A DNA stretch of 64,000 nt, from positions 27,652,001-27,716,000 of the forward strand of contig OZ024756.1 of the NCBI GenBank assembly GCA_964016885.1, in the 5' to 3' direction. The stretch comes from Eledone cirrhosa. Lineage: Eukaryota. The translations under genes and the position numbers were made by a program. Positions 1 to 64,000 of this stretch are shown in pieces; positions within the stretch are counted from its first letter, which is position 1, and every line of letters starts with the position of its first letter. The notes beneath the pieces were generated by a model. That model was not told the origin of the DNA. It did not search any database and saw only the letters and a list, made by a program, of their open reading frames with translations.

Positions 1-255
1 ACAAATACACATACACACAAATACACACACACACACAAATACACACACACACTCACACCCACAGACACGCACTCACACACTCACACACAGATACGCAGAT
101 ACACAACATAAACACTAACATATACAAAAACAGACACACGCGCGCGCACTCACACGCACACACGCAGTCGCCTCACACACAGACACGCAAACACACAAAC
201 ACAAACACACACATACACAAACATACACGCACAAACACACAAGCACACACACATG
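1..255. repeat. (CA)n-rich simple repeat
   Basis: Degenerate CA dinucleotide run. Confidence 0.95.
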
Positions 256-295
256 TGTGTGTTAGACTCCAGTCGTTTCTAACCACTTCTGTGAA

Positions 296-411
296 GGGAT
301 GTGGCTGAGTGGTGAGAGAACTGGATTCGCAATCGTGAGGCTGTCAGTTCGATTCCTGGACCAGGCCATGCGTTATGTCCTTGAGCAAGACACTTTATTT
401 CACGTTGCTCC
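296..411 (+). mobile_element. tRNA-derived SINE (family 1), 5' part
   Basis: A box TGGCTGAGTGG (302-312), B box GTTCGATTCC (347-356), then CORE-like CCTTGAGCAAGACACTT; relatives at 55480-55620 (+), 51150-51240 (-), 58820-58962 (-). Confidence 0.85.
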
Positions 412-687
412 TTCAACCTGGATTTGCGACCGATAGATAGTATTAGCAATTGGAAAGACCAATGGAAACATTGCTTCCTCGGTCCGATTTAACGAAAGTC
501 GATCGACTCCCATCTGTTCCATTTATTTTTTTTATTAAAGAAACATCCTGCTCATGAAATTTACGTGAAAGTGGCTGAGCATTCTACAAACTCATGTACT
601 CTTAATGCAATTCTCAGGGAGATTCAGCGTGACACAGAGATTGTACGGAACCATCCAGATCCGATTTGCAGTAGCAGAAAAGAGAAT

Positions 688-1179
688 AAGAGAGAGAGAA
701 GAGGGGGGGTAAAAAGAGAGAGAGAGAGAGAGGTGGGGGACAGAAAATAGTGTGAGAGGGCGGGGGGGGGGCAGAAAAGTGTGAGAGAGAGGGGGACAGT
801 AAAAGAGTGTGAGGGAGAGGGGGAGAGAAAAGAGTGTGAGAGAGAGGGTGGGGGACAGAAAAAGATTGTGAGGGAGGGGGGGGGGGGGCAGAAAAGAGTG
901 TGTGAGAGAGAGAGAGGGGGGCAGAAAAAGAGTGTGAGGGAGAGAGAGAGGGGGGACAGAAAAAGGGTGTGAGGGAGAGAGAGAGTAGACGCATCTATAG
1001 GCCTGACTCTGAAGTGTCCTGGTGAGCAATTTGTTTGTGTGTGTGTGTGTGCTTGTGCTTGCGTGTTTGTATGTGTGTGTATGCGTCTGCTTATGTATTT
1101 GTGCGTGTGTGCGCGTGTTTGTGTGTATCCGCGCGTCTGTGTGTGAGTGTGTGAGGCGACTGCGTGTGTGCGTGTCTGT

Positions 1180-1223
<44 letters not shown>

Positions 1224-1490
1224 TTGTGTGTGTGCCTGTGTTTGTGTCTGTTTGTATTTGTGTGTGTATTTGTGTGAATGTGTGTGAGCGTGTGTCCATG
1301 TGCAGGAAAAGCCGTTCATTGTGGATTTCATTTAAGCTTTTTAAACGATCAATAGGTGTTAAGGACGCAGAAGAAGTTATGGTGTCTTTACTATATATAT
1401 ATAAGGCTAGCTGAGGTACCCGGGAGAACAGAGAAAACGACTGTATTGGATGTGTTGTCTGGTATGAGGTGAGACCGTAATGCGTGTGTG

Positions 1491-1558
<68 letters not shown>
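688..1558. repeat. GA-rich and (TG)n low-complexity tracts
   Basis: GA-rich 688-985, (TG)n 1035-1295 and 1482-1558; overlapping ORFs are His/Thr or Val/Cys repeat artefacts. Confidence 0.95.
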
Positions 1559-1560
<2 letters not shown>

Positions 1561-1915
1561 ACATAAAAAAAAACAATCATAAAACTTCTTTATTAGGCTG
1601 GGGGAGTAAACTGCCAATTAAATGGTAGCAATGGCCTTGGATTTTAAATGTTGTGAAATGGCCACAGTCAGTATGATCTTTTTCACCTCCAAAAGACGTC
1701 ATCTGAAAAGCAGCAATATACCGCATAACGTTGCTTCTGAAGTGTTGCTTCGTTAGTACGGATTGTAAGTAGTATATGGATAAAAGCTGGAGGGTTGTTT
1801 AATTTAAAATAGTATCAATTTTTCATTCTTCTGTAAAACCAAAGACTGTAAAACGACTTTATAAAAGCGAACGCAATATTGTTAAACCTCCAACTGATAT
1901 TTTTGTGGCACGTCA

Positions 1916-1953
<38 letters not shown>

Positions 1954-2039
1954 ACCTAACACTTTAATTGTATCTCTCTCTGTATAACGGCCTATCTATC
2001 TCTTTCTGCTTCTCCCCTTGTGTCTCTCTCTCTCTTTAG

Positions 2040-2056
2040 ATATGTGTGTATGTATT

Positions 2057-2126
<70 letters not shown>

Positions 2127-2253
2127 TGTGTGTGTGTGTGTGTATGTGTGTGTGTGTGTGTGTGTAGTTTCCGTGTGATTCAACCAACCAACCAACCAGC
2201 CAACCAACCAACCAACCAACCAACCAACCAACCAACCAACCAACCAACAAACC
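2040..2253. repeat. (TG)n followed by (CCAA)n microsatellite
   Basis: Direct reading. Confidence 0.95.
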
Positions 2254-2949
2254 AGTAAATATCTTTCTTTTATATTATATATAGATATAGATCACAGGTT
2301 CTCAAATAACGAAACGCCTCCTACCCTATTTTTCCATTTTTCAATATTTTGATATCAGTAGATTACTAAAAAATTGATTAACATTATGCAGGCAGCTGAG
2401 AATATAAATACATTCCTTGAAAGGAAATATATAAATTTCAAAAAAAGGAACATAAATGTTCTTTTTTATGAATAAGGACCAGTTGAATTTGTTATATTCC
2501 CACCAGGCGATACCAGCTATTTTGAACATTTATACAAGAGCAACTCTGTCTATCCCAAGAGTGCTCTTATCTGGAAGAATGTGGCAATTATATCATTTCA
2601 AAGCTTTCCAATTTTCCCTTTAATGAAATGGACAGAATAAATGTTGATATCTAACTTGATGTCCCCTCTGCTTTGTGAGCTTAGAGAGGATGGAAGAGGG
2701 TTTTCATGACCACGCTGGAGGGTATATTTATTAGTAAATGGTAAAATATATACAACAAATGAGTAAGTGAATTGTAGTAGATGGTTTCCAGTCCAGTCAG
2801 ACTGCAACTACAAATAAAATAAAATGTTAGTTTACTTCGTAACAATAGCATATCCAAGTTTTCGGATAAATCAATTTACTTTAACTTTGACCTCATTTCA
2901 ATGGGACCCTTGAGCTTCATGGCGTGAGGCTGAATTTTCGTAAGAAGTA

Positions 2950-4030
2950 GTCAGAGATCTCTACGTGTTGCGGTTGCGAGCCTTACTGTGCAGTCTGGAA
3001 ACAGCATCAAACCTTTCTCGACTAAGTATGAGCTTGGAAAAGGCAGAGCAAATCTCTTAGCCTCTGCGTGTAGGAGTGGAAATCGACGCTGAATTTCCTC
3101 TTGCATCCAAAAAAGGGGTTCACCTATTTTGGGAAATCTAATTTTGATCATGTCATCTGCTTGAAGTTCAATGAATTCTTCTTGAAATTTAACATCCAAA
3201 TCGTCGACGTTAGCTATGTAGAGATCTGCTATCCACATTGGGATGTCCATCGGCAACAGATCGACAAACCGTTCTCTCATGTTGTCTTGTAGCGCACGGA
3301 GGTGAGTGGTATCAATTTGGAGTTGGTCATCAGTTACAATGTTTTGAACATTGGCGACACTAGGAAAATTATAGAATACCCATCTACAAAGATTCCTTTC
3401 GATACATTCAATTTGGCCAGGAATGTTTTCACACCATTCCTTGCTTTAAGCAAGGTGATCTTCTTCCCCTGCAAAGCCAAAATGTCGCTATTGCATTTGT
3501 CGAAGATGTCGGTGAGGTAGGCGCAGTCTTGCCTCACATCGAGGGTTTTCTTGTACAGTTCTGTGTTGCGTCCTCGCAGAAACTCAATGATAGAGTCGAA
3601 GAGTTAAAAGAAGTGAGTAAGGCACTTGCCTTTTGAAAGCCACCTCACTTCAGTATGAAGGAGCAACTTGACGAATTCTTCCTCATTATCTTGAAATCCC
3701 GCCGAGGTTGACTTTGCCTTTCATCCTTACAGGGTCGATAAAATAAAGTACCAGTAATGCACTGGGTAATTGCTGGCCTTGTGCCTAAAGTAGAAACAAT
3801 TATCTTGGTACAGTTGCCGGAAAATTCGTTCATTGAGGGAATGCCGTTTGATAAAATTGATGTCATCAAGGACTTGCTCAGCGGCTTGCTGAGTTTCTTC
3901 ACAGCCAAGTGTTGTCGATGAATGACACAATGAACAGCAAATACAGATAGATTTTCTCTCTTCAGAAGAGTGACGAAGCCCTTATGTTGGCCGACCATTG
4001 CTCTTGCGTCGTCCGTAGCACATGATACAA
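2950..4030 (-). pseudogene. Decayed hAT (Buster/Charlie-like, ZBED5/SCAND3-type) transposase
   Basis: Fragments in order: CATDDARAMVG..., HCVIHRQHLA (CxxH), LLLHTEVRWLSKG, AYLTDIFDK..LQGK, FPSSYLVEKG; multiple stops and frameshifts; interrupted by a SINE. Confidence 0.88.
3694..3800 (+). mobile_element. 5'-truncated SINE (family 2) inserted in the hAT remnant
   Basis: AAATCCCGCCGAGGTTGACTTTGCCTTTCATCC...GTAGAAACAATT; TSD ATTATCTTG at 3685-3693 and 3799-3807. Confidence 0.9.
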
Positions 4031-4032
4031 TG

Positions 4033-4230
4033 TGTGTTGTATGTGGTCCTAGATGTATGTATTACCTGCCTGTGTATTGTATGTATACCAGCTTATGTAT
4101 TGCATGTGGTCCCAGCTGTATGTATTACCTGCTTGCGTGTTGTATGTGATCCTAGATGTGTGTATTACCTCCTTATGTGTTGTATGTCGTCCTAGATGTA
4201 TGTATTACTACAACCACTACAACCACTACG

Positions 4231-4310
<80 letters not shown>
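4033..4310. repeat. Degenerate ~44-bp minisatellite followed by (CTA)n
   Basis: TGTATGTGGTCCTAGATGTATGTATTACC repeated about 4 times; (CTA)n 4207-4310. Confidence 0.8.
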
Positions 4311-4739
4311 AAAAGAAATGCACTTAATTTTACAGATTAGACGCTAAGACAGGAATACACATCTTTGTTCTCCATTTAAGTCGAGCAGTGAATTAGACAA
4401 CCTGTTGAGCTCAACAGCAGCAACAACAAAAGACAACTCGATAGGTATAATGCAGCTGCTGTTGCATTTTTAAAATGATAACTTTTAGAATTCAGCTTAC
4501 TCTGTGTGAATTTCAATTCGAGTCAATAGTTAAGTAAAATGTACTATAAATATTTCGTTTGTTACAGAGCGAAGTGTATCCAATCAGTATGTGAAGCAGG
4601 GATACAATTGACATATAGCATTGATGAACTTCTTAACCTCGATCTAAATAACTTTGAAACATTGCCACGTAGATCACCGTTAAGGGTGAAAGCAGCGATT
4701 ATTTGCTTAAACTTTAATCTGTTATTTTAATATATATAT

Positions 4740-5014
4740 ATATCCAAATATTAACGGAGTCATAAACTTGCGTTAGTCCCTGTAAATTATGTGCTCAACG
4801 GAAAAGGAATCCTAGGCTCTTCAAAATACAATATGTAGAAAGGATAACACACTAGAGGGGGGGAGTGTGTGCCATCAATAAACAGGGAAACCGCCAGTGT
4901 ATGGAATCTCTAAACTACGGAAGGTGAGGTAGACACCTCTCTAACTATATATCACACACGTACATGATTTACAGGGACTAACGCAAGTCTATGACTCCGT
5001 TAATATTTGGATAT
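4740..5014. mobile_element. Inverted-repeat element (MITE-like or inverted pseudo-LTR)
   Basis: ~53-bp near-perfect inverted repeats at 4740-4792 and 4962-5014, next to a (TA)n tract. Confidence 0.7.
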
Positions 5015-5322
5015 TTTGCTCTTTATAACAGTCTACATATAAATATATGGCCATGAGTGGCTAGAAATACCGGTGACGTGTACAATTCTTGACCACTCAT
5101 GGAATGACAACAACAGGATCTAAATCAACAAACGAAGGAATTCGATGTTAAAGGACAATAGAAAAATGTGTTTCGTAGAATCGAGACGTATCCGACGACC
5201 GAGTGGATTTCAGAGTCAGGTGTGATCACCATATCGATCGTGCCTCGAGCTGGTCGTCCGAGAAACATTTGTAATATGTCCAATAAATTCCTTTCGTCGC
5301 AACATTGATTCTCTTTTTTCTG

Positions 5323-5389
<67 letters not shown>

Positions 5390-5390
<1 letters not shown>

Positions 5391-5591
5391 CGAAGGAAAT
5401 GTGGTAAGGAACCAGGTGGACCATAAGCACCAAAGTACTCAATACTTATGGTAGTAGAGTGGGTAATAGGAACGAGTAGGACCCCGACGGCTGAGCTCAA
5501 GCCGTTTCGACGGCTAATTCTGGACGACTAATTCTGGACCAGAATTAGCCGTCGAAACGGCTTGAGCTCAGCCGTCGGGGTCCTACTCGTT

Positions 5592-5596
<5 letters not shown>
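5390..5596. mobile_element. Fold-back element in (TA)n, probably a Penelope-like inverted pseudo-LTR
   Basis: 58-bp perfect arms 5466-5523 and 5539-5596; contains stem-GAAA-CGGC..GCCG-TC, the 3' half of a hammerhead. Confidence 0.6.
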
Positions 5597-5646
<50 letters not shown>

Positions 5647-6008
5647 TCTCGTCTACGATTTCACAGAACTTATGTTCACCGAATTCACAGACTAGATTCC
5701 TTCTTCCTCCCGTTAGACCTGTACAGAATTCCTTCCTTGCTCACATTCCAACCAGGTTTGATGGTCTTTATTCTCTCTCGTTCACGATTTCACCGAACTT
5801 ATATTCATGGAAATTTGGGACTTGACTCTTTCTTCCTCATTTTTCGTTGCTTCACCATCTTTGTTTGTTTACACTCTCGTGTCCCCTTTATTTACGTGTC
5901 CCAACGACTTTTTTTTAGCCGTTGCTCGCACCAACCGGAGGTATATGGTCTTTAAAGCGATGAAATACCAATGATGGTTGGAAGATCACTGATGAAGGAC
6001 TAACTTTA

Positions 6009-6126
<118 letters not shown>

Positions 6127-6129
6127 TGA

Positions 6130-7690
6130 GAAGTGACACGCGAGTTGATATATATTAGGAAAATAAGAAAAAAGTAGTAAATGTCAATAGGATTTTCTCG
6201 TAGAATAACAGCAAAACATCTTTTTAAAAGTAATTTATAGTACCGGTTTCAGCCGATAGATATTTCGGCTTCTTCATGCTACAGGAAATATGATAAATAG
6301 CATATAATAAAGTTAAGTTGTATATTAATTAGAAGAGGATATTTATTAGAGAACATAGTTTACATATATATAAAAATTAACATTTTCGTTTCTCTCTCTC
6401 TCTCTCTTGGTGGTTTGGTGGTAGTAGCAGCTAAAATAGAAGTTGACTTGTCCCCTGTTACTGTCTGACTGGCTGTTAATTTCAATTGCAGCAACAGCAG
6501 CAGCAGCGGTAGTAGTAGTAGTATTAGAAGAAGAAGAAGAAGAAGAAGAAGAAGAAGAAGAAGGTGTGGTGGTAATTATAGGGGTATAGTAAAGGATGGA
6601 GGAAAAGACGAAGGAGGAGAAGCAGAAAGAGACGACGGGGAGGTGTGGTAGTAATATGATTATTAATAGTAGTAGTAATAGAAGCTGTCCGTGGGACTGA
6701 CCTTAGTGGTAGAGTGACCTAAAATTGACCTGAAGTAGTAATTGTTTCTAAATATAGAAGTTGACTTCTATATTTCTTAGTATTTCTGTAGGGAATACTG
6801 TTGTTCTTAATTTGTCCATTGGAGTTATTGTTGGGTGCTTGTTGCAGTTTCGTCTGTGGTCGATGCATTTAAATGGGGTTCGTATTATGTGATAAAGTAT
6901 GATTCTTTTGCTAAATCGTTGATTGTGGATAGCGATGTCTTTAAATTTACTAGCAGAAAAACCACGCTTCGGGTGGTTTTTCTGCTAGAATGTGTAGTGT
7001 GTATATTGATGTAGATATGATACATCAAATAAAATCGTAATTGACAATATACACAGAAATTGAACGAAGTCTGTTACACTCTCTTCTATAATCAGTAAAG
7101 TAATCCATGATACACTTAAAAAAAGACGATATTATAAATAAACTGCATTAGGAGAAAATTAGCGATGGAAATATATGCGATATTTTTTATAAGTGTTATA
7201 ATATAACGGCCGCTAACAGGAAGTGTTGACATTTGAACATTTTAAAGAAGTGGATCTTTAAATAAGCTATAAAATATTTTTAATCAACAGCCACGAAATT
7301 AAGCACATAAATTATGTAATATTCAATCATTATTTATTCAAAGTAATCCAACTTATTTTACAAACGGGGTAAAAAAAACATAATCTGGACGCAGTCCCGT
7401 ACTCCTTTCTTTATTATAGTTAAGATTGAGGGGTAAATTCTGAAGTTGCGTTGTTCATAATAGGCGCAGGTGTCAATGTGTTCACTCAGTGCTATTTTTC
7501 TGTGTTCCCGTATTTCAATTTGGGATCTATGAACAGTCACACGCTGACGAAGACTGTTTTTAGTTTGTCCTATGTACTGCTCTCGACAGCCTGAGTAAGT
7601 TAATACATATATCAGGTTTTCTGATGCACATGTGAAATTGTTTTTCACCGTAAAGCGTTGACCCTGTTTGAAATAGAACTCCGATCCCTC
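6130..7690 (-). mobile_element. Penelope-like element remnant (GIY-YIG endonuclease, 3' region, pLTR)
   Basis: 7358-7648 encodes FTCASENLIYVLTYSGCREQYIGQTKNSLRQR..HRSQI (GIY-YIG); 6862-6920 reads (R)LAKESYFIT*YEPHLN (C-terminus); hammerhead-like motif at 6236-6284. Confidence 0.8.
6236..6284 (-). ncRNA. Degenerate minimal type I hammerhead ribozyme
   Basis: Minus strand: UGUAG-C(A)UGAAGA-AGCCGA..UCGGCU-GAAA-CCGG-UA/CUAUA; one extra nucleotide in the CUGANGA box. Confidence 0.6.
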
Positions 7691-7715
7691 TATAATAAAA
7701 TATATAGAGATGATC

Positions 7716-7784
7716 TAGTGGATTGGCAGATCCGGTTAAGGGTCTGACGCCTTGCTTTGCAGCAAAGAGTTACGGCCCTTTATG
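7716..7784 (+). mobile_element. SINE family 2 head, truncated just before the B box
   Basis: GTGGATTGGCAG...GAGTTACGGCCCTTTATG aligns with the head of the full copy at 40612. Confidence 0.8.
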
Positions 7785-8292
7785 CACACACTCGTTCAGT
7801 GCCCGAGCATTGCTGACTTGGGGAGCTATGTCGAACAGTTGCTGTCGCGTGTATGACTGATCCGGTTATCGACTGAGTCCATTGTGCAGATGGTCTCGCC
7901 GTCTTCCTTTGAGGAGGAAGGGCAGGCGGTTTTCATCTACCTGGAGGCCATGGCGAAAGAGATTGTGTGGTGGACAAGGTTGAAAGGATTAAAGACAGAC
8001 ACTTTCCTCTTCGGCGAATCCCTAATTAACTTTTTCAAGTTTCACTTGAAGAGAAAAATCAGGGTGGAGAGGCAAGTGTTGCCCTCTAGCAAGTTTTTGA
8101 AAGGTGGGTGAATGTAGCGAGAATGGTCCGAGTAAACGGGACCGCTCTGAATATACGCCTGTAGTTTGAGAGATGGAAAAATTGAGAGAGGGCGCTTGCC
8201 CTGGTGGTCAGGGTGGCCGTGGTCTTTTGTGTGGTTTTCGCCACGAGTAACCCATTGGGGAATTTTTCATTGTTTCAATTTTCATTTTTATT

Positions 8293-8327
<35 letters not shown>

Positions 8328-8482
8328 TATGTTTCTATGTCTTTTTTTTTCTTTTCTTATATAAATAATAAAAACCTTTACACGCACAAGACCCACATCA
8401 TACCTTCCTGTGCCGTCTGTAATGTTTTTCTTGATGTCAGCCCTTGTGGCCAATAAAGAAATCATTATTATTATTATTATTT
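7783..8482 (+). mobile_element. Tx1-clade element A0, 5'-truncated and decayed
   Basis: Homologous to the ORF2 C-terminus (GQAVFIYLEAMAKEIVWWTRLKGLK) and 3' UTR; ends CCCTTGTGGCCAATAAAGAAATC-(ATT)n. Confidence 0.93.
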
Positions 8483-8870
8483 TTTATTTTCTTTCATTAT
8501 TGTTTCTGAGATATATGCCGAGTGTCTTCCTGACACCTAGGGCAAATAAATTCACAGTGTGCATTGGTAAGCCAGTTAATACAGCACATTGATTATAATA
8601 ATAATAAAAAAATTTATTATTATTATTATTATTATCATTATTATTATTATTATTATTGAATGCCATGGTTGACGGAGGCTCGGCTCTGTAAGGTATAGTA
8701 ATTTTTAACCGTTAAAACAATTGTAAATTGTTTAAAACTTGAACCAAATTGTTGATAAAGACACCCTCCTCCTCGTGAGAGGGGTCTTTCTGTCCGTTAT
8801 TTGGCCCTTCGGGGTTAAATAACCAGTTATTGGGGTTTTGTACCCAAAATTTCTTTTTAAACAAAAAAAC

Positions 8871-10972
8871 ATGGCTACCAAAAAAAAAAAAAATTTCATA
8901 CGTCACTCCCACTCATTCCGTCTTCTTCTTCCTCAATCATCACTACAGGAGAGAGAAGATTGTCTCTCTCCCTCCCTTCTTTAAATGTGTCTCTCTCCCT
9001 ACCTTCTCTTTCGCAAGCGACGAAAGAAAAGAAAAGTCTCGTGCAAAGCGTGCAAGGTTTCTCCACGACGACGACGACAGCGACGAAACAGGTGTGCGGG
9101 AAATACGAAAACCCAGTTCATTCGTCTGACGTCAGGAATAATAGCAGTAGCAGCCGTAATAACAACAGCAACAGTGACAATGAAAACAACAGTAGCAGCC
9201 GCAACAGCATCACCAGCAGCATAAACAACAACAGCATTAGCAGCAGCAACACCAACAACAACCACAGCAACAGCGGCGGAGGCAGTAGTCGTAGTACCTG
9301 CAGCAACAACAAAAGTACCAGCAGCTCTGACGACAACAACAACAGCAGAGAAAAACCAATCTCATTTGCAGGTATTGCGAAAAACCTGGAAACAATCCTC
9401 ATAACAAATGAGGAATTAGAGGAAGCGAAGAAGATGGTGACAAAGAACGGACACCGAGCAATCTGCAAGGCAGCGAAAAATTTTTTCGAAACCCAAGAGC
9501 ACTGTACGGTCACGTACCGTACAGTAAGTACAAAATCCCGTAGGGTGGAAAGAGCCACAGAGGCCCAAATACAAAAAGCCTTGGGGTCTGTGTGGCAGAG
9601 GAAAACGCACATCACCCGAGGCAAAAAATACGCCACCGTAGACGTACTTTTTGCCACACCCCAGGAGGCAAAGGCCCAATCAGTAGTGACCCTAAGGAGC
9701 GAGGAAATGGTGTTGGTGCCCTCCTACTGCGGGCAAAAAATTGTGAGGGTCAAACTGACCCACGTCCCCCCCGGAATGACCCCTTCTTGGCTGGCCGCGT
9801 CTGTCCTCGTCGGAATCGAGGACAAAACAACTGTACTGCAAGTACAGAAAAAAGTAAGAGAAGATTGGGTCGGCTCCTCCATTGAGATGCTAATCCAAAC
9901 CAACCAGGAGTGCATCGAAGCTATCCCGGATGTGATAGACTTCGATAACGGCACTCAACTGCCCATAAGTGTTGAGGGCAAACGCCCGAAATGCTTTCGC
10001 TGTGGATCGAAGACTCACCTCAGGGCCTTCTGCAACGAGAAGACCCTGAGAAAGGAGAAAACCCCCCTCCTCCCGAATCCGGTTCCACGGCTACCAGCAA
10101 CAGGACAAGCGGCAACCAGGAACGATAGGTCCGTGGCACCCATACCCACTCCACGGAAATCAAAGACAGCAGCAGCAGTGGAAATATTAACAACAACAAC
10201 AGCAATACCAAATGCAGCTGCAACAGAGACTCCAGTGCAAACATCACCAACAACAACAAGTGAAAGAGTGGAGCTGGTACCCCTCCCCGACCTTACAGAA
10301 TCAGACATGGAGTGTGAGGTGGGAGAGGGATGGCAAAAGGTCTCAAGAAGGCACAAACGCAGAAGCAGCGCATCGTCGCCTTTGAAAAGGGAGGAAAGAA
10401 ATGAGAAAAGGGTAAAGTCTACTGCAAAGAGACCCACAGCAGCAACACCACCAACACCATCACCACCCACACCAGCACCACCATCACCACCGGCGACAAC
10501 CCCACCGCCAACAACACCTTCAACACCACCACCACAAGCACCAACATCGCAAACACAACAACAAAACACACACACCCAGCAACAACGACAAGAAAATAGC
10601 AGAACCACACCCCACCCCCAGAAAAACAAATGCACGGCAATAAACACACACAACAAGAAACTAATGACTTACATAATTGAACACACAGACATTTCACAAC
10701 AGGACTACATAATACCAGCACCAATCAAAACGCCAACTAACATAAGACTGCTAAAAATAGCACAGAAACAATACACAAACATTAAAACGAAATTCCCCAA
10801 CGCAGTTGGTGATTTCAGGGACCTAGGAGGAACCATTAATCGAAGAGTATATTCAGACATTCTCTTAGAAGAGCCGACGACCAGCCGAAGGGACGATTCA
10901 ACGGTCCCTTCACCAGACGATCAAGTGAAAAGGGATGTAAAAACCATCCCTCCTCTACCAAAAATACGGTAA
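8871..10972 (+). CDS. A1 ORF1 (CCHC zinc-knuckle protein); frameshift in the poly-A run after the ATG
   Basis: ATG at 8871 matches the A2 start, but the A-run at 8880-8893 shifts the frame; main frame 8960-10972 has CFRCGSKTHLRAFC. Confidence 0.85.
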
Positions 10973-11007
10973 GTGGTCTTTCCCATCTTTTCCACTCTAT
11001 TTTAAAC

Positions 11008-14000
11008 ATGACCTCACTCAGAATAGGCAGCATAAATGCGCGTGGCTTGGGGTCGTCATGGAAGCAGGGTCACCTGCTCAACGACCTCAGGTCACTAAAC
11101 ATAGATGTAGTGGCCATCAGCGAGACCAGAATCTCCGAAGCACGGGCCTTCGCACCGATCTTCGGCGGCTACGATGTGTACGCATCTCCCAGCCGTCCTG
11201 GATCGGGTGGAGGAGTTGCTGTGCTTTTTCGGAGAGGTTTGGATCTCGCCATACGGGCCATCTTCCTGGACCCAGAGGGTAAGCTGGTGGTGCTGGACGT
11301 GACCAGCGGAGACGGGCAAGCTTTCAGGCTAGTGGCCGTCTATGCCCCGACAGGAGCAGGGCGGCCTGATTTCTTCCGGCGTCTGGAGACCTTTCTTGGA
11401 ACGTCGCGCTCTTTAGTGTTAGTGGGCGACTGGAACGGGATCTTAGATGCACGCTGGGACTGTGTGGGATTAGCGGATAGGGGTGGAGGGTGCAAGAGCC
11501 TCACCAACCTGCTCAGGCGTTTTGAACTGTCTGACAGGTACCGATTGGATTTCCCGAATGTGCCAATGTGGACTTGGACAAACCGCATAGGGTCATCCAG
11601 ATCATATCTAGATAGAGTATTTTGTAGGGAAATAGATAGGTCTAGCATAGGCTGTCCACAATTCAAGATAGTCAGCTACACGGACCACAAATTCGTGATC
11701 TGTGTGCTTGACTTAGATAGGCTTCATAGACGAGGACCCGGCTACTGGAAGCTAAACGCGTCCTTACCAGCGCGCAAGGCCTACAGAGACCGGATTAGCG
11801 AACTAGTTAAGCGGGCGTTGACGGGGGCCATCGTCAACAACAAGTGGTGGTTTGCTCTGAAAAGAGCGATTAGAATAGAATCGATTAGGTTTAGTAAGGC
11901 TTTAGCAATAGAGAAAAATAGAGCAGAGGGAGAACTAGTTAGAAAATTAGACGAGGCGCTTAGCAAAGGCATTGCGACCGACGTGCTTGCGGCGAAATTG
12001 GCCCTTGACCAATTCTTCAATGCAAAGCACGAAGGCTGCGTTGTCAGAGCTAGGGTGCGTGCTCTCAGACACGAGGGGACGAAAGCCGTTCAATGGGCCC
12101 GAGTGGCGGAGGCGCGTCGTGGCAACAAAGCCACGATCCGGTCTTTGGTGGACCACGACGGGCGCATGCTACTCGATCCCGGGCAAATGTGTGAAGCTTT
12201 TCAGCGACACTTCGCTCAGCTGTTCGGGGGCAGCGGGGGGCCGGGTAGAGGGATGGACTTTAGTGTCTACCTCGACGGACTGCCGCGGCTCTCGGCCACT
12301 GAGGCGAAGTGTTGCGAAAAGCCGATAACAGCCGCTGAAGTAAGGGAGGCAATGACTGGCTGCACAAGGGGTAAATCGCCTGGTTTGGATGGTCTGCCCT
12401 ATGAACTTTACGTACAGATGCCAGACTTGTTCGGAGGCCTCTTGGCGGACGTCTACTGCAACTGGCAACAGAACGGGAGAATTCCCAGTTCTGTGAGCCG
12501 AGGAGCGGTGGCACTGCTGAGAAAGGATCCGAACAAGGGGGATAACATAGACAATTTCCGGCCCATAACTCTGCTAAACACAGAGTTTAAGATTTTGGCC
12601 AAGGTGCTAGCAAAGAGGTTGGCGCTTGTCGTTGGTGGTCTGGTGGGAGAGGCGCAGACATGCGCCATTCCCGACAGATCCATCCACGACAACCTCCACC
12701 TCATGCGATACATCGTAGAGAGGGTAGCTAGGGAACCTGGCACGGGTGGGTCCTTGATCAATTTAGATCAGTCGAAAGCTTTCGATAGGGTCGACCATCG
12801 TTACCTAGCGGCAGTCCTGAGGGCGGCTGGCTTTGGGCCCGTCTTCAGAGGCTGGATCGCTGCCATGCACAGCGACATCTGCTCTGTGGTGAGAGTGAAC
12901 GGTCACCTGTCGGAACCGTTCAACATCATGCGCTCGGTCCGCCAAGGATGTCCCCTCTCGTCCCTCTTGTACGTATTGACTCTCGAGCCATTACTGCACA
13001 AACTGGAGACGTTGAGGGGAGTCCCGCGCGAACTAGGATGCGGAAGATCCGTGTCAGCATATGCGGACGATGTCACCGTAGTGGTGTCGAACGCCAAACA
13101 CATCGAGGCGATCGGCACTACACTAAGAGAATACGAAGCGGTGACAGGAGCAATGATCAACCAGGAAAAGTCAGTGGGCCTGCAGCTCGGCACCTGGAGA
13201 GGCAGGTCCATGCCGTCCAACAGCGTCGTCGGGCGCTGGACGGACGGACCGGTTAAATTGCTAGGGGTCTGGTTCGGTCCGGACCTCCAGACGGACAAAA
13301 ACTGGGACGAGGTGACGAGCAGGGTGGCTTCTCTCACCCAGAAATGGGCGGAGAGGAAGCTATCCCTGAAAGGTCGAGCGGAGGTGGCTAACGCGTACAT
13401 CGCGTCTGTCATCTGCTACCGCCTAACCGTCGTACCTTGTCCTAAGCCTCGCCTGACTGCGCTGGAGCGTTTGCTCTTTCGCTTTTTGTGGAAGGGACGT
13501 GCTCCGATGGTCAGGCGGTCCATCTGTTGTCAACACCCGCTACGTGGAGGGCTGGGCATGCCGTGGCTGATGATGCGCAGGCACGCGCTCAGGCTACGAC
13601 ATCTCCACCTCTTCCTCGACGGTGATCAGGTGTGGTCGCCGTTTGCTAGACGCGTTTTTCCCCAGCTCGTTTCCTTGACGGAGCTGCAGTCCTGGGTCAA
13701 GCGAAGACCGAGAGGGAGCGCCTGGAGACTGGAATGTCTTCAGGCGCTCACAGCCCTCGACCAATCGGGCAATGTGATCGGTGGAAACTCCACCTCGGCG
13801 TTCTATAGAGGATTAGTGGAGGGGAAGAGCGACGACGTACTTGGGGAAACTCTAGGCGTCGACGAAAATCAACTAGCCAATCTCTTCGGAAGAACCTTCG
13901 GGCCAGGGCCTATGGACAACTTCCAGAAATCTCTGGCCTGGCAGTGCTACCGAGGAGCCTTGCCAGTTCGGGATAAACTCTACAGGCATGGAGGTGCCGT

Positions 14001-14427
14001 CAGCCGGGCATGTCCGAGATGCGCGCAGGGCGACGAAACCGTCCTGCACGCACTCGTCCAGTGTCCGAAAATTGCTGACTTGTGGGTTTATGTCGAACAC
14101 CTGCTGTCGCGTTTAGGACGGATCCAGCTATCATCTGAGTCTATCGTGAGGATTGCCCCGCCCTCCTCCTTTAGCCGGGAAGGGCAGGCAGTTTTTATCT
14201 GTCTGGTGGCCATGGCGAAAGAGATAGTATGGTGGACACGTTTGAAAGGGCTGAAGACGAGCACTTACCTCTTCGGTGATGCTCTGATTGACTTTTTCAA
14301 ATTTCATTTGAAAAGGAAAATCAGAGTAGAGAAGGAAGTGCTCTCTTCCCAGCATTTTGTTGAAAGATGGGTGAGAGAAGCAAGAATGGCCCGAGTGAAT
14401 GGGCCGACTCTGAGTATATATCTGTAA
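11008..14427 (+). CDS. A1 ORF2: APE endonuclease + reverse transcriptase + CCHC zinc domain, 1139 aa
   Basis: SINARGL, SETR, GDWN, YLDR, TDH (APE); KSPGLDG, FRPITLLN, DQSKAFD, QGCPLS, YADD (RT); CPRC..ETVLHALVQC. Confidence 0.98.
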   Translation: MTSLRIGSINARGLGSSWKQGHLLNDLRSLNIDVVAISETRISEARAFAPIFGGYDVYASPSRPGSGGGVAVLFRRGLDLAIRAIFLDPEGKLVVLDVTSGDGQAFRLVAVYAPTGAGRPDFFRRLETFLGTSRSLVLVGDWNGILDARWDCVGLADRGGGCKSLTNLLRRFELSDRYRLDFPNVPMWTWTNRIGSSRSYLDRVFCREIDRSSIGCPQFKIVSYTDHKFVICVLDLDRLHRRGPGYWKLNASLPARKAYRDRISELVKRALTGAIVNNKWWFALKRAIRIESIRFSKALAIEKNRAEGELVRKLDEALSKGIATDVLAAKLALDQFFNAKHEGCVVRARVRALRHEGTKAVQWARVAEARRGNKATIRSLVDHDGRMLLDPGQMCEAFQRHFAQLFGGSGGPGRGMDFSVYLDGLPRLSATEAKCCEKPITAAEVREAMTGCTRGKSPGLDGLPYELYVQMPDLFGGLLADVYCNWQQNGRIPSSVSRGAVALLRKDPNKGDNIDNFRPITLLNTEFKILAKVLAKRLALVVGGLVGEAQTCAIPDRSIHDNLHLMRYIVERVAREPGTGGSLINLDQSKAFDRVDHRYLAAVLRAAGFGPVFRGWIAAMHSDICSVVRVNGHLSEPFNIMRSVRQGCPLSSLLYVLTLEPLLHKLETLRGVPRELGCGRSVSAYADDVTVVVSNAKHIEAIGTTLREYEAVTGAMINQEKSVGLQLGTWRGRSMPSNSVVGRWTDGPVKLLGVWFGPDLQTDKNWDEVTSRVASLTQKWAERKLSLKGRAEVANAYIASVICYRLTVVPCPKPRLTALERLLFRFLWKGRAPMVRRSICCQHPLRGGLGMPWLMMRRHALRLRHLHLFLDGDQVWSPFARRVFPQLVSLTELQSWVKRRPRGSAWRLECLQALTALDQSGNVIGGNSTSAFYRGLVEGKSDDVLGETLGVDENQLANLFGRTFGPGPMDNFQKSLAWQCYRGALPVRDKLYRHGGAVSRACPRCAQGDETVLHALVQCPKIADLWVYVEHLLSRLGRIQLSSESIVRIAPPSSFSREGQAVFICLVAMAKEIVWWTRLKGLKTSTYLFGDALIDFFKFHLKRKIRVEKEVLSSQHFVERWVREARMARVNGPTLSIYL

Positions 14428-14696
14428 ACTAAAGGTGGAAAACTGGGAGAGGGCACTTGCCTTGGTGGTCAGGGTCATTGTGGCTTTTTACTGGGCTTTC
14501 TCCACAAATGTCCCTCCGAAGTCTCCCCCCTATTGGGGAATTTTTCATTGTTATTTTCATTGTTATTTTTGTTACATCCTCTGTTTTTGTTTTTTTACAC
14601 GCAGAAATGCCCATTTGTACCGTCCTGCATTGTCCTGCACTGTCCTTAATGTCTACTTTATGTAAACCCTTGTGGTTAATAAAGAAATCATTATTA

Positions 14697-14731
<35 letters not shown>

Positions 14732-14944
14732 GAATGCCATGGTTGACGGAGGCTCGGCTCTGTAAGGTATAGTAATTTTTAACCGTTAAAACAATTGTAA
14801 ATTGTTTAAAACTTGAACCAAATTGTTGATAAAGACACCCTCCTCCTCGTGAGAGGGGTCTTTCTGTCCGTTATTTGGCCCTTCGGGGTTAAATAACCAG
14901 TTATTGGGGTTTTGTACCCAAAATTTCATTTTAAACAAAAAAAC

Positions 14945-17041
14945 ATGGCTACCAAAAAGAAATTTCATACGTCACTCCCACTCATTCCGTCTTCTTCTTC
15001 CTCAATCATCACTACAGCAGAGAGAAGATTGTCTCTCTCCCTCCCTTCTTTAAATGTGTCTCTCTCCCTCCCTTCTCTTTCGCAAGTGACGAAAGAAAAG
15101 AAAAGTCTCGTGCAAAGCGTGCAAGGTTTCTCCACGACGACGACGACAGCGACGAAACAGGTGTGCGGGAAATACGAAAACCCAGTTCATTCGTCTGACG
15201 TCAGGAATAATAGCAGTAGCAGCCGTAATAACAACAGCAACAGTGACAATGAAAACAACAGTAGCAGCCGCAACAGCATCACCAGCAGCATAAACAACAA
15301 CAGCATTAGCAGCAGCAACACCAACAACAACCACAGCAACAGCGGCGGAGGCAGTAGTCGTAGTACCTGCAGCAACAACAAAAGTACCAGCAGCTCTGAC
15401 GACAACAACAACAGCAGAGAAAAACCAATCTCATTTGCAGGTATTGCGAAAAATTTGGAAACAATCCTCATAACAAATGAGGAATTAGAGGAAGCGAAGA
15501 AGATGGTGACAAAGAACGGACACCGAGCAATCTGCAAGGCAGCGAAAAATTTTTTCGAAACCCAAGAGCACTGTACGGTCACGTACCGTACAGTAAGTAC
15601 AAAATCCCGTAGGGTGGAAAGAGCCACAGAGGCCCAAATACAAAAAGCCTTGGGGTCTGTGTGGCAGCGGAAAACGCACATCACCCGAGGCAAAAAATAT
15701 GCCACCGTAGACGTACTTTTTGCCACACCCCAGGAGGCAAAGGCCCAATCAGTAGTGACCCTAAGGAGCGAGGAAATGGTGTTGGTGCCCTCCTACTGTG
15801 GGCAAAAAATTGTGAGGGTCAAACTGACCCACGTCCCCCCCGGAATGACCCCTTCTTGGCTGGCCGCGTCTGTCCTCGTCGGAATCGAGGACAAAACAAC
15901 TGTACTGCAAGTACAGAAAAAAGTAAGAGAAGATTGGGTCGGCTCCTCCATTGAGATGCTAATCCAAACCAACCAGGAGTGCATCGAAGCTATCCCGGAT
16001 GTGATAGACTTCGATAACGGCACTCAACTGCCCATAAGTGTTGAGGGCAAACGCCCGAAATGCTTTCGCTGTGGATCGAAGACTCACCTCAGGGCCTTCT
16101 GCAACGAGAAGACCCTGAGAAAGGAGAAAACCCCCCTCCTTCCGAATCCGGCTCCACGGCTACCAGCAACAGGACAAGCGGCAACCAGGAACGATAGGCC
16201 CGTGGCACCCATACCCACTCCACGGAAATCAAAAACAGCAGCAGCAGTGGAAATACTAACAACAACAACAGCAATACCAAATGCAGCTGCAACAGAGACT
16301 CCAGTGCAAACATCACCAACAACAACAAGTGAAAGAGTGGAGTTGGTACCCCTCCCCGACCTCACAGAATCAGACATGGAGTGTGAGGTGGGAGAGAGAT
16401 GGCAAAAGGTCGTAAGAAGGCACAAACGCAGAAGCAGCGCATCGTCGCCTTTGAAAAGTGAGGAAAGAAATGAGAAAAGGGTAAAGTCTACTGCAAAGAG
16501 ACCCACAGCAGCAACAACACCAACACCATCACCACCCACACTAGCGCCACCATCACCACCGGCGACAACCCCACCGCCAACAACACCTTCAACACCACCA
16601 CCACAAGCACCAACATCGCAAACACAACAACAAAACACACACACCCAGCAACAACGACAAGAAAATAGCAGAACCACACCCCACCCCCAGAAAAACAAAT
16701 GCACGGCAATAAATACACACAACAAGAAACTAATGACTTACATAATTGAACACACAGACATTTCACAACAGGACTACATAATACCAGCACCAATCAAAAC
16801 GCCAACTAACATAAGACTGCTAAAAATAGCACAGAAACAATACACAAATATTAAAACGAAATTCCCCAACGCAGTTGGTGATTTCAGGGACCTAGGAGGA
16901 ACCATCAATCGAAGAGTATACTCAGACATTCTCTTAGAAGAGCCGACGACCAGCCGAAGGGACGATTCAACGGTCCCTTCACCAGACGATCAAGTGAAAA
17001 GGGATGTAAAAACCATCCCTCCTCTACCAAAAGTACGGTAA
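14945..17041 (+). CDS. A2 ORF1, 698 aa (Ser/Asn-rich N-terminus, probable RRM-like region, CCHC knuckle, Pro/Thr-rich tail)
   Basis: Open from ATG GCT ACC at 14945; CFRCGSKTHLRAFC; basic RRHKRR patch. Confidence 0.93.
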   Translation: MATKKKFHTSLPLIPSSSSSIITTAERRLSLSLPSLNVSLSLPSLSQVTKEKKSLVQSVQGFSTTTTTATKQVCGKYENPVHSSDVRNNSSSSRNNNSNSDNENNSSSRNSITSSINNNSISSSNTNNNHSNSGGGSSRSTCSNNKSTSSSDDNNNSREKPISFAGIAKNLETILITNEELEEAKKMVTKNGHRAICKAAKNFFETQEHCTVTYRTVSTKSRRVERATEAQIQKALGSVWQRKTHITRGKKYATVDVLFATPQEAKAQSVVTLRSEEMVLVPSYCGQKIVRVKLTHVPPGMTPSWLAASVLVGIEDKTTVLQVQKKVREDWVGSSIEMLIQTNQECIEAIPDVIDFDNGTQLPISVEGKRPKCFRCGSKTHLRAFCNEKTLRKEKTPLLPNPAPRLPATGQAATRNDRPVAPIPTPRKSKTAAAVEILTTTTAIPNAAATETPVQTSPTTTSERVELVPLPDLTESDMECEVGERWQKVVRRHKRRSSASSPLKSEERNEKRVKSTAKRPTAATTPTPSPPTLAPPSPPATTPPPTTPSTPPPQAPTSQTQQQNTHTQQQRQENSRTTPHPQKNKCTAINTHNKKLMTYIIEHTDISQQDYIIPAPIKTPTNIRLLKIAQKQYTNIKTKFPNAVGDFRDLGGTINRRVYSDILLEEPTTSRRDDSTVPSPDDQVKRDVKTIPPLPKVR

Positions 17042-17076
17042 GTGGTCTTTCCCATCTTTACCACTCTATTTTAAAC

Positions 17077-20000
17077 ATGACCTCACTCAGAATAGGCAGC
17101 ATAAATGCGCGTGGCTTGGGGTCGTCATGGAAGCAGGGTCACCTGCTCAACGACCTCAGGTCACTAAACATAGATGTAGTGGCCATCAGCGAGACCAGAA
17201 TCTCCGAAGCACGGGCCTTCGCACCGATCTTCGGCGGCTTCGATGTGTACGCATCTCCCAGCCGTCCTGGATCCGGTGGAGGAGTTGCTGTGCTTTTTCG
17301 GAGAGGTTTGGATCTCGCCATACGGGCCATCTTCCTGGACCCAGAGGGTAAGCTGGTGGTGCTGGACGTGACCAGCGGAGACGGGCAAGCTTTCAGGCTA
17401 GTGGCCGTCTATGCCCCGACAGGAGCAGGGCGGCCTGATTTCTTCCGGCGTCTGGAGACCTTTCTTGGAACGTCCCGCTCTTTAGTGTTAGTGGGCGACT
17501 GGAACGGGATCTTAGATGCACGCTGGGACTGTGTGGGATTAGCGGATAGGGGTGGAGGGTGCAAGAGCCTCACCAACCTGCTCAGGCGTTTTGAACTGTC
17601 TGACAGGTACCGATTGGATTTCCCGAATGTGCCAATGTGGACTTGGACAAACCGCATAGGGTCATCCAGATCATATCTAGATAGAGTATTTTGTAGGGAA
17701 ATAGATAGGTCTAGCATAGGCTGTCCACAATTCAAGATAGTCAGCTACACGGACCACAAATTCGTGATCTGTGTGCTTGACTTAGATAGGCTTCATAGAC
17801 GAGGACCCGGCTACTGGAAGCTAAACGCGTCCTTACCAGCGCGCAAGGCCTACAGAGACCGGATTAGCGAACTAGTTAAGCGGGCGTTGACGGGGGCCAT
17901 CGTCAACAACAAGTGGTGGTTTGCTCTGAAAAGAGCGATTAGAATAGAATCGATTAGGTTTAGTAAGGCTTTAGCAATAGAGAAAAATAGAGCAGAGGGA
18001 GAACTAGTTAGAAAATTAGACGAGGCGCTTAGCAAAGGCATTGCGACCGACGTGCTTGCGGCGAAATTGGCCCTTGACCAATTCTTCAATGCAAAGCACG
18101 AAGGCTGCGTTGTCAGAGCTAGGGTGCGTGCTCTCAGACACGAGGGGACGAAAGCCGTTCAATGGGCCCGAGTGGCGGAGGCGCGTCGTGGCAACAAAGC
18201 CACGATCCGGTCTTTGGTGGACCACGACGGGCGCATGCTACTCGATCCCGGGCAAATGTGTGAAGCTTTTCAGCGACACTTCGCTCAGCTGTTCGGGGGC
18301 AGCGGGGGGCCGGGTAGAGGGATGGACTTTAGTGTCTACCTCGACGGACTGCCGCGGCTCTCGGCCACTGAGGCGAAGTGTTGCGAAAAGCCGATAACAG
18401 CCGCTGAAGTACGGGAGGCAATGACTGGCTGCACAAGGGGTAAATCGCCTGGTTTGGATGGTCTGCCCTATGAACTTTACGTACAGATGCCAGACTTGTT
18501 CGGAGGCCTCTTGGCGGACGTCTACTGCAACTGGCAACAGAACGGGAGAATTCCCAGTTCTGTGAGCCGAGGAGCGGTGGCACTGCTGAGAAAGGATCCG
18601 AACAAGGGGGATAACATAGACAATTTCCGGCCCATAACTCTGCTAAACACAGAGTTTAAGATTTTGGCCAAGGTGCTAGCAAAGAGGTTGGCGCTTGTCG
18701 TTGGTGGTCTGGTGGGAGAGGCGCAGACATGCGCCATTCCCGACAGATCCATCCACGACAACCTCCACCTCATGCGATACATCGTAGAGAGGGTAGCTAG
18801 GGAACCTGGCACGGGTGGGTCCTTGATCAATTTAGATCAGTCGAAAGCTTTCGATAGGGTCGACCATCGTTACCTAGCGGCAGTCCTGAGGGCGGCTGGC
18901 TTTGGGCCCGTCTTCAGAGGCTGGATCGCTGCCATGCACAGCGACATCTGCTCTGTGGTGAGAGTGAACGGTCACCTGTCGGAACCGTTCAACATCATGC
19001 GCTCGGTCCGCCAAGGATGTCCCCTCTCGTCCCTCTTGTACGTATTGACTCTCGAGCCATTACTGCACAAACTGGAGACGTTGAGGGGAGTCCCGCGCGA
19101 ACTAGGATGCGGAAGATCCGTGTCAGCATATGCGGACGATGTCACCGTAGTGGTGTCGAACGCCAAACACATCGAGGCGATCGGCACTACACTAAGAGAA
19201 TACGAAGCGGTGACAGGAGCAATGATCAACCAGGAAAAGTCAGTGGGCCTGCAGCTCGGCACCTGGAGAGGCAGGTCCATGCCGTCCAACAGCGTCGTCG
19301 GGCGCTGGACGGACGGACCGGTTAAATTGCTAGGGGTCTGGTTCGGTCCGGACCTCCAGATGGACAAAAACTGGGACGAGGTGACGAGCAGGGTGGCTTC
19401 TCTCACCCAGAAATGGGCGGAGAGGAAGCTATCCCTGAAAGGTCGAGCGGAGGTGGCTAACGCGTACATCGCGTCTGTCATCTGCTACCGCCTAACCGTC
19501 GTACCTTGTCCTAAGCCTCGCCTGACTGCGCTGGAGCGTTTGCTCTTTCGCTTTTTGTGGAAGGGACGTGCTCCGATGGTCAGGCGGTCCATCTGTTGTC
19601 AACACCCGCTACGTGGAGGGCTGGGCATGCCGTGGCTGATGATGCGCAGGCACGCGCTCAGGCTACGACATCTCCACCTCTTCCTCGACGGTGATCAGGT
19701 GTGGTCGCCGTTTGCTAGACGCGTTTTTCCCCAACTCGTTTCCTTGACGGAGCTGCAGTCCTGGGTCAAGCGAAGACCGAGAGGGAGCGCCTGGAGACTG
19801 GAATGTCTTCAGGCGCTCACAGCCCTCGACCAATCGGGCAATGTGATCGGTGGAAACTCCACCTCGGCGTTCTATAGAGGATTAGTGGAGGGGAAGAGCG
19901 ACGACGTACTTGGGGAAACTCTAGGCGTCGACGAAAATCAACTAGCCAATCTCTTCGGAAGAACTTTCGGGCCGGGGCCTATGGACAACTTCCAGAAATC

Positions 20001-20496
20001 TCTGGCCTGGCAGTGCTACCGAGGAGCTTTGCCAGTTCGGGATAAACTCTACAGGCATGGAGGTGCCGTCAGCCGGGCATGTCCGAGATGCGCGCAGGGC
20101 GACGAAACCGTCCTGCACGCACTCGTCCAGTGTCCGAAAATTGCTGACTTGTGGGTTTATGTCGAACACCTGCTGTCGCGTTTAGGACGGATCCAGCTAT
20201 CATCTGAGTCTATCGTGAGGATTGCCCCGCCCTCCTCCTTTAGCCGGGAAGGGCAGGCAGTTTTTATCTGTCTGGTGGCCATGGCGAAAGAGATAGTATG
20301 GTGGACACGTTTGAAAGGGCTGAAGACGAGCACTTACCTCTTCGGTGATGCTCTGATTGACTTTTTCAAATTTCATTTGAAAAGGAAAATCAGAGTAGAG
20401 AAGGAAGTGCTCTCTTCCCAGCATTTTGTTGAAAGATGGGTGAGAGAAGCAAGAATGGCCCGAGTGAATGGGCCGACTCTGAGTATATATCTGTAA
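17077..20496 (+). CDS. A2 ORF2: APE-RT-zinc finger, 1139 aa
   Basis: Same motifs as A1 ORF2; two visible amino-acid differences (GGY/FDV, LQT/MDK). Confidence 0.98.
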   Translation: MTSLRIGSINARGLGSSWKQGHLLNDLRSLNIDVVAISETRISEARAFAPIFGGFDVYASPSRPGSGGGVAVLFRRGLDLAIRAIFLDPEGKLVVLDVTSGDGQAFRLVAVYAPTGAGRPDFFRRLETFLGTSRSLVLVGDWNGILDARWDCVGLADRGGGCKSLTNLLRRFELSDRYRLDFPNVPMWTWTNRIGSSRSYLDRVFCREIDRSSIGCPQFKIVSYTDHKFVICVLDLDRLHRRGPGYWKLNASLPARKAYRDRISELVKRALTGAIVNNKWWFALKRAIRIESIRFSKALAIEKNRAEGELVRKLDEALSKGIATDVLAAKLALDQFFNAKHEGCVVRARVRALRHEGTKAVQWARVAEARRGNKATIRSLVDHDGRMLLDPGQMCEAFQRHFAQLFGGSGGPGRGMDFSVYLDGLPRLSATEAKCCEKPITAAEVREAMTGCTRGKSPGLDGLPYELYVQMPDLFGGLLADVYCNWQQNGRIPSSVSRGAVALLRKDPNKGDNIDNFRPITLLNTEFKILAKVLAKRLALVVGGLVGEAQTCAIPDRSIHDNLHLMRYIVERVAREPGTGGSLINLDQSKAFDRVDHRYLAAVLRAAGFGPVFRGWIAAMHSDICSVVRVNGHLSEPFNIMRSVRQGCPLSSLLYVLTLEPLLHKLETLRGVPRELGCGRSVSAYADDVTVVVSNAKHIEAIGTTLREYEAVTGAMINQEKSVGLQLGTWRGRSMPSNSVVGRWTDGPVKLLGVWFGPDLQMDKNWDEVTSRVASLTQKWAERKLSLKGRAEVANAYIASVICYRLTVVPCPKPRLTALERLLFRFLWKGRAPMVRRSICCQHPLRGGLGMPWLMMRRHALRLRHLHLFLDGDQVWSPFARRVFPQLVSLTELQSWVKRRPRGSAWRLECLQALTALDQSGNVIGGNSTSAFYRGLVEGKSDDVLGETLGVDENQLANLFGRTFGPGPMDNFQKSLAWQCYRGALPVRDKLYRHGGAVSRACPRCAQGDETVLHALVQCPKIADLWVYVEHLLSRLGRIQLSSESIVRIAPPSSFSREGQAVFICLVAMAKEIVWWTRLKGLKTSTYLFGDALIDFFKFHLKRKIRVEKEVLSSQHFVERWVREARMARVNGPTLSIYL

Positions 20497-20757
20497 ACTA
20501 AAGGTGGAAAACTGGGAGAGGGCACTTGCCTTGGTGGTCAGGGTCATTGTGGCTTTTTACTGGGCTTTCTCCACAAATGTCCCTCCGAAGTCTCCCCCCT
20601 ATTGGGGAATTTTTCATTGTTATTTTCATTGTTATTTTTGTTACATCCTCTGTTTTTGTTTTTTTTACACGCAGAAATGCCCATTTGTACCGTCCTGCAT
20701 TGTCCTGCACTGTCCTTAATGTCTACTTTATGTAAACCCTTGTGGTTAATAAAGAAA

Positions 20758-20800
<43 letters not shown>

Positions 20801-21116
20801 CGTGTGAATGGGCCTACTCTGACCAGGCGCCTATAGGCTAGCTAACTTGAGGAGAGGGGTGCTCTCCCTGGGTGCCCTAGAAGCGCAGGGTGGTTCAGAA
20901 TTGGTGGGGTACCTGAGTCACCCCTGGGTCGTCCACCCCCAATAGGGAAATTTATTTTGTTATATTTATGCATAGTTTATTTTATATTTTTTATATCTTC
21001 ATTGTTGAATTGGTCTTGCCATTGTGCACTTTTACTCGACCTTATTGTAAACCCCCACGGACCCTGTCTTTGTATTGTCCCCTAGATGTCGGCCCTTGTG
21101 GCCAATAAATGAAATC
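20801..21116 (+). mobile_element. Tx1-clade 3'-end fragment A3 (different subfamily)
   Basis: Begins RVNGPTLTRRL* (compare RVNGPTLSIYL*); ends CCCTTGTGGCCAATAAATGAAATC. Confidence 0.85.
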
Positions 21117-21333
21117 AGAGTTCAAATCCCGCCGAGGTTAACTTTGCCTTTCATCCTTACGGGGACGATAAAATAAAGTACCAGTAATACACTGGGTATT
21201 TGCTGGCCTTGTGCCAAAAGTAGAAACAATTATTATTATTATCGACCTTACGGGGACGATAAAATAAAGTACCAGTAATACACTGGGTATTTGCTGGCCT
21301 TGTGCCAAAAGTAGAAACAATTATTATTATTAT
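21117..21333 (+). mobile_element. SINE family 2 body plus tandem partial duplicate, each ending in (ATT)n
   Basis: GAGTTCAAATCCCGCCGAGG...GTAGAAACAATTATTATT; 3' ~85 bp repeated. Confidence 0.9.
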
Positions 21334-21479
21334 TGGTTGTTGAAACGAATAGATGTACTATCGTGAGCTCGTAAGTTTTCTTTTTCTACGATTTGAAATA
21401 CGTTTGTCATTAATATTTTTTGTTTCAAATAGTAAATATGACTTTAGTGACCAGGACTCTGGCTTTACTGTAACACCGG

Positions 21480-21638
21480 CTCGGGAGCAGGATAGTTAAG
21501 GCGAAAAAGATATCGGATGTTGAATTTGCCGACGACATAGTTTTGGTGACAAACACAGTGAAGGAGGCAGAGGATTTGATGCAGGAGATTGAGACTGTGT
21601 CGATGAGTGTGGGCCTGAGAATGAATGAGACTAAGACA
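21480..21638 (+). pseudogene. LINE reverse transcriptase fragment (RTE-like)
   Basis: ISDVEFADDIVLVTNTVKEAEDLMQEIETVSMSVGLRMNETKT (FADD motif and GL..N..KT). Confidence 0.8.
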
Positions 21639-21676
21639 ATATATATATATATATACTCGTATATACATATATACTC

Positions 21677-21711
<35 letters not shown>

Positions 21712-21842
21712 GAGGTTATATTTAATTTGCTGGGATTCAACAAGCTTAAACATTTTTATAACTGATATAAAGCACTCAACAATTTAGTGGAGTAAATATA
21801 CAATATATTAATAAATGGAAACTATATTTATAAAACCATATT

Positions 21843-21908
21843 TATTTTATTATACATATTTCAAGGACCACCAAGGCAAATTATGGTGCGCTTTCATCAG
21901 ATAAAATA
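21843..21908 (-). ncRNA. Minimal type I hammerhead ribozyme (left arm)
   Basis: Reverse-complement copy of the motif at 22059-22124. Confidence 0.75.
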
Positions 21909-22058
21909 CAGATTTGTTTTATAAATAAATATTGACATACCCGGAAAAAAAGACGACCTCAACGGTTGGAGCTTCCTGAAAGCTATCCAGGAAGCTCCAA
22001 CCGTTAAGGTTGTCTTTTTTTTCCGGGTATGTCAATATTTATTTATAAAACAAATCTG

Positions 22059-22124
22059 TATTTTATCTGATGAAAGCGCACCATAATTTGCCTTGGTGGC
22101 CCTTGAAATATGTATAATAAAATA
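22059..22124 (+). ncRNA. Minimal type I hammerhead ribozyme (right arm)
   Basis: Stem I UAUUUUAU/AUAAAAUA; CUGAUGA 22067-22073; stem II AAG.GCACCA..UGGUG.CCCUU; GAAA 22105-22108; short stem III; UA cleavage site at 22115-22116. Confidence 0.78.
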
Positions 22125-22192
22125 AATATGGTTTTATAAATATAGTTTCCATTTATTAATATATTGTATATATATATATATATATATATATA

Positions 22193-22247
22193 CCCATGCA
22201 AGCGTGGAAGATGGACGTTAAACGATGATGATGATGATGATGATGAT
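22193..22247 (+). mobile_element. RTE-type LINE/SINE 3' tail with (GAT)n
   Basis: CCCATGCAAGCGTGGAAGATGGACGTTAAAC(GAT)n; reverse relatives near 58630 and 59405. Confidence 0.55.
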
Positions 22248-22271
22248 ATATATATATATATATGTGTGTAT

Positions 22272-22352
<81 letters not shown>

Positions 22353-22407
22353 GTAGAGGTATTGGATAGCCGGTTCATGTTATTCTTCACTCATTTACTA
22401 TATATAC

Positions 22408-22444
<37 letters not shown>

Positions 22445-22697
22445 TAAATATATATATATATAGATAAATTTCTATTTATTTGCCACGAGGGCACAAAAGA
22501 AGGGGACAAATACACAGTGGGGGAGTTTACATAAATAGAGTAAAGAAAAAGGAATAACAATAATAATATAACAATAAAAAGTCCTCAAAAGGGAGGGGGC
22601 GTGTTGGGGATTGCACATACCCCCGAAAAGTGTGCAACTCTTTTCGCGGGGGAAGCCCAGAGAGGAGGCGCTCCCCCTTTCCTCTTCACTTCTTCAC

Positions 22698-25600
22698 CTA
22701 CAGAACAATGTAGAGAGAAGGCCCATTTACACGGGCCATTCTCGCTTCTTTCACCCACCTTTCATAAAACTGTCTGGGACCAAGCACTTCTCTCTCCATC
22801 CTGATCCTTCTTCCGAAGTGGTATCGGAAGAAGTAAACCAGGTGATGGCCGGAGAGAAAGTCACCCGACCTCAGACCTTTCAGGCGCGTCCACCACACAA
22901 CCTCTTTCATCATGGCTATTACGCACAGAAAGACCGCCTCTGCTTCATTTCTGAAGGGAGGAGGCGGCTTGATGTTCACCACAGACTCGGCGGTTAATCG
23001 AATCGGCGCCACACGCGACAGCAGTCGTTCGACGTAGCCCCACAGATCGGCAACGCCCGGGCAGTGTACCAGTGCATGCGCAACGGTTTCCTCGTCGCGC
23101 ACGCATCTGGGACAGATCTTTTTCGCGGGATCCCTGCCCGGGCGCCCGTGTCTGTAGAGCTTTTCTCGAACGGGCAGAGCCCCCCGGTAACACTGCCAGG
23201 CTAGGGACCTCTGGAAGTTGTCCATGGGTCCCGGGCCGAAAGTTCTACCGAACAGGCTGGCCAGTTCGGCCTCCTCCATGCCTAGCGACTCTCCAAGGGT
23301 GTCGTCGCCCTTGCTAGCCACCAACCCTCTATAGAATGTCGAGGTGGATTCTCCACTGATAGTCGGGTCCGCTTGCCAGATAGCCGTGAGCGCCTGGGCA
23401 CACTCGGTGTGCCAGTTGCCCAGTTTTCTCGGTCTTTGCTTCACCCAGGATTGCAGTTCGGTGAGCGAGACGAGCTGTGGGAAGGCTCGCCTCACAAACG
23501 GGGCCCACACCGGCTGACCGTTGAGGAATACCTGTAGATGCCGTAGCCTCAATGCGTGCCTACGCATCAACAGCCACGGCATACCCAGCCCTCCTTTCGA
23601 AGGGTGCTGGCAGCAGATGGATCTCCTCACCATGGGAGGCCGCTTCTTCCAGAGGAACTGGAAGAGCATGCGTTCCATGATGGTGAGCTTTTCCTTGGGG
23701 CAAGGCACGACGGTCAGGCGGTAGTAGATGACGGACGCTATGTAAGCGTTTGTCACCTCCGCCCGACATTTCAGTGATAGTTTGCACTTGGCCCACTTCT
23801 GGGTCAGCGCAAACACCCTGCTCGTCACCTCGCCCCAATTCTTCTCCACCTGGAGGTCCGGTCCGAACCAGACCCCGAGCAGCTTCACCTGGCCCTCCGT
23901 CCACCGCCCGACGACACCGTCTAACGGCATCGGTTTGCCCCTCCACGTTCCGAGTTGCAAACCGACTGACTTGTCCTGGTTCAGCCTAGCCCCCGTCAGC
24001 CTTTCGTATTCCCCCAGTAGGGTGGCGATCGCCCCGATTTCCGAGGCGTCCGCCACCATTACTGTTACGTCGTCGGCATAGGCCGAGACCGCTTTGTGCA
24101 ATCCCGGTTCCAGGGGTATGCCCCGCAGCAACTCCAACTTCCGCAGCAGTGGCTCGAGAGTCAATACGTACAGAAGGGAGGAGAGGGGGCACCCCTGTCT
24201 GATGGACCGGGTGATTTGAAACGGCTCCGAGAGGTAGCCGTTTACTTTAATCCTAGAGTAGATGTTGCCACTGTGCATGGCAGAAATCCAGCCCCTGAAA
24301 ACGGGTCCGAAGCCCGCCGCCGCTAGCACCGCATCCAGGTAACCATGGTCGACCCTATCGAACGCCTTAGATTGATCCAAGTTGATCAGGGCCCCACCAA
24401 AGCCGGGTTCGTTGCCAACCCTCTCTATGATGTATCGCATGAGGTGGAGGTTGTCGTGAATGGACCTGGACGGGATAGCGCATGTCTGCGCGTCTCCCAC
24501 CAAACCACCCACCACAAGCGCCAACCTCTTCGCCAACACCTTGGCCAAAATCTGTAACTCTGCATTCAGCAGAGTTATGGGCCTAAAGTTACTTAAGTCG
24601 TCCCCCTTGCTCTCGTCCTTCCTCACTAGCGTGACCACGCCCTTGGTCACAGAACAGGGAATTCTCCCGTTCTGTTGCCAGTTGCAATAGACAGCCTCGA
24701 GGAGTTCGGAGAACAAGACCGGCATAGCCAAATAAAGTTCGTATGGTAGACCATCGAGACCCGGAGATTTGCGTCTGCTGCATTGGCTGAGCGCTTCCCC
24801 GATTTCAGTGGCTGTGATTGGCCTTTCGCAGCACTCCGCTTCGCCGCTCGAAAGACGCGGTAGACCGTCGAGGTATGGACCGAAGTCCACATCCCCGTCC
24901 GGCCCCCCGCCCCCTCCGAACAGTCGAGCAAAGTGCCTTTGAAAGGCCTCGCACATTCGCTCAGGTTCAAGGATCACCCGTCCATCCTGGTCTCGCAAAG
25001 ACCGAATGGTGGATTTAATCCCACTCTTGGCTTCTGTTACGCGGGCCCAGCTAACAGCTTTGGTCCCCTCGTTTCCTAAAGCACGTATTTTACTTCGGAC
25101 AACGCAGCCTTCGTGCTTCGCGTCAAAGAACTGGCTCAACGCCGTTCTCGCCGCTAACACTCTGGCTACGTCTCCGCTCCTAATCGCCTCTTCTAGTTTA
25201 TCTGTTAACTCCCTTTCCTTCCTATTTCTATTCGCCGCTAGTTCCTTACTGTAACCTATCGAACTTACTCTAATCTCTCTCTTTAGAGATACCCACCACC
25301 TACTGTTGACGATCGCTCCCGTCAACCGCATCTTAACTAAGCTACTAATCCGGTTCCTGTAATCTTTCTTTGCCGGCAAGGACAAGTTCATCTTCCAGTA
25401 ACCGGGACCCTGTCTATGCGTTCTATCAAGGTTGACCACGCAGGTCACTAATTTGTGATCTGAATAGCCAACCATGATCAATTCTGGACAACTAAATACG
25501 TCCCTATCCTTACTCCTAACCAAAAACCTATCTAGGTACGATCTAGATTGTCCACTGCGGTTTGCCCAGGTCCAGGTTGGCGCAGTTGGACAATCTAGTC

Positions 25601-26137
25601 GAAATCTATCGACCAGGTCGAATCGATCGAGTAACCCCTTGAGGCTGCTACACCCCCCTCTATCGGGACATGCCCCTGCATAGTCCCAACGCGCATCTAG
25701 GATTCCATTCCAGTCCCCCACTAAAAGCAGGGAACGCGACGTTCCTAGAAAAGTCTCCAGTCGCTGGAAGAAGTCGGCTCTTTCAGCCCCGAAGGGGGCA
25801 TAAAGACCGACCAGTCTGAAAGCCCCACCTTCACCGCCTCCAACGTCCAGCACCAGTAATCGACCCCTCGGGTCCGAGTGAACAATCTGTACGTCGAGAG
25901 CCAGACGTTTATCCAGCAGTACGGCAACTCCCCCCCCCCGCCTCCGGGTTGACAGAGAGATGCGTGCATCTCAAAGTCATCGAAGGCGGGAGCCAGCTGT
26001 CGCACGCTGCTGATCCGACTCTCGCAAACAACCATCACATCTATACTTCGTGACCTGAGGTCACTTAGTAGCTTTGCTTGCTTCCAAGCTGAGCCCAGGC
26101 CACGCGCGTTCAAACAGCCAACTCTCAATTGATCTAT
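22698..26137 (-). pseudogene. B1 ORF2 (APE-RT-Zn), disrupted
   Basis: Start apparently ATG>ATA (IDQLRVGC vs B2 MDVLRVGC); frameshift at the G homopolymer ~25930-25939; SDH, YADD and CPRC motifs intact. Confidence 0.92.
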
Positions 26138-27960
26138 TTTGGTGTTGAAAGTGAAGAAAGAAAAGCACCTACCTCTCCGGGCTGTGTAATTTCCATGGCG
26201 TCAGGTGTGTTGGGTGGAGGGATGTTTTGTGGTGGTGTGGGGGTGCCCGAGTGTGGTGGGGTTGGGGTGTTTGGAGTTGTGTCAGGGAGAGGGGAGGTTA
26301 TGGGGAAATCTTTCAAGAGGACGCGATTTAACGGTTTTAAACAGGGGGGGGGGGGGCTCACGTCCTGTCTAAATTGTTCTTTTAAGGAACGATAAAGGTC
26401 CAGAGGGACCTTTATCATTTTTAAATGGGTGAAGTTCTCTGTTGAGATAAAGTTTGGCCCCTCGGTCTGCACCAAAGGGCTATTGTTTATTAATTTAAAC
26501 AGTTTTTTGTTTTCTTTATTTATATATGTGTATTGCAATGTCTTTTTTTGTGATGCTGTCAATGTTTCGGAGAGGGGAGGCGCAGATTTATTTTTGTTTG
26601 TTGAGGGTGGGGTGCTTTTTATTGGAGTTGGTGTTTGTGTGTGGGTTATTTGTGGTGTGCTGGGTGTGTGCTTTCTTTTTTTTCTTTTAACTTGTCTGAA
26701 GGCTTCTCCTCCTTCTTCTTCAGAAGTTGGGGGAAACTCTTCAGCGCTAGGTGGGAGGGACGTCGTGTCTGGTTGTTTTTTTTTTGCGGGAGGGGTAGAT
26801 TTGTTGCTGTTTTTTTTATTATTTGTTTGGAATGCGTTTTGTGGTGGTGGTGGTGCTGTTTGTGTCATGCTTGTGGTTGGTGGTGGTGGTGTTTGTGTTG
26901 GTGATGGTGGTGGTGATTTTTGTGTCGTGCTTGTGTTTGGTGCTGGTGGTGGTGATGTTTGTGTTGTGCTTGGTGGTGTTTGTATTTTGTTTGCTGTGTG
27001 TGGTATTAGTGTATTTTTGGAGGTGGGTGGTGTTGGTGTACTGTTTGTGGTGGGTGTGGGCAATAGTCCTTTTTGGGGGACACGTTTCGGGCAGTTAGCC
27101 TTAATGTGTCCCCTTTCCGTGCATAAATAGCATGCTGGTCTTCTCCCCTCTACAATTATATCTATTGGGGTGAGCTCATCCAGCCAGATGCGATCCGGGA
27201 TTTGTGCTATTCTTTCGGGCCTCATTTGGACTAGTAGGTCGAGGCCCATTCCCAGGAACGCATCTCCGGATGCCTTCCCCATTGACAGCACTGTGTCCTC
27301 GCCCATGTCTATGAAGCCAGCAATAGCCCACCAGAAGTCCATTGTGGGCAGCATTGTTTGTATTTTTACTCTCTGTGTTCTTCTACCCATGTAGGAGGGA
27401 TAGAAGCTGTATGTTGTCGATGAGAGTGGGCTTAGGGAAAGCTTCTCCGCCGTTTCCTTGTCTTTTGTTAGGACCGAAATGCTGCCATAGAGTCGGTCCT
27501 TTCGTATGAAGAGAATATTCTTCATATAGTCTTTTAGGACCAACTCTATCTCCATTTAGCTGGGCTGTGCTGGCTTTCTTGTTTGGTTTAGGATTGTTCT
27601 GAAGAGAACTGTGTTCTCTGTTCTCGCTTTCTTGAATTCTGGGGGGGAGTTAATGGAAAACATTCCGTTCTCCCCCAAAACAATGTGTTTCTTTGCTTCG
27701 GCCAGTTTTTCTCTGGCGGCCGTTAGGTCAATTGGTGTGTATGTAATGGATTGTTTTATTTTCTGGGCGAAAGTTGCCCTGTTGTTATTTGTATTATTTT
27801 CTGTTTGTTTGTTTTCCGTTTGCTCATTTTCCTTAACATTTGTTTTTTTATTTTCTTTGTTTGTTTCGTTGTCTAATTTTGTTGTAATTATTTTTTGTTC
27901 TTCAGACTTGGGGGGCGTGGCAGAGCTAATGGCAGACATGTCTGCCATCTTTTCCGCCAT
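26134..27960 (-). pseudogene. B1 ORF1, one in-frame stop
   Basis: Segments 27556-27987 and 26134-27555 are in frame across a TAA (QPS*M vs B2 QPSQA); knuckle CYLCTERGHIKANC. Confidence 0.9.
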
Positions 27961-28388
27961 GCTGCCAAGAACGAAATTTTTCGGCAAAAATAGATATTCA
28001 TTTTACCCCCTAAAAAGGGGGTAAATGCAAAAATGTTTCCCTAAATAACAGGGGTTAGTGTTCCAAATGTGTTGCACTGAAAAATGTATCCGGTACTTAC
28101 AATAGTAAGGGTAAATCCCGATGGAATAGCGGAGCCGATGTGAAGCGTGTCTTACTCTATCAAGATAGATAGATTTCTTTATTTACCATAAAGGCATAAA
28201 AAGAAGGGACAAATACAAAGGGGGAGTTTACATATAATCGAGTAAAAAGGGTGTAACATGAAAATAATCGAAAATAACCTCAAAAGGGAGGGGACGTGAT
28301 GAGGGTTGCACACACCCCCGAAAAAGTGTGCAATCCTTTGCCCGGGGAGCACATGGAGAAGGTGCTCCCCTCTCCTTTACTTCTTTAC

Positions 28389-31300
28389 CTACAGGATGGT
28401 ATACAGAGAAGGCCCATTTACACGAGCCATTCTCGCCACTATCACCCACCTTTCATAAAACTGCCTGTGGCCAAGCACCTCTCTCTCCATTCTTATCCTT
28501 CTTCCGAAGTGATATCGGAAGAAGTAGACCAGACTATGGCCAGAGAGGAAGTTGCCTGACCTCAGACCTTTCAATCGTGTCCACCAAACAACCTCTTTCA
28601 ACATGGCTATTACGCACAGAAAAACCGCCTTTGCTTCCTTTGTGAAGAGGGGAGGCGGTTTGATTGTCATCACGGACTCGGCGGTCAATTTAATCGGCGC
28701 CACCCGCGACAGCAGTCGTTCGGCGTAGCCCCACAGATCAGCCACGCCCGGACATTGCACCAATGCGTGGGCAACGGTTTCTTCGTGACGCACGCATCTA
28801 GGGCAAATCTTTTTTGAGGGATCCCTGCCCGGGCGCCCGTGTCTGTAGAGCCTCTCTCGAACGGGTAGAGCCCCCCGGTAGCACTGCCAGGCCAGTGACT
28901 TCTGGAAGTTGTCCATTGGTCCTGGGCCGAAAGTCCTACCGAACAGGCTGGCCAGTTCGTCTTCTTCCATGTCCAGCGACTCTCCAAGGGTGTCATCGCC
29001 CCTGCTAGCCACCAGCCCTCTATAGAATGATGAGGTGGATTCTCCACGGATGGCCTGGCCCGCTTGCCAGAGAGCCCTGAGCGCCTGAGCACACTCAGTG
29101 TGCCAGTCTCCCAGTTTTCCGGATCTTTGCTTGACCCAGGACTGTAGCTCAGTGAGCGAGACGAGTCTCGGAAAGGCTCGTTTCACGAACGGAGCCCACA
29201 CCGGTTGACCAGTGAGGAATACCTGTAGGTGCCGTAGCCTTAATGCGTGCCTACGCATCATCAACCACGGCATCCCCAGCCCTCCTTTCGAAGGTTGTTG
29301 GCAGCAGATGGATCTTCTCACCATAGGAGGACGCTTCTTCCAAAGAAATTGGAAGAGCATGCGTTCCATGGTGGTGAGTGTTTCCTTAGGGCAAGGCACG
29401 ACAGTCAGGCGGTAGTAAGTGACGGACGCTATGTAAATGTTCGCCACCTCCGCCCGGCCTTTTAGGGACAGCTTACACTTGGCCCATTTCTGGGTTAGTG
29501 CAAACACCTTGTTCGTAACCTCGTTCCAGTTCTTTTCCACCTGGAGGTCCGGTCCAAACCAGACCCCAAGCAACTTTACCGGGCCCTACGTCCAGTGTCC
29601 GACGACACCGCCAGGAGGCATCGGTCTGCCTCTCCACGTTCCGAGTTGCAGCCCGATGGATTTTTCCCGGTTCAGTTTCGCTCCTGACAACCTTTCGTAC
29701 TCCTCCAGTAAGGTACCGATCGCCTCGATCTCCGAGTCGGTTGATACCATTACTGTTACGTCATCGGCGTAGGCCGACACCGCTTTGCTCAATCCTGGTT
29801 CCAGGGGGATACCCTGCAACAACTCCAACTTCCTCAGTAAAGGCTCGAGAGTCAATACGTACAGAAGGGAGGAGAGAAGGCACCCCTGTCGAATGGATCG
29901 TGTGATTTCGAACGGCTTCGAAAGGTAGCCGTTCACCTTGATCCTAGAACAGATGTGGTTGCTATGTAGGGCAGTGATCCAGCCTCTGAAAACAGGACCG
30001 AACCCAGCCGCCGCTAGCACCGCATCCAGGTAACCATGGTCGACCCTATCGAAGGCCTTAGACTGATCCAAGTTGATCAGGGCCCCACCGAAGCCGGGTT
30101 TGTTGCCAACCCTCTCTATGATGTATCGCATGAGGTGGAGGTTATCGTGAATGGACCTGGATGGGATAGCACATGTCTGCGCATCTCCCACCAGGCGACC
30201 CACGACAAGCGCCAACCTCTTTGCTAACACCTTGGCCAAAATCTTTAACTCTGTGTTTAGCAGGGTTATGGGCCGACAATTATTTATACTATCCCCCTTG
30301 TTCTCGTCCTTCCTCACCAGCGTGACTACGCCCTTGGCTACAGAACAAGGAATTCTCCCGTTCTGCTGCCAATTGCAGTAGACCGCTTCGAGGAGTTCGG
30401 AGAAGAAGACCGGCATTGCTAAATAAAGTTCGTAAGGTATACCATCGAGACCTGGAGATTTGCGTCTGCTGCATTGGCTCAGCGCATCTCCGATCTCATC
30501 AGCCGAGATTGGTCCCTCGCAGGACTCTGCCTCTTCGTTCGAGAGACGCGGCAGGTCGTCGAGGTATGGACCGAAATCCACGCCCCCGCCCGGACCCTTG
30601 CCTCCCCCGAACAATCGGGCAAAGTGCCTTTGAAAGGCATCGCACATCTGCTTAGGCTCCCGGATCACCCGTCCACCTTCGTCTTGCAACGACCGGATGG
30701 TGGATCGATTTCCACTCTTAGCTTCTGTCACGCAGGCCCATCCAACGGCTTTGGCCCCCTCATTACCTAGAGCACGTATTTTACTTCGAATGACGCAGCC
30801 TTCGTGCTTTGCATCGAAAAACTGGTTCAAGGCCGTCCTCGATGCCAGCACTCTGGCCACATCTTCGCTCTTGATTGCCTCTTCTAATTTACCTGTTAAT
30901 TCTTTCTCGTTTCTATTCCTATCGGCAGCTAACATCTTGCTATAACTTATTGATTCTGTTCTAATTTCCCTTTTGAGAGATGCCCACCATCGGTTGTTGA
31001 CGATTGCACCCGTCAACCTCTCCTTAACTAATCTGCTAATCCGGTTTCTGTAAGTCTCTTTTGCCGGTAAAGACAAATTAAGTTTCCAGTAACCGGGACC
31101 CTGTCTATGTGTTTTCTCGAGATTGACCACGCAGGTCACTAATTTGTGATCCGTGTAGCCAACCGTGCGCATTTCTGGACAGCTTAATATGTCCCTATCC
31201 TTACTTCTAACTAAGAATCTATCTAAGTACGATCTAGATTGACCACTGTGGTTTCTCCAAGTCCAGGTAGGCACAGTTGGAAAATCTAGTCGATATCTAT

Positions 31301-31828
31301 CGACCAAGTTAAAACGGTCGAGTAACCCCTTGAGGCTGTTACACCCCCCTCTATTAGGACATGCTCCTGCATAGTCCCAACGTGCATCCAGGATGTCATT
31401 CCAATCCCCCGCTAGAAGCAGGGAACGCGACGTTCCCAGAAAAGTCTCCAAACGCTGGAAGAAGTCGGGCCGTTCAGCTCCGAAAGGGGAGTAGACGGTG
31501 ACCAGTCTCAAGGCCGCACTTTCACTACTGCCAACGTCTAGCACCAACAAACGACCCCCCCCGGGTCCGAGTGCACAACCTGTACGGCAAGACCCAGGTG
31601 TTTTTGCAGCAGTACGATAACCCCACCCCCACCTCCAGGTTGACAGAGAGATGCATGCACCTCAAAGTCATCGAAGGTGGGGGCCAGCTGCCGCACGACG
31701 CTGATTCGAGTCTCACAGATAACCATTACATTTATACTACATGACCTGAGGTCATTTAGAAGCTTTGCTTGCTTCCAAGTTGAGCCCAGGCCACGTGCAT
31801 TCAAACATCCTACTCTTAACACATCCAT
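28389..31828 (-). pseudogene. B2 ORF2 (APE-RT-Zn), frameshift plus nonsense codon
   Basis: Three collinear segments 31538-31828, 29586-31550, 28389-29573; TAG replaces Glu in WTEG. Confidence 0.93.
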
Positions 31829-31861
31829 GTGGGTGGCAGAGCCAAAGGAGAGTGTAGAGAC

Positions 31862-33762
31862 CTACCTTTCCGCTTCCCGGGGTTCGGGTTGCACGACTTC
31901 CATGGGGTCGGGGGTGTTGGGTGAAGGGGTGTCTTGTGGTGGTGTGGGGTCGTCAGTGTGTGGTGGGGTTGGGGTGTTTGGAGTTGTGTTGGGGAGGGGA
32001 AGGGGAGGGGGAAAGCTTTTTAGTAGGACGCGGTTTATGGGTTTGACAGAGGGTGGTCCTACGTCCTCCTTAAAATCCTTTTTTAGTTTTTGGTAGAGGT
32101 TCATTGGGATCTTTATTAGTTTTAAATGTGGGTAGTTTTCTGACGAAACAAAGTTTACACCTTCGGTTTGTACCGAAGGATTATTGTATATGAGTTCATT
32201 TAATTTATTATTGTTTCTGTTGATGTAAGTATAGTGTAATGTCTTTTTTTCCGATGGTGTGAGTGTTTCGAAGAGGGGAGGGGCAGGTTTGGTTTTGTTT
32301 GTTGCTGGAGGGGTGTTTTCTGTTTTGTTGGATTGTGTTGAGATTTGGGTGGGGGTTGTTTGTCCTTGTGTGTTTTGCACATGTTTTCTTTTTTTCCTTT
32401 TAATCTGTCTGAAGGACTCCGTTTCTTCCTCCGAATTCGTTGGGTTATCTTCAGTGTTGGAGGGAAGAGGTATGTTTGCTGGTAATGTTTCCGTGTTGGT
32501 TTTCTTTGTGGGGGAGATGGATGTCACTATGTTAGACTGTGTTGTGTGTTGTGATGCGGTGGTTGTGTTGTTTTATTGAGTGAGAGGTTGGGTGGGCCTG
32601 TATTTTGTTTTGGGGTAATGTGTTGTGACTGTTTGTGTTGTGGTGGTGTTGTGGTTTTACTGAGGGATGGGTTGGGTGGGACTGAGTTTTGTTGTTTGTT
32701 TATCTGTTGTGGTGGTGGTGGTGGAGCTGGTGTTGGTAGCAGGGTTTTCTTTTTGTTGAGTTGGGGACAAGCGGCCTTCAGGTGCCCTCTGCCTGCACAG
32801 ATATGGCAGGACGGCCTTCTCCCCTCCACGCTAATGTTTATATACCCGTGGTCCTCTAATAGGATTCTGTCGGGTATTTGGGCGATGCGTTCAGGCTTCA
32901 TTTGTACTACCAGCTCTATACCTGTTCCACTGAACGCATTGCCTGTGGTTTTCCCAATGGAAATCACGTTGTTATTCACTGGATCGATGAAGCCAGCTAT
33001 AAGCCAGCAGTAGTCCACATCTGGCATCATTGCATCCAGCCATATGCGTTGAGTTCTTTTCCCCATATAAGATGGATAAAAGGTGAAATTTTTCGAACGA
33101 ATCGGTGACAAAGCACATTTTTTTGCCGCCGATTCGTTCTTCATGATAATTGCTAGGCTTCCATACAGTCTGTCTTTTCTTATGAAAGTGGTTTCATTAA
33201 GTACTTCTGTGAGTACTGTTTTGATATCTGCTTGAGAAGGCTGTTCAGGTTTTTTTGTACTGTTGTTGATGGTCCGAAATTTGACCGTTCGGCTTTCAAT
33301 GTCTTTCGTGAATTCTTGAGGCATTTTTACCGATAAAATACCATTCTCTCCTTCACTTATGTATTGTTTGGCGTCCGTGATCCTTCGTACCACATCTGAA
33401 ATGTTTTCCGCTATATAAGTCAAAGATTTCTTTGTTTTCTGTGCAAATGAAATCTTGTCGTCTGCTTTGTTTTCTGATATGGTGTTATTTTCAAATGTTA
33501 TTTTTGTGTTTGTTGTGTCTTTGTTTGTGTTATTAGTATTGTCATGCAATTTTTCAAATTTTTTTTTTTCGTTGTTGGAATCCAAGTCCAGATTTGTGTT
33601 TTCGTCATTTTTTTTTTTCTCCGCAGATTCGTCTGTTTTTATTTTAATTTTTCCTTCCTTCTCTATGACGTTAGTTGGGAAGGAAGGGAGGACTAAAGCG
33701 TGCGAGCTTACAACTCTTACCGCTGTCCCCCCACCACTATTTTCGTTCGCTGCGTTTAACAT
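31862..33762 (-). pseudogene. B2 ORF1, frameshifted near 32527
   Basis: Knuckle CHICAGRGHLKAAC; FIRKDRLYGS and FYPSYMG shared with B1 ORF1. Confidence 0.88.
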
Positions 33763-33995
33763 TTCTGTTAGACGATTGAAATTTTTTACACAACATTTTT
33801 TAAAACAGGTTTTAAAGGGGTAAAGATGAGCTGACCCACCGCCTGACAGTTCAGACGGAGGGTCAAGCTACACAATTGTATCAAAATTAAGTTTGAACTC
33901 AAAATTTCCTCAATAAATTTGAACAAAACTTCTGTGCGAAGTGAATGACATCCACACTGTAGAACAGACGACAGCTAGGACTATCAAGATAGATA

Positions 33996-35086
33996 TATTT
34001 CTTTATTAGCCACAGGGGCACAAAAGAAGGGGACAAATACAAAGGGGGAAGTTTACATACAATAAAAACGTGTAAAATGTTATCACAGATGGAATTTAAA
34101 AGTTAGTCGATTTTCCCCAATAGAGGGAGACAGTTTATATGGGTAACACAGACCCCCGAAAAAAATGTGCAACCCTCATCTCCAGGAGTACGAAGAGCTT
34201 GTACTCCTTTCCTCTCCTCCTCCTTTTCCTCAACCTACAGGCTGATATAGAGAGAAGGCCCATTCACTCGGGCCATTCTCGCCACTTTCACCCACCTTTC
34301 ATAAAACTTGCTGGGGTACAGCACCTCTCTCTCCATCCTGATTCTTCTTCCAAAGTGGTATTTGAAAAAAAGAATCAGTTGTTGGCCGGAGAGAAAGGTG
34401 TCTGACCTCAGCCCTTTCAACCTTGTCCACCATACAACCTCTTTCGCCATAGCTATCACACAAAGGAAAACCGCCTCTCCTTCGTTTTTGAAGGAGGGTG
34501 GCGGTTTGATCATGACAATGGACTCGGTGGTCAACTGGATTGGTCCCACCCGCGACAATAGTCGTTCCACATAGCCCCACAGGTCAGTGACGCCCGGGCA
34601 GTGTATGAATGCGTGCGCGACGGTTTCTTCGTCTCGCACGCACCTCGGACAGATCTTTTTTGCAGGGTCCCTGCCCGGGCGCCCATGTCTGTAGAGCTTG
34701 TCTCGAACTGGTAGAGCTCCTCGGTAGCACTGCCAGGCCAGGGACTTTTGGAAGTTGTCCATCGGTCCCGGGCGGAAGGTCCTACCGAACAGACTGGCCA
34801 GTTCATCTTCCTCCACGCCTAGAGTTTCACCGAGCGCGTCGTCGCACTTGCTGCGGACCAACCCTCTATAGAATGACGAAGTGGAGTCTCCACTGATCGC
34901 CGGGTCCGCCTGCCAGAGGGCTGTGAGCGCCTGAGCACATTCGATGTGCCAGTCGCCCATTTTCCTCGGTCTCTGCTTGACCCAGGACTGCAGCTCGGTC
35001 AGCGAGACGAGTCGTGGGAAGGCTCGCCTCACAAACGGGGCCCACACCGGTTGTCCGGTGAGGAATACGTAGAGATGCCGCAGCCT
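33996..35086 (-). mobile_element. 5'-truncated Tx1-clade element B3
   Basis: ORF2 C-terminal ~280 aa open (RLRHL...RVNGPSLYISL); 5' junction is a pure (CTAT)6 tract at 35087-35110. Confidence 0.95.
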
Positions 35087-35271
35087 ATAGATAGATAGAT
35101 AGATAGATAGAGAGGGGTAACATGAATACGTCATATGATAGGCAGTAATATGAGGTGACATTTAATAATGATGTGATCAACAATCTTTACAAATCGATGT
35201 AATTGAACCAAACTAGGTTACCGACCATTCACGACGGCACGTATAAGATGGAGCTTCGATTTCCACATCAA

Positions 35272-35543
35272 GAAATAATGATTTCTGATTTAGGCACAAG
35301 GCCAGCAGTTTTGGAGCGTTGGTGGGGGGGGGGGTCTATTAAATCGATCCAGTGTATTACTGGTACTTTATTTTATCGACCCCGTAAGGATGAGAGGGAA
35401 TGAAAACCTCAGCGGAATCAAGAAAAGAATTGTTTCTACGTTTGGCACAAGGCCAGCAATTACCCTAGTGTATTACTGGTGCCTCGTAAGGAAGGAAGGC
35501 AAAGCTAACCTCGGTGCGATTTGAACTCAGAACATAAAGGGCC
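35272..35543 (-). mobile_element. Two SINE family 2-related fragments
   Basis: GGCACAAGGCCAGCA...TACTGGTACTTTATTTTATCGACCCC and AACCTCGG..GATTTGAACTCAG. Confidence 0.8.
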
Positions 35544-38500
35544 GAGATCAAATTCTTACGGCTTGTATAAGACCACCGAGGTTTAAAGTATAGGACATTT
35601 GCTAAGGAGATCAAATTCTTACGGCTTGTATAAGACCTCCGAGGTTTAAAGTATAGGACATTTGCTAAGGAGATCAAATTCTTACGGCGTGTATAAGACC
35701 TCCGAGGTTTAAAGTATAGGACATTTGCTAAGGAGATCAAATTCTTACGGCTTGTATAAGACCTCCGAGGTTTAAAGTATAGGACATTTGCTAAGGAGAT
35801 CAAATTCTTACGGCTTGTATAAGACCTCCGAGGTTTAAAGTATAGGACATTTGCTAAGGAGATCAAATTCTTACGGCTTGTATAAGACCGCCGAGGTTTA
35901 AAGTATAGGACATTTGCTAAGGAGATCAAATTCTTACGGCTTGTATAAGACCGCCGAGGTTTTAAAGTATAGGTACTTGCTAAGGAGATCAAATTCTTAC
36001 GGCTTGTATAAGACCGCCGAGGTTTAAAGTATAGGCACTTGCTAAGGAGATCAAATTCTTACGGCGTGTATAAGACCGCCGAGGTTTAAAGTATAGGACA
36101 TTTGCTAAGGAGATCAAATTCTTACGGCTTGTATAAGACCGCCGAGGTTTAAAGTATAGGACATTTGCTAAGGAGATCAAATTCTTACGGCTTGTATAAG
36201 ACCGCCGAGGTTTTAAAGTATAGGTACTTGCTAAGGAGATCAAATTCTTACGGCTTGTATAAGACCGCCGAGGTTTAAAGTATAGGACATTTGCTAAGGA
36301 GATCAAATTCTTACGGCTTGTATAAGACCGCCGAGGTTTTAAAGTATAGGACATTTGCTAAGGAGATCAAATTCTTACGGCGTGTATAAGACCGCCGAGG
36401 TTTAAAGTATAGGACATTTGCTAAGGAGATCAAATTCTTACGGCTTGTATAAGACCGCCGAGGTTTAAAGTATAGGACATTTGCTAAGGAGATCAAATTC
36501 TTACGGCGTGTATAAGACCGCCGAGGTTTTAAAGTATAGGTACTTGCTAAGGAGATCAAATTCTTACGGCTTGTATAAGACAGCCGAGGTTTAAAGTATA
36601 GGCACTTGCTAAGGAGATCAAATTCTTACGGCGTGTATAAGACCGCCGAGGTTTAAAGTATAGGACATTTGCTAAGGAGATCAAATTCTTACGGCTTGTA
36701 TAAGACCGCCGAGGTTTAAAGTATAGGACATTTGCTAAGGAGATCAAATTCTTACGGCTTGTATAAGACCGCCGAGGTTTTAAAGTATAGGTACTTGCTA
36801 AGGAGATCAAATTCTTACGGCTTGTATAAGACCGCCGAGGTTTAAAGTATAGGACATTTGCTAAGGAGATCAAATTCTTACGGCTTGTATAAGACCTCCG
36901 AGGTTTAAAGTATAGGACATTTGCTAAGGAGATCAAATTCTTACGGCGTGTATAAGACCGCCGAGGTTTAAAGTATAGGACATTTGCTAAGGAGATCAAA
37001 TTCTTACGGCTTGTATAAGACCTCCGAGGTTTAAAGTATAGGACATTTGCTAAGGAGATCAAATTCTTACGGCTTGTATAAGACCTCCGAGGTTTAAAGT
37101 ATAGGACATTTGCTAAGGAGATCAAATTCTTACGGCTTGTATAAGACCTCCGAGGTTTAAAGTATAGGACATTTGCTAAGGAGATCAAATTCTTACGGCT
37201 TGTATAAGACCTCCGAGGTTTAAAGTATAGGCACTTGCTAAGGAGATCAAATTCTTACGGCTTGTATAAGACCTCCGAGGTTTAAAGTATAGGACATTTG
37301 CTAAGGAGATCAAATTCTTACGGCGTGTATAAAACCGCCGAGGTTTAAAGTATAGGACATTTGCTAAGGAGATCAAATTCTTACGGCTTGTATAAGACCT
37401 CCGAGGTTTAAAGTATAGGACATTTGCTAAGGAGATCAAATTCTTACGGCGTGTATAAGACCGCCGAGGTTTAAAGTATAGGACATTTGCTAAGGAGATC
37501 AAATTCTTACGGCTTGTATAAGACCTCCGAGGTTTAAAGTATAGGACATTTGCTAAGGAGATCAAATTCTTACGGCTTGTATAAGACCTCCGAGGTTTAA
37601 AGTATAGGACATTTGCTAAGGAGATCAAATTCTTACGGCTTGTATAAGACCGCCGAGGTTTAAAGTATAGGACATTTGCTAAGGAGATCAAATTCTTACG
37701 GCTTGTATAAGACCGCCGAGGTTTAAAGTATAGGACATTTGCTAAGGAGATCAAATTCTTACGGCTTGTATAAGACCGCCGAGGTTTAAAGTATAGGACA
37801 TTTGCTAAGGAGATCAAATTCTTACGGCTTGTATAAGACCGCCGAGGTTTAAAGTATAGGACATTTGCTAAGGAGATCAAATTCTTACGGCTTGTATAAG
37901 ACCGCCGAGGTTTAAAGTATAGGACATTTGCTAAGGAGATCAAATTCTTACGGCTTGTATAAGACCGCCGAGGTTTAAAGTATAGGTACTTGCTAAGGAG
38001 ATCAAATTCTTACGGCGTGTATAAGACCTCCGAGGTTTAAAGTATAGGACATTTGCTAAGGAGATCAAATTCTTACGGCTTGTATAAGACCGCCGAGGTT
38101 TAAAGTATAGGACATTTGCTAAGGAGATCAAATTCTTACGGCTTGTATAAGACCTCCGAGGTTTAAAGTATAGGACATTTGCTAAGGAGATCAAATTCTT
38201 ACGGCTTGTATAAGACCTCCGAGGTTTAAAGTATAGGTACTTGCTAAGGAGATCAAATTCTTACGGCTTGTATAAGACCTCCGAGGTTTAAAGTATAGGA
38301 CATTTGCTAAGGAGATCAAATTCTTACGGCTTGTATAAGACCGCCGAGGTTTAAAGTATAGGACATTTGCTAAGGAGATCAAATTCTTACGGCTTGTATA
38401 AGACCGCCGAGGTTTAAAGTATAGGACATTTGCTAAGGAGATCAAATTCTTACGGCTTGTATAAGACCTCCGAGGTTTAAAGTATAGGTACTTGCTAAGG

Positions 38501-39474
38501 AGATCAAATTCTTACGGCTTGTATAAGACCTCCGAGGTTTAAAGTATAGGACATTTGCTAAGGAGATCAAATTCTTACGGCTTGTATAAGACCGCCGAGG
38601 TTTAAAGTATAGGACATTTGCTAAGGAGATCAAATTCTTACGGCTTGTATAAGACCGCCGAGGTTTAAAGTATAGGCACTTGCTAAGGAGATCAAATTCT
38701 TACGGCTTGTATAAGACCGCCGAGGTTTAAAGTATAGGACATTTGCTAAGGAGATCAAATTCTTACGGCGTGTATAAGACCGCCGAGGTTTAAAGTATAG
38801 GACATTTGCTAAGGAGATCAAATTCTTACGGCTTGTATAAGACCTCCGAGGTTTAAAGTATAGGCACTTGCTAAGGAGATCAAATTCTTACGGCTTGTAT
38901 AAGACCTCCGAGGTTTAAAGTATAGGACATTTGCTAAGGAGATCAAATTCTTACGGCGTGTATAAGACCGCCGAGGTTTAAAGTATAGGACATTTGCTAA
39001 GGAGATCAAATTCTTACGGCTTGTATAAGACCTCCGAGGTTTAAAGTATAGGACATTTGCTAAGGAGATCAAATTCTTACGGCTTGTATAAGACCTCCGA
39101 GGTTTAAAGTATAGGCACTTGCTAAGGAGATCAAATTCTTACGGCTTGTATAAGACCTCCGAGGTTTAAAGTATAGGCACTTGCTAAGGAGATCAAATTC
39201 TTACGGCTTGTATAAGACCTCCGAGGTTTAAAGTATAGGCACTTGCTAAGGAGATCAAATTCTTACGGCTTGTATAAGACCTCCGAGGTTTAAAGTATAG
39301 GCACTTGCTAAGGAGATCAAATTCTTACGGCTTGTATAAGACCTCCGAGGTTTAAAGTATAGGACATTTGCTAAGGAGATCAAATTCTTACGGCTTGTAT
39401 AAGACCTCCGAGGTTTAAAGTATAGGCACTTGCTAAGGGGATCAAATTCTTACGGCTTGTATAAGACCGCCGAG
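35544..39474. repeat. 63-bp tandem satellite, about 62 copies
   Basis: Unit GAGATCAAATTCTTACGGCTTGTATAAGACCGCCGAGGTTTAAAGTATAGGACATTTGCTAAG with 62-64 bp variants and no spacers. Confidence 0.98.
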
Positions 39475-39731
39475 CTGCGTAGTGGGATGAAACCCAGAAC
39501 TACGTAACGACACAGATAGCCATGTCGGACGCTCTTTCATTATTTGTATGAACGCAGCCATTAAAAAGAATTTGATGTAATTCTACCCTTGATAAAAATA
39601 ACAATAATAATAAAATAAAAGAAAAGAAATGCTGATCCTTTGAGATTCAGTTTCTGTTATAGATACATCATACATTATATAAATAATAGAGTGATTGTTA
39701 TCATAAGGTATCCAGATTAATGGTTTTTATA

Positions 39732-39837
<106 letters not shown>

Positions 39838-40611
39838 GAAAGAGAAAAAGAGCGGGACAGACGGAGGCAGTGACAGTGGGAGTTTGGTTGTTTTTTTGTT
39901 TGGACCCGGTGTATATATGTATATAACCCACTACCCTATGAATTACCCACTAGATAACGATGTGTGACGGATTGTATAAATGTTGGAAGACCCGCTCCTT
40001 ACCCCATCTTGACAATATGATGGCAACCACTGCCAACCTCTAAGCCTCACAAGCTGTGGGTAACCTAATATAAAAAACAATCTGTTTCATATATTTCACC
40101 ATTCTTATGTGTTATATATCAAATGTACAGCTGTTAGGTTTAAACTAGACCACATGTGACCCGTTGGGTCACATTTACTTTAAAATATATTTTTTTAAAT
40201 GATGTTCACTGAAAAATAATTTTTAAATAATTACAGACATCATCATAATATAATAAAGGGAGGGGTGCGGGACTGCGTCTTGAATATATATTTTTTATCC
40301 CTTTAGTAAAATAAGTTGGTTTACTTTGAATAAATAATTGTTTCTACTTTTGGCACAAGGCCAGCAATTACCCAGTGCATTACTGGTACTTTATTTTATC
40401 GACCCCGGGATATAAATAATGAATGAATATTACATAATTTATATACTAAATTCCGTAACTCTTGATTAAATATATTTTTATTGCTTATTTCAAGATTCAC
40501 TTCTTTAAAATGTTCAAATATCAACACTTCCGGTTAGCGTCCATTATATTATAACACTTATTACATCGCTTATAAAAACGTTCATATCTTTGCATCGTTA
40601 TATAATATTTA

Positions 40612-40800
40612 TGGTGGTGGATTGGCAGTATCGGTAGAGGGTCGGACGCCATGCTTTCCAGCATAGTTACGTCCCTTTACGATCTGAGTTCAAATCCCGC
40701 CGAGGTTGACTTTGCCTTTCATCCTTATGGGGTCGATAAAATAAAGTACCAGTAATACACTGGGTAATTGCTGGCCTTGTGCCTAAAGTAGAAACAGTTA
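40612..40800 (+). mobile_element. Full-length tRNA-derived SINE family 2
   Basis: A-box-like TGGCAGTATCGG, B box GAGTTCAAATCC, body and GTAGAAACA tail; TSD-like GTTATATAATATTTAT on both sides. Confidence 0.92.
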
Positions 40801-41489
40801 TATAATATTTATATTTCCGTCGCTAATTTTCTCCTAATGCAGTTTTGCTAATGTCTCTTTTTTTAAATAATACAAACATATATGCATACACTGATAAATA
40901 TTACTCTATTACTTCATTACGTGTTTCAGCTGATAGGCTGAGGCCAACCTGGGGCACCGCCATGTGTATATTTATTCATTATAAGTATATAAAAAACTAT
41001 ATAAATCTACAGTCATATGTAGGGAAAATAAAACGTGAGGTTGCGATGGGAGATGAGACTGCTGTTAAGGATTATGTGATGATTATTTCAGCTGGAATAA
41101 TTAAACAAACATATTTACATTTATATAATGTAAATACAAATTTACCTTCGAATTGTAGTGTAAATATAATACTTTAAATGAAATATAGAATGCAAGATGG
41201 TTAAATTCAACAGTTGAGTTTCTAGCTCTCAAGGAATAGCACAAAATAAATATTTACATAAAAAAAACATTCTAATCACACAAGATGCAATATTTACATA
41301 AAAAATACAAACAATTTAATTACACAAGGTACATATATATATTAACTGTTAAAAATCGATTTTAATATCACTATATAATAAACTAGCTGAACTCCCCGGC
41401 GTTGCCCGGGTTACTGCTGTTCTTATTCAGATTAGTAAACAATAAAGAATATAAGATCCTAAAAACCATTAATCTGGATACCTAAATAT

Positions 41490-41700
41490 GGAATGTTTCG
41501 TGATGCCCCCCCCCCCCCTCCCCACACACAGCCCCGGCGGACAGGATGGAGAAGGCGTTCCCGCGGAGGACGGCAAGGGAGACGCGCTGGAAAAGCCACT
41601 CCAACTCGCGGGGTTCACACCTGCTGCTGGCCAGTTCAGCGCCTATGGTGGTGAGTAGGGAGGTAGCCCTGGAGCCGAGGACACCAGAAGTCTCCAAAGA
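41490..41700 (-). pseudogene. CRE-clade-like (RLE) retrotransposon C-terminal fragment
   Basis: ETSGVLG...LEWLFQRVSLAVLRGNAFSIL; relatives at 46560-46830, 48100-48340, 57500-57700. Confidence 0.7.
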
Positions 41701-42237
41701 TATTCTTTTTTTCTCATAATTATTTCAAAATATCTATATTTTATTTTAAAAATATCAATATTGTAACGATAATAGAATTTAGAAATGAAAATCTGTCAAT
41801 CTTGAAGCACCTTAGGGTAAACAATATTCATTGTGAAAATTTTTGTTGGTGTCCAAATGAATAAATTATTGCTACACACTCACACACATACACTCTCATA
41901 TACATATACTAAGACAGACACACACAGACATACATTCACGCAGACACACGCATAGCTTTTCACCTCATTTTTGGTCAGTTGCTACATATGTGTAAATGTG
42001 TGTATGTATTTAGTCACGTACCTAAAGAATGCGCGCACACACACTCACGTACACATAGATATCCATACACAAAATGTGACATCGGTGTGTTGTTTTCTAT
42101 TGGTTTAATGCAAATGAAAATAAAAAAAAAATGATCACATATACACTCACAAACACATAAACTCACACACACATACACTCTCATATACACTCATAAACAC
42201 TCTCACATACACTCACATACATATACTAAGACATTAT

Positions 42238-42422
42238 TTTGGCAGTATCAGTAGAGGGTCGGATAACATGCTTTGTAGCATAGAGTTACGCCCCTTTCTG
42301 ATCTGAGTTCAAATCCTGCCGAGGTTAACTTTGCTTTTTATCCTTACGGGGTCGATAAAATAAAGTACCAGTAATGCACTGGAATAATTGCTGGCCTTGT
42401 GCCAAAAGTAGAAACAATTATT
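42238..42422 (+). mobile_element. SINE family 2
   Basis: Aligns with the 40612 copy. Confidence 0.9.
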
Positions 42423-42815
42423 ACACATGTCTGTCATCACATATGTATCTGTATGTGTAGATGTGTGTGTGTGTGTTTAATTGCCTGTGTGTGAAGATAA
42501 TGTGCATGCAATTTACGTAGTAACGAACTCGCAAACACACACACACTCACAGACACATACACACTCATATACAAGATGTGACTCGTCATCGTTGTCATCG
42601 TAGTGGTGGTTTACTATAGTTCACTATAGAAATGTTATTTTAGTTAAAATATTATATTGTTTTAAATCAAATGAAAATAAAAATTACATGGTGACACTCC
42701 CGGGGTCTAATACTATCAACTTGTAAAATTTGATTTGATTTGGTCCAGCCGCTTAAGAATGCAGAGGAACAGATGGACAAACAGACAGTCAGACAGAGAG
42801 AGACAGAGTGATAAA

Positions 42816-43004
42816 TAATTGTTTCTACTTTGGGCACAAGGCCGGAAATTAACCAGTACATTACTGGTACTTTATTTTATCGACCCCCGAAAGGATGTAA
42901 GGTAAAGTCAACCTCGGCGGGATTTGAACTCAGATCGTAAAGGGACGTAACAATGCTGGAAAGCATGGCGTCCGACCCTCTACCAATACTGCCAATCCAC
43001 CGCC
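42816..43004 (-). mobile_element. Full-length SINE family 2 with TSD
   Basis: TSD AGAGTGATAAATAAT at ~42804-42818 and ~43009-43023. Confidence 0.92.
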
Positions 43005-43145
43005 TTTAAGAGTGATAAATAATGTTATATATATAGAGAGAGATACAAATTTATCATCGAATTATAGTGTAAATATAAATCTTTAAATGAAATATAGAAT
43101 GCAAGATGGTTAAATTCAACTGTTGAATTTCTAGCTCTGAAGGAA

Positions 43146-44605
43146 CCTTGGTGGTGTCGTTCTTACAAATGGTATGTGTTGGACCTCTTGGTGGTGTCGT
43201 TCTTACAAATGGTATGTGTTGGACCTCTTGGTGATGTCGTTCTTACAAATGGTATGTGTTGGACCTCTTGGTAGTGTCATTCTTACAAATGGTGTGTTGG
43301 ACCTCTTGGTGATGTCGTTCTTACAAATGGTATGTGTTGGACTTCTTGGTGGTGTCGTTCTTACAAATGGTATGTGTTGGACTTCTTGGTGGTGTCGTTC
43401 TTACAAATGGTATGTGTTGGATCTCTTGGTGGTGTCATTCTTATAAATGGTATGTGTTGGACCTCTTGGTGGTGTCGTTCTTACAAATGGTATGTGTTGG
43501 ACCTCTTGGTGGTGTCGTTCTTACAAATGGTATGTGTTGGACCTCTTGGTGGTGTCGTTCTTACAAATGGTATGTGTTGGACCTCTTGGTGGTGTCGTTC
43601 TTACAAATGGTATGTGTTGGACCTCTTGGTGATGTCGTTCTTACAAATGGTATGTGTTGGACCTCTTGGTAGTGTCGTTCTTACAAATGGTATGTGTTGG
43701 ACCTCTTGGTGATGTCGTTCTTACAAATGGTATGTGTTGAACCTCTTGGTGGTGTCGTTCTTACAAATGGTATGTGTTGGACCTCTTGGTGGTGTCATTC
43801 TTACAAATGGTATGTGTTGGACCTCTTGGTGATGTCGTTCTTACAAATGGTATGTGTTGGACCTCTTGGTGATGTCGTTCTTACAAATGGTATGTGTTGG
43901 ATCTCTTGGTGGTGTCATTCTTACAAATGGGATGTGTTGGATCTTTTGGTGATGTTCTTACAAATGGTATGTGTTGGATTTCTTGGTGATGTCCTTCTTA
44001 CAAATGGTATGTGTTGGATCTCTTGGTGGTGTCATTCTTACAAATGGGATGTGTTGGATCTTTTGGTGATGTTCTTACAAATGGTATGTGTTGGATTTCT
44101 TGGTGATGTCCTTCTTACAAATGGTATGTGTTGGATCTCTTGGTGATGTCGTTCTTACAAATGGTATGTGTTGGACCTCTTGGTGGTGTCGTTCTTACAA
44201 ATGGTATGTGTTGGATCTCTTGGTGGTGTCATTCTTACAAATGGGATGTGTTGGATCTTTTGGTGATGTTCTTACAAATGGTATGTGTTGGATTTCTTGG
44301 TGATGTCCTTCTTACAAATGGTATGTGTTGGATCTCTTGGTGGTGTCATTCTTACAAATGGGATGTGTTGGATCTTTTGGTGATGTTCTTACAAATGGTA
44401 TGTGTTGGACCTCTTGGTGATGTCGTTCTTACAAATGGTATGTGTTGGACCTCTTGGTGATGTCGTTCTTACAAATGGTATGTGTTGGACCTCTTGGTGG
44501 TGTCGTTCTTACAAATGGTATGTGTTGGACTTCTTGGTGATGTCCTTCTTACAAATGGTATGTGTTGGACCTCTTGGTGATGTCGTTCTTACAAATGGTA
44601 TGTGT
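43146..44605. repeat. 40-bp minisatellite, about 37 copies, with a 117-bp higher-order block
   Basis: Unit CTTGGTGGTGTCGTTCTTACAAATGGTATGTGTTGGACCT; 40+40+37 trimers at ~43890-44400. Confidence 0.97.
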
Positions 44606-44649
44606 GAGTATGTATTGGACTCACCGCCCGCTCATGGCTTTTGATAACG

Positions 44650-44820
44650 TTTTTGCCAGTTGTTCAATCAACGAAACAGCCGACTGGTGAAATTTACGTG
44701 CAAATGTCTGAGGATACCACAAACACATCTATTTTTTTTTATTTTAATGTAATACTCAGGAAGATTCAGCGTGACGAGGCCGGTCCTTTGAAATTACAGG
44801 TACAATTCATTTCGCTCATT
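44650..44820 (-). mobile_element. SINE internal/3' fragment (family 1-related)
   Basis: GAAATTTACGTG...CTCAGG.AGATTCAGCGTGAC shared with 545-635. Confidence 0.55.
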
Positions 44821-45430
44821 ATAGGCCAAATACCCTAACCCTAACAAAGCCACGCGCCTTCACTAATGTTATTTATACAATGTAAACGTATAATGATGAA
44901 AACAAATACTAGATGGCAAATCAAATGGTCTTCTGAGAACCACGTGTATGAGACGTACCGCACAACATTCTAACATCGTCAATATTTGCTCAAGGGAATT
45001 AACTCCGGCTTTTTAATCCGGTTGTCTACCCTTTGTTGTTACCATAAATTAGTTTATTCTAGCGACCATAGTTTTGGTCCCAAAGAGAACATTTCAATGA
45101 CAAACGTTTTTAAGCGTCAATTTTTTCAATTATGTCAACTAAAGTTTGCTTTACGGCACAAGGTGCCTACTGAACTGTCGCGCAACATCGTTTGTTTATC
45201 TCGTCCACTTTTCGCAAAGAAAATGGTTAGTATTTTCCACAAAAATTACACGTACGTGTATTTCTTTATGAAATTATTTAAATATTTATATTTTTCAGTC
45301 ATACATCTAATTTATTTTTTAAAGTTGTTTTTCTTTTCATTTGAATTATTATATTTGTCAATGGCATTTCACGCGCACTTTTGTATGGCCAATTAAATTG
45401 ATACGGAACCAAGAAACAACACACACATAC

Positions 45431-45461
<31 letters not shown>

Positions 45462-45483
45462 TATAAATGAAACGTATAGAAAT

Positions 45484-45549
<66 letters not shown>

Positions 45550-45634
45550 ATTTCTATACGTTTATATATATATATATATATATATATATTTCTATACGTA
45601 TATATATATATATATATATATATAATTTCTATAC

Positions 45635-45676
<42 letters not shown>

Positions 45677-45703
45677 TTGTTTCACATCCTTAATACTAAA
45701 GAA

Positions 45704-46414
45704 TAATGATTTCTACTATAGGCACAAGGCCAGTAATTTTGGGGGAGGGGACAGTCGATTAAATCGACCCCAATGCGTTAGTGGTGCTTTATTTTATCGA
45801 CCCCGTAAGGATGAAAGGCAAACTTAACCTCAGACAAACATTCATGACAAAGACTTTTTTCAAATTTTACAACTGACTCAACACGCTATGCGTTACTATC
45901 ATCTGCAGTAATGCTGCGAGCTTATTGGCTTGCCTCAACACTTTACGGTGACCCTTGTGGTATGGTGTGTGACAAATTGAAGCACTTGCTCTTCAATTGA
46001 TGGTTTATCCTCCCTTTTTTCTCTTGTTTTGGTCATAATATTTTGGGGTCGATAAAATAAAGTACCAGTTATGCACTGTATAATTGCTGGCCTTGTGCCT
46101 AACGTAGAAACAATTATTTTGTGCGTTATATTTATATGAATTCTTGTTATTATAAATGCAAACGAAATAAAATCCAGAGATTATACAAATAGTTTCCTCT
46201 CGTCTGTTAAAGTCTAAAAGCCAAAGAACAATAATAATTGTTTCTACTATTGGCACAAGGTCAGCAGATACCCAGTACATTACTGGTACTTTATTATATC
46301 GACCCCGTAAGGATGAAAGGCAAAGTTAACTTCGGCGGAATCTGAACTCAGATCATAAAGGGCGGTAACTCTATGCTACAAAGCATGGCGTCCGACCCTC
46401 TACTGCCAATCCAC
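45704..46414. mobile_element. Cluster of SINE family 2 copies
   Basis: 45704-45832 (-), 46043-46097 (+), 46232-46414 (-). Confidence 0.85.
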
Positions 46415-46559
46415 TAAAACGCCAGGGGGTCGGATTAAACAAGCATGGCATTCTCGTCGGAGAATTTCAATGGAGGCCTTACATATTATGTATGGTAGCA
46501 ACAAAATAAGTTGGGTACCCTGGTTAAAGCCCAATCAGCCCTCCGCCGCTACCACCAAT

Positions 46560-46830
46560 CAGTCGATCTCCGACAGGTTTTCAGTCGAGCCCCGAGCAGT
46601 GGAGAACTCTGGTGTCCTTGGCCTTAGGACCTACAACTATAGGCGGTGAGTTGGCTAGCAGCAGGTGTGAGCCTCGCGAGCTGGAATGTCTCTTCCAGCG
46701 CATCTTCCTCACCATCCTCCGGGAAAACGCCTTCTTTATTCTGTCCGCCGGAGCCGTGGGGGTGGCCAGTGCGTGGGACCCCATTTGCTCATAATAGTGA
46801 GAGATGGGGAGGGCGAGAGACGGGGGTGAT
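46560..46830 (+). pseudogene. CRE-like RLE C-terminal fragment
   Basis: VEPRAVENSGVL..IGGELASSRCEPRELECLFQRIFLTILRENAF. Confidence 0.68.
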
Positions 46831-47481
46831 GAGTTTGGTTCTATTGTATTCGGACATGTACATGTGTGTGTATTTTTACTCTATCGACCCTTTCCTTTCC
46901 TCTTTCCATCGAAAAGGATTATTAAAATGAAAGATTATGGAATTGGACACCACTAGTAGATATGGATTAATATATTGCCAAGCAGTTCGATCAATTAGGT
47001 GACTCAGTATCCTATTCAAATTTAATATTTTGATTATACCGCTTATATCCTTCCATACTTATTACCACCACACTGTCACGACAACAAGCATTTGCTTTGT
47101 TTTGATTTTTCACATGCAAAACGTTCTGCTTTTGGTTGTTCTTTTTAAGCACCTCATAAATTTTATGTTGTGTGCCTCTTTTTAAAAAAGACAAATAACA
47201 TCAGCAATTTTCGGCAAACAATTTTTTTTTTCATCCTCTGGTTGAGTTCAATATATTTGTCGGAGCTGGGCCACTGATAACGAAGTTTTTGTTATTGTTG
47301 GCTTTCCCAACCGATGTATCAGGCAATGTCCGCGAGAATACTTGGTTATTACAGCACCTCAGCCTCGCTATCACCCACTCACGTGTTACGAATGTGTAGG
47401 CTTGCCTTAAAATATATGTATATATATATATATTATTCAAAATATTAATAAATGAGCACGTTCACATAATCAAAATATATG

Positions 47482-47543
47482 TTTTATTATATATATTTCG
47501 GAGGTACTGTGCATTTTTTTCAGTACGTCCTCATCAGATAAAA
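47482..47543 (-). ncRNA. Canonical minimal type I hammerhead ribozyme
   Basis: UUUUAU-CUGAUGA-GGACGUACUG..CAGUACCUCC-GAAA-UAUAUA-UA/AUAAAA; G10.1-C11.1 pair present. Confidence 0.85.
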
Positions 47544-47550
47544 TACATGA

Positions 47551-47609
<59 letters not shown>

Positions 47610-47666
47610 TCACCTGGAATCGCATTTCGGCGGGTAGAAAAAGCGAAACGTAACGCAAATGAACGA

Positions 47667-47706
<40 letters not shown>

Positions 47707-47920
47707 TTAATTGATTATTTGTCTAGTTAATTTCTACGGACTAAGAGGAAAGACTAGGTAAATTTTATCTGTTCCTCATAAAGGAATATCGATAACATTT
47801 ATCTGCATATTTCTTCAAAGTTACATTTTAAACTTAGCTCCGTTTAAATGATTATTTATCTAGTTGGTTTCTACCGACTAAGAAGAAAAAATTGGATAAA
47901 TTTTGTCTGACTATTCATAT

Positions 47921-47985
<65 letters not shown>

Positions 47986-48099
47986 GGAGGTGAGTTTTAT
48001 TGTAGCAACAATAAAGCAATGCAAACATCGGATAAGTAGCACTCCACAGTTTATAGGACTGGAGTATAAATAATATAAGATCAAAAGATGGTTAAAAGA

Positions 48100-48340
48100 G
48101 TGGTGACTTCTGGTGTTCTTGGCCCTAGGGCTACCTCCCTACTTACCACCACAGGTGTGAATGTCATAAGATGGAATGGCTCTTCCAGCACATCTCCCTT
48201 ACCATCCTCCGGAGAAACGCCTTCTCTATTCTGTCCGCCGAAGTTGTGGGGCAGCCAGCACGTGGGACCCCATTTGCTCATAATACAGAGAGATGGAGGC
48301 GATGACAGTGGGAGTTAGGCTCTTCCATGTTCGGACATAT
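48100..48340 (+). pseudogene. CRE-like C-terminal fragment
   Basis: TSGVLGPRATSLLTT...WLFQHISLTILRRNAFSIL, with frameshifts. Confidence 0.62.
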
Positions 48341-48529
48341 TTGTTGGAAGGTTTCTTGGGTGTTTGAATTGTTAAGGTCTATAGAATTGGCGTCATGCCT
48401 AGCAGCAAATTGCCGTAATCAAAGAGTTGTCCAAATTCAATGGTGGTAGACTAACAGAAGAGATAGACTTTGTATGTGGTAGATACGCAAGGATAGTTGG
48501 TAGTAAGGGCATCAGTTATATAAACGTTT

Positions 48530-48740
48530 TCCAATCCTAGGAAAGGCTCCATGCAAATAGTTGATAGCTTCAGCTACCTAGGTGATTTCATTAGTTTGGA
48601 AGGAGACTGCACTGAGAACATAGTAGATAGTATATGAAAAGGATGGAAAAGTTTCAGGGAGCTACTACCGCTGTTGACAACAAAAGGTTTCTCTGTTAAA
48701 ATAAAAAAAAAAGACTGGCTGTATGAAGCCTGAGTGCGAG
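48530..48740 (+). pseudogene. RTE-clade LINE ORF fragment (post-RT region)
   Basis: IVDSFSYLGDFISLEGDCTE...GWKSFRELLPLLT. Confidence 0.72.
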
Positions 48741-49542
48741 AGCAATGTGTATATATATATATATGTATATATATATGTATGTCAGGTCACCAGTTGGTGC
48801 TACTGGTAACATGTATCCCAGTACAACCTGTCCCATGGTCGGGTCGTTGGCGACTAAACTGGCAACCCCACCAGGGTTTCTTGGTGAGGAGGGTGACTTT
48901 GGATATCCTGCAGGACTAAAAACAAAACCTGTCAAAGGGCAAAGAAGCTCTTAAAAGTCAATGGCCGTCCAAAATCACCGGGAGAGATGACACCTTAGCG
49001 TTTGTCAAGGCAGAATTCTAGGAGAAGGAAAACTCTGATATAACACCTGTAACCCTGATGGTATCCAATGATGTTAACTTGTTCTTCTTTTTGGTAAATA
49101 TCATCTTGGTTAAGAGAGTGGGACTGGCTTTGTGCAGTGCATTTGCTCACTATAAAAGCTTCACGGCACAGGCATTGCTTTATATCTGGAGATCTCTCTG
49201 CACTTGTCGTCACATGGTACCATGGGCCCAGCACTATGTGTCAATAATTGTCACAAGTGTAGTGTTTGTACCAGAGTTTTCAAGTCGCTGGCTGGACTAA
49301 AAAGTCACACTCGTTCAGCGCATCGGTAGGGGTTCTCCTACATGGATATAAAGTAGTGGCCGTACTCGAAAACGAGTTGGCAGCCACCATGTATGTATAT
49401 GTATGTATGTATATATATCTATTTATGTATACATGTATGTATATATGTATGTATATATATATGTATATGTATGCATATATGATGTGAATGTATGTGTATG
49501 TATGTATATATATATGTATATATATAAATATATATATATATG

Positions 49543-49575
<33 letters not shown>

Positions 49576-50156
49576 GTATAGATGTATATGTATGATGATG
49601 ATGATGTATGTATATATGTATGTGTGTGTATATATATATAGACATTATGGACATTAGATGATGATGATTATGTATGTATATATATATGTATATATATATG
49701 TGTGTATGTATATATGTATATATATAGTGTGTAAATATGTATATACACATGTACCGCGCGGTTAAACCACTGGGAGTGAAGGACCCCTAGCCTTTCTCAG
49801 GGCATTCTTCTAGGAGAAGGCAACTCAGGAAACTGGGATAACTCCGATATAAAACCTGCGGCTCAGTAGTTACCGATGATGTTGATCTTTCCTTCTTTTC
49901 GGGTTATAGCTACTGTCGCTCAGAGAGTGGGATTGGCTCAGTGCACAGTCTTTCCTCACTTTATAAAATATCTTCACGCACAGGCATTGCACGATAGAAT
50001 TAATTAATAATTATTAATAATGGTATATCGTGCAATGACCATACTTGATAATGAGGGGGCAGACATCATATATACGTATGTATATATGTGTATATATTTA
50101 TGTATGTATATATGATGTATATGTATATATGATGTATATATATGTATGTATGTATG

Positions 50157-50194
<38 letters not shown>

Positions 50195-50271
50195 GATGTA
50201 TATCTATATATATGTATGTTTACATATATGTATATATGTATATACGTATATACATGGCTTCATAAAAAAAA

Positions 50272-50460
50272 AATTGTTTTTACTTTTGGCTCAAGGCCTG
50301 CAATAACCCCAGTGCATTACTGGTACTTTGTTTTATCGACCCCGTAAAGATGAAAAGCAAAGTTAACCTCGGTGGGATTTGAACTCAGAAGGTAAAGGGC
50401 CTTGGCTCTATGCTCCAATGCATGACGTATAACACTCCACCGATTTTGCCAATCCACCAC
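50272..50460 (-). mobile_element. SINE family 2
   Basis: Full-length reverse copy ending TGCCAATCCACCAC. Confidence 0.88.
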
Positions 50461-50703
50461 TTAAAAAGAAGGAACAAGGTGTGAAAATATCATCATTATA
50501 TTTATTCAGGAATCTGGTGAGTTATCAATTCCAGAATCAAGTACAATCAATACTGATTGAACTGATTGATTGTGAAACCAACACCACATGTGAATTAACA
50601 TAATGATTTCTTAATTGACCACAATATAGTATTAATATTTTGATACCTCGTAGAGCGACAGACACTATGCTTTGCAATATAGAGTTATGGCCTTTTACCT
50701 TCT

Positions 50704-50996
50704 GAGTTCAAACTGGTAAATTGAGTGCTCAAACTAATGAATCGAGTGCTCAAACTGGTGAATCGAGTGCTCAAACTAATGAATCGAGTGCTCAAACTGG
50801 TGAATCGAGTGCTCAAACTAATGAATCGAGTGCTCAAACTGGTGAATCGAGTGCTCAAACTAATGAATCGAGTGCTCAAACTGGTGAATCGAGTGCTCAA
50901 ACTAATGAATCGAGTGCTCAAACTAATGAATCGAGTGCTCAAACTAATGAATCGAGTGCTCAAACTAATGAATCGAGTGCTCAAACTGGTGAATCA
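50704..50996. repeat. 21-bp minisatellite (~14 copies, two alternating variants) fused to a SINE head
   Basis: GAGTGCTCAAACTAATGAATC / GAGTGCTCAAACTGGTGAATC; SINE head at 50650-50711. Confidence 0.93.
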
Positions 50997-51249
50997 ATAG
51001 TAACATAAAGTCACACACCAATAGACTCTCTCTCTAATGTCTGTTTCAAGCCTGGATATAGCATCAGGCTGGTGCTTATCTCAGTTTCCATGGCATCAAG
51101 CAACTGAGAGTACAATACTCCCCCCTGGACAGGACACCAGACCATCACAGGGTTAAACTTCCAGCTATTGCGGTACTCATTTTCAGTTGAGTATAGTGGA
51201 GCAACGTGAAATGAAGTGTTTTGCTCAAGAATACAACACACAATAGACT

Positions 51250-51627
51250 ATATATATATATATACACACACACACATATGCTCAAACAACACATACACGT
51301 GCACATGCACTCACTGACAGATACATGCATGTGTGCACACATGCACAGACAAACACCACACGCATACAAATATACACTCACACATGCATGCAATGTGACT
51401 CGTGCACAGAAACATATACAGACATACAGACACATGCATACATACATACATGCATGCAGACACACACACACACACACACACCGATGCACACAGATACAGA
51501 CACACACAGTCATGCAGATACACACACACACACACAGATACACAGACACATACAGTCATGCAGACACACACACACATACACATATACAGATACACATACA
51601 TACACAGTCAAGTAGACACACTAACAG

Positions 51628-51689
<62 letters not shown>

Positions 51690-54600
51690 ACAGACACACA
51701 CAGTCATACGGACACACAGACACACACACACACACAGACACAAACAAGCAGACACTTACACACATACACATACAGACATATTTATGTAGAGACACACAGA
51801 CACCCACACACAGACACACACAAGCAGACACTTACACACACACACATACACATACAGACATATTTATGTAGAGACACACAGACACCCACACACAGACACA
51901 CACAAAAAATACACCGACAGACAGACAGACAGACACACCTGGCCTTATCATGATCAATATCACTAACACTCCACACCTGCTCACACAATCTGTCTGCCAA
52001 TTTTGTTTCCATGACAATAGCAATGCCACCATTATTGCACCACCCTCTCCCCACCATCTCTGTTGTACCTCCACCCCTCCACCTCTAGTAATGCCACCAC
52101 CACCACCACCACCACCACCTCTAGTAATGCCACCATCACCACCACCTCCTCTAGTAATGCCACCACCACCACCACCTCCTCTAGTAATGCCACCATCACC
52201 ACCTCTAGTAATGCCACCACCACCACCACCACCTCTAGTAATGCCACCACCACCACCACCTCTAGTAATGCCACCATCACCACCACCTCCTCTAGTAATG
52301 CCACCACCACCACCACCACCTCTAGTAATGCCACCATTATTACACCACCACCACCTCTAGTAATGCCACCACCACCACCACCTCTAGTAATGCCACCACC
52401 ACCACCACCACCTCCTCTAGTAATGCCACCACCACCACCACCTCCTCTAGTAATGCCACCACCACCACCACCTCCTCTAGAAATGTCAACATTATTACAC
52501 CACCACCACCACCTCCTCCTCTAGTAATGCCACCATTATTACACCACCACCACCTCCTCTAGAAATGTCAACATTATTACACCACCACCACCACCTCCTC
52601 CTCTAGTAATGCCACCATTATTACACCACCACCACCACCTCCTCTAGAAATGTCAACATTATTACACCACCACCACCACCTCCTCCTCTAGTAATGCCAC
52701 CATTATTACACCACCACCACCATCACCTCCTCTAGAAATGTCAACATTATTACACCACCACCACCACCACCACCTCCTCTAGTAATGCCACCATTATTAC
52801 ACCACCACCACCACCTCTAGTAATGCCACCATTATTACACCACCACCTCCTCTAGAAATGTCAACATTATTACACCACCACCACCACCACCACCACCTCC
52901 TCTAGTAATGCCACCATTATTACACCACCACCACCACCTCCTCCTCTAGTAATGCCACCATTATTACACCACCACCACCACCTCTAGTAATGCCACCATT
53001 ATTACACCACCACCACCACCTCTAGTAATGCCACCATTATTACACCACCACCTCCTCTAGAAATGTCAACATTATTACACCACCACCTCCTCTAGAAATG
53101 TCAACATTATTACACCACCACCACCACCTCTAGTAATGCCACCATTATTACACCACCACCACCACCTCCTCCTCTAGTAATGCCACCATTATTACACCAC
53201 CACCACCACCTCCTCCTCTAGTAATGCCACCATTATTACACCACCACCACCACCTCTAGTAATGCCACCATTATTACACCACCACCACCACCACCAATGC
53301 TCTACCTCCACCACCACCACCTCCTCCTCTACTAATGCCACCACTGTTGAAGCATCCCCCCCCCCCTCATCTCCACTGTATCCCCACCACCACCACCACC
53401 TCCTCTTTAGTACTACCACTGCTGTTACAGCAACATCCTCCCCTTTTCCTCCTCACTGCTCTATCCCTCCTCCCTGCTACCTCTCCAGAGAACTTTCTAT
53501 CATCTGTGGCTGCTGCTGCTGTTGTTGCTGCTACATCTGTTGCTGCTACTGTTGTGTCACAGCATTTACTACTACTACCACTACTACTAACACCACTACT
53601 ACTACTACTATCTTCACTGCAACTACCACAACCACCACCACTACTACTACTACTACTACCACAACAACCACCACTACTATCTTCACCACCACTACTACCA
53701 CTATTACTACTACTACTGCCATCATCATCATCACACTTGCTTCCAATACCACCACCATCATCACTGACACTACCACCACGACCACCACCACCACCACCAC
53801 TACCATTGCCACCATCAACATCACTGACACTACCACCACCACCACCACCACCACTACTATTGCCACCATCAACATCACTGACACTACTACCACCACTACC
53901 ACCATCACTATCACCACCATCAACACTACTACCACCACCATCAACATCACTGACACTACTACCACCACCACCACCACTATCATCACCACCACCACCATCA
54001 ACACTACTACCACCACCATCAACATCACTGACACTACTACCACCACCACCACTATCATCACCACCACCACCACTATCACCAACATCAACATTGAAACTAC
54101 TACCACCACCACTACCATCACCACCATCATCACTATCACCGACATCAACATCACTGACACTACTACCACCACCACTACCACTATCACCATCATCAGCACC
54201 TCTACCACCTCCACTACCTCTACCACCACCACTATCACCATCATCACTATCACCATCATCAGCACCACTACCACCTCCACCATTGCAGCAGCAACAACAG
54301 CAGCAGCAGTTTCTGTTTGTGAACTGAGAATGCTGGGACGCACAGACTTTATCCATTTATGCTGTGCTGCTGTCTTTGACTTGACAAATACCATTATGGA
54401 TGTTGGTGTGAGTCGGTGGCTTTAATGTTTTCCTTTGTAATGATTTTCTTAAACTGGTGCTAGCTGATTGTATCAATGGTCCTTACGGTTTCCTAGTCTT
54501 TGTTATTGTAGCAGCGTTTGTTGTTGTGATTGTAGTGGTTATTGTAGTATTGGTTGTTGTGGTTTTTGTTGTTGTTGTTGTGGTTATAGTGTTGTTGTTA

Positions 54601-55292
54601 TTGTAGTATTGGTTGTTGTGGTTATGGTGGTTGTTATTGTAGTATTGGTTTTTGTGATTTTTGTTGTTGTGGTTATAGTGGTTGTTGTTGTAGTATTGGT
54701 TGTTGTGGTTTTTGTTGTTGTGGTTATAGTGGTTGTTGTTGTTATTGTAGTATTGGTTGTTGTGATTTTTGTTGTTGTAGTATTGGTTGTGGTTTTTGTT
54801 GTTGTAGTATTGGTTGTTGCAGTTTTTGTTGTTGTTGTTGTGGTTATAGTGGTTGTTGTTGTTGTTATTGTTGTATTGGTTGTTGTGGTTTTTGTAATAG
54901 TAGCTGCAGTGGATATAGGATATAGTGTTTGTTGTTGTGGTTATTGTAGTAGTAGTAGTAGTAGTAGTAGCTGTTGTTGTGGTTATACTGTTTGATATTG
55001 TAGTTGTTGTAATTGGTGTTAATTTCGCTGGATCTTATTGCTTCCTACAGTTATTGTTGTTCATTCCGATGACATCACTGCTGTTGTTGTTGTTCTTGTT
55101 CTTTTTCTTTTTCTATATGCTCGGCTCATTTTTCTTGTTATTGCTTTTATTGTTGTTGTCATTGCTGTTATTGCTATTGTCATTGCTGTTATTGCTGTTG
55201 TTGTTGCTGTTGTTATTGTTGTTGTCCCTGTTGTTGCTATTGTTGTTGTTGTTGTCATTGCTGTCGCCATCATTGCTGTTATTATTGATGTC
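51250..55292. repeat. Cryptic simple-repeat block: (CA)n, (CCA)n-CTCTAGTAATG units, (ACC/ACT)n, (GTT)n
   Basis: CA 51250-51940; CCA-based 52070-53400; ACY 53565-54300; GTT 54500-55290. Confidence 0.93.
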
Positions 55293-55297
55293 ATTGC

Positions 55298-55620
55298 ATT
55301 CTGAGTTCAAATCCCGCCGAGGTTAACTTTGCCTTTCATCCTTACGGGGTCGATAAAATAAAGTACCAGTAATACACTGGGTAATTGCTGGCCTTTTGCC
55401 AAAAGTAGAAACAATTATTGGTGTTAATACTGTAGATTCCACTGCAAATATTAATCTTACCATTACTGCAATTCAAGTGAAGGCACATGGCTTAGTGGCT
55501 AGAATCTTGGGCTTAGAATCATAAGGTTGAGTTCTAGTCCGGGCTTTACGTTGTGTTCTTGAGCAAGACACTTTATTTCATGTGGCTCCAGTTCACTCGG
55601 CTTTAGAAATGAGATGCTAC
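55298..55620 (+). mobile_element. SINE family 2 (55298-55418) and SINE family 1 (55480-55620)
   Basis: B box and body matches to the other copies. Confidence 0.85.
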
Positions 55621-55689
55621 GTCACTGGTGCCAAGCTGTATCAGCCATTACCTTTCCTTTCCCTTGGACAACATTGGTGGCATGCAGAG

Positions 55690-56032
55690 AGGAGACTGGT
55701 ATGTATGGGTGATTGCTGGTCTTCCACAAACAACAGAAGAGAGTTGTGCTTTCCACAGGACCAGTGGGACACAATCTTTATGTACCACCATGTGTTTCTT
55801 TAGACTGGAACTAGTTCTATACACTTTGTTGCATATCACGCATGTTGTTTCACCAGGTCTTTGTTGAGTGATGTTGCAGGTGGTTATTCTTTCATGTGAC
55901 TTCAGGTGATTAACATAACCAGCCTTTGAGAGGAGTACACACTGTCAGAAATTGCATGTCCAATTATTGATGACTTCATCAAGGCTGTGAGCACAACCCT
56001 TCCGGAGCTGACGCTTCAGTTGTTTATATTCT
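55690..56032 (-). pseudogene. Two C2H2-like zinc fingers, probably the 3' end of an RTE-type LINE ORF
   Basis: EYKQLKRQLRK...WTCNF*QCVLLSKAGYVNHLKSH...CVICNKVYRTSSSLKKHMVVH; no TGEKP linker; stop at the second Cys. Confidence 0.6.
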
Positions 56033-56133
56033 AGACGACACACATACATACATACCTGAAAATTGTTCTGCTGTGGGTCATGGAAAATTAGTTTGTGTGC
56101 TGCCTGTTTGAGACCCCTAATCTACTCAAATGT

Positions 56134-56301
56134 TACGAGGGTCAGCTGAAAATTTTTCATGGGCTGATCAAGATACTCTCATGGAATTAGCAAATGAGGT
56201 TTATTTTTCAACATAGTTCACCGATAGATAGTATTAACAATTGGAAAGACCAATGGAAACATTGTTTCCTCAGTCCGATTTGACGAAAGTCAATTGACTG
56301 C

Positions 56302-56347
<46 letters not shown>

Positions 56348-56605
56348 CAGAGTTTTGTAGCTTGTTTGAAGCATTGTTGAATAGGAAACTCAAATTTAAA
56401 TAATTTTGAAAACCAAACAATGCATTAGGAAGAACATTAAATCGCCAAGATAAATGAGGTTTATTTTTCAACATAGTTCCTGGAAAGAAACAATATAGTT
56501 ATTAATAAGAAAATAAGAAAAGTTGAAATTAATGCATGCAAGATTCCACAGCTCTAGCATCACTCCTTCATAGTCAGCCTATGAACATTTCAGCCAACCC
56601 TCGTA
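56134..56605. mobile_element. Mariner-type MITE with nested insertion
   Basis: TIRs TACGAGGGTCAGCTGAAA / TTTCAGCCAACCCTCGTA with TA ends. Confidence 0.78.
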
Positions 56606-56701
56606 TATTAAGAACTCTACAGATATAGATTTATTCTATTTTGTTAACCACCAGGGCTCAGTACTTAACACCATCTATTTCATTGACAAATATAAATTTT
56701 A

Positions 56702-57384
56702 CTAACCGGCCCCGTGCCGTCAAAAATGACGGCTAAAGGGTAGATTTGTATATACCGTATTTCCTGGTGTCGAAGACACTACTTTTTTCATAAAATAAGT
56801 CTCAAAAATATACCAATGCGTCTTGGAGGCCGAAGGTCGTTTATTATTTATTTTTTTATTTTTGATTGTCAAAATTAGGGTGCTTCCTCGAGGACGGGAA
56901 ATATGTTACCTTTCAACTGTGGTCATTTTATATTCTTGATTACTCTAATTTATTCGATATTGCTGGGGACTTGGCTCCTTGAACAACACATACACACAAT
57001 CACTCACTCCTACACACACACACACACTCACAAAAGTGTAGCCAATCTAAGAATGCTAGTTAAAATATTACATACACACACATCTACACAAACACACATT
57101 AAACAGACTCGGAGAAAAGAATTATTACATGCATACACATATGTGTGTGTGTGTGTGCATATGTATACATTTATATGTATGAGTAAACACAGGTGTAGCG
57201 AACGCTGTTCTCTTCTTTTCTATAGTGTTTCACCAGCCCCCTTTCTTCCACACTCATCACATAGATGTGTGTGTAGGTAATACATTTGTATAATGTATAT
57301 GTTTATGTATTTCAATACTGAAACAGATGAGTTACCTCCCTTCGCGTGACGTACAGAAACACAAAAGTATTATATATTAGTAGA
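56702..57384 (-). mobile_element. Non-autonomous Helitron containing a pogo-like MITE (56753-56908)
   Basis: A|TCTACTAATATATAA 5' end; 3' hairpin GCCGTCA-TTTT-TGACGGC then TTAG|T. Confidence 0.65.
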
Positions 57385-57499
57385 TGTTTATGGCCCAAAG
57401 TTTGCTAATTATATAACTGCACTCTTCTGTAAAAGATTCAATAAATCACAGTGACACATTCTCCACCTCCAACTTAGTTGCTTCGGCCACAGACCCCAG

Positions 57500-57700
57500 T
57501 ACTATGGCCTGCAATGCAGAGGACACGAAGACAAGCAAATACTGAGGTTTGTCTGACTACTTCTTCTTTGCACCGGTCGCTGTCGAGACCTGATGCATCC
57601 TCGAACGTCAGTAGCCTGTCTGAGCTGTTGCTGTAGGTGTTGATGGCCATTGTCTGCAGAAATGTCTTTGTAGTTTTGTCCGCGGGGCGCAGCTGAAACA
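57500..57700 (+). pseudogene. CRE-like RLE endonuclease fragment
   Basis: AEDTKTSKY*GLSDYFFFAPVAVET (E..K..KY and F.P.AVET pattern). Confidence 0.65.
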
Positions 57701-58183
57701 CTGCCCCAACCTAGGTTTAGAACCTGTCCCCCACTCTCCTTCCTTCTCTCATTCATTGCCTAATAGTCATTGCCCTTTCCCTCCTTTTCTTCTCATTTAT
57801 GGCATTTATAGTTCTTTCCTTTATTTTCCTATGCAGCCAGATCTGCCCTTCTTTACCCATTTCCCCTTTATTTGGTTCCTTACTTTTGATTTTAACCCTT
57901 TTTAATATTTCCATTGTTTGAAAACTAGAATGGGGTCACTCTATCACACTAAGACTGGTTTGTTTGACTTCAGCCAGACACAAAACTAATATAAAAAACT
58001 GTTTATTTGATTCAAGTGCTGGTACTTGAATGTGTAAATAGATGCTAACATACACACACATACCTAGATACACTTTATATGAGCCTACTATAAAAACTCT
58101 AGCACTCAACCATCTGTTCAAGGCTGCATTGAGTTCTAACAATGCTATCACCCCCACCTCCCACCAAAAACACTTGGATACCA

Positions 58184-58235
<52 letters not shown>

Positions 58236-58244
58236 ATATACCAG

Positions 58245-58277
<33 letters not shown>

Positions 58278-58311
58278 ATACCAGTATATATATATATATA
58301 TATATATATAT

Positions 58312-58527
58312 ACTGGTATGTCAATATTTATAAAACAAATCTGATGAAAGCGCACCATAATTTGCCTTGGGTGCCCTTGAAATATATAATAAAATAAATA
58401 TGGTTTTATAAATATAGTTTCTATTTATTAATATATTGTGTATTTACTCCACTAATCTGTTGAGTGCTTTATATCAGTTATAAAATTTTTTAAGCTTGTT
58501 GAATCCCAACAAATTAAATATAACCTC

Positions 58528-58531
<4 letters not shown>
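58312..58531 (+). mobile_element. Single-arm copy of the 21.7-22.2 kb pLTR with a damaged hammerhead
   Basis: Reverse complement of 21708-21945; CUGAUGA 58341-58347 and GAAA retained, 5' strand of stem I deleted. Confidence 0.8.
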
Positions 58532-58598
<67 letters not shown>

Positions 58599-58629
58599 AT
58601 ACCAGTATATATATATAATCATCATAATA

Positions 58630-58962
58630 ATAATCATCATTTTACGTCCGCTTTTCTCTGCTTGCAAGGGAGGGACGGGAACCGATTCTGGCTTGATTTC
58701 TACAGCTGGATGCCCTTCCTAACACCAACCTCATTTACAGTGAGTGCTGGGTGCTTTTTTTGCCGTGGCACCTCCACAACCACTTTGCAGTGGAATGATA
58801 TGGACCCCAGTCCCTATCATCTCATTTCTACAGCTGAGTAAACTGGAGCAATGTGAAATAAAGTGCCTTGCTCAAGGAAACAACACATCACCCGGTCTGA
58901 GAATTGAACTCACAACCTTTCGATTGCAAGGCCAATGCTCTAACCACTAAGCCATGTGCCTC
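58630..58962 (-). mobile_element. SINE/RTE-related fragments
   Basis: CTGGATGCCCTTCCTAAC.CCAACC (also at 59520) and a reverse family 1 SINE head. Confidence 0.7.
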
Positions 58963-58968
58963 CATATA

Positions 58969-58999
<31 letters not shown>

Positions 59000-59001
59000 T
59001 A

Positions 59002-59079
<78 letters not shown>

Positions 59080-59709
59080 TCCTGCAGAGTGAGAGACTCC
59101 TAGTCTTCATTAAGACATCTCGCTAGGAGTAGGTCACAAACCTGTGACTTCATTTGTATACAGTGATGTAGACCAGTTCTACTTTTTGGGTAAATGCATT
59201 CCATGTTCAGAGAGTGGGATTGACCCCGTTCAAAGCCTTTCCTTACTTAAAAAAAACTTCAAGCACAGGCACCACTTGATATGTGACATTTTTGCAATGC
59301 ATGGCATGTTTGTGATGCTCGTGCAATAGGTTTACCCAAAATCGAGTTGCTGCCATCATGTATGTATGAATGTATATATATGTATGTATATATATATTTA
59401 TATCATCATCATCATCGTTTCAAGCTAGCATAGATTAGACGAGTTGTTCCGTTTGAGGCAAGTCAGATTAGGTGACGATGTCTTGCTCATACAGAACTAT
59501 TTCTGGCTTGGTTTCTATGGCTGGATGCCCTTCCTAACGCCAACCATATTTACAGTGTGGACTAGGTGCTTTTTGTCATGACAGCTATTCGACCACTTTA
59601 CAGTGTGGGTTAGGTGCTTTTTGTCCTGACACCTACATGACCACTTTACAGTGTGGGCTGGGTGCTTTTTATCATGACACCTATGAATGTGTGTGTATGT
59701 ATGTATATA

Positions 59710-59745
<36 letters not shown>

Positions 59746-60520
59746 TGTATATATAGTGTATTTTGCAATACACTGTTTGCTTAATTAAAAGCATTTTGAA
59801 GACCTTACACTATTGTTTTAGAGTAGTGACAGTCTCACTTACTTTAAATTTTCAGCAAACAGGGGGAGATAAAGCTGACAGCTCTGTTTCGTACTATTTG
59901 GTACTTATCAAAGCTAAGTACTCCACCTGTTTGCTGAAAATCATGAATGTTTGATTCTTATAGAATTCTAGTAATAATCAAGAACTGATTATACAGAGCG
60001 GTTGCCGGTCAAGCAGAAATTGAAAATTAGAATTGGTGCTCTGAAATAGCGATATATATATGAATGTATATACAGTGTATTTTGCAATACACTGTATGCT
60101 TAATTAAAAGCATATATATATATATATCATATATATATATATATATATATATATAAATTAATAAAAATAATGAATAAAAACAAAGAAACAGTTCCTTATA
60201 TTAAAAAATTCATCATTTTACGATCATTTCTAGGATATATATGTGTGTGTTGGTATGTATATCATATAGATCTATGTAAAATTTTTACAAACTATCAGAG
60301 GGAATATACATACCTACACATATATATGCTGTCTTCAGAAATTTTTAATATAAGGAGATGTTTCTTTGTTTTTATTAATTTATCTTGACTCTGTTTTCCT
60401 GTGTTTTTCATCGAAAAAATTTTGAATACATCTCTTTTCATGATATTTGGATTACATTGAGTTCTTCATACGGATTGGACACTACCGTATATTTTGGTAG
60501 ATTTATCTACATATATATAT

Positions 60521-60614
<94 letters not shown>

Positions 60615-61314
60615 GTGTATATATTGTTTAGGCACAGTGACCATTCCATCTAAGACTATATTTTCAATGTGCGCTTTGCTTTTGTTAAAATGAAAACAGC
60701 TGGGTGTGGTTTGAGGGAATTTTGGCTGCTATCTCTAACATGCAGAGCGACCATGTGGAGGGTCTCTTGATAGTTCTACTTTTTATAGCAAGCTGGGTAG
60801 ATGGGGTTTAGTAGGATGTAATGGGTAGGGCTGTGTGTGTGTGTGTGTATTGACAAGGGTGGGGGAAGTAGGGCAATAACACTCTTAAAACCTGTTAACT
60901 TTACAACTTTTGGTAATAAAATCTAGCAGCTGCCTTGGTTCCCAAAGTCTGATATTCATCCCCTCCACATCCACCCCTTCCACCCCTTATCTCCCTGCTC
61001 TATCTCTCTTAAGTCTCTGTTCTTCTTTCTTTTTAATCTTCCTTCTTCTCTCCTCTCCCCCTCCCTTTCTCTAATATCATCTCTCTCTCTTTCTCTCATC
61101 TCTCATCTCTCCTCTCTCTCTTTCTCTCATCTCTCCTATCTTCCCCTCTCTTACTATCATCTCTCCTATCTCACTCGTCCTCTCACACCCTTATCTCTCC
61201 TCTCTCTCTCGTCCTCTCACACCCTTATCTCTCCTCTCTCTCTCTCGTCCTCTCACATCCTTATCTCTTTCTCTCATCTCTTTCTCCCTCTCTCTCTCTC
61301 TCCATTCTCCCTCT

Positions 61315-61514
61315 NNNNNNNNNNNNNNNNNNNNNNNNNNNNNNNNNNNNNNNNNNNNNNNNNNNNNNNNNNNNNNNNNNNNNNNNNNNNNNNNNNNNNN
61401 NNNNNNNNNNNNNNNNNNNNNNNNNNNNNNNNNNNNNNNNNNNNNNNNNNNNNNNNNNNNNNNNNNNNNNNNNNNNNNNNNNNNNNNNNNNNNNNNNNNN
61501 NNNNNNNNNNNNNN
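61315..61514. other. Assembly gap (200 N)
   Basis: Run of N. Confidence 1.
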
Positions 61515-61621
61515 GAAAAAATTTGAATACATCTCTTTTCATGATATTTGGATTACATTGAGTTCTTCATACGGATTGGACACTACCGTATATTTTGGTA
61601 GATTTATCTACATATATATAT

Positions 61622-61675
<54 letters not shown>

Positions 61676-62379
61676 GTATGATATGTATGTGTGTATATAT
61701 TGTTTAGGCACAGTGACCATTCCATCTAAGACTATATTTTCAATGTGCGCTTTGCTTTTGTTTAAAATGAAAACAGCTGGGTGTGGTTTGAGGGAATTTT
61801 GGCTGCTATCTCTAACATGCAGAGCGACCATGTGGAGGGTCTCTTGATAGTTCTACTTTTTATAGCAAGCTGGGTAGATGGGGTTTAGTAGGATGTAATG
61901 GGTAGGGCTGTGTGTGTGTGTGTGTATTGACAAGGGTGGGGGAAGTAGGGCAATAACACTCTTAAACCTGTTAACTTTACAACTTTTGGTAATAAAATCT
62001 AGCAGCTGCCTTGGTTCCCAAAGTCTGATATTCATCCCCTCCACATCCACCCCTTCCACCCCTTATCTCCCTGCTCTATCTCTCTTAAGTCTCTGTTCTT
62101 CTTTCTTTTTAATCTTCCTTCTTCTCTCCTCTCCCCTCCCTTCTCTAATATCATCTCTCTCTCTTTCTCTCATCTCTCATCTCTCCTCTCTCTCTTCTCT
62201 CATCTCTCCTATCTTCCCCTCTCTCTTACTATCATCTCTCCTATCTCACGTCGTCCTCTCACACCCTTATCTCTCCTCTCTTATTTCCCTTCTCTCTTTC
62301 CTCTCTCTTTTTCTTTCTTCTCTATTTCCCCCTCTCTCTTTTCCCTCCTCTTCATAAACCCCTCTCCCTAATGTTTCTC

Positions 62380-62571
62380 TGTATGTGGTTGTATGTGAAG
62401 GTATATATGTATATATATATGTATATATATTATATACATACATATATATATACATATACATATATATATACATATATATATATACATATCATATTATACA
62501 TATATAACACATATATATATACATATATATATAACACATATATATACATATATACACATATATATATATAC

Positions 62572-62618
<47 letters not shown>

Positions 62619-62878
62619 GATATATTGCATATTATATATACATATATACATATACATATATATATATATACATATACATATCTATATATACATATATATA
62701 TATACACATACATATATATATATATACATATATTTGTATGCATACATATATATATATATTTTGTATATAACATATAACTAGAGTATATATACATATATAC
62801 TAGAGTATATATATATATGTTATAACATATATACTAGAGTATATATATATAATATGTATATATACATATATACTAGAG

Positions 62879-62911
<33 letters not shown>

Positions 62912-63276
62912 GTATGTATGTATATATGTATGTATGTATATATATATGTATGTATAATATATGTATGTATATATATATATGTATATATATATGTATGTAT
63001 ATATATATGTATGTAAACATATATATATATGTATGTATACATATATATTTATGTATACACATATATATATGTTACACATATAATATGTATGTATACATAT
63101 ATATATATATGTATGTATACATACATTTATATAAATATGTATGTATACATATATATATATATATGTATACATATATATATATATGTATACATACATTTAT
63201 ATAAATATATGTATGTATACATATATATATATATATGTATGTATACATACATTTATATAAATATATGTATGTATAC

Positions 63277-63308
<32 letters not shown>

Positions 63309-63418
63309 ACATATATATATGTATGTATACATACATTTATATAAATATATGTATGTATACATACATATATATATATGTATACATAAATATATATATGTAT
63401 ACATATATATATATATAT
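62380..63418. repeat. (TA)/(TATG)-rich low-complexity tract
   Basis: Direct reading. Confidence 0.95.
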
Positions 63419-64000
63419 CCCCTTTTCGAGGTGCGCATCGTCGTCGGCGGCAGCGTCAGCGGATTTGCCATTCTGTGACGACACACACACACACACACAC
63501 AGACACACACACACACACCACACACACACACATATATATAAGAAAAAGAGGGGTTGGGAACGCTCCCTCTTCCCCTCTGTCATCTGTTGCTCCACATAAC
63601 CACTGTAACCCACCACTACAAATATTTCTACCCTCAGTGATTACCTCCCTTCTCCCTCAGAGAGAGATATACATATAGATAGAAAGAGAGATAGCGACTT
63701 CTGCTAGACACAGCAAACACTTGTGGGACCTTGACTCAATTTGGCTTGTTAGTTTTTTCCAAGTTTCTTCTTCAATCAGCATTCTTGTGATTTTTTCCAC
63801 CAAAAAAATGGTATGTCCCCCAAAATTTTCACTTCTATTTTCTTAATTAAACATTTATGTTTATTTTCCAAGGTTTAAATTATAAGTAGTTGTTTGTATT
63901 TTCAAGTTTTTTTTATTTTTCTTGTGGTGTGGTTGGTCTTTTTAGGCATTAGAAAGTGGCCATGCTGGTGCAAAATTTTCTCGAGTATAGTTGATTATGT

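Follow-up and report, generated by a model that had tools for sequence, protein, structure and literature searches.

Tx1-type elements with an APE endonuclease that are specific to microsatellites are already known: Kibi inserts into (TC)n, Koshi into (TTC)n, and crocodilian Tx1 families into (TTCC)n/(TTTC)n (PMC4494074, PMC3812793), while further Tx1 targets, a satellite class included, are listed in Fig. 3 of PMC4494074. Dong, with DongBg of the snail Biomphalaria glabrata, targets TAA (PMC3812793); it bears the clade label Dong-R4 (PMC13282606, PMC8967140), and the enzyme of the R4 clade is a restriction-like endonuclease (PMC4640811). The RNA of R2 retains upstream 28S sequence, and annealing of this target-derived 5' sequence explains the uniformity of its junctions (PMC3774820). 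In octopuses the L1-Tx1 elements are reported to have expanded and been recently active, O. vulgaris having 13 families and 421 recent insertions (PMC13282606, PMC8967140); the main text of the former paper does not contain the word "target" and that of the latter uses it once, generically. The literature searched, as distinct from Repbase and Dfam, holds no report of (ATT)n or (TATC)n targets in Tx1 elements or in cephalopods, with the reservation that Fig. 3 of PMC4494074 could list ATT or TATC.

The elements of Eledone cirrhosa described here resemble Kibi, Koshi and the crocodilian families in being Tx1-like APE elements specific to microsatellites. They differ from them in their targets, which are the A/T-rich (ATT)n and (TATC)n and a 72-bp satellite instead of (TC)n or (TTC)n, in their mollusc host, and in combining three targets within one clade with arrays of up to 10 copies. 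Lineage A has the same trinucleotide target as Dong, also in a mollusc, but Dong has the restriction-like endonuclease of the R4 clade and lineage A an APE domain; membership of Dong/R4 is thus rejected, and the (ATT)n target is convergent. The elements are young, and the branches of this clade reside in (ATT)n tracts, in (TATC)n tracts and at a single position of the satellite. The likely cause, in our view, is nicking of the respective repeat by the endonuclease of each branch, the nick serving to prime reverse transcription; insertions would regenerate their targets and so stack.

The copies in the window and their common 3' end

The window, i.e. the whole stretch of 64,000 nucleotides that was analysed, contains seven copies of two types, A on the forward and B on the reverse strand:

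7718..7784, +, 5' half of a SINE split by the whole A stack, maps to 46416-46354
7785..8463, +, A0, older A-type copy, 5'-truncated, 75% identical to A2, with the shared 3' motif followed by (ATT)6
8464..8657, +, (ATT)6, a 134-bp spacer and the (ATT)n tract preceding A1
8658..14689, +, A1, full-length, 6,032 bp, ORF2 open with APE, RT and zf-RVT
14690..14731, +, A1/A2 joint, (ATT)3 GTT (ATT)10
14732..20759, +, A2, full-length, 6,028 bp, frames of ORF1 and ORF2 both open
20760..20798, +, A2/A3 joint, (ATT)13
~20801..21116, +, A3, short A-type copy, 5'-truncated, 3' end without (ATT)n and with ATC in common with the SINE
21114..21240, +, remaining 3' SINE half with its own short (ATT)n tail at the end, maps to 46353-46227
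22468..28163, -, B1, full-length, 5,696 bp, stop in ORF1 (zinc knuckle), ORF2 frameshift in the endonuclease part
28164..28172, -, B2/B1 joint, short TATC repeat ahead of TTGATAG
28173..33987, -, B2, full-length, 5,815 bp, 82% identical to B1, both ORFs broken
33988..33996, -, B3/B2 joint, short TATC repeat ahead of TTGATAG
33997..35086, -, B3, 1,090 bp, 5'-truncated, identity 79% with B1 and 86% with lineage C
35087..35110, -, (CTAT)6 at the 5' junction of the truncated B3

As the initial annotation had stated, poly(A) tails are absent from all seven copies, the 3' ends of A0, A1 and A2 run into (ATT)n, A1, A2 and A3 begin after (ATT)n, (CTAT)6 precedes B3, and the B3/B2 and B2/B1 joints are short TATC repeats. 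These two joints comprise 2-3 units each. One of its statements holds in part: the 3' motif ascribed to all seven copies is exact in five, B2 and B3 carrying variants of it. The A stack lies in (ATT)n at its inner joints, but the 5' end of A0 and the 3' end of A3 adjoin the two SINE halves, which are contiguous, with no gap between them. The 3' end of B1 is one TATC unit followed by (TA)n/(CT)n. ORF1 of A1 is frameshifted by a 5-A insertion close to its start. The 134-bp spacer between A0 and A1 had no match among the loci collected, and translation of one frame gave no confirmation of an RT fragment suspected around 21510-21640.

The 3' motif common to the lineages has 27,896 matches in the genome, against 4 for the reversed control. 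A hand count of the first 100 of these 3' ends gave 36 followed by ATT, 39 by TATC, 14 by satellite, and 11 other or short; (TC)n follows one of them and poly(A) none. The same motif revealed a third lineage, C, whose insertions share a single position in a 72-bp satellite. At six C loci, chosen from the 3'-end listing for their satellite flank, nine of nine 3' ends enter the satellite at the same position, and four of four 5' ends stop 7 nt before the end of the satellite unit; the copies lie at one position within long satellite arrays.

Coding capacity and relationships

ORF2 of A1, A2, B1 and B2 contains PF03372 (APE) and PF00078 (RT), while PF13966 (zf-RVT) scores above the cut-off in A1, A2, B2 and B3 and below it in B1. 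A CX2CX4HX4C zinc knuckle is present in ORF1 of B1 and B2 and visible also in the translation of A1; Pfam zf-CCHC matches B1 only, below the cut-off. Elements of the Tx1 clade have a C-terminal cysteine-histidine zinc motif in ORF2 and an ORF1 with a CCHC zinc knuckle, and such features, APE and RT in ORF2, the C-terminal zinc motif of ORF2 and the CCHC knuckle of ORF1, are found here. The sole homolog named Tx1, a Stylophora "Transposon TX1 uncharacterized 149 kDa protein", is 38% identical over the RT, the deep forks of the tree being open. The elements are best described as Tx1-like LINEs, an assignment by domain structure and one named homolog, in a tree without reference Tx1 families.

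In the RT tree, A, B and C fall with an Argonauta protein into a single clade (100/99), within which B and C group at 100/100. A and B, originally taken for sister lineages, do belong to the same well-supported clade, but the closest sister of B is C. RT identity of A to B1 and C is 76-77%, compared with ~50% for the closest relatives outside the clade. A scan of metagenomes returned distant loci only (25-48% best-segment identity), and a search with representatives found no named family.

The best match among solved structures is human LINE-1 ORF2p, across endonuclease and RT (E 2.4e-52); the present elements differ from it by the lack of a poly(A) tail and by their repeat-specific targets. 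The L1 clade proper has a 3' poly(A) tail, and membership of it is rejected, such a tail being found in 0/7 window copies and at none of the first 100 3' ends in the genome. The catalytic-domain motifs of the endonuclease align with those of the L1 endonuclease, and its hairpin-loop region reads NRIGSS in A, NRSGQS in B1, NHSGQS in B2 and NRSGTS in C.

Repeats as target DNA

In a genome pattern search (ATT)3 precedes 2,416 of the 2,505 5' ends of lineage A (96%) and (TATC)3 precedes 532 of the 620 5' ends of lineage B1 (86%), with 0 control matches for these 5' patterns. The proposal of (ATT)n- and (CTAT)n-specific families, which hinged on the 5' junctions being non-random throughout the genome, is thereby supported; both shares exceed the >20% of flanks by which a repeat-target preference is recognised in PMC4494074. 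All 30 lineage A 3' ends inspected continue into (ATT)n. Among 80 sampled copies, which are top-scoring matches on C1-C5 and so non-random, 5-19 ATT units stand upstream of 35/35 full-length A copies, TATC precedes 37/37 full-length B1 copies, and (ATT)n precedes three of four truncated A copies, the exception, L075, having no ATT 5' of its truncation point. At first almost every copy seemed to be full-length, an impression due to these biased top matches; it is rejected, since young A has 7,005 3' ends and 2,505 5' ends, i.e. ~36%. The specificity is not absolute, as seen from L075, from A0 and A3 in the SINE, and from the 11/100 3' ends classed as other or short.

The repeat is present on both sides of most copies, 5'-truncated ones included, and copies truncated at many different points all the same begin right after it. 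Near-cognate insertions have target duplications of 16-20 bp without an added tail: 18 bp in L128 and 16 bp in L117, both truncated and with a single TATC unit only, and 20 bp in L111, a variant unit included. Six short-tailed A-type ends (L282-L287) gave no convincing target duplication. Because truncated copies start after the repeat and the duplications lack an added tail, the repeats are mainly targets, not tails. Tails of the L2/CR1 type are made by slippage, and if tails or leaders encoded by the element arose in this way at otherwise random sites, it would fit that an element adjoins 16 of the 27 long (TATC)n tracts sampled from the beginning of C1, so that elements could be the source of tracts, and that the A tracts are longer at 3' ends (median 15 units) than at 5' ends (median 9), from which it follows that read-through tails or slippage also add repeats. 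The variously truncated copies, the tail-less duplications and the position of lineage C inside long satellite arrays nevertheless largely refute this explanation, to which we give hardly any credence.

With the repeats as targets, each branch's endonuclease likely nicks its own repeat, to judge from the sequence, and reverse transcription would be primed at the nick. Target DNA would be duplicated at each insertion, providing fresh targets on the same strand, in which later copies could stack head-to-tail. Through read-through the full-length RNA may start with a small number of target units, and their annealing to the target would account for the high uniformity of the 5' junctions, a mechanism also proposed for R2. 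In keeping with a possible 5' leader of this kind, L105, L120 and L134 have 4-10 pure TATC units on the 5' side and 1-2 on the other, and every one of the first 100 direct A-A joints has a length of at least (ATT)6. R2 is like the present elements in its uniform 5' junctions and occasional direct target duplications (PMC3774820); it differs in its rDNA target and HDV-like ribozyme, none such having been found here. No 5' ribozyme was matched in Rfam, and a relaxed HDV-like descriptor gave 0 hits in A2, B1 and C and 2 weak ones in B2, with 3-8 of 30 shuffles matching too; z-scores of 5'-end folding are 0.30 (A2), -1.04 (B1), -2.33 (B2) and -2.69 (C).

Targeting might instead be set mainly by RNA-DNA pairing, with read-through transcripts that bear the repeat at both ends annealing to nicked tracts and an endonuclease that is loosely selective, in which case a changed flank alone would suffice for a switch of target. 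The uniform 5' junctions would suit this, as would the possible 5' leader, the small difference among the three endonuclease loops and, in L273, the 9 additional ATT-like bases that separate a 3' end from a duplicated flank; to L1 targeting, too, factors other than nicking specificity contribute (PMC1950540). At L128, L117 and L060, however, the site matches TATC over only ~5-6 nt and no repeat units were gained at the 3' end, and we regard pairing as unlikely to be the main determinant of the target.

Head-to-tail arrays

Direct head-to-tail A-A joints number 519 in the genome. The arrays had been called self-propagating; head-to-tail stacking does occur genome-wide, but the number of joints, by arithmetic from genome counts, is only ~1.3-4x the random-tract expectation, a modest excess over passive stacking, and some arrays are due to local duplication or recombination. 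Because of this small excess the stacking is ascribed largely to target regeneration.

It is improbable that these target-specific elements owe their arrays solely to tandem duplication, to unequal crossing-over of the flanking repeats or to mixing in the assembly, and not to successive insertions. In the window the A0/A1 and B3/B2/B1 stacks mix subfamilies 75-82% identical, which therefore cannot be duplications, and A1 and A2, with 39 mismatches and different genome-wide haplotypes, are not a simple tandem duplication or an assembly echo. By mapping of A copies to one reference, adjacent ones differ at a median of 5 positions and background ones at 6, and array members have haplotypes that occur elsewhere: a 10-copy array at C1:441.09-441.14 Mb mixes such haplotypes, two of its copies lying 9 and 10 differences from A1 and A2 of the window and further from every neighbour. 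Points in favour of duplication are that 3/25 pairs of adjacent A copies show no difference over 2,269 bp, compared with 3.4% of 2,796 background pairs at <=1 difference, that some arrays carry 0.2-2 kb spacers, that an odd 51-bp junction, identical to the genomic flank, recurs at 7/9 internal joints of the 10-copy array, and that seven neighbour pairs have private variants in common. The A1/A2 joint is also unbridged in short-read contigs from four of the six sequencing runs containing the stretch (no RNA run is among those listed), but repeats are skipped in such contigs, which makes them uninformative.

Some arrays are local duplications. At L273-274 three stacked copies have in common three 5' variants absent from the other copies compared, while their bodies differ, a mosaic at odds with one direction of growth. 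Such common 5' variants, and the recurrent 51-bp junction in an array of mixed haplotypes, point to neighbour-templated 5' ends or local recombination; given the seven pairs and this mosaic, post-insertion recombination or assembly mixing could make chimeras. Within the target-regeneration model, and with less assurance, a copy landing beside a resident one may have its 5' end completed on the neighbour, which would duplicate the whole junction (41-59 bp seen) and yield chimeric copies, and local duplication or unequal exchange may subsequently enlarge some arrays. A more far-reaching view would have an octopod clade of LINEs, tens of thousands of copies strong, switch the target of its APE two or more times within a short distance, occupy the majority of the long TATC tracts in the genome, and build arrays of 6-kb units by 5' completion on a neighbour. 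This view is tentative, and we lean against it as a whole.

The choice of microsatellites by APE-type elements has been described as poorly understood (PMC3812793). Here three closely related lineages differ in target and some copies, such as A2 and the B1 copy L121, have open frames, so that the choice could be tested directly by swapping domains and loops. In size the family is considerable: young A copies that retain their 5' ends number 2,505 or more (~15 Mb if all were full-length), and there are 27,896 3' ends. Its presence beside 16 of the 27 sampled long TATC tracts is relevant to TATC/GATA and ATT microsatellites as markers in this animal. The arrays illustrate how a LINE can seed tandem repeats of a 6-kb unit. 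If retargeting and completion on neighbours are true, the family would form a natural series in which the target choice of APE could be read and reprogrammed, and would mark out a path from a LINE to a macrosatellite.

Seven Tx1-like LINE copies in the window

Self-comparison and translation of the window, which is C17:27,652,001-27,716,000 of a 3.0-Gb assembly, distinguished seven copies of two lineages:

A0, A1 (8658-14689), A2 (14732-20759), and A3, + strand: four copies of lineage A
B3 (35086-33997), B2 (33987-28173), and B1 (28163-22468), - strand: three copies of lineage B

ORF1 contains a CCHC knuckle, and ORF2 the APE endonuclease, RT, and zf-RVT domains. Between A1 and A2 there are 39 mismatches in 6,033 positions; both frames are open in A2, a 5-A insertion is present in ORF1 of A1, and the frames of B1 and B2 are broken. 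ORF2 identity between A and B is ca. 71%, and B1, B2, and B3 are 78-82% identical to one another.

The junctions are those described in the initial annotation, except that the A0 5' end and the A3 3' end lie outside (ATT)n, and the exact 3' motif assigned there to all seven copies matches five. The two outer ends adjoin contiguous halves of one SINE (7718-7784 and 21114-21240), hence it is the 13.3-kb A stack as a whole that splits the SINE. Possibly A0, the spacer, and A3 came in as a single read-through unit, and A1 and A2 inserted into the ATT tract later. This abundant SINE, which from its appearance we take to be octopus-like, also carries older A-type copies in its body or head at L283, L284, and L287, and its own (ATT)n tail is a frequent A target too (L011, L074, L285).

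The window also comprises an exact 91-bp tandem duplication of the SINE 3' part (21155-21333) and, in (TA)n between the A and B stacks, a MITE-like, near-perfect inverted repeat with 159-nt arms of 99% identity (21793-22174), a relative of which lies at 58315-58584. A 63-bp satellite of 62.6 copies (35544-39474) begins ca. 430 bp past B3, and a 40-bp satellite of 36.8 copies is located at 43147-44605.

Three lineages and their targets

The 3' motif shared by the lineages has 27,896 matches in the genome versus 4 for the control. Among the first 100 of these 3' ends, counted by hand, 36 were followed by ATT, 39 by TATC, 14 by a fixed non-microsatellite sequence, and 11 by other or short sequences, with no poly(A). 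The 14 represent a third lineage, C, ca. 80% identical to B1 and likewise stacked in arrays. At six C loci picked from the same list, nine of nine 3' ends lead into a 72-bp satellite at an identical position in its unit, and 65 nt of the unit lie upstream of all four 5' ends. Lineage C copies inserted at this one satellite position lie at G000:C1:4,241,500-4,260,500 (L275-L276) and at L277-L281; a probe for the lineage C satellite did not match the 63-bp or the 40-bp satellite of the window.

A 32-row RT tree, which had no reference Tx1 families among its rows, places A, B, C, an Argonauta hians protein, and P0004 in one clade (100/99) and joins B with C (100/100). The Argonauta protein, at 73%, is nearer to the ORF2 RT than any other named homolog and makes an octopod host likely; assignment of A, B, and C to Tx1 is based on domain structure and a single homolog of that name (38%).

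A protein search with the C-terminal 175 residues of ORF2 gave 100% identity in 150 of the 150 scored matches listed, for A and B1 alike, which shows that both lineages are young and present in many copies. In A, 30 of 30 loci compared continue into (ATT)n, ten of them then passing straight into another A start, and at least one TATC unit lies directly 3' of B1 in 30/30 loci. Whole-genome pattern counts (reversed controls 0) placed (ATT)3 before 2,416 of 2,505 A 5' ends and (TATC)3 before 532 of 620 B1 5' ends. Both flanks were then considered in 40 A and 40 B1 copies (20 chosen for short and 20 for long open frames), a non-random sample of top matches on contigs C1-C5. Upstream of full-length copies there were 5-19 ATT units in 35/35 cases for A and directly adjoining TATC in 37/37 for B. 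The other five A copies comprise a subfamily chimera and four 5'-truncated copies, three of the latter preceded by (ATT)n. The three truncated B copies are L119, beginning after (TATC)n, and L128 and L117, at one-TATC-unit sites with target duplications of 18 and 16 bp, respectively, and no added tail; in full-length L111 the duplication measures 20 bp and takes in a variant unit. Over all loci compared, TATC repeats were found at the junctions of 32 of 37 internal starts best matching B- or C-type references, a count biased by the choice of loci near B copies or TATC tracts.

A model in which the repeats are element tails only cannot explain this pattern, as it would place no repeats upstream of copies with many different truncation points. 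Specificity of the elements for repeat targets is close to certain, and targeting by their endonuclease is likely. In A, B1, B2, and C the region aligning with the hairpin loop of the L1 endonuclease is NRIGSS, NRSGQS, NHSGQS, and NRSGTS, respectively; according to PMC1950540, grafting of loops changes the specificity of L1. Truncated B1 copies L060 and L046 sit in degenerate minisatellites holding single TATCT words, and at L201 an apparent element 3' region in opposite orientation comes after a (TATC)13 tract.

Stacking and 5' junctions

The initial annotation attributed head-to-tail stacking to the target left by each insertion. Direct A-A joints number 519 genome-wide, ca. one fifth of A 5' ends, and in the flank sample another element's 3' end lies within 130 nt upstream of 11/35 A and 13/37 B full-length copies. 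Young A 3' ends number 7,005 and (ATT)6 tracts at least 44,770; from these figures, random tract choice predicts at most 392 joints, or ca. 130 if there are three times that many tracts. The excess is only 1.3- to 4-fold, which indicates that stacking results mostly from the elements owning many targets; an element touches 18 of 30 listed (TATC)6 tracts at the start of C1 (16 of 27 once split tracts are merged).

Adjacent A copies show a median of 5 differences over 2,269 bp versus a background of 6. In the 17 arrays examined, seven pairs of neighbours have private variants in common and are local duplications. In a 10-copy array (C1:441.09-441.14 Mb), copies differ from one another at 5-79 positions, two being closest to A1 and A2 of the window and the 3'-most copy being the most divergent. 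A 51-bp junction, also the genomic flank, recurs at seven of the nine internal joints, and shorter versions of it at the other two. The 5'-most member (L271, C1:441,140,900-441,143,100) is a 2,116-bp 5' fragment that lacks a 3' end, and the same junction comes after it. Runs of neighbouring copies have 5' variants in common and 3' halves that differ, and at L273-274 an exact duplication of a 41-bp flank reaches the first base of the resident copy. The repeated junctions and this duplication provide a lead to a mechanism in which the 5' end of a new copy would be completed on a neighbouring resident copy; the L273-274 mosaic needs local recombination in addition, and assembly mixing is a possible source of the array mosaics.

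Full-length copies begin at a fixed base. Pure TATC units are more numerous 5' than 3' at L105, L120, and L134, and the shortest of the first 100 A-A joints is at least (ATT)6. Such 5' junctions resemble those of R2 elements in which, according to PMC3774820, retention of upstream target sequence by the RNA yields uniform junctions; the (ATT)6 floor could equally represent an 18-bp duplication. No ribozyme was found at the element 5' ends. The 5' UTRs of B1 and B2 are unrelated, yet both begin with TTGATAG (28156-28172 and 33980-33996, - strand), which repeats in inverted form a short piece of the TATC repeat before it; lineage C begins with a 12-bp palindrome, and its 5' end pairs back with the satellite sequence upstream (folding z -2.69).

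Relation to known systems

Microsatellite-targeting Tx1 elements are already known, with (TC)n, (TTC)n, (TTCC)n, and (TTTC)n as targets of different families (PMC4494074), and Dong targets TAA, also in a snail (PMC3812793). Octopus L1-Tx1 families are catalogued in PMC13282606 and PMC8967140, in passages that carry no target statements. The present targets are apparently unreported for Tx1 in the literature found; they could be listed in Repbase or Dfam, in the primary description of 2004, or in the figure or supplementary data of PMC4494074. The phenomenon itself is real, genome-wide, and larger than the initial annotation saw.

What the first reader, a model, noticed from the sequence alone, without database searches (positions are those of the whole stretch)
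8656..20799. A1 and A2 look like independent recent insertions rather than a neutral tandem duplication; A2 is a candidate active element
In ORF2, I count by eye at least seven synonymous differences (TCG/TCC twice, AGG/CGG, CAG/CAA, ACC/ACT, CCA/CCG, GCC/GCT) against two replacements. ORF1 replacements cluster in the disordered Pro/Thr region. That pattern suggests purifying selection on separate source copies. A2 has both ORFs intact with catalytic motifs present, so it is a candidate site-specific integration tool.
Basis: partly seen in the sequence, partly recalled or inferred. Interest (0 to 1): 0.7.

Follow-up and report, generated by a model that had tools for sequence, protein, structure and literature searches.

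The report
Retrotransposons stacked in an ATT repeat
Two 99% identical, full-length jumping genes, probably from an octopus relative, sit head-to-tail between ATT repeats inside a split short element; their mostly silent differences indicate separate source copies that likely landed one after another in the same repeat, a known habit of this group and not a ready precision tool.

Summary
The counts hold. ORF2 differs by 7 synonymous and 2 replacement changes (dN/dS about 0.1). With ORF1 (16:11), a neutral duplication is rejected (P 3e-7 to 3e-4). At four sites other samples appear to carry both letters. A1 and A2 therefore come from separate source lineages.

They are L1/Tx1-like LINEs; the best named relative is from Argonauta (69%). 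New here: the whole 13.3-kb stack (fragment U, A1, A2, fragment C) lies inside one cleanly split SINE that has no ATT there, so U's tail likely made the landing site. A second stack of three sister families (78-82% alike) sits on TATC repeats. Outside contigs mostly show ATT before the 5' end.

A2 is intact, but activity is untested, both ORF2 replacements lie on A2's side, and A1's only visible defect is a frameshift in a 14-A run. Microsatellite-targeting Tx1 elements are known (Kibi, Koshi). I found no paper with ATT as a Tx1 target, but this scan already noted AAT and GATA stacks elsewhere in this genome. The tool claim is weak: ATT repeats are many sites, and U sits off-target.

The parts
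7716..7784 (+). 5' half of a split SINE (positions 45-107 of the intact copy at 46220-46460, minus strand)
7783..8481 (+). U: older, degraded, 5'-truncated relative (ORF2 end + 3' UTR, 75% to A) with (ATT)6 tail at 8464-8481; 5' junction is SINE, not ATT
8482..8613 (.). about 130 bp unassigned; reads as ending in (AAT)n on the minus strand; possibly a 3' fragment of another element (not tested)
8614..8657 (+). (ATT)n tract before A1, one ATC interruption
8658..14689 (+). A1 body, full length
8871..10972 (+). A1 ORF1; frameshifted after the first ATG by a 14-A run at 8880-8893
11008..14427 (+). A1 ORF2, intact (APE endonuclease, RT, zf-RVT)
14690..14731 (+). (ATT)14 between A1 and A2, one GTT interruption: A1's tail and A2's 5' flank
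14732..20759 (+). A2 body, full length; 5' UTR 213 nt
14945..17041 (+). A2 ORF1, 698 aa: low-complexity N-terminus, likely RNA-binding core, CCHC knuckle, Pro/Thr region
   Evidence: Atlas lead: zf-CCHC 0.93, ZCCHC3-type RNA-binding 0.90
17077..20496 (+). A2 ORF2, 1139 aa: Exo_endo_phos 22-210, RVT_1 511-754, zf-RVT 974-1026
20760..20800 (+). pure (ATT)13 + AT tail of A2, also the 5' flank of C
20801..21117 (+). C: 317-bp 3' fragment of another related family (last ORF2 codons + 3' UTR)
21114..21240 (+). 3' half of the split SINE (positions 108-234 of the intact copy), ATT tail; a second short SINE piece follows to 21334
22460..28162 (-). B1: full-length sister family, broken ORFs, tail TATC/TA; 5' end abuts B2's TATC tail
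28163..33986 (-). B2: full-length sister family (82% to B1), broken ORF2, (TATC)n tail
33987..35086 (-). B3: 5'-truncated sister family (78-79% to B1 and B2)
35087..35111 (-). (CTAT)6 tract directly before B3

Best explanation
A1 and A2 are two full-length copies of one young L1/Tx1-like LINE family whose differences are mostly silent, so they likely derive from separate replicating source copies and likely inserted one after another, by target-primed reverse transcription, into the same (ATT)n tract. Shown: the anatomy, the synonymous excess, the ATT tracts at every A junction, and the split SINE around the whole stack. Inferred order: an older relative (U) inserted into a SINE at a non-ATT site and left an (ATT)n tail; that tail, and each later tail, served as target for C, A2 and A1. 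Inferred mechanism, from known APE-type LINEs: ORF2's endonuclease nicks the AAT strand, the RNA's (AUU)n end pairs with the freed DNA end and primes copying, and each insertion leaves ATT on both sides, so the target is rebuilt and copies stack in one orientation. Sister families B1-B3 do the same on (TATC)n. The ORF1/ORF2 difference in divergence likely reflects recombination between source lineages.
For: dN/dS 0.10-0.12 in ORF2 and 0.22-0.28 in ORF1; neutral model P 3e-7 to 3e-4. Of 17 A1/A2 sites listed, at 16542, 16906, 19974 and 20028 run X4 has A1's letter while 72-100% of X1 depth does not; four more sites have 8-34% non-A1 depth. 6 of 7 related pieces in the window begin directly after an ATT or TATC tract, including two 5'-truncated pieces (C, B3) that cannot have brought a 5' repeat from their own start. 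B1, B2 and B3 are only 78-82% alike yet head-to-tail, which no recent duplication explains. In run X6 the only contig over the 5' end runs through all 12 ATT letters given, at depth 34.8 against 46.7 in the body (about 30 for flank words if k=31). In X1, 2 of the 3 upstream loose ends shown are ATT and none shown is non-ATT at the element start. The SINE halves meet with no gap in three intact copies. Tx1 families on microsatellites and sequential tandem insertion are described in PMC4494074 (passages).
Against: U's 5' junction is SINE, not ATT, and C's 3' end has no ATT run, so targeting is not strict. One X1 loose end at 14797 is non-ATT, and 6 loose-end rows were hidden. The six junctions are not independent, since each tail is made by a neighbour. 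Contigs drop rare flanks, which favours ATT. At 9 of the 17 listed sites A2's letter is nearly absent from X1 (3.1% or less), 189 rows were hidden, and 'not A1' could be a third letter or a repeat mutation. No genome-wide flank count was possible. No empty or single-copy allele was seen or tested.
Confidence: 0.75

Rival explanations
1. One insertion event with a template jump: the reverse transcriptase finished one RNA (A2) and went on to the 3' tail of a second RNA from another source copy (A1). The sources are separate but the event is single.
For: Same orientation, only an ATT tail between the copies, both full-length and young. Template jumping by LINE RTs is recalled, not from a call.
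Against: Needs two complete 6-kb copies in a row. The interrupted ATT tracts around A1 against the pure tract after A2 hint weakly at different ages. The B stack of three distant families needs no jump.
Confidence: 0.1
2. Tandem duplication of one copy by unequal crossing-over between ATT tracts, followed by gene conversion from dispersed family members; or a crossover joining two alleles that each carried a different copy.
For: Uneven divergence: 29 substitutions in the first 2.3 kb against 9 in ORF2. A1 and A2 share 12 listed ORF2 and 3' UTR letters against X4. ATT tracts flank both copies.
Against: Differences span 14928-20028, so conversion would have to overwrite about 5 kb. The shared letters are also expected from one species' sub-lineage.
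Confidence: 0.1
3. Neutral tandem duplication, or two alleles of one insertion joined by the assembler.
For: 99.2% identity, tandem layout, an N gap elsewhere in the window. No read spanning both copies could be examined.
Against: Both predict dN/dS near 1; observed 23 of 36 synonymous, P at most 3e-4. The outer flanks are the two halves of one SINE, so unrelated loci were not joined.
Confidence: 0.04

Closest known systems
Kibi (TC)n and Koshi (TTC)n of teleosts; crocodilian Tx1 families on (TTCC)n/(TTTC)n (PMC4494074, PMC3812793; passages read)
   Same: APE-type LINE with preference for a microsatellite; tandem copies by sequential insertion are described for the Tx1-mobilised SINEU-3.
   Different: Target here is (ATT)n, and (TATC)n for sister families; host is probably an octopod; kinship with Kibi/Koshi was not tested because their sequences were not on hand.
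Tx1 ORF2 of Xenopus laevis (YTX2, P0091)
   Same: APE-RT-zinc-knuckle ORF2; 29% identity over 83% of the query, E 3.7e-92.
   Different: Tx1L targets the DNA transposon Tx1D (PMC4494074). In the quick tree the octopod group is not resolved with P0091.
Dong (TAA)n elements of Bombyx, Anopheles and Biomphalaria (PMC3812793 passage)
   Same: Same trinucleotide repeat class as target.
   Different: Dong is an R4-clade element (labelled Dong-R4 in PMC13282606) with a single ORF and a restriction-like endonuclease (recalled); A has two ORFs and an APE domain.
L1-Tx1 families of Octopus vulgaris (PMC13282606 passage: 13 recently active families, 421 insertions)
   Same: Young L1-Tx1 elements in an octopus genome are already reported.
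   Different: No target preference appeared in the passages seen; whether A is one of those families was not testable (supplements not read).
Human LINE-1 ORF2p (PDB 9k6g, 8c8j)
   Same: Best solved relative, E 2.8e-52 over residues 5-854.
   Different: L1 has only weak target preference (PMC3812793 passage) and a poly(A) tail (recalled).

Membership tests
L1 group non-LTR retrotransposon (APE type) | ORF2 with N-terminal APE endonuclease, RT and C-terminal zinc knuckle | tested here: met
   Pfam Exo_endo_phos, RVT_1, zf-RVT; best solved match L1 ORF2p
L1 group non-LTR retrotransposon (APE type) | separate ORF1 with nucleic-acid-binding motifs; no LTRs; simple-repeat 3' tail; 5'-truncated copies | tested here: met
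   698-aa ORF1 with CX2CX4HX4C; no Pfam hit; Atlas leads 0.90-0.93; tails and truncated relatives
Tx1 clade | RT groups with known Tx1 elements in a tree | tested here: inconclusive
   Named hits include YTX2. Quick tree: A, B1, B2, P0001, P0002 form one group (SH-aLRT 99), unresolved against the Xenopus Tx1 group; no L1 outgroup; careful search unfinished
Microsatellite-specific Tx1 (Kibi/Koshi-like) | target repeat in more than 20% of flanks (criterion in PMC4494074) | tested here: inconclusive
   2 of 2 A copies and 6 of 7 related pieces in the window; contigs of X1, X6 and X7 cover the ATT flank; no genome-wide count
Microsatellite-specific Tx1 (Kibi/Koshi-like) | endonuclease cuts the repeat specifically | not testable with these tools
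   needs a cleavage assay
Active (retrotransposition-competent) element | intact ORFs and catalytic residues | tested here: met
   A2: N10, E39, D141, N143, D202, D226, H227; YADD 685-688; C1002, C1005, H1014, C1019 (catalytic roles recalled)
Active (retrotransposition-competent) element | transcribed and mobile; insertion polymorphic | not testable with these tools
   no usable RNA or raw-read run
Dong/R4 | single ORF with restriction-like endonuclease (recalled) | tested here: not met
   two ORFs and an APE domain

The most novel reading that the evidence does not exclude
In this octopod lineage the target repeat is chosen mainly by pairing of the RNA's 3' tail with the nicked DNA, not by the endonuclease. 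Sister families with 57-61% identical endonucleases and same-length hairpin loops have split ATT and TATC between them, each matching its own tail, and each insertion makes a new landing pad. Swapping the tail would retarget the element.
Probability: 0.15. Interest if true: 0.65.

Novelty: new member of a known kind. Interest (0 to 1): 0.3.

Why it matters
It is a clean case of a retrotransposon tail seeding a hotspot: 13.3 kb of insertions built up at one point of a SINE that had no target repeat. It shows that several source lineages of a young L1/Tx1-like family coexist in a probable octopod genome and probably recombine. A and B give a natural pair for asking whether the endonuclease or the RNA tail picks the microsatellite, a mechanism that PMC3812793 (2013) calls not well understood. 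As an integration tool it is a poor prospect beside single-site elements such as R2.

Tried and rejected
No whole genome is held, so there was no genome-wide flank or copy analysis. The run search listed 20 holders and no RNA holder; this says nothing on expression. Raw Hi-C runs X22 and X23 laid 0 reads and X10 laid 0 contigs: no test. The metagenome scan gave 80 loci at only 24-41% identity; none of the 11 that reach the ORF2 end showed a simple repeat of 12 nt or more within 900 nt, several ending too soon; too distant to use. The viral contig scan found nothing. Pfam gave no hit for A's ORF1. The tree did not settle Tx1 against L1. Look-ups of earlier notes by sequence and by nearness were empty. 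A paper search on synonymous excess between copies returned nothing; the logic that such excess marks selection in source lineages rests on my own knowledge. PMC9004415 does not mention ZCCHC3. Target-site duplications cannot be defined inside the repeats. CpG hypermutation does not explain the synonymous excess (6 of 26 transitions at CpG).

Full report
Observation. Self-alignment shows 8602-14730 matching 14677-20800 at 99.17%. Each copy begins right after an (ATT)n tract and ends in one: A1 8658-14689, A2 14732-20759, with 42 nt of ATT between them. They differ by 39 substitutions (one inside the A-run), a 5-nt length difference in that A-run and a 1-nt indel in the 3' UTR. ORF2 has exactly 7 synonymous and 2 replacement differences; ORF1 from codon 7 has 16 and 11, with 8 replacements in the Pro/Thr stretch and none in the core. 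Under five neutral mutation models, up to strong transition and tenfold CpG bias, P(at least 7 of 9) in ORF2 is 0.001-0.011 and P(at least 23 of 36) overall is 3e-7 to 3e-4. From my own knowledge, inserted copies decay neutrally, so this excess must have built up in replicating source lineages before insertion. It rejects a neutral duplication and two alleles of one insertion alike.

Identity. ORF2 carries APE endonuclease, RT and zf-RVT domains. The closest proteins are an unnamed NCBI one (79%) and one from Argonauta hians (69%); Xenopus Tx1 ORF2 is at 29%. The host is therefore probably an octopod (inference). Human L1 ORF2p is the best solved relative. ORF1 has a CCHC knuckle and an Atlas lead to ZCCHC3-type RNA-binding domains (0.90, a lead only). 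A quick tree of 39 RT rows groups A with B1, B2 and the two close hits (SH-aLRT 99) but leaves the link to Xenopus Tx1 unresolved; the careful search did not finish and there was no L1 outgroup. I call it L1/Tx1-like.

Other samples. Twenty runs from 16 studies hold the stretch or part of it. Laying X1 and X4 on A2 listed 17 of the 38 A1/A2 sites outside the A-run; 189 rows were hidden. At 16542, 16906, 19974 and 20028, X4 has A1's letter while 92, 100, 86 and 72% of X1 depth does not; at four more sites 8-34% does not. The simplest reading is that both letters exist elsewhere in the family, though a third letter or repeat mutation is not excluded. At the other 9 sites A2's letter is nearly absent from X1. 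One X4 contig (16414-18783) has A1's letter at 10 and, by subtraction, A2's at 4 of 14 sites. Both ORF2 replacements and the spacer change at 17060 lie on A2's side, so A1's ORF2 is nearer the outside majority. The replacements look tolerated: relatives have F or Y near position 55 and mostly L, I or V at 762. X4 has an in-frame 3-nt longer A-run, so the run varies in length; A1's frameshift may be slippage or a sequencing error. Synonymous divergence is 0.032 in ORF1 against 0.008 in ORF2 (p 0.0016), which suggests recombination between source lineages.

Surroundings. Upstream lies U, a degraded 3' fragment (75% to A) with an (ATT)6 tail. Downstream lies C, a 317-bp 3' fragment of another family that starts right after A2's tail. 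The sequence before U is the 5' half of a common SINE and the sequence after C is its 3' half: positions 45-107 and 108-234 of an intact copy, with the right half starting at the matching position in all three intact copies tried. Intact copies have no ATT at that point. So 13.3 kb accumulated at one nucleotide of a SINE, the outer flanks belong together, and U's tail likely created the target. On the minus strand a second stack runs (CTAT)6, B3 (truncated), TATC tail, B2, TATC tail, B1; these are 78-82% alike and about 70% like A. Six of the seven pieces start directly after a repeat tract; U does not. These junctions are not independent.

Target test. On a 180-nt stretch holding 12 nt of ATT and the 5' end, the only X6 contig over the start ran through the ATT with no mismatch at depth 34.8, against 46.7 in the body (about 30 for flank words if k=31). 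X1 and X7 also had high depth over the ATT. X1's upstream loose ends were two ATT and one non-ATT at an internal position; 6 rows were hidden and X10 laid nothing. This supports a strong preference, not strictness, and contigs under-count rare flanks.

Mechanism. The likely route is target-primed reverse transcription into (ATT)n with the RNA tail pairing at the nick, which rebuilds the target at each round (inferred from known APE LINEs). I put separate source lineages at about 0.9 and sequential targeted insertion at 0.75. A single event with a template jump, or duplication plus conversion, remain at about 0.1 each. A and B1 endonucleases are 57-61% identical against 75% in RT, and the hairpin region before the SYLDR motif has the same length (its role in specificity is recalled). 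Whether endonuclease or tail sets the target is open.

Known and new. Passages of PMC4494074 list Tx1 targets (Tx1D, U2, TC, TTC, TTCC/TTTC) and describe tandem copies by sequential insertion. A passage of PMC3812793 lists TAA as the target of Dong elements. Passages of PMC13282606 count 13 recently active L1-Tx1 families in Octopus vulgaris, and passages of PMC8967140 list L1-Tx1 as expanded in coleoids. Of PMC9004415 I saw passages, of no use here; all other papers I saw as search listings only. Seven searches showed no Tx1 family on (ATT)n. Repbase, Dfam, subscription papers and supplements were not seen, and the family may be catalogued there. This scan had already noted AAT and GATA stacks, the SINE-like 3' end and an ORF2-end pairing on other pieces of this genome; those notes are leads, not support.

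Verdict. A2 is intact but untested, and the tool claim is weak. New member of a known kind; interest 0.3.

Noticed in passing
window 17020-17109 with 20465-20539 (A2); 10951-11040 with 14396-14470 (A1): RNA around the ORF1 stop and spacer is predicted to pair with RNA around the ORF2 stop: -59.8 (A2) and -63.2 (A1) kcal/mol, against at best -43 in 80 control windows. A2's own change at 17060 adds a mismatch. The ORF1 stop lies in a splice-donor-like CG|GTAAGT.
   Followed up: partly
window 20726-20765, 8431-8468, 21083-21118, 21196-21232, 22465-22505(-): A, U, C, B1 and the SINE all fold a small 3' hairpin with a 4-5 nt loop (-3 to -7.6 kcal/mol, no shuffle control), and the SINE shares the ATT tail; a possible SINE-LINE partnership.
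   Followed up: partly
window 22460-35111 (-): Second stack of three divergent sister families on (TATC)n; B1 and B2 both start TGATAG, which with the tail before it reads CTATC-TT-GATAG, a short inverted repeat.
   Followed up: partly
window 8482-8613: About 130 bp between U's tail and A1 that ends in (AAT)n on the minus strand; possibly a fragment of an opposite-strand element.
   Followed up: no
window 35544-39474: 63-bp satellite, 62.6 copies, 96% matches, starting next to a SINE piece.
   Followed up: no
window 43147-44605: 40-bp satellite, 36.8 copies.
   Followed up: no
window 21794-22175: Near-perfect inverted repeat of about 380 bp (96%), MITE-like, with a related piece at 58315-58584.
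   Followed up: no
window 61315-61514: 200-N assembly gap, with near-duplicate sequence on both sides (60415-61205 against 61516-62281, 95%).
   Followed up: no
runs X1-X14: Near-identical A sequence is held by runs under 11 different organism codes at shares 0.24-0.86; a wide spread that could reflect shared ancestry, labels or transfer.
   Followed up: no
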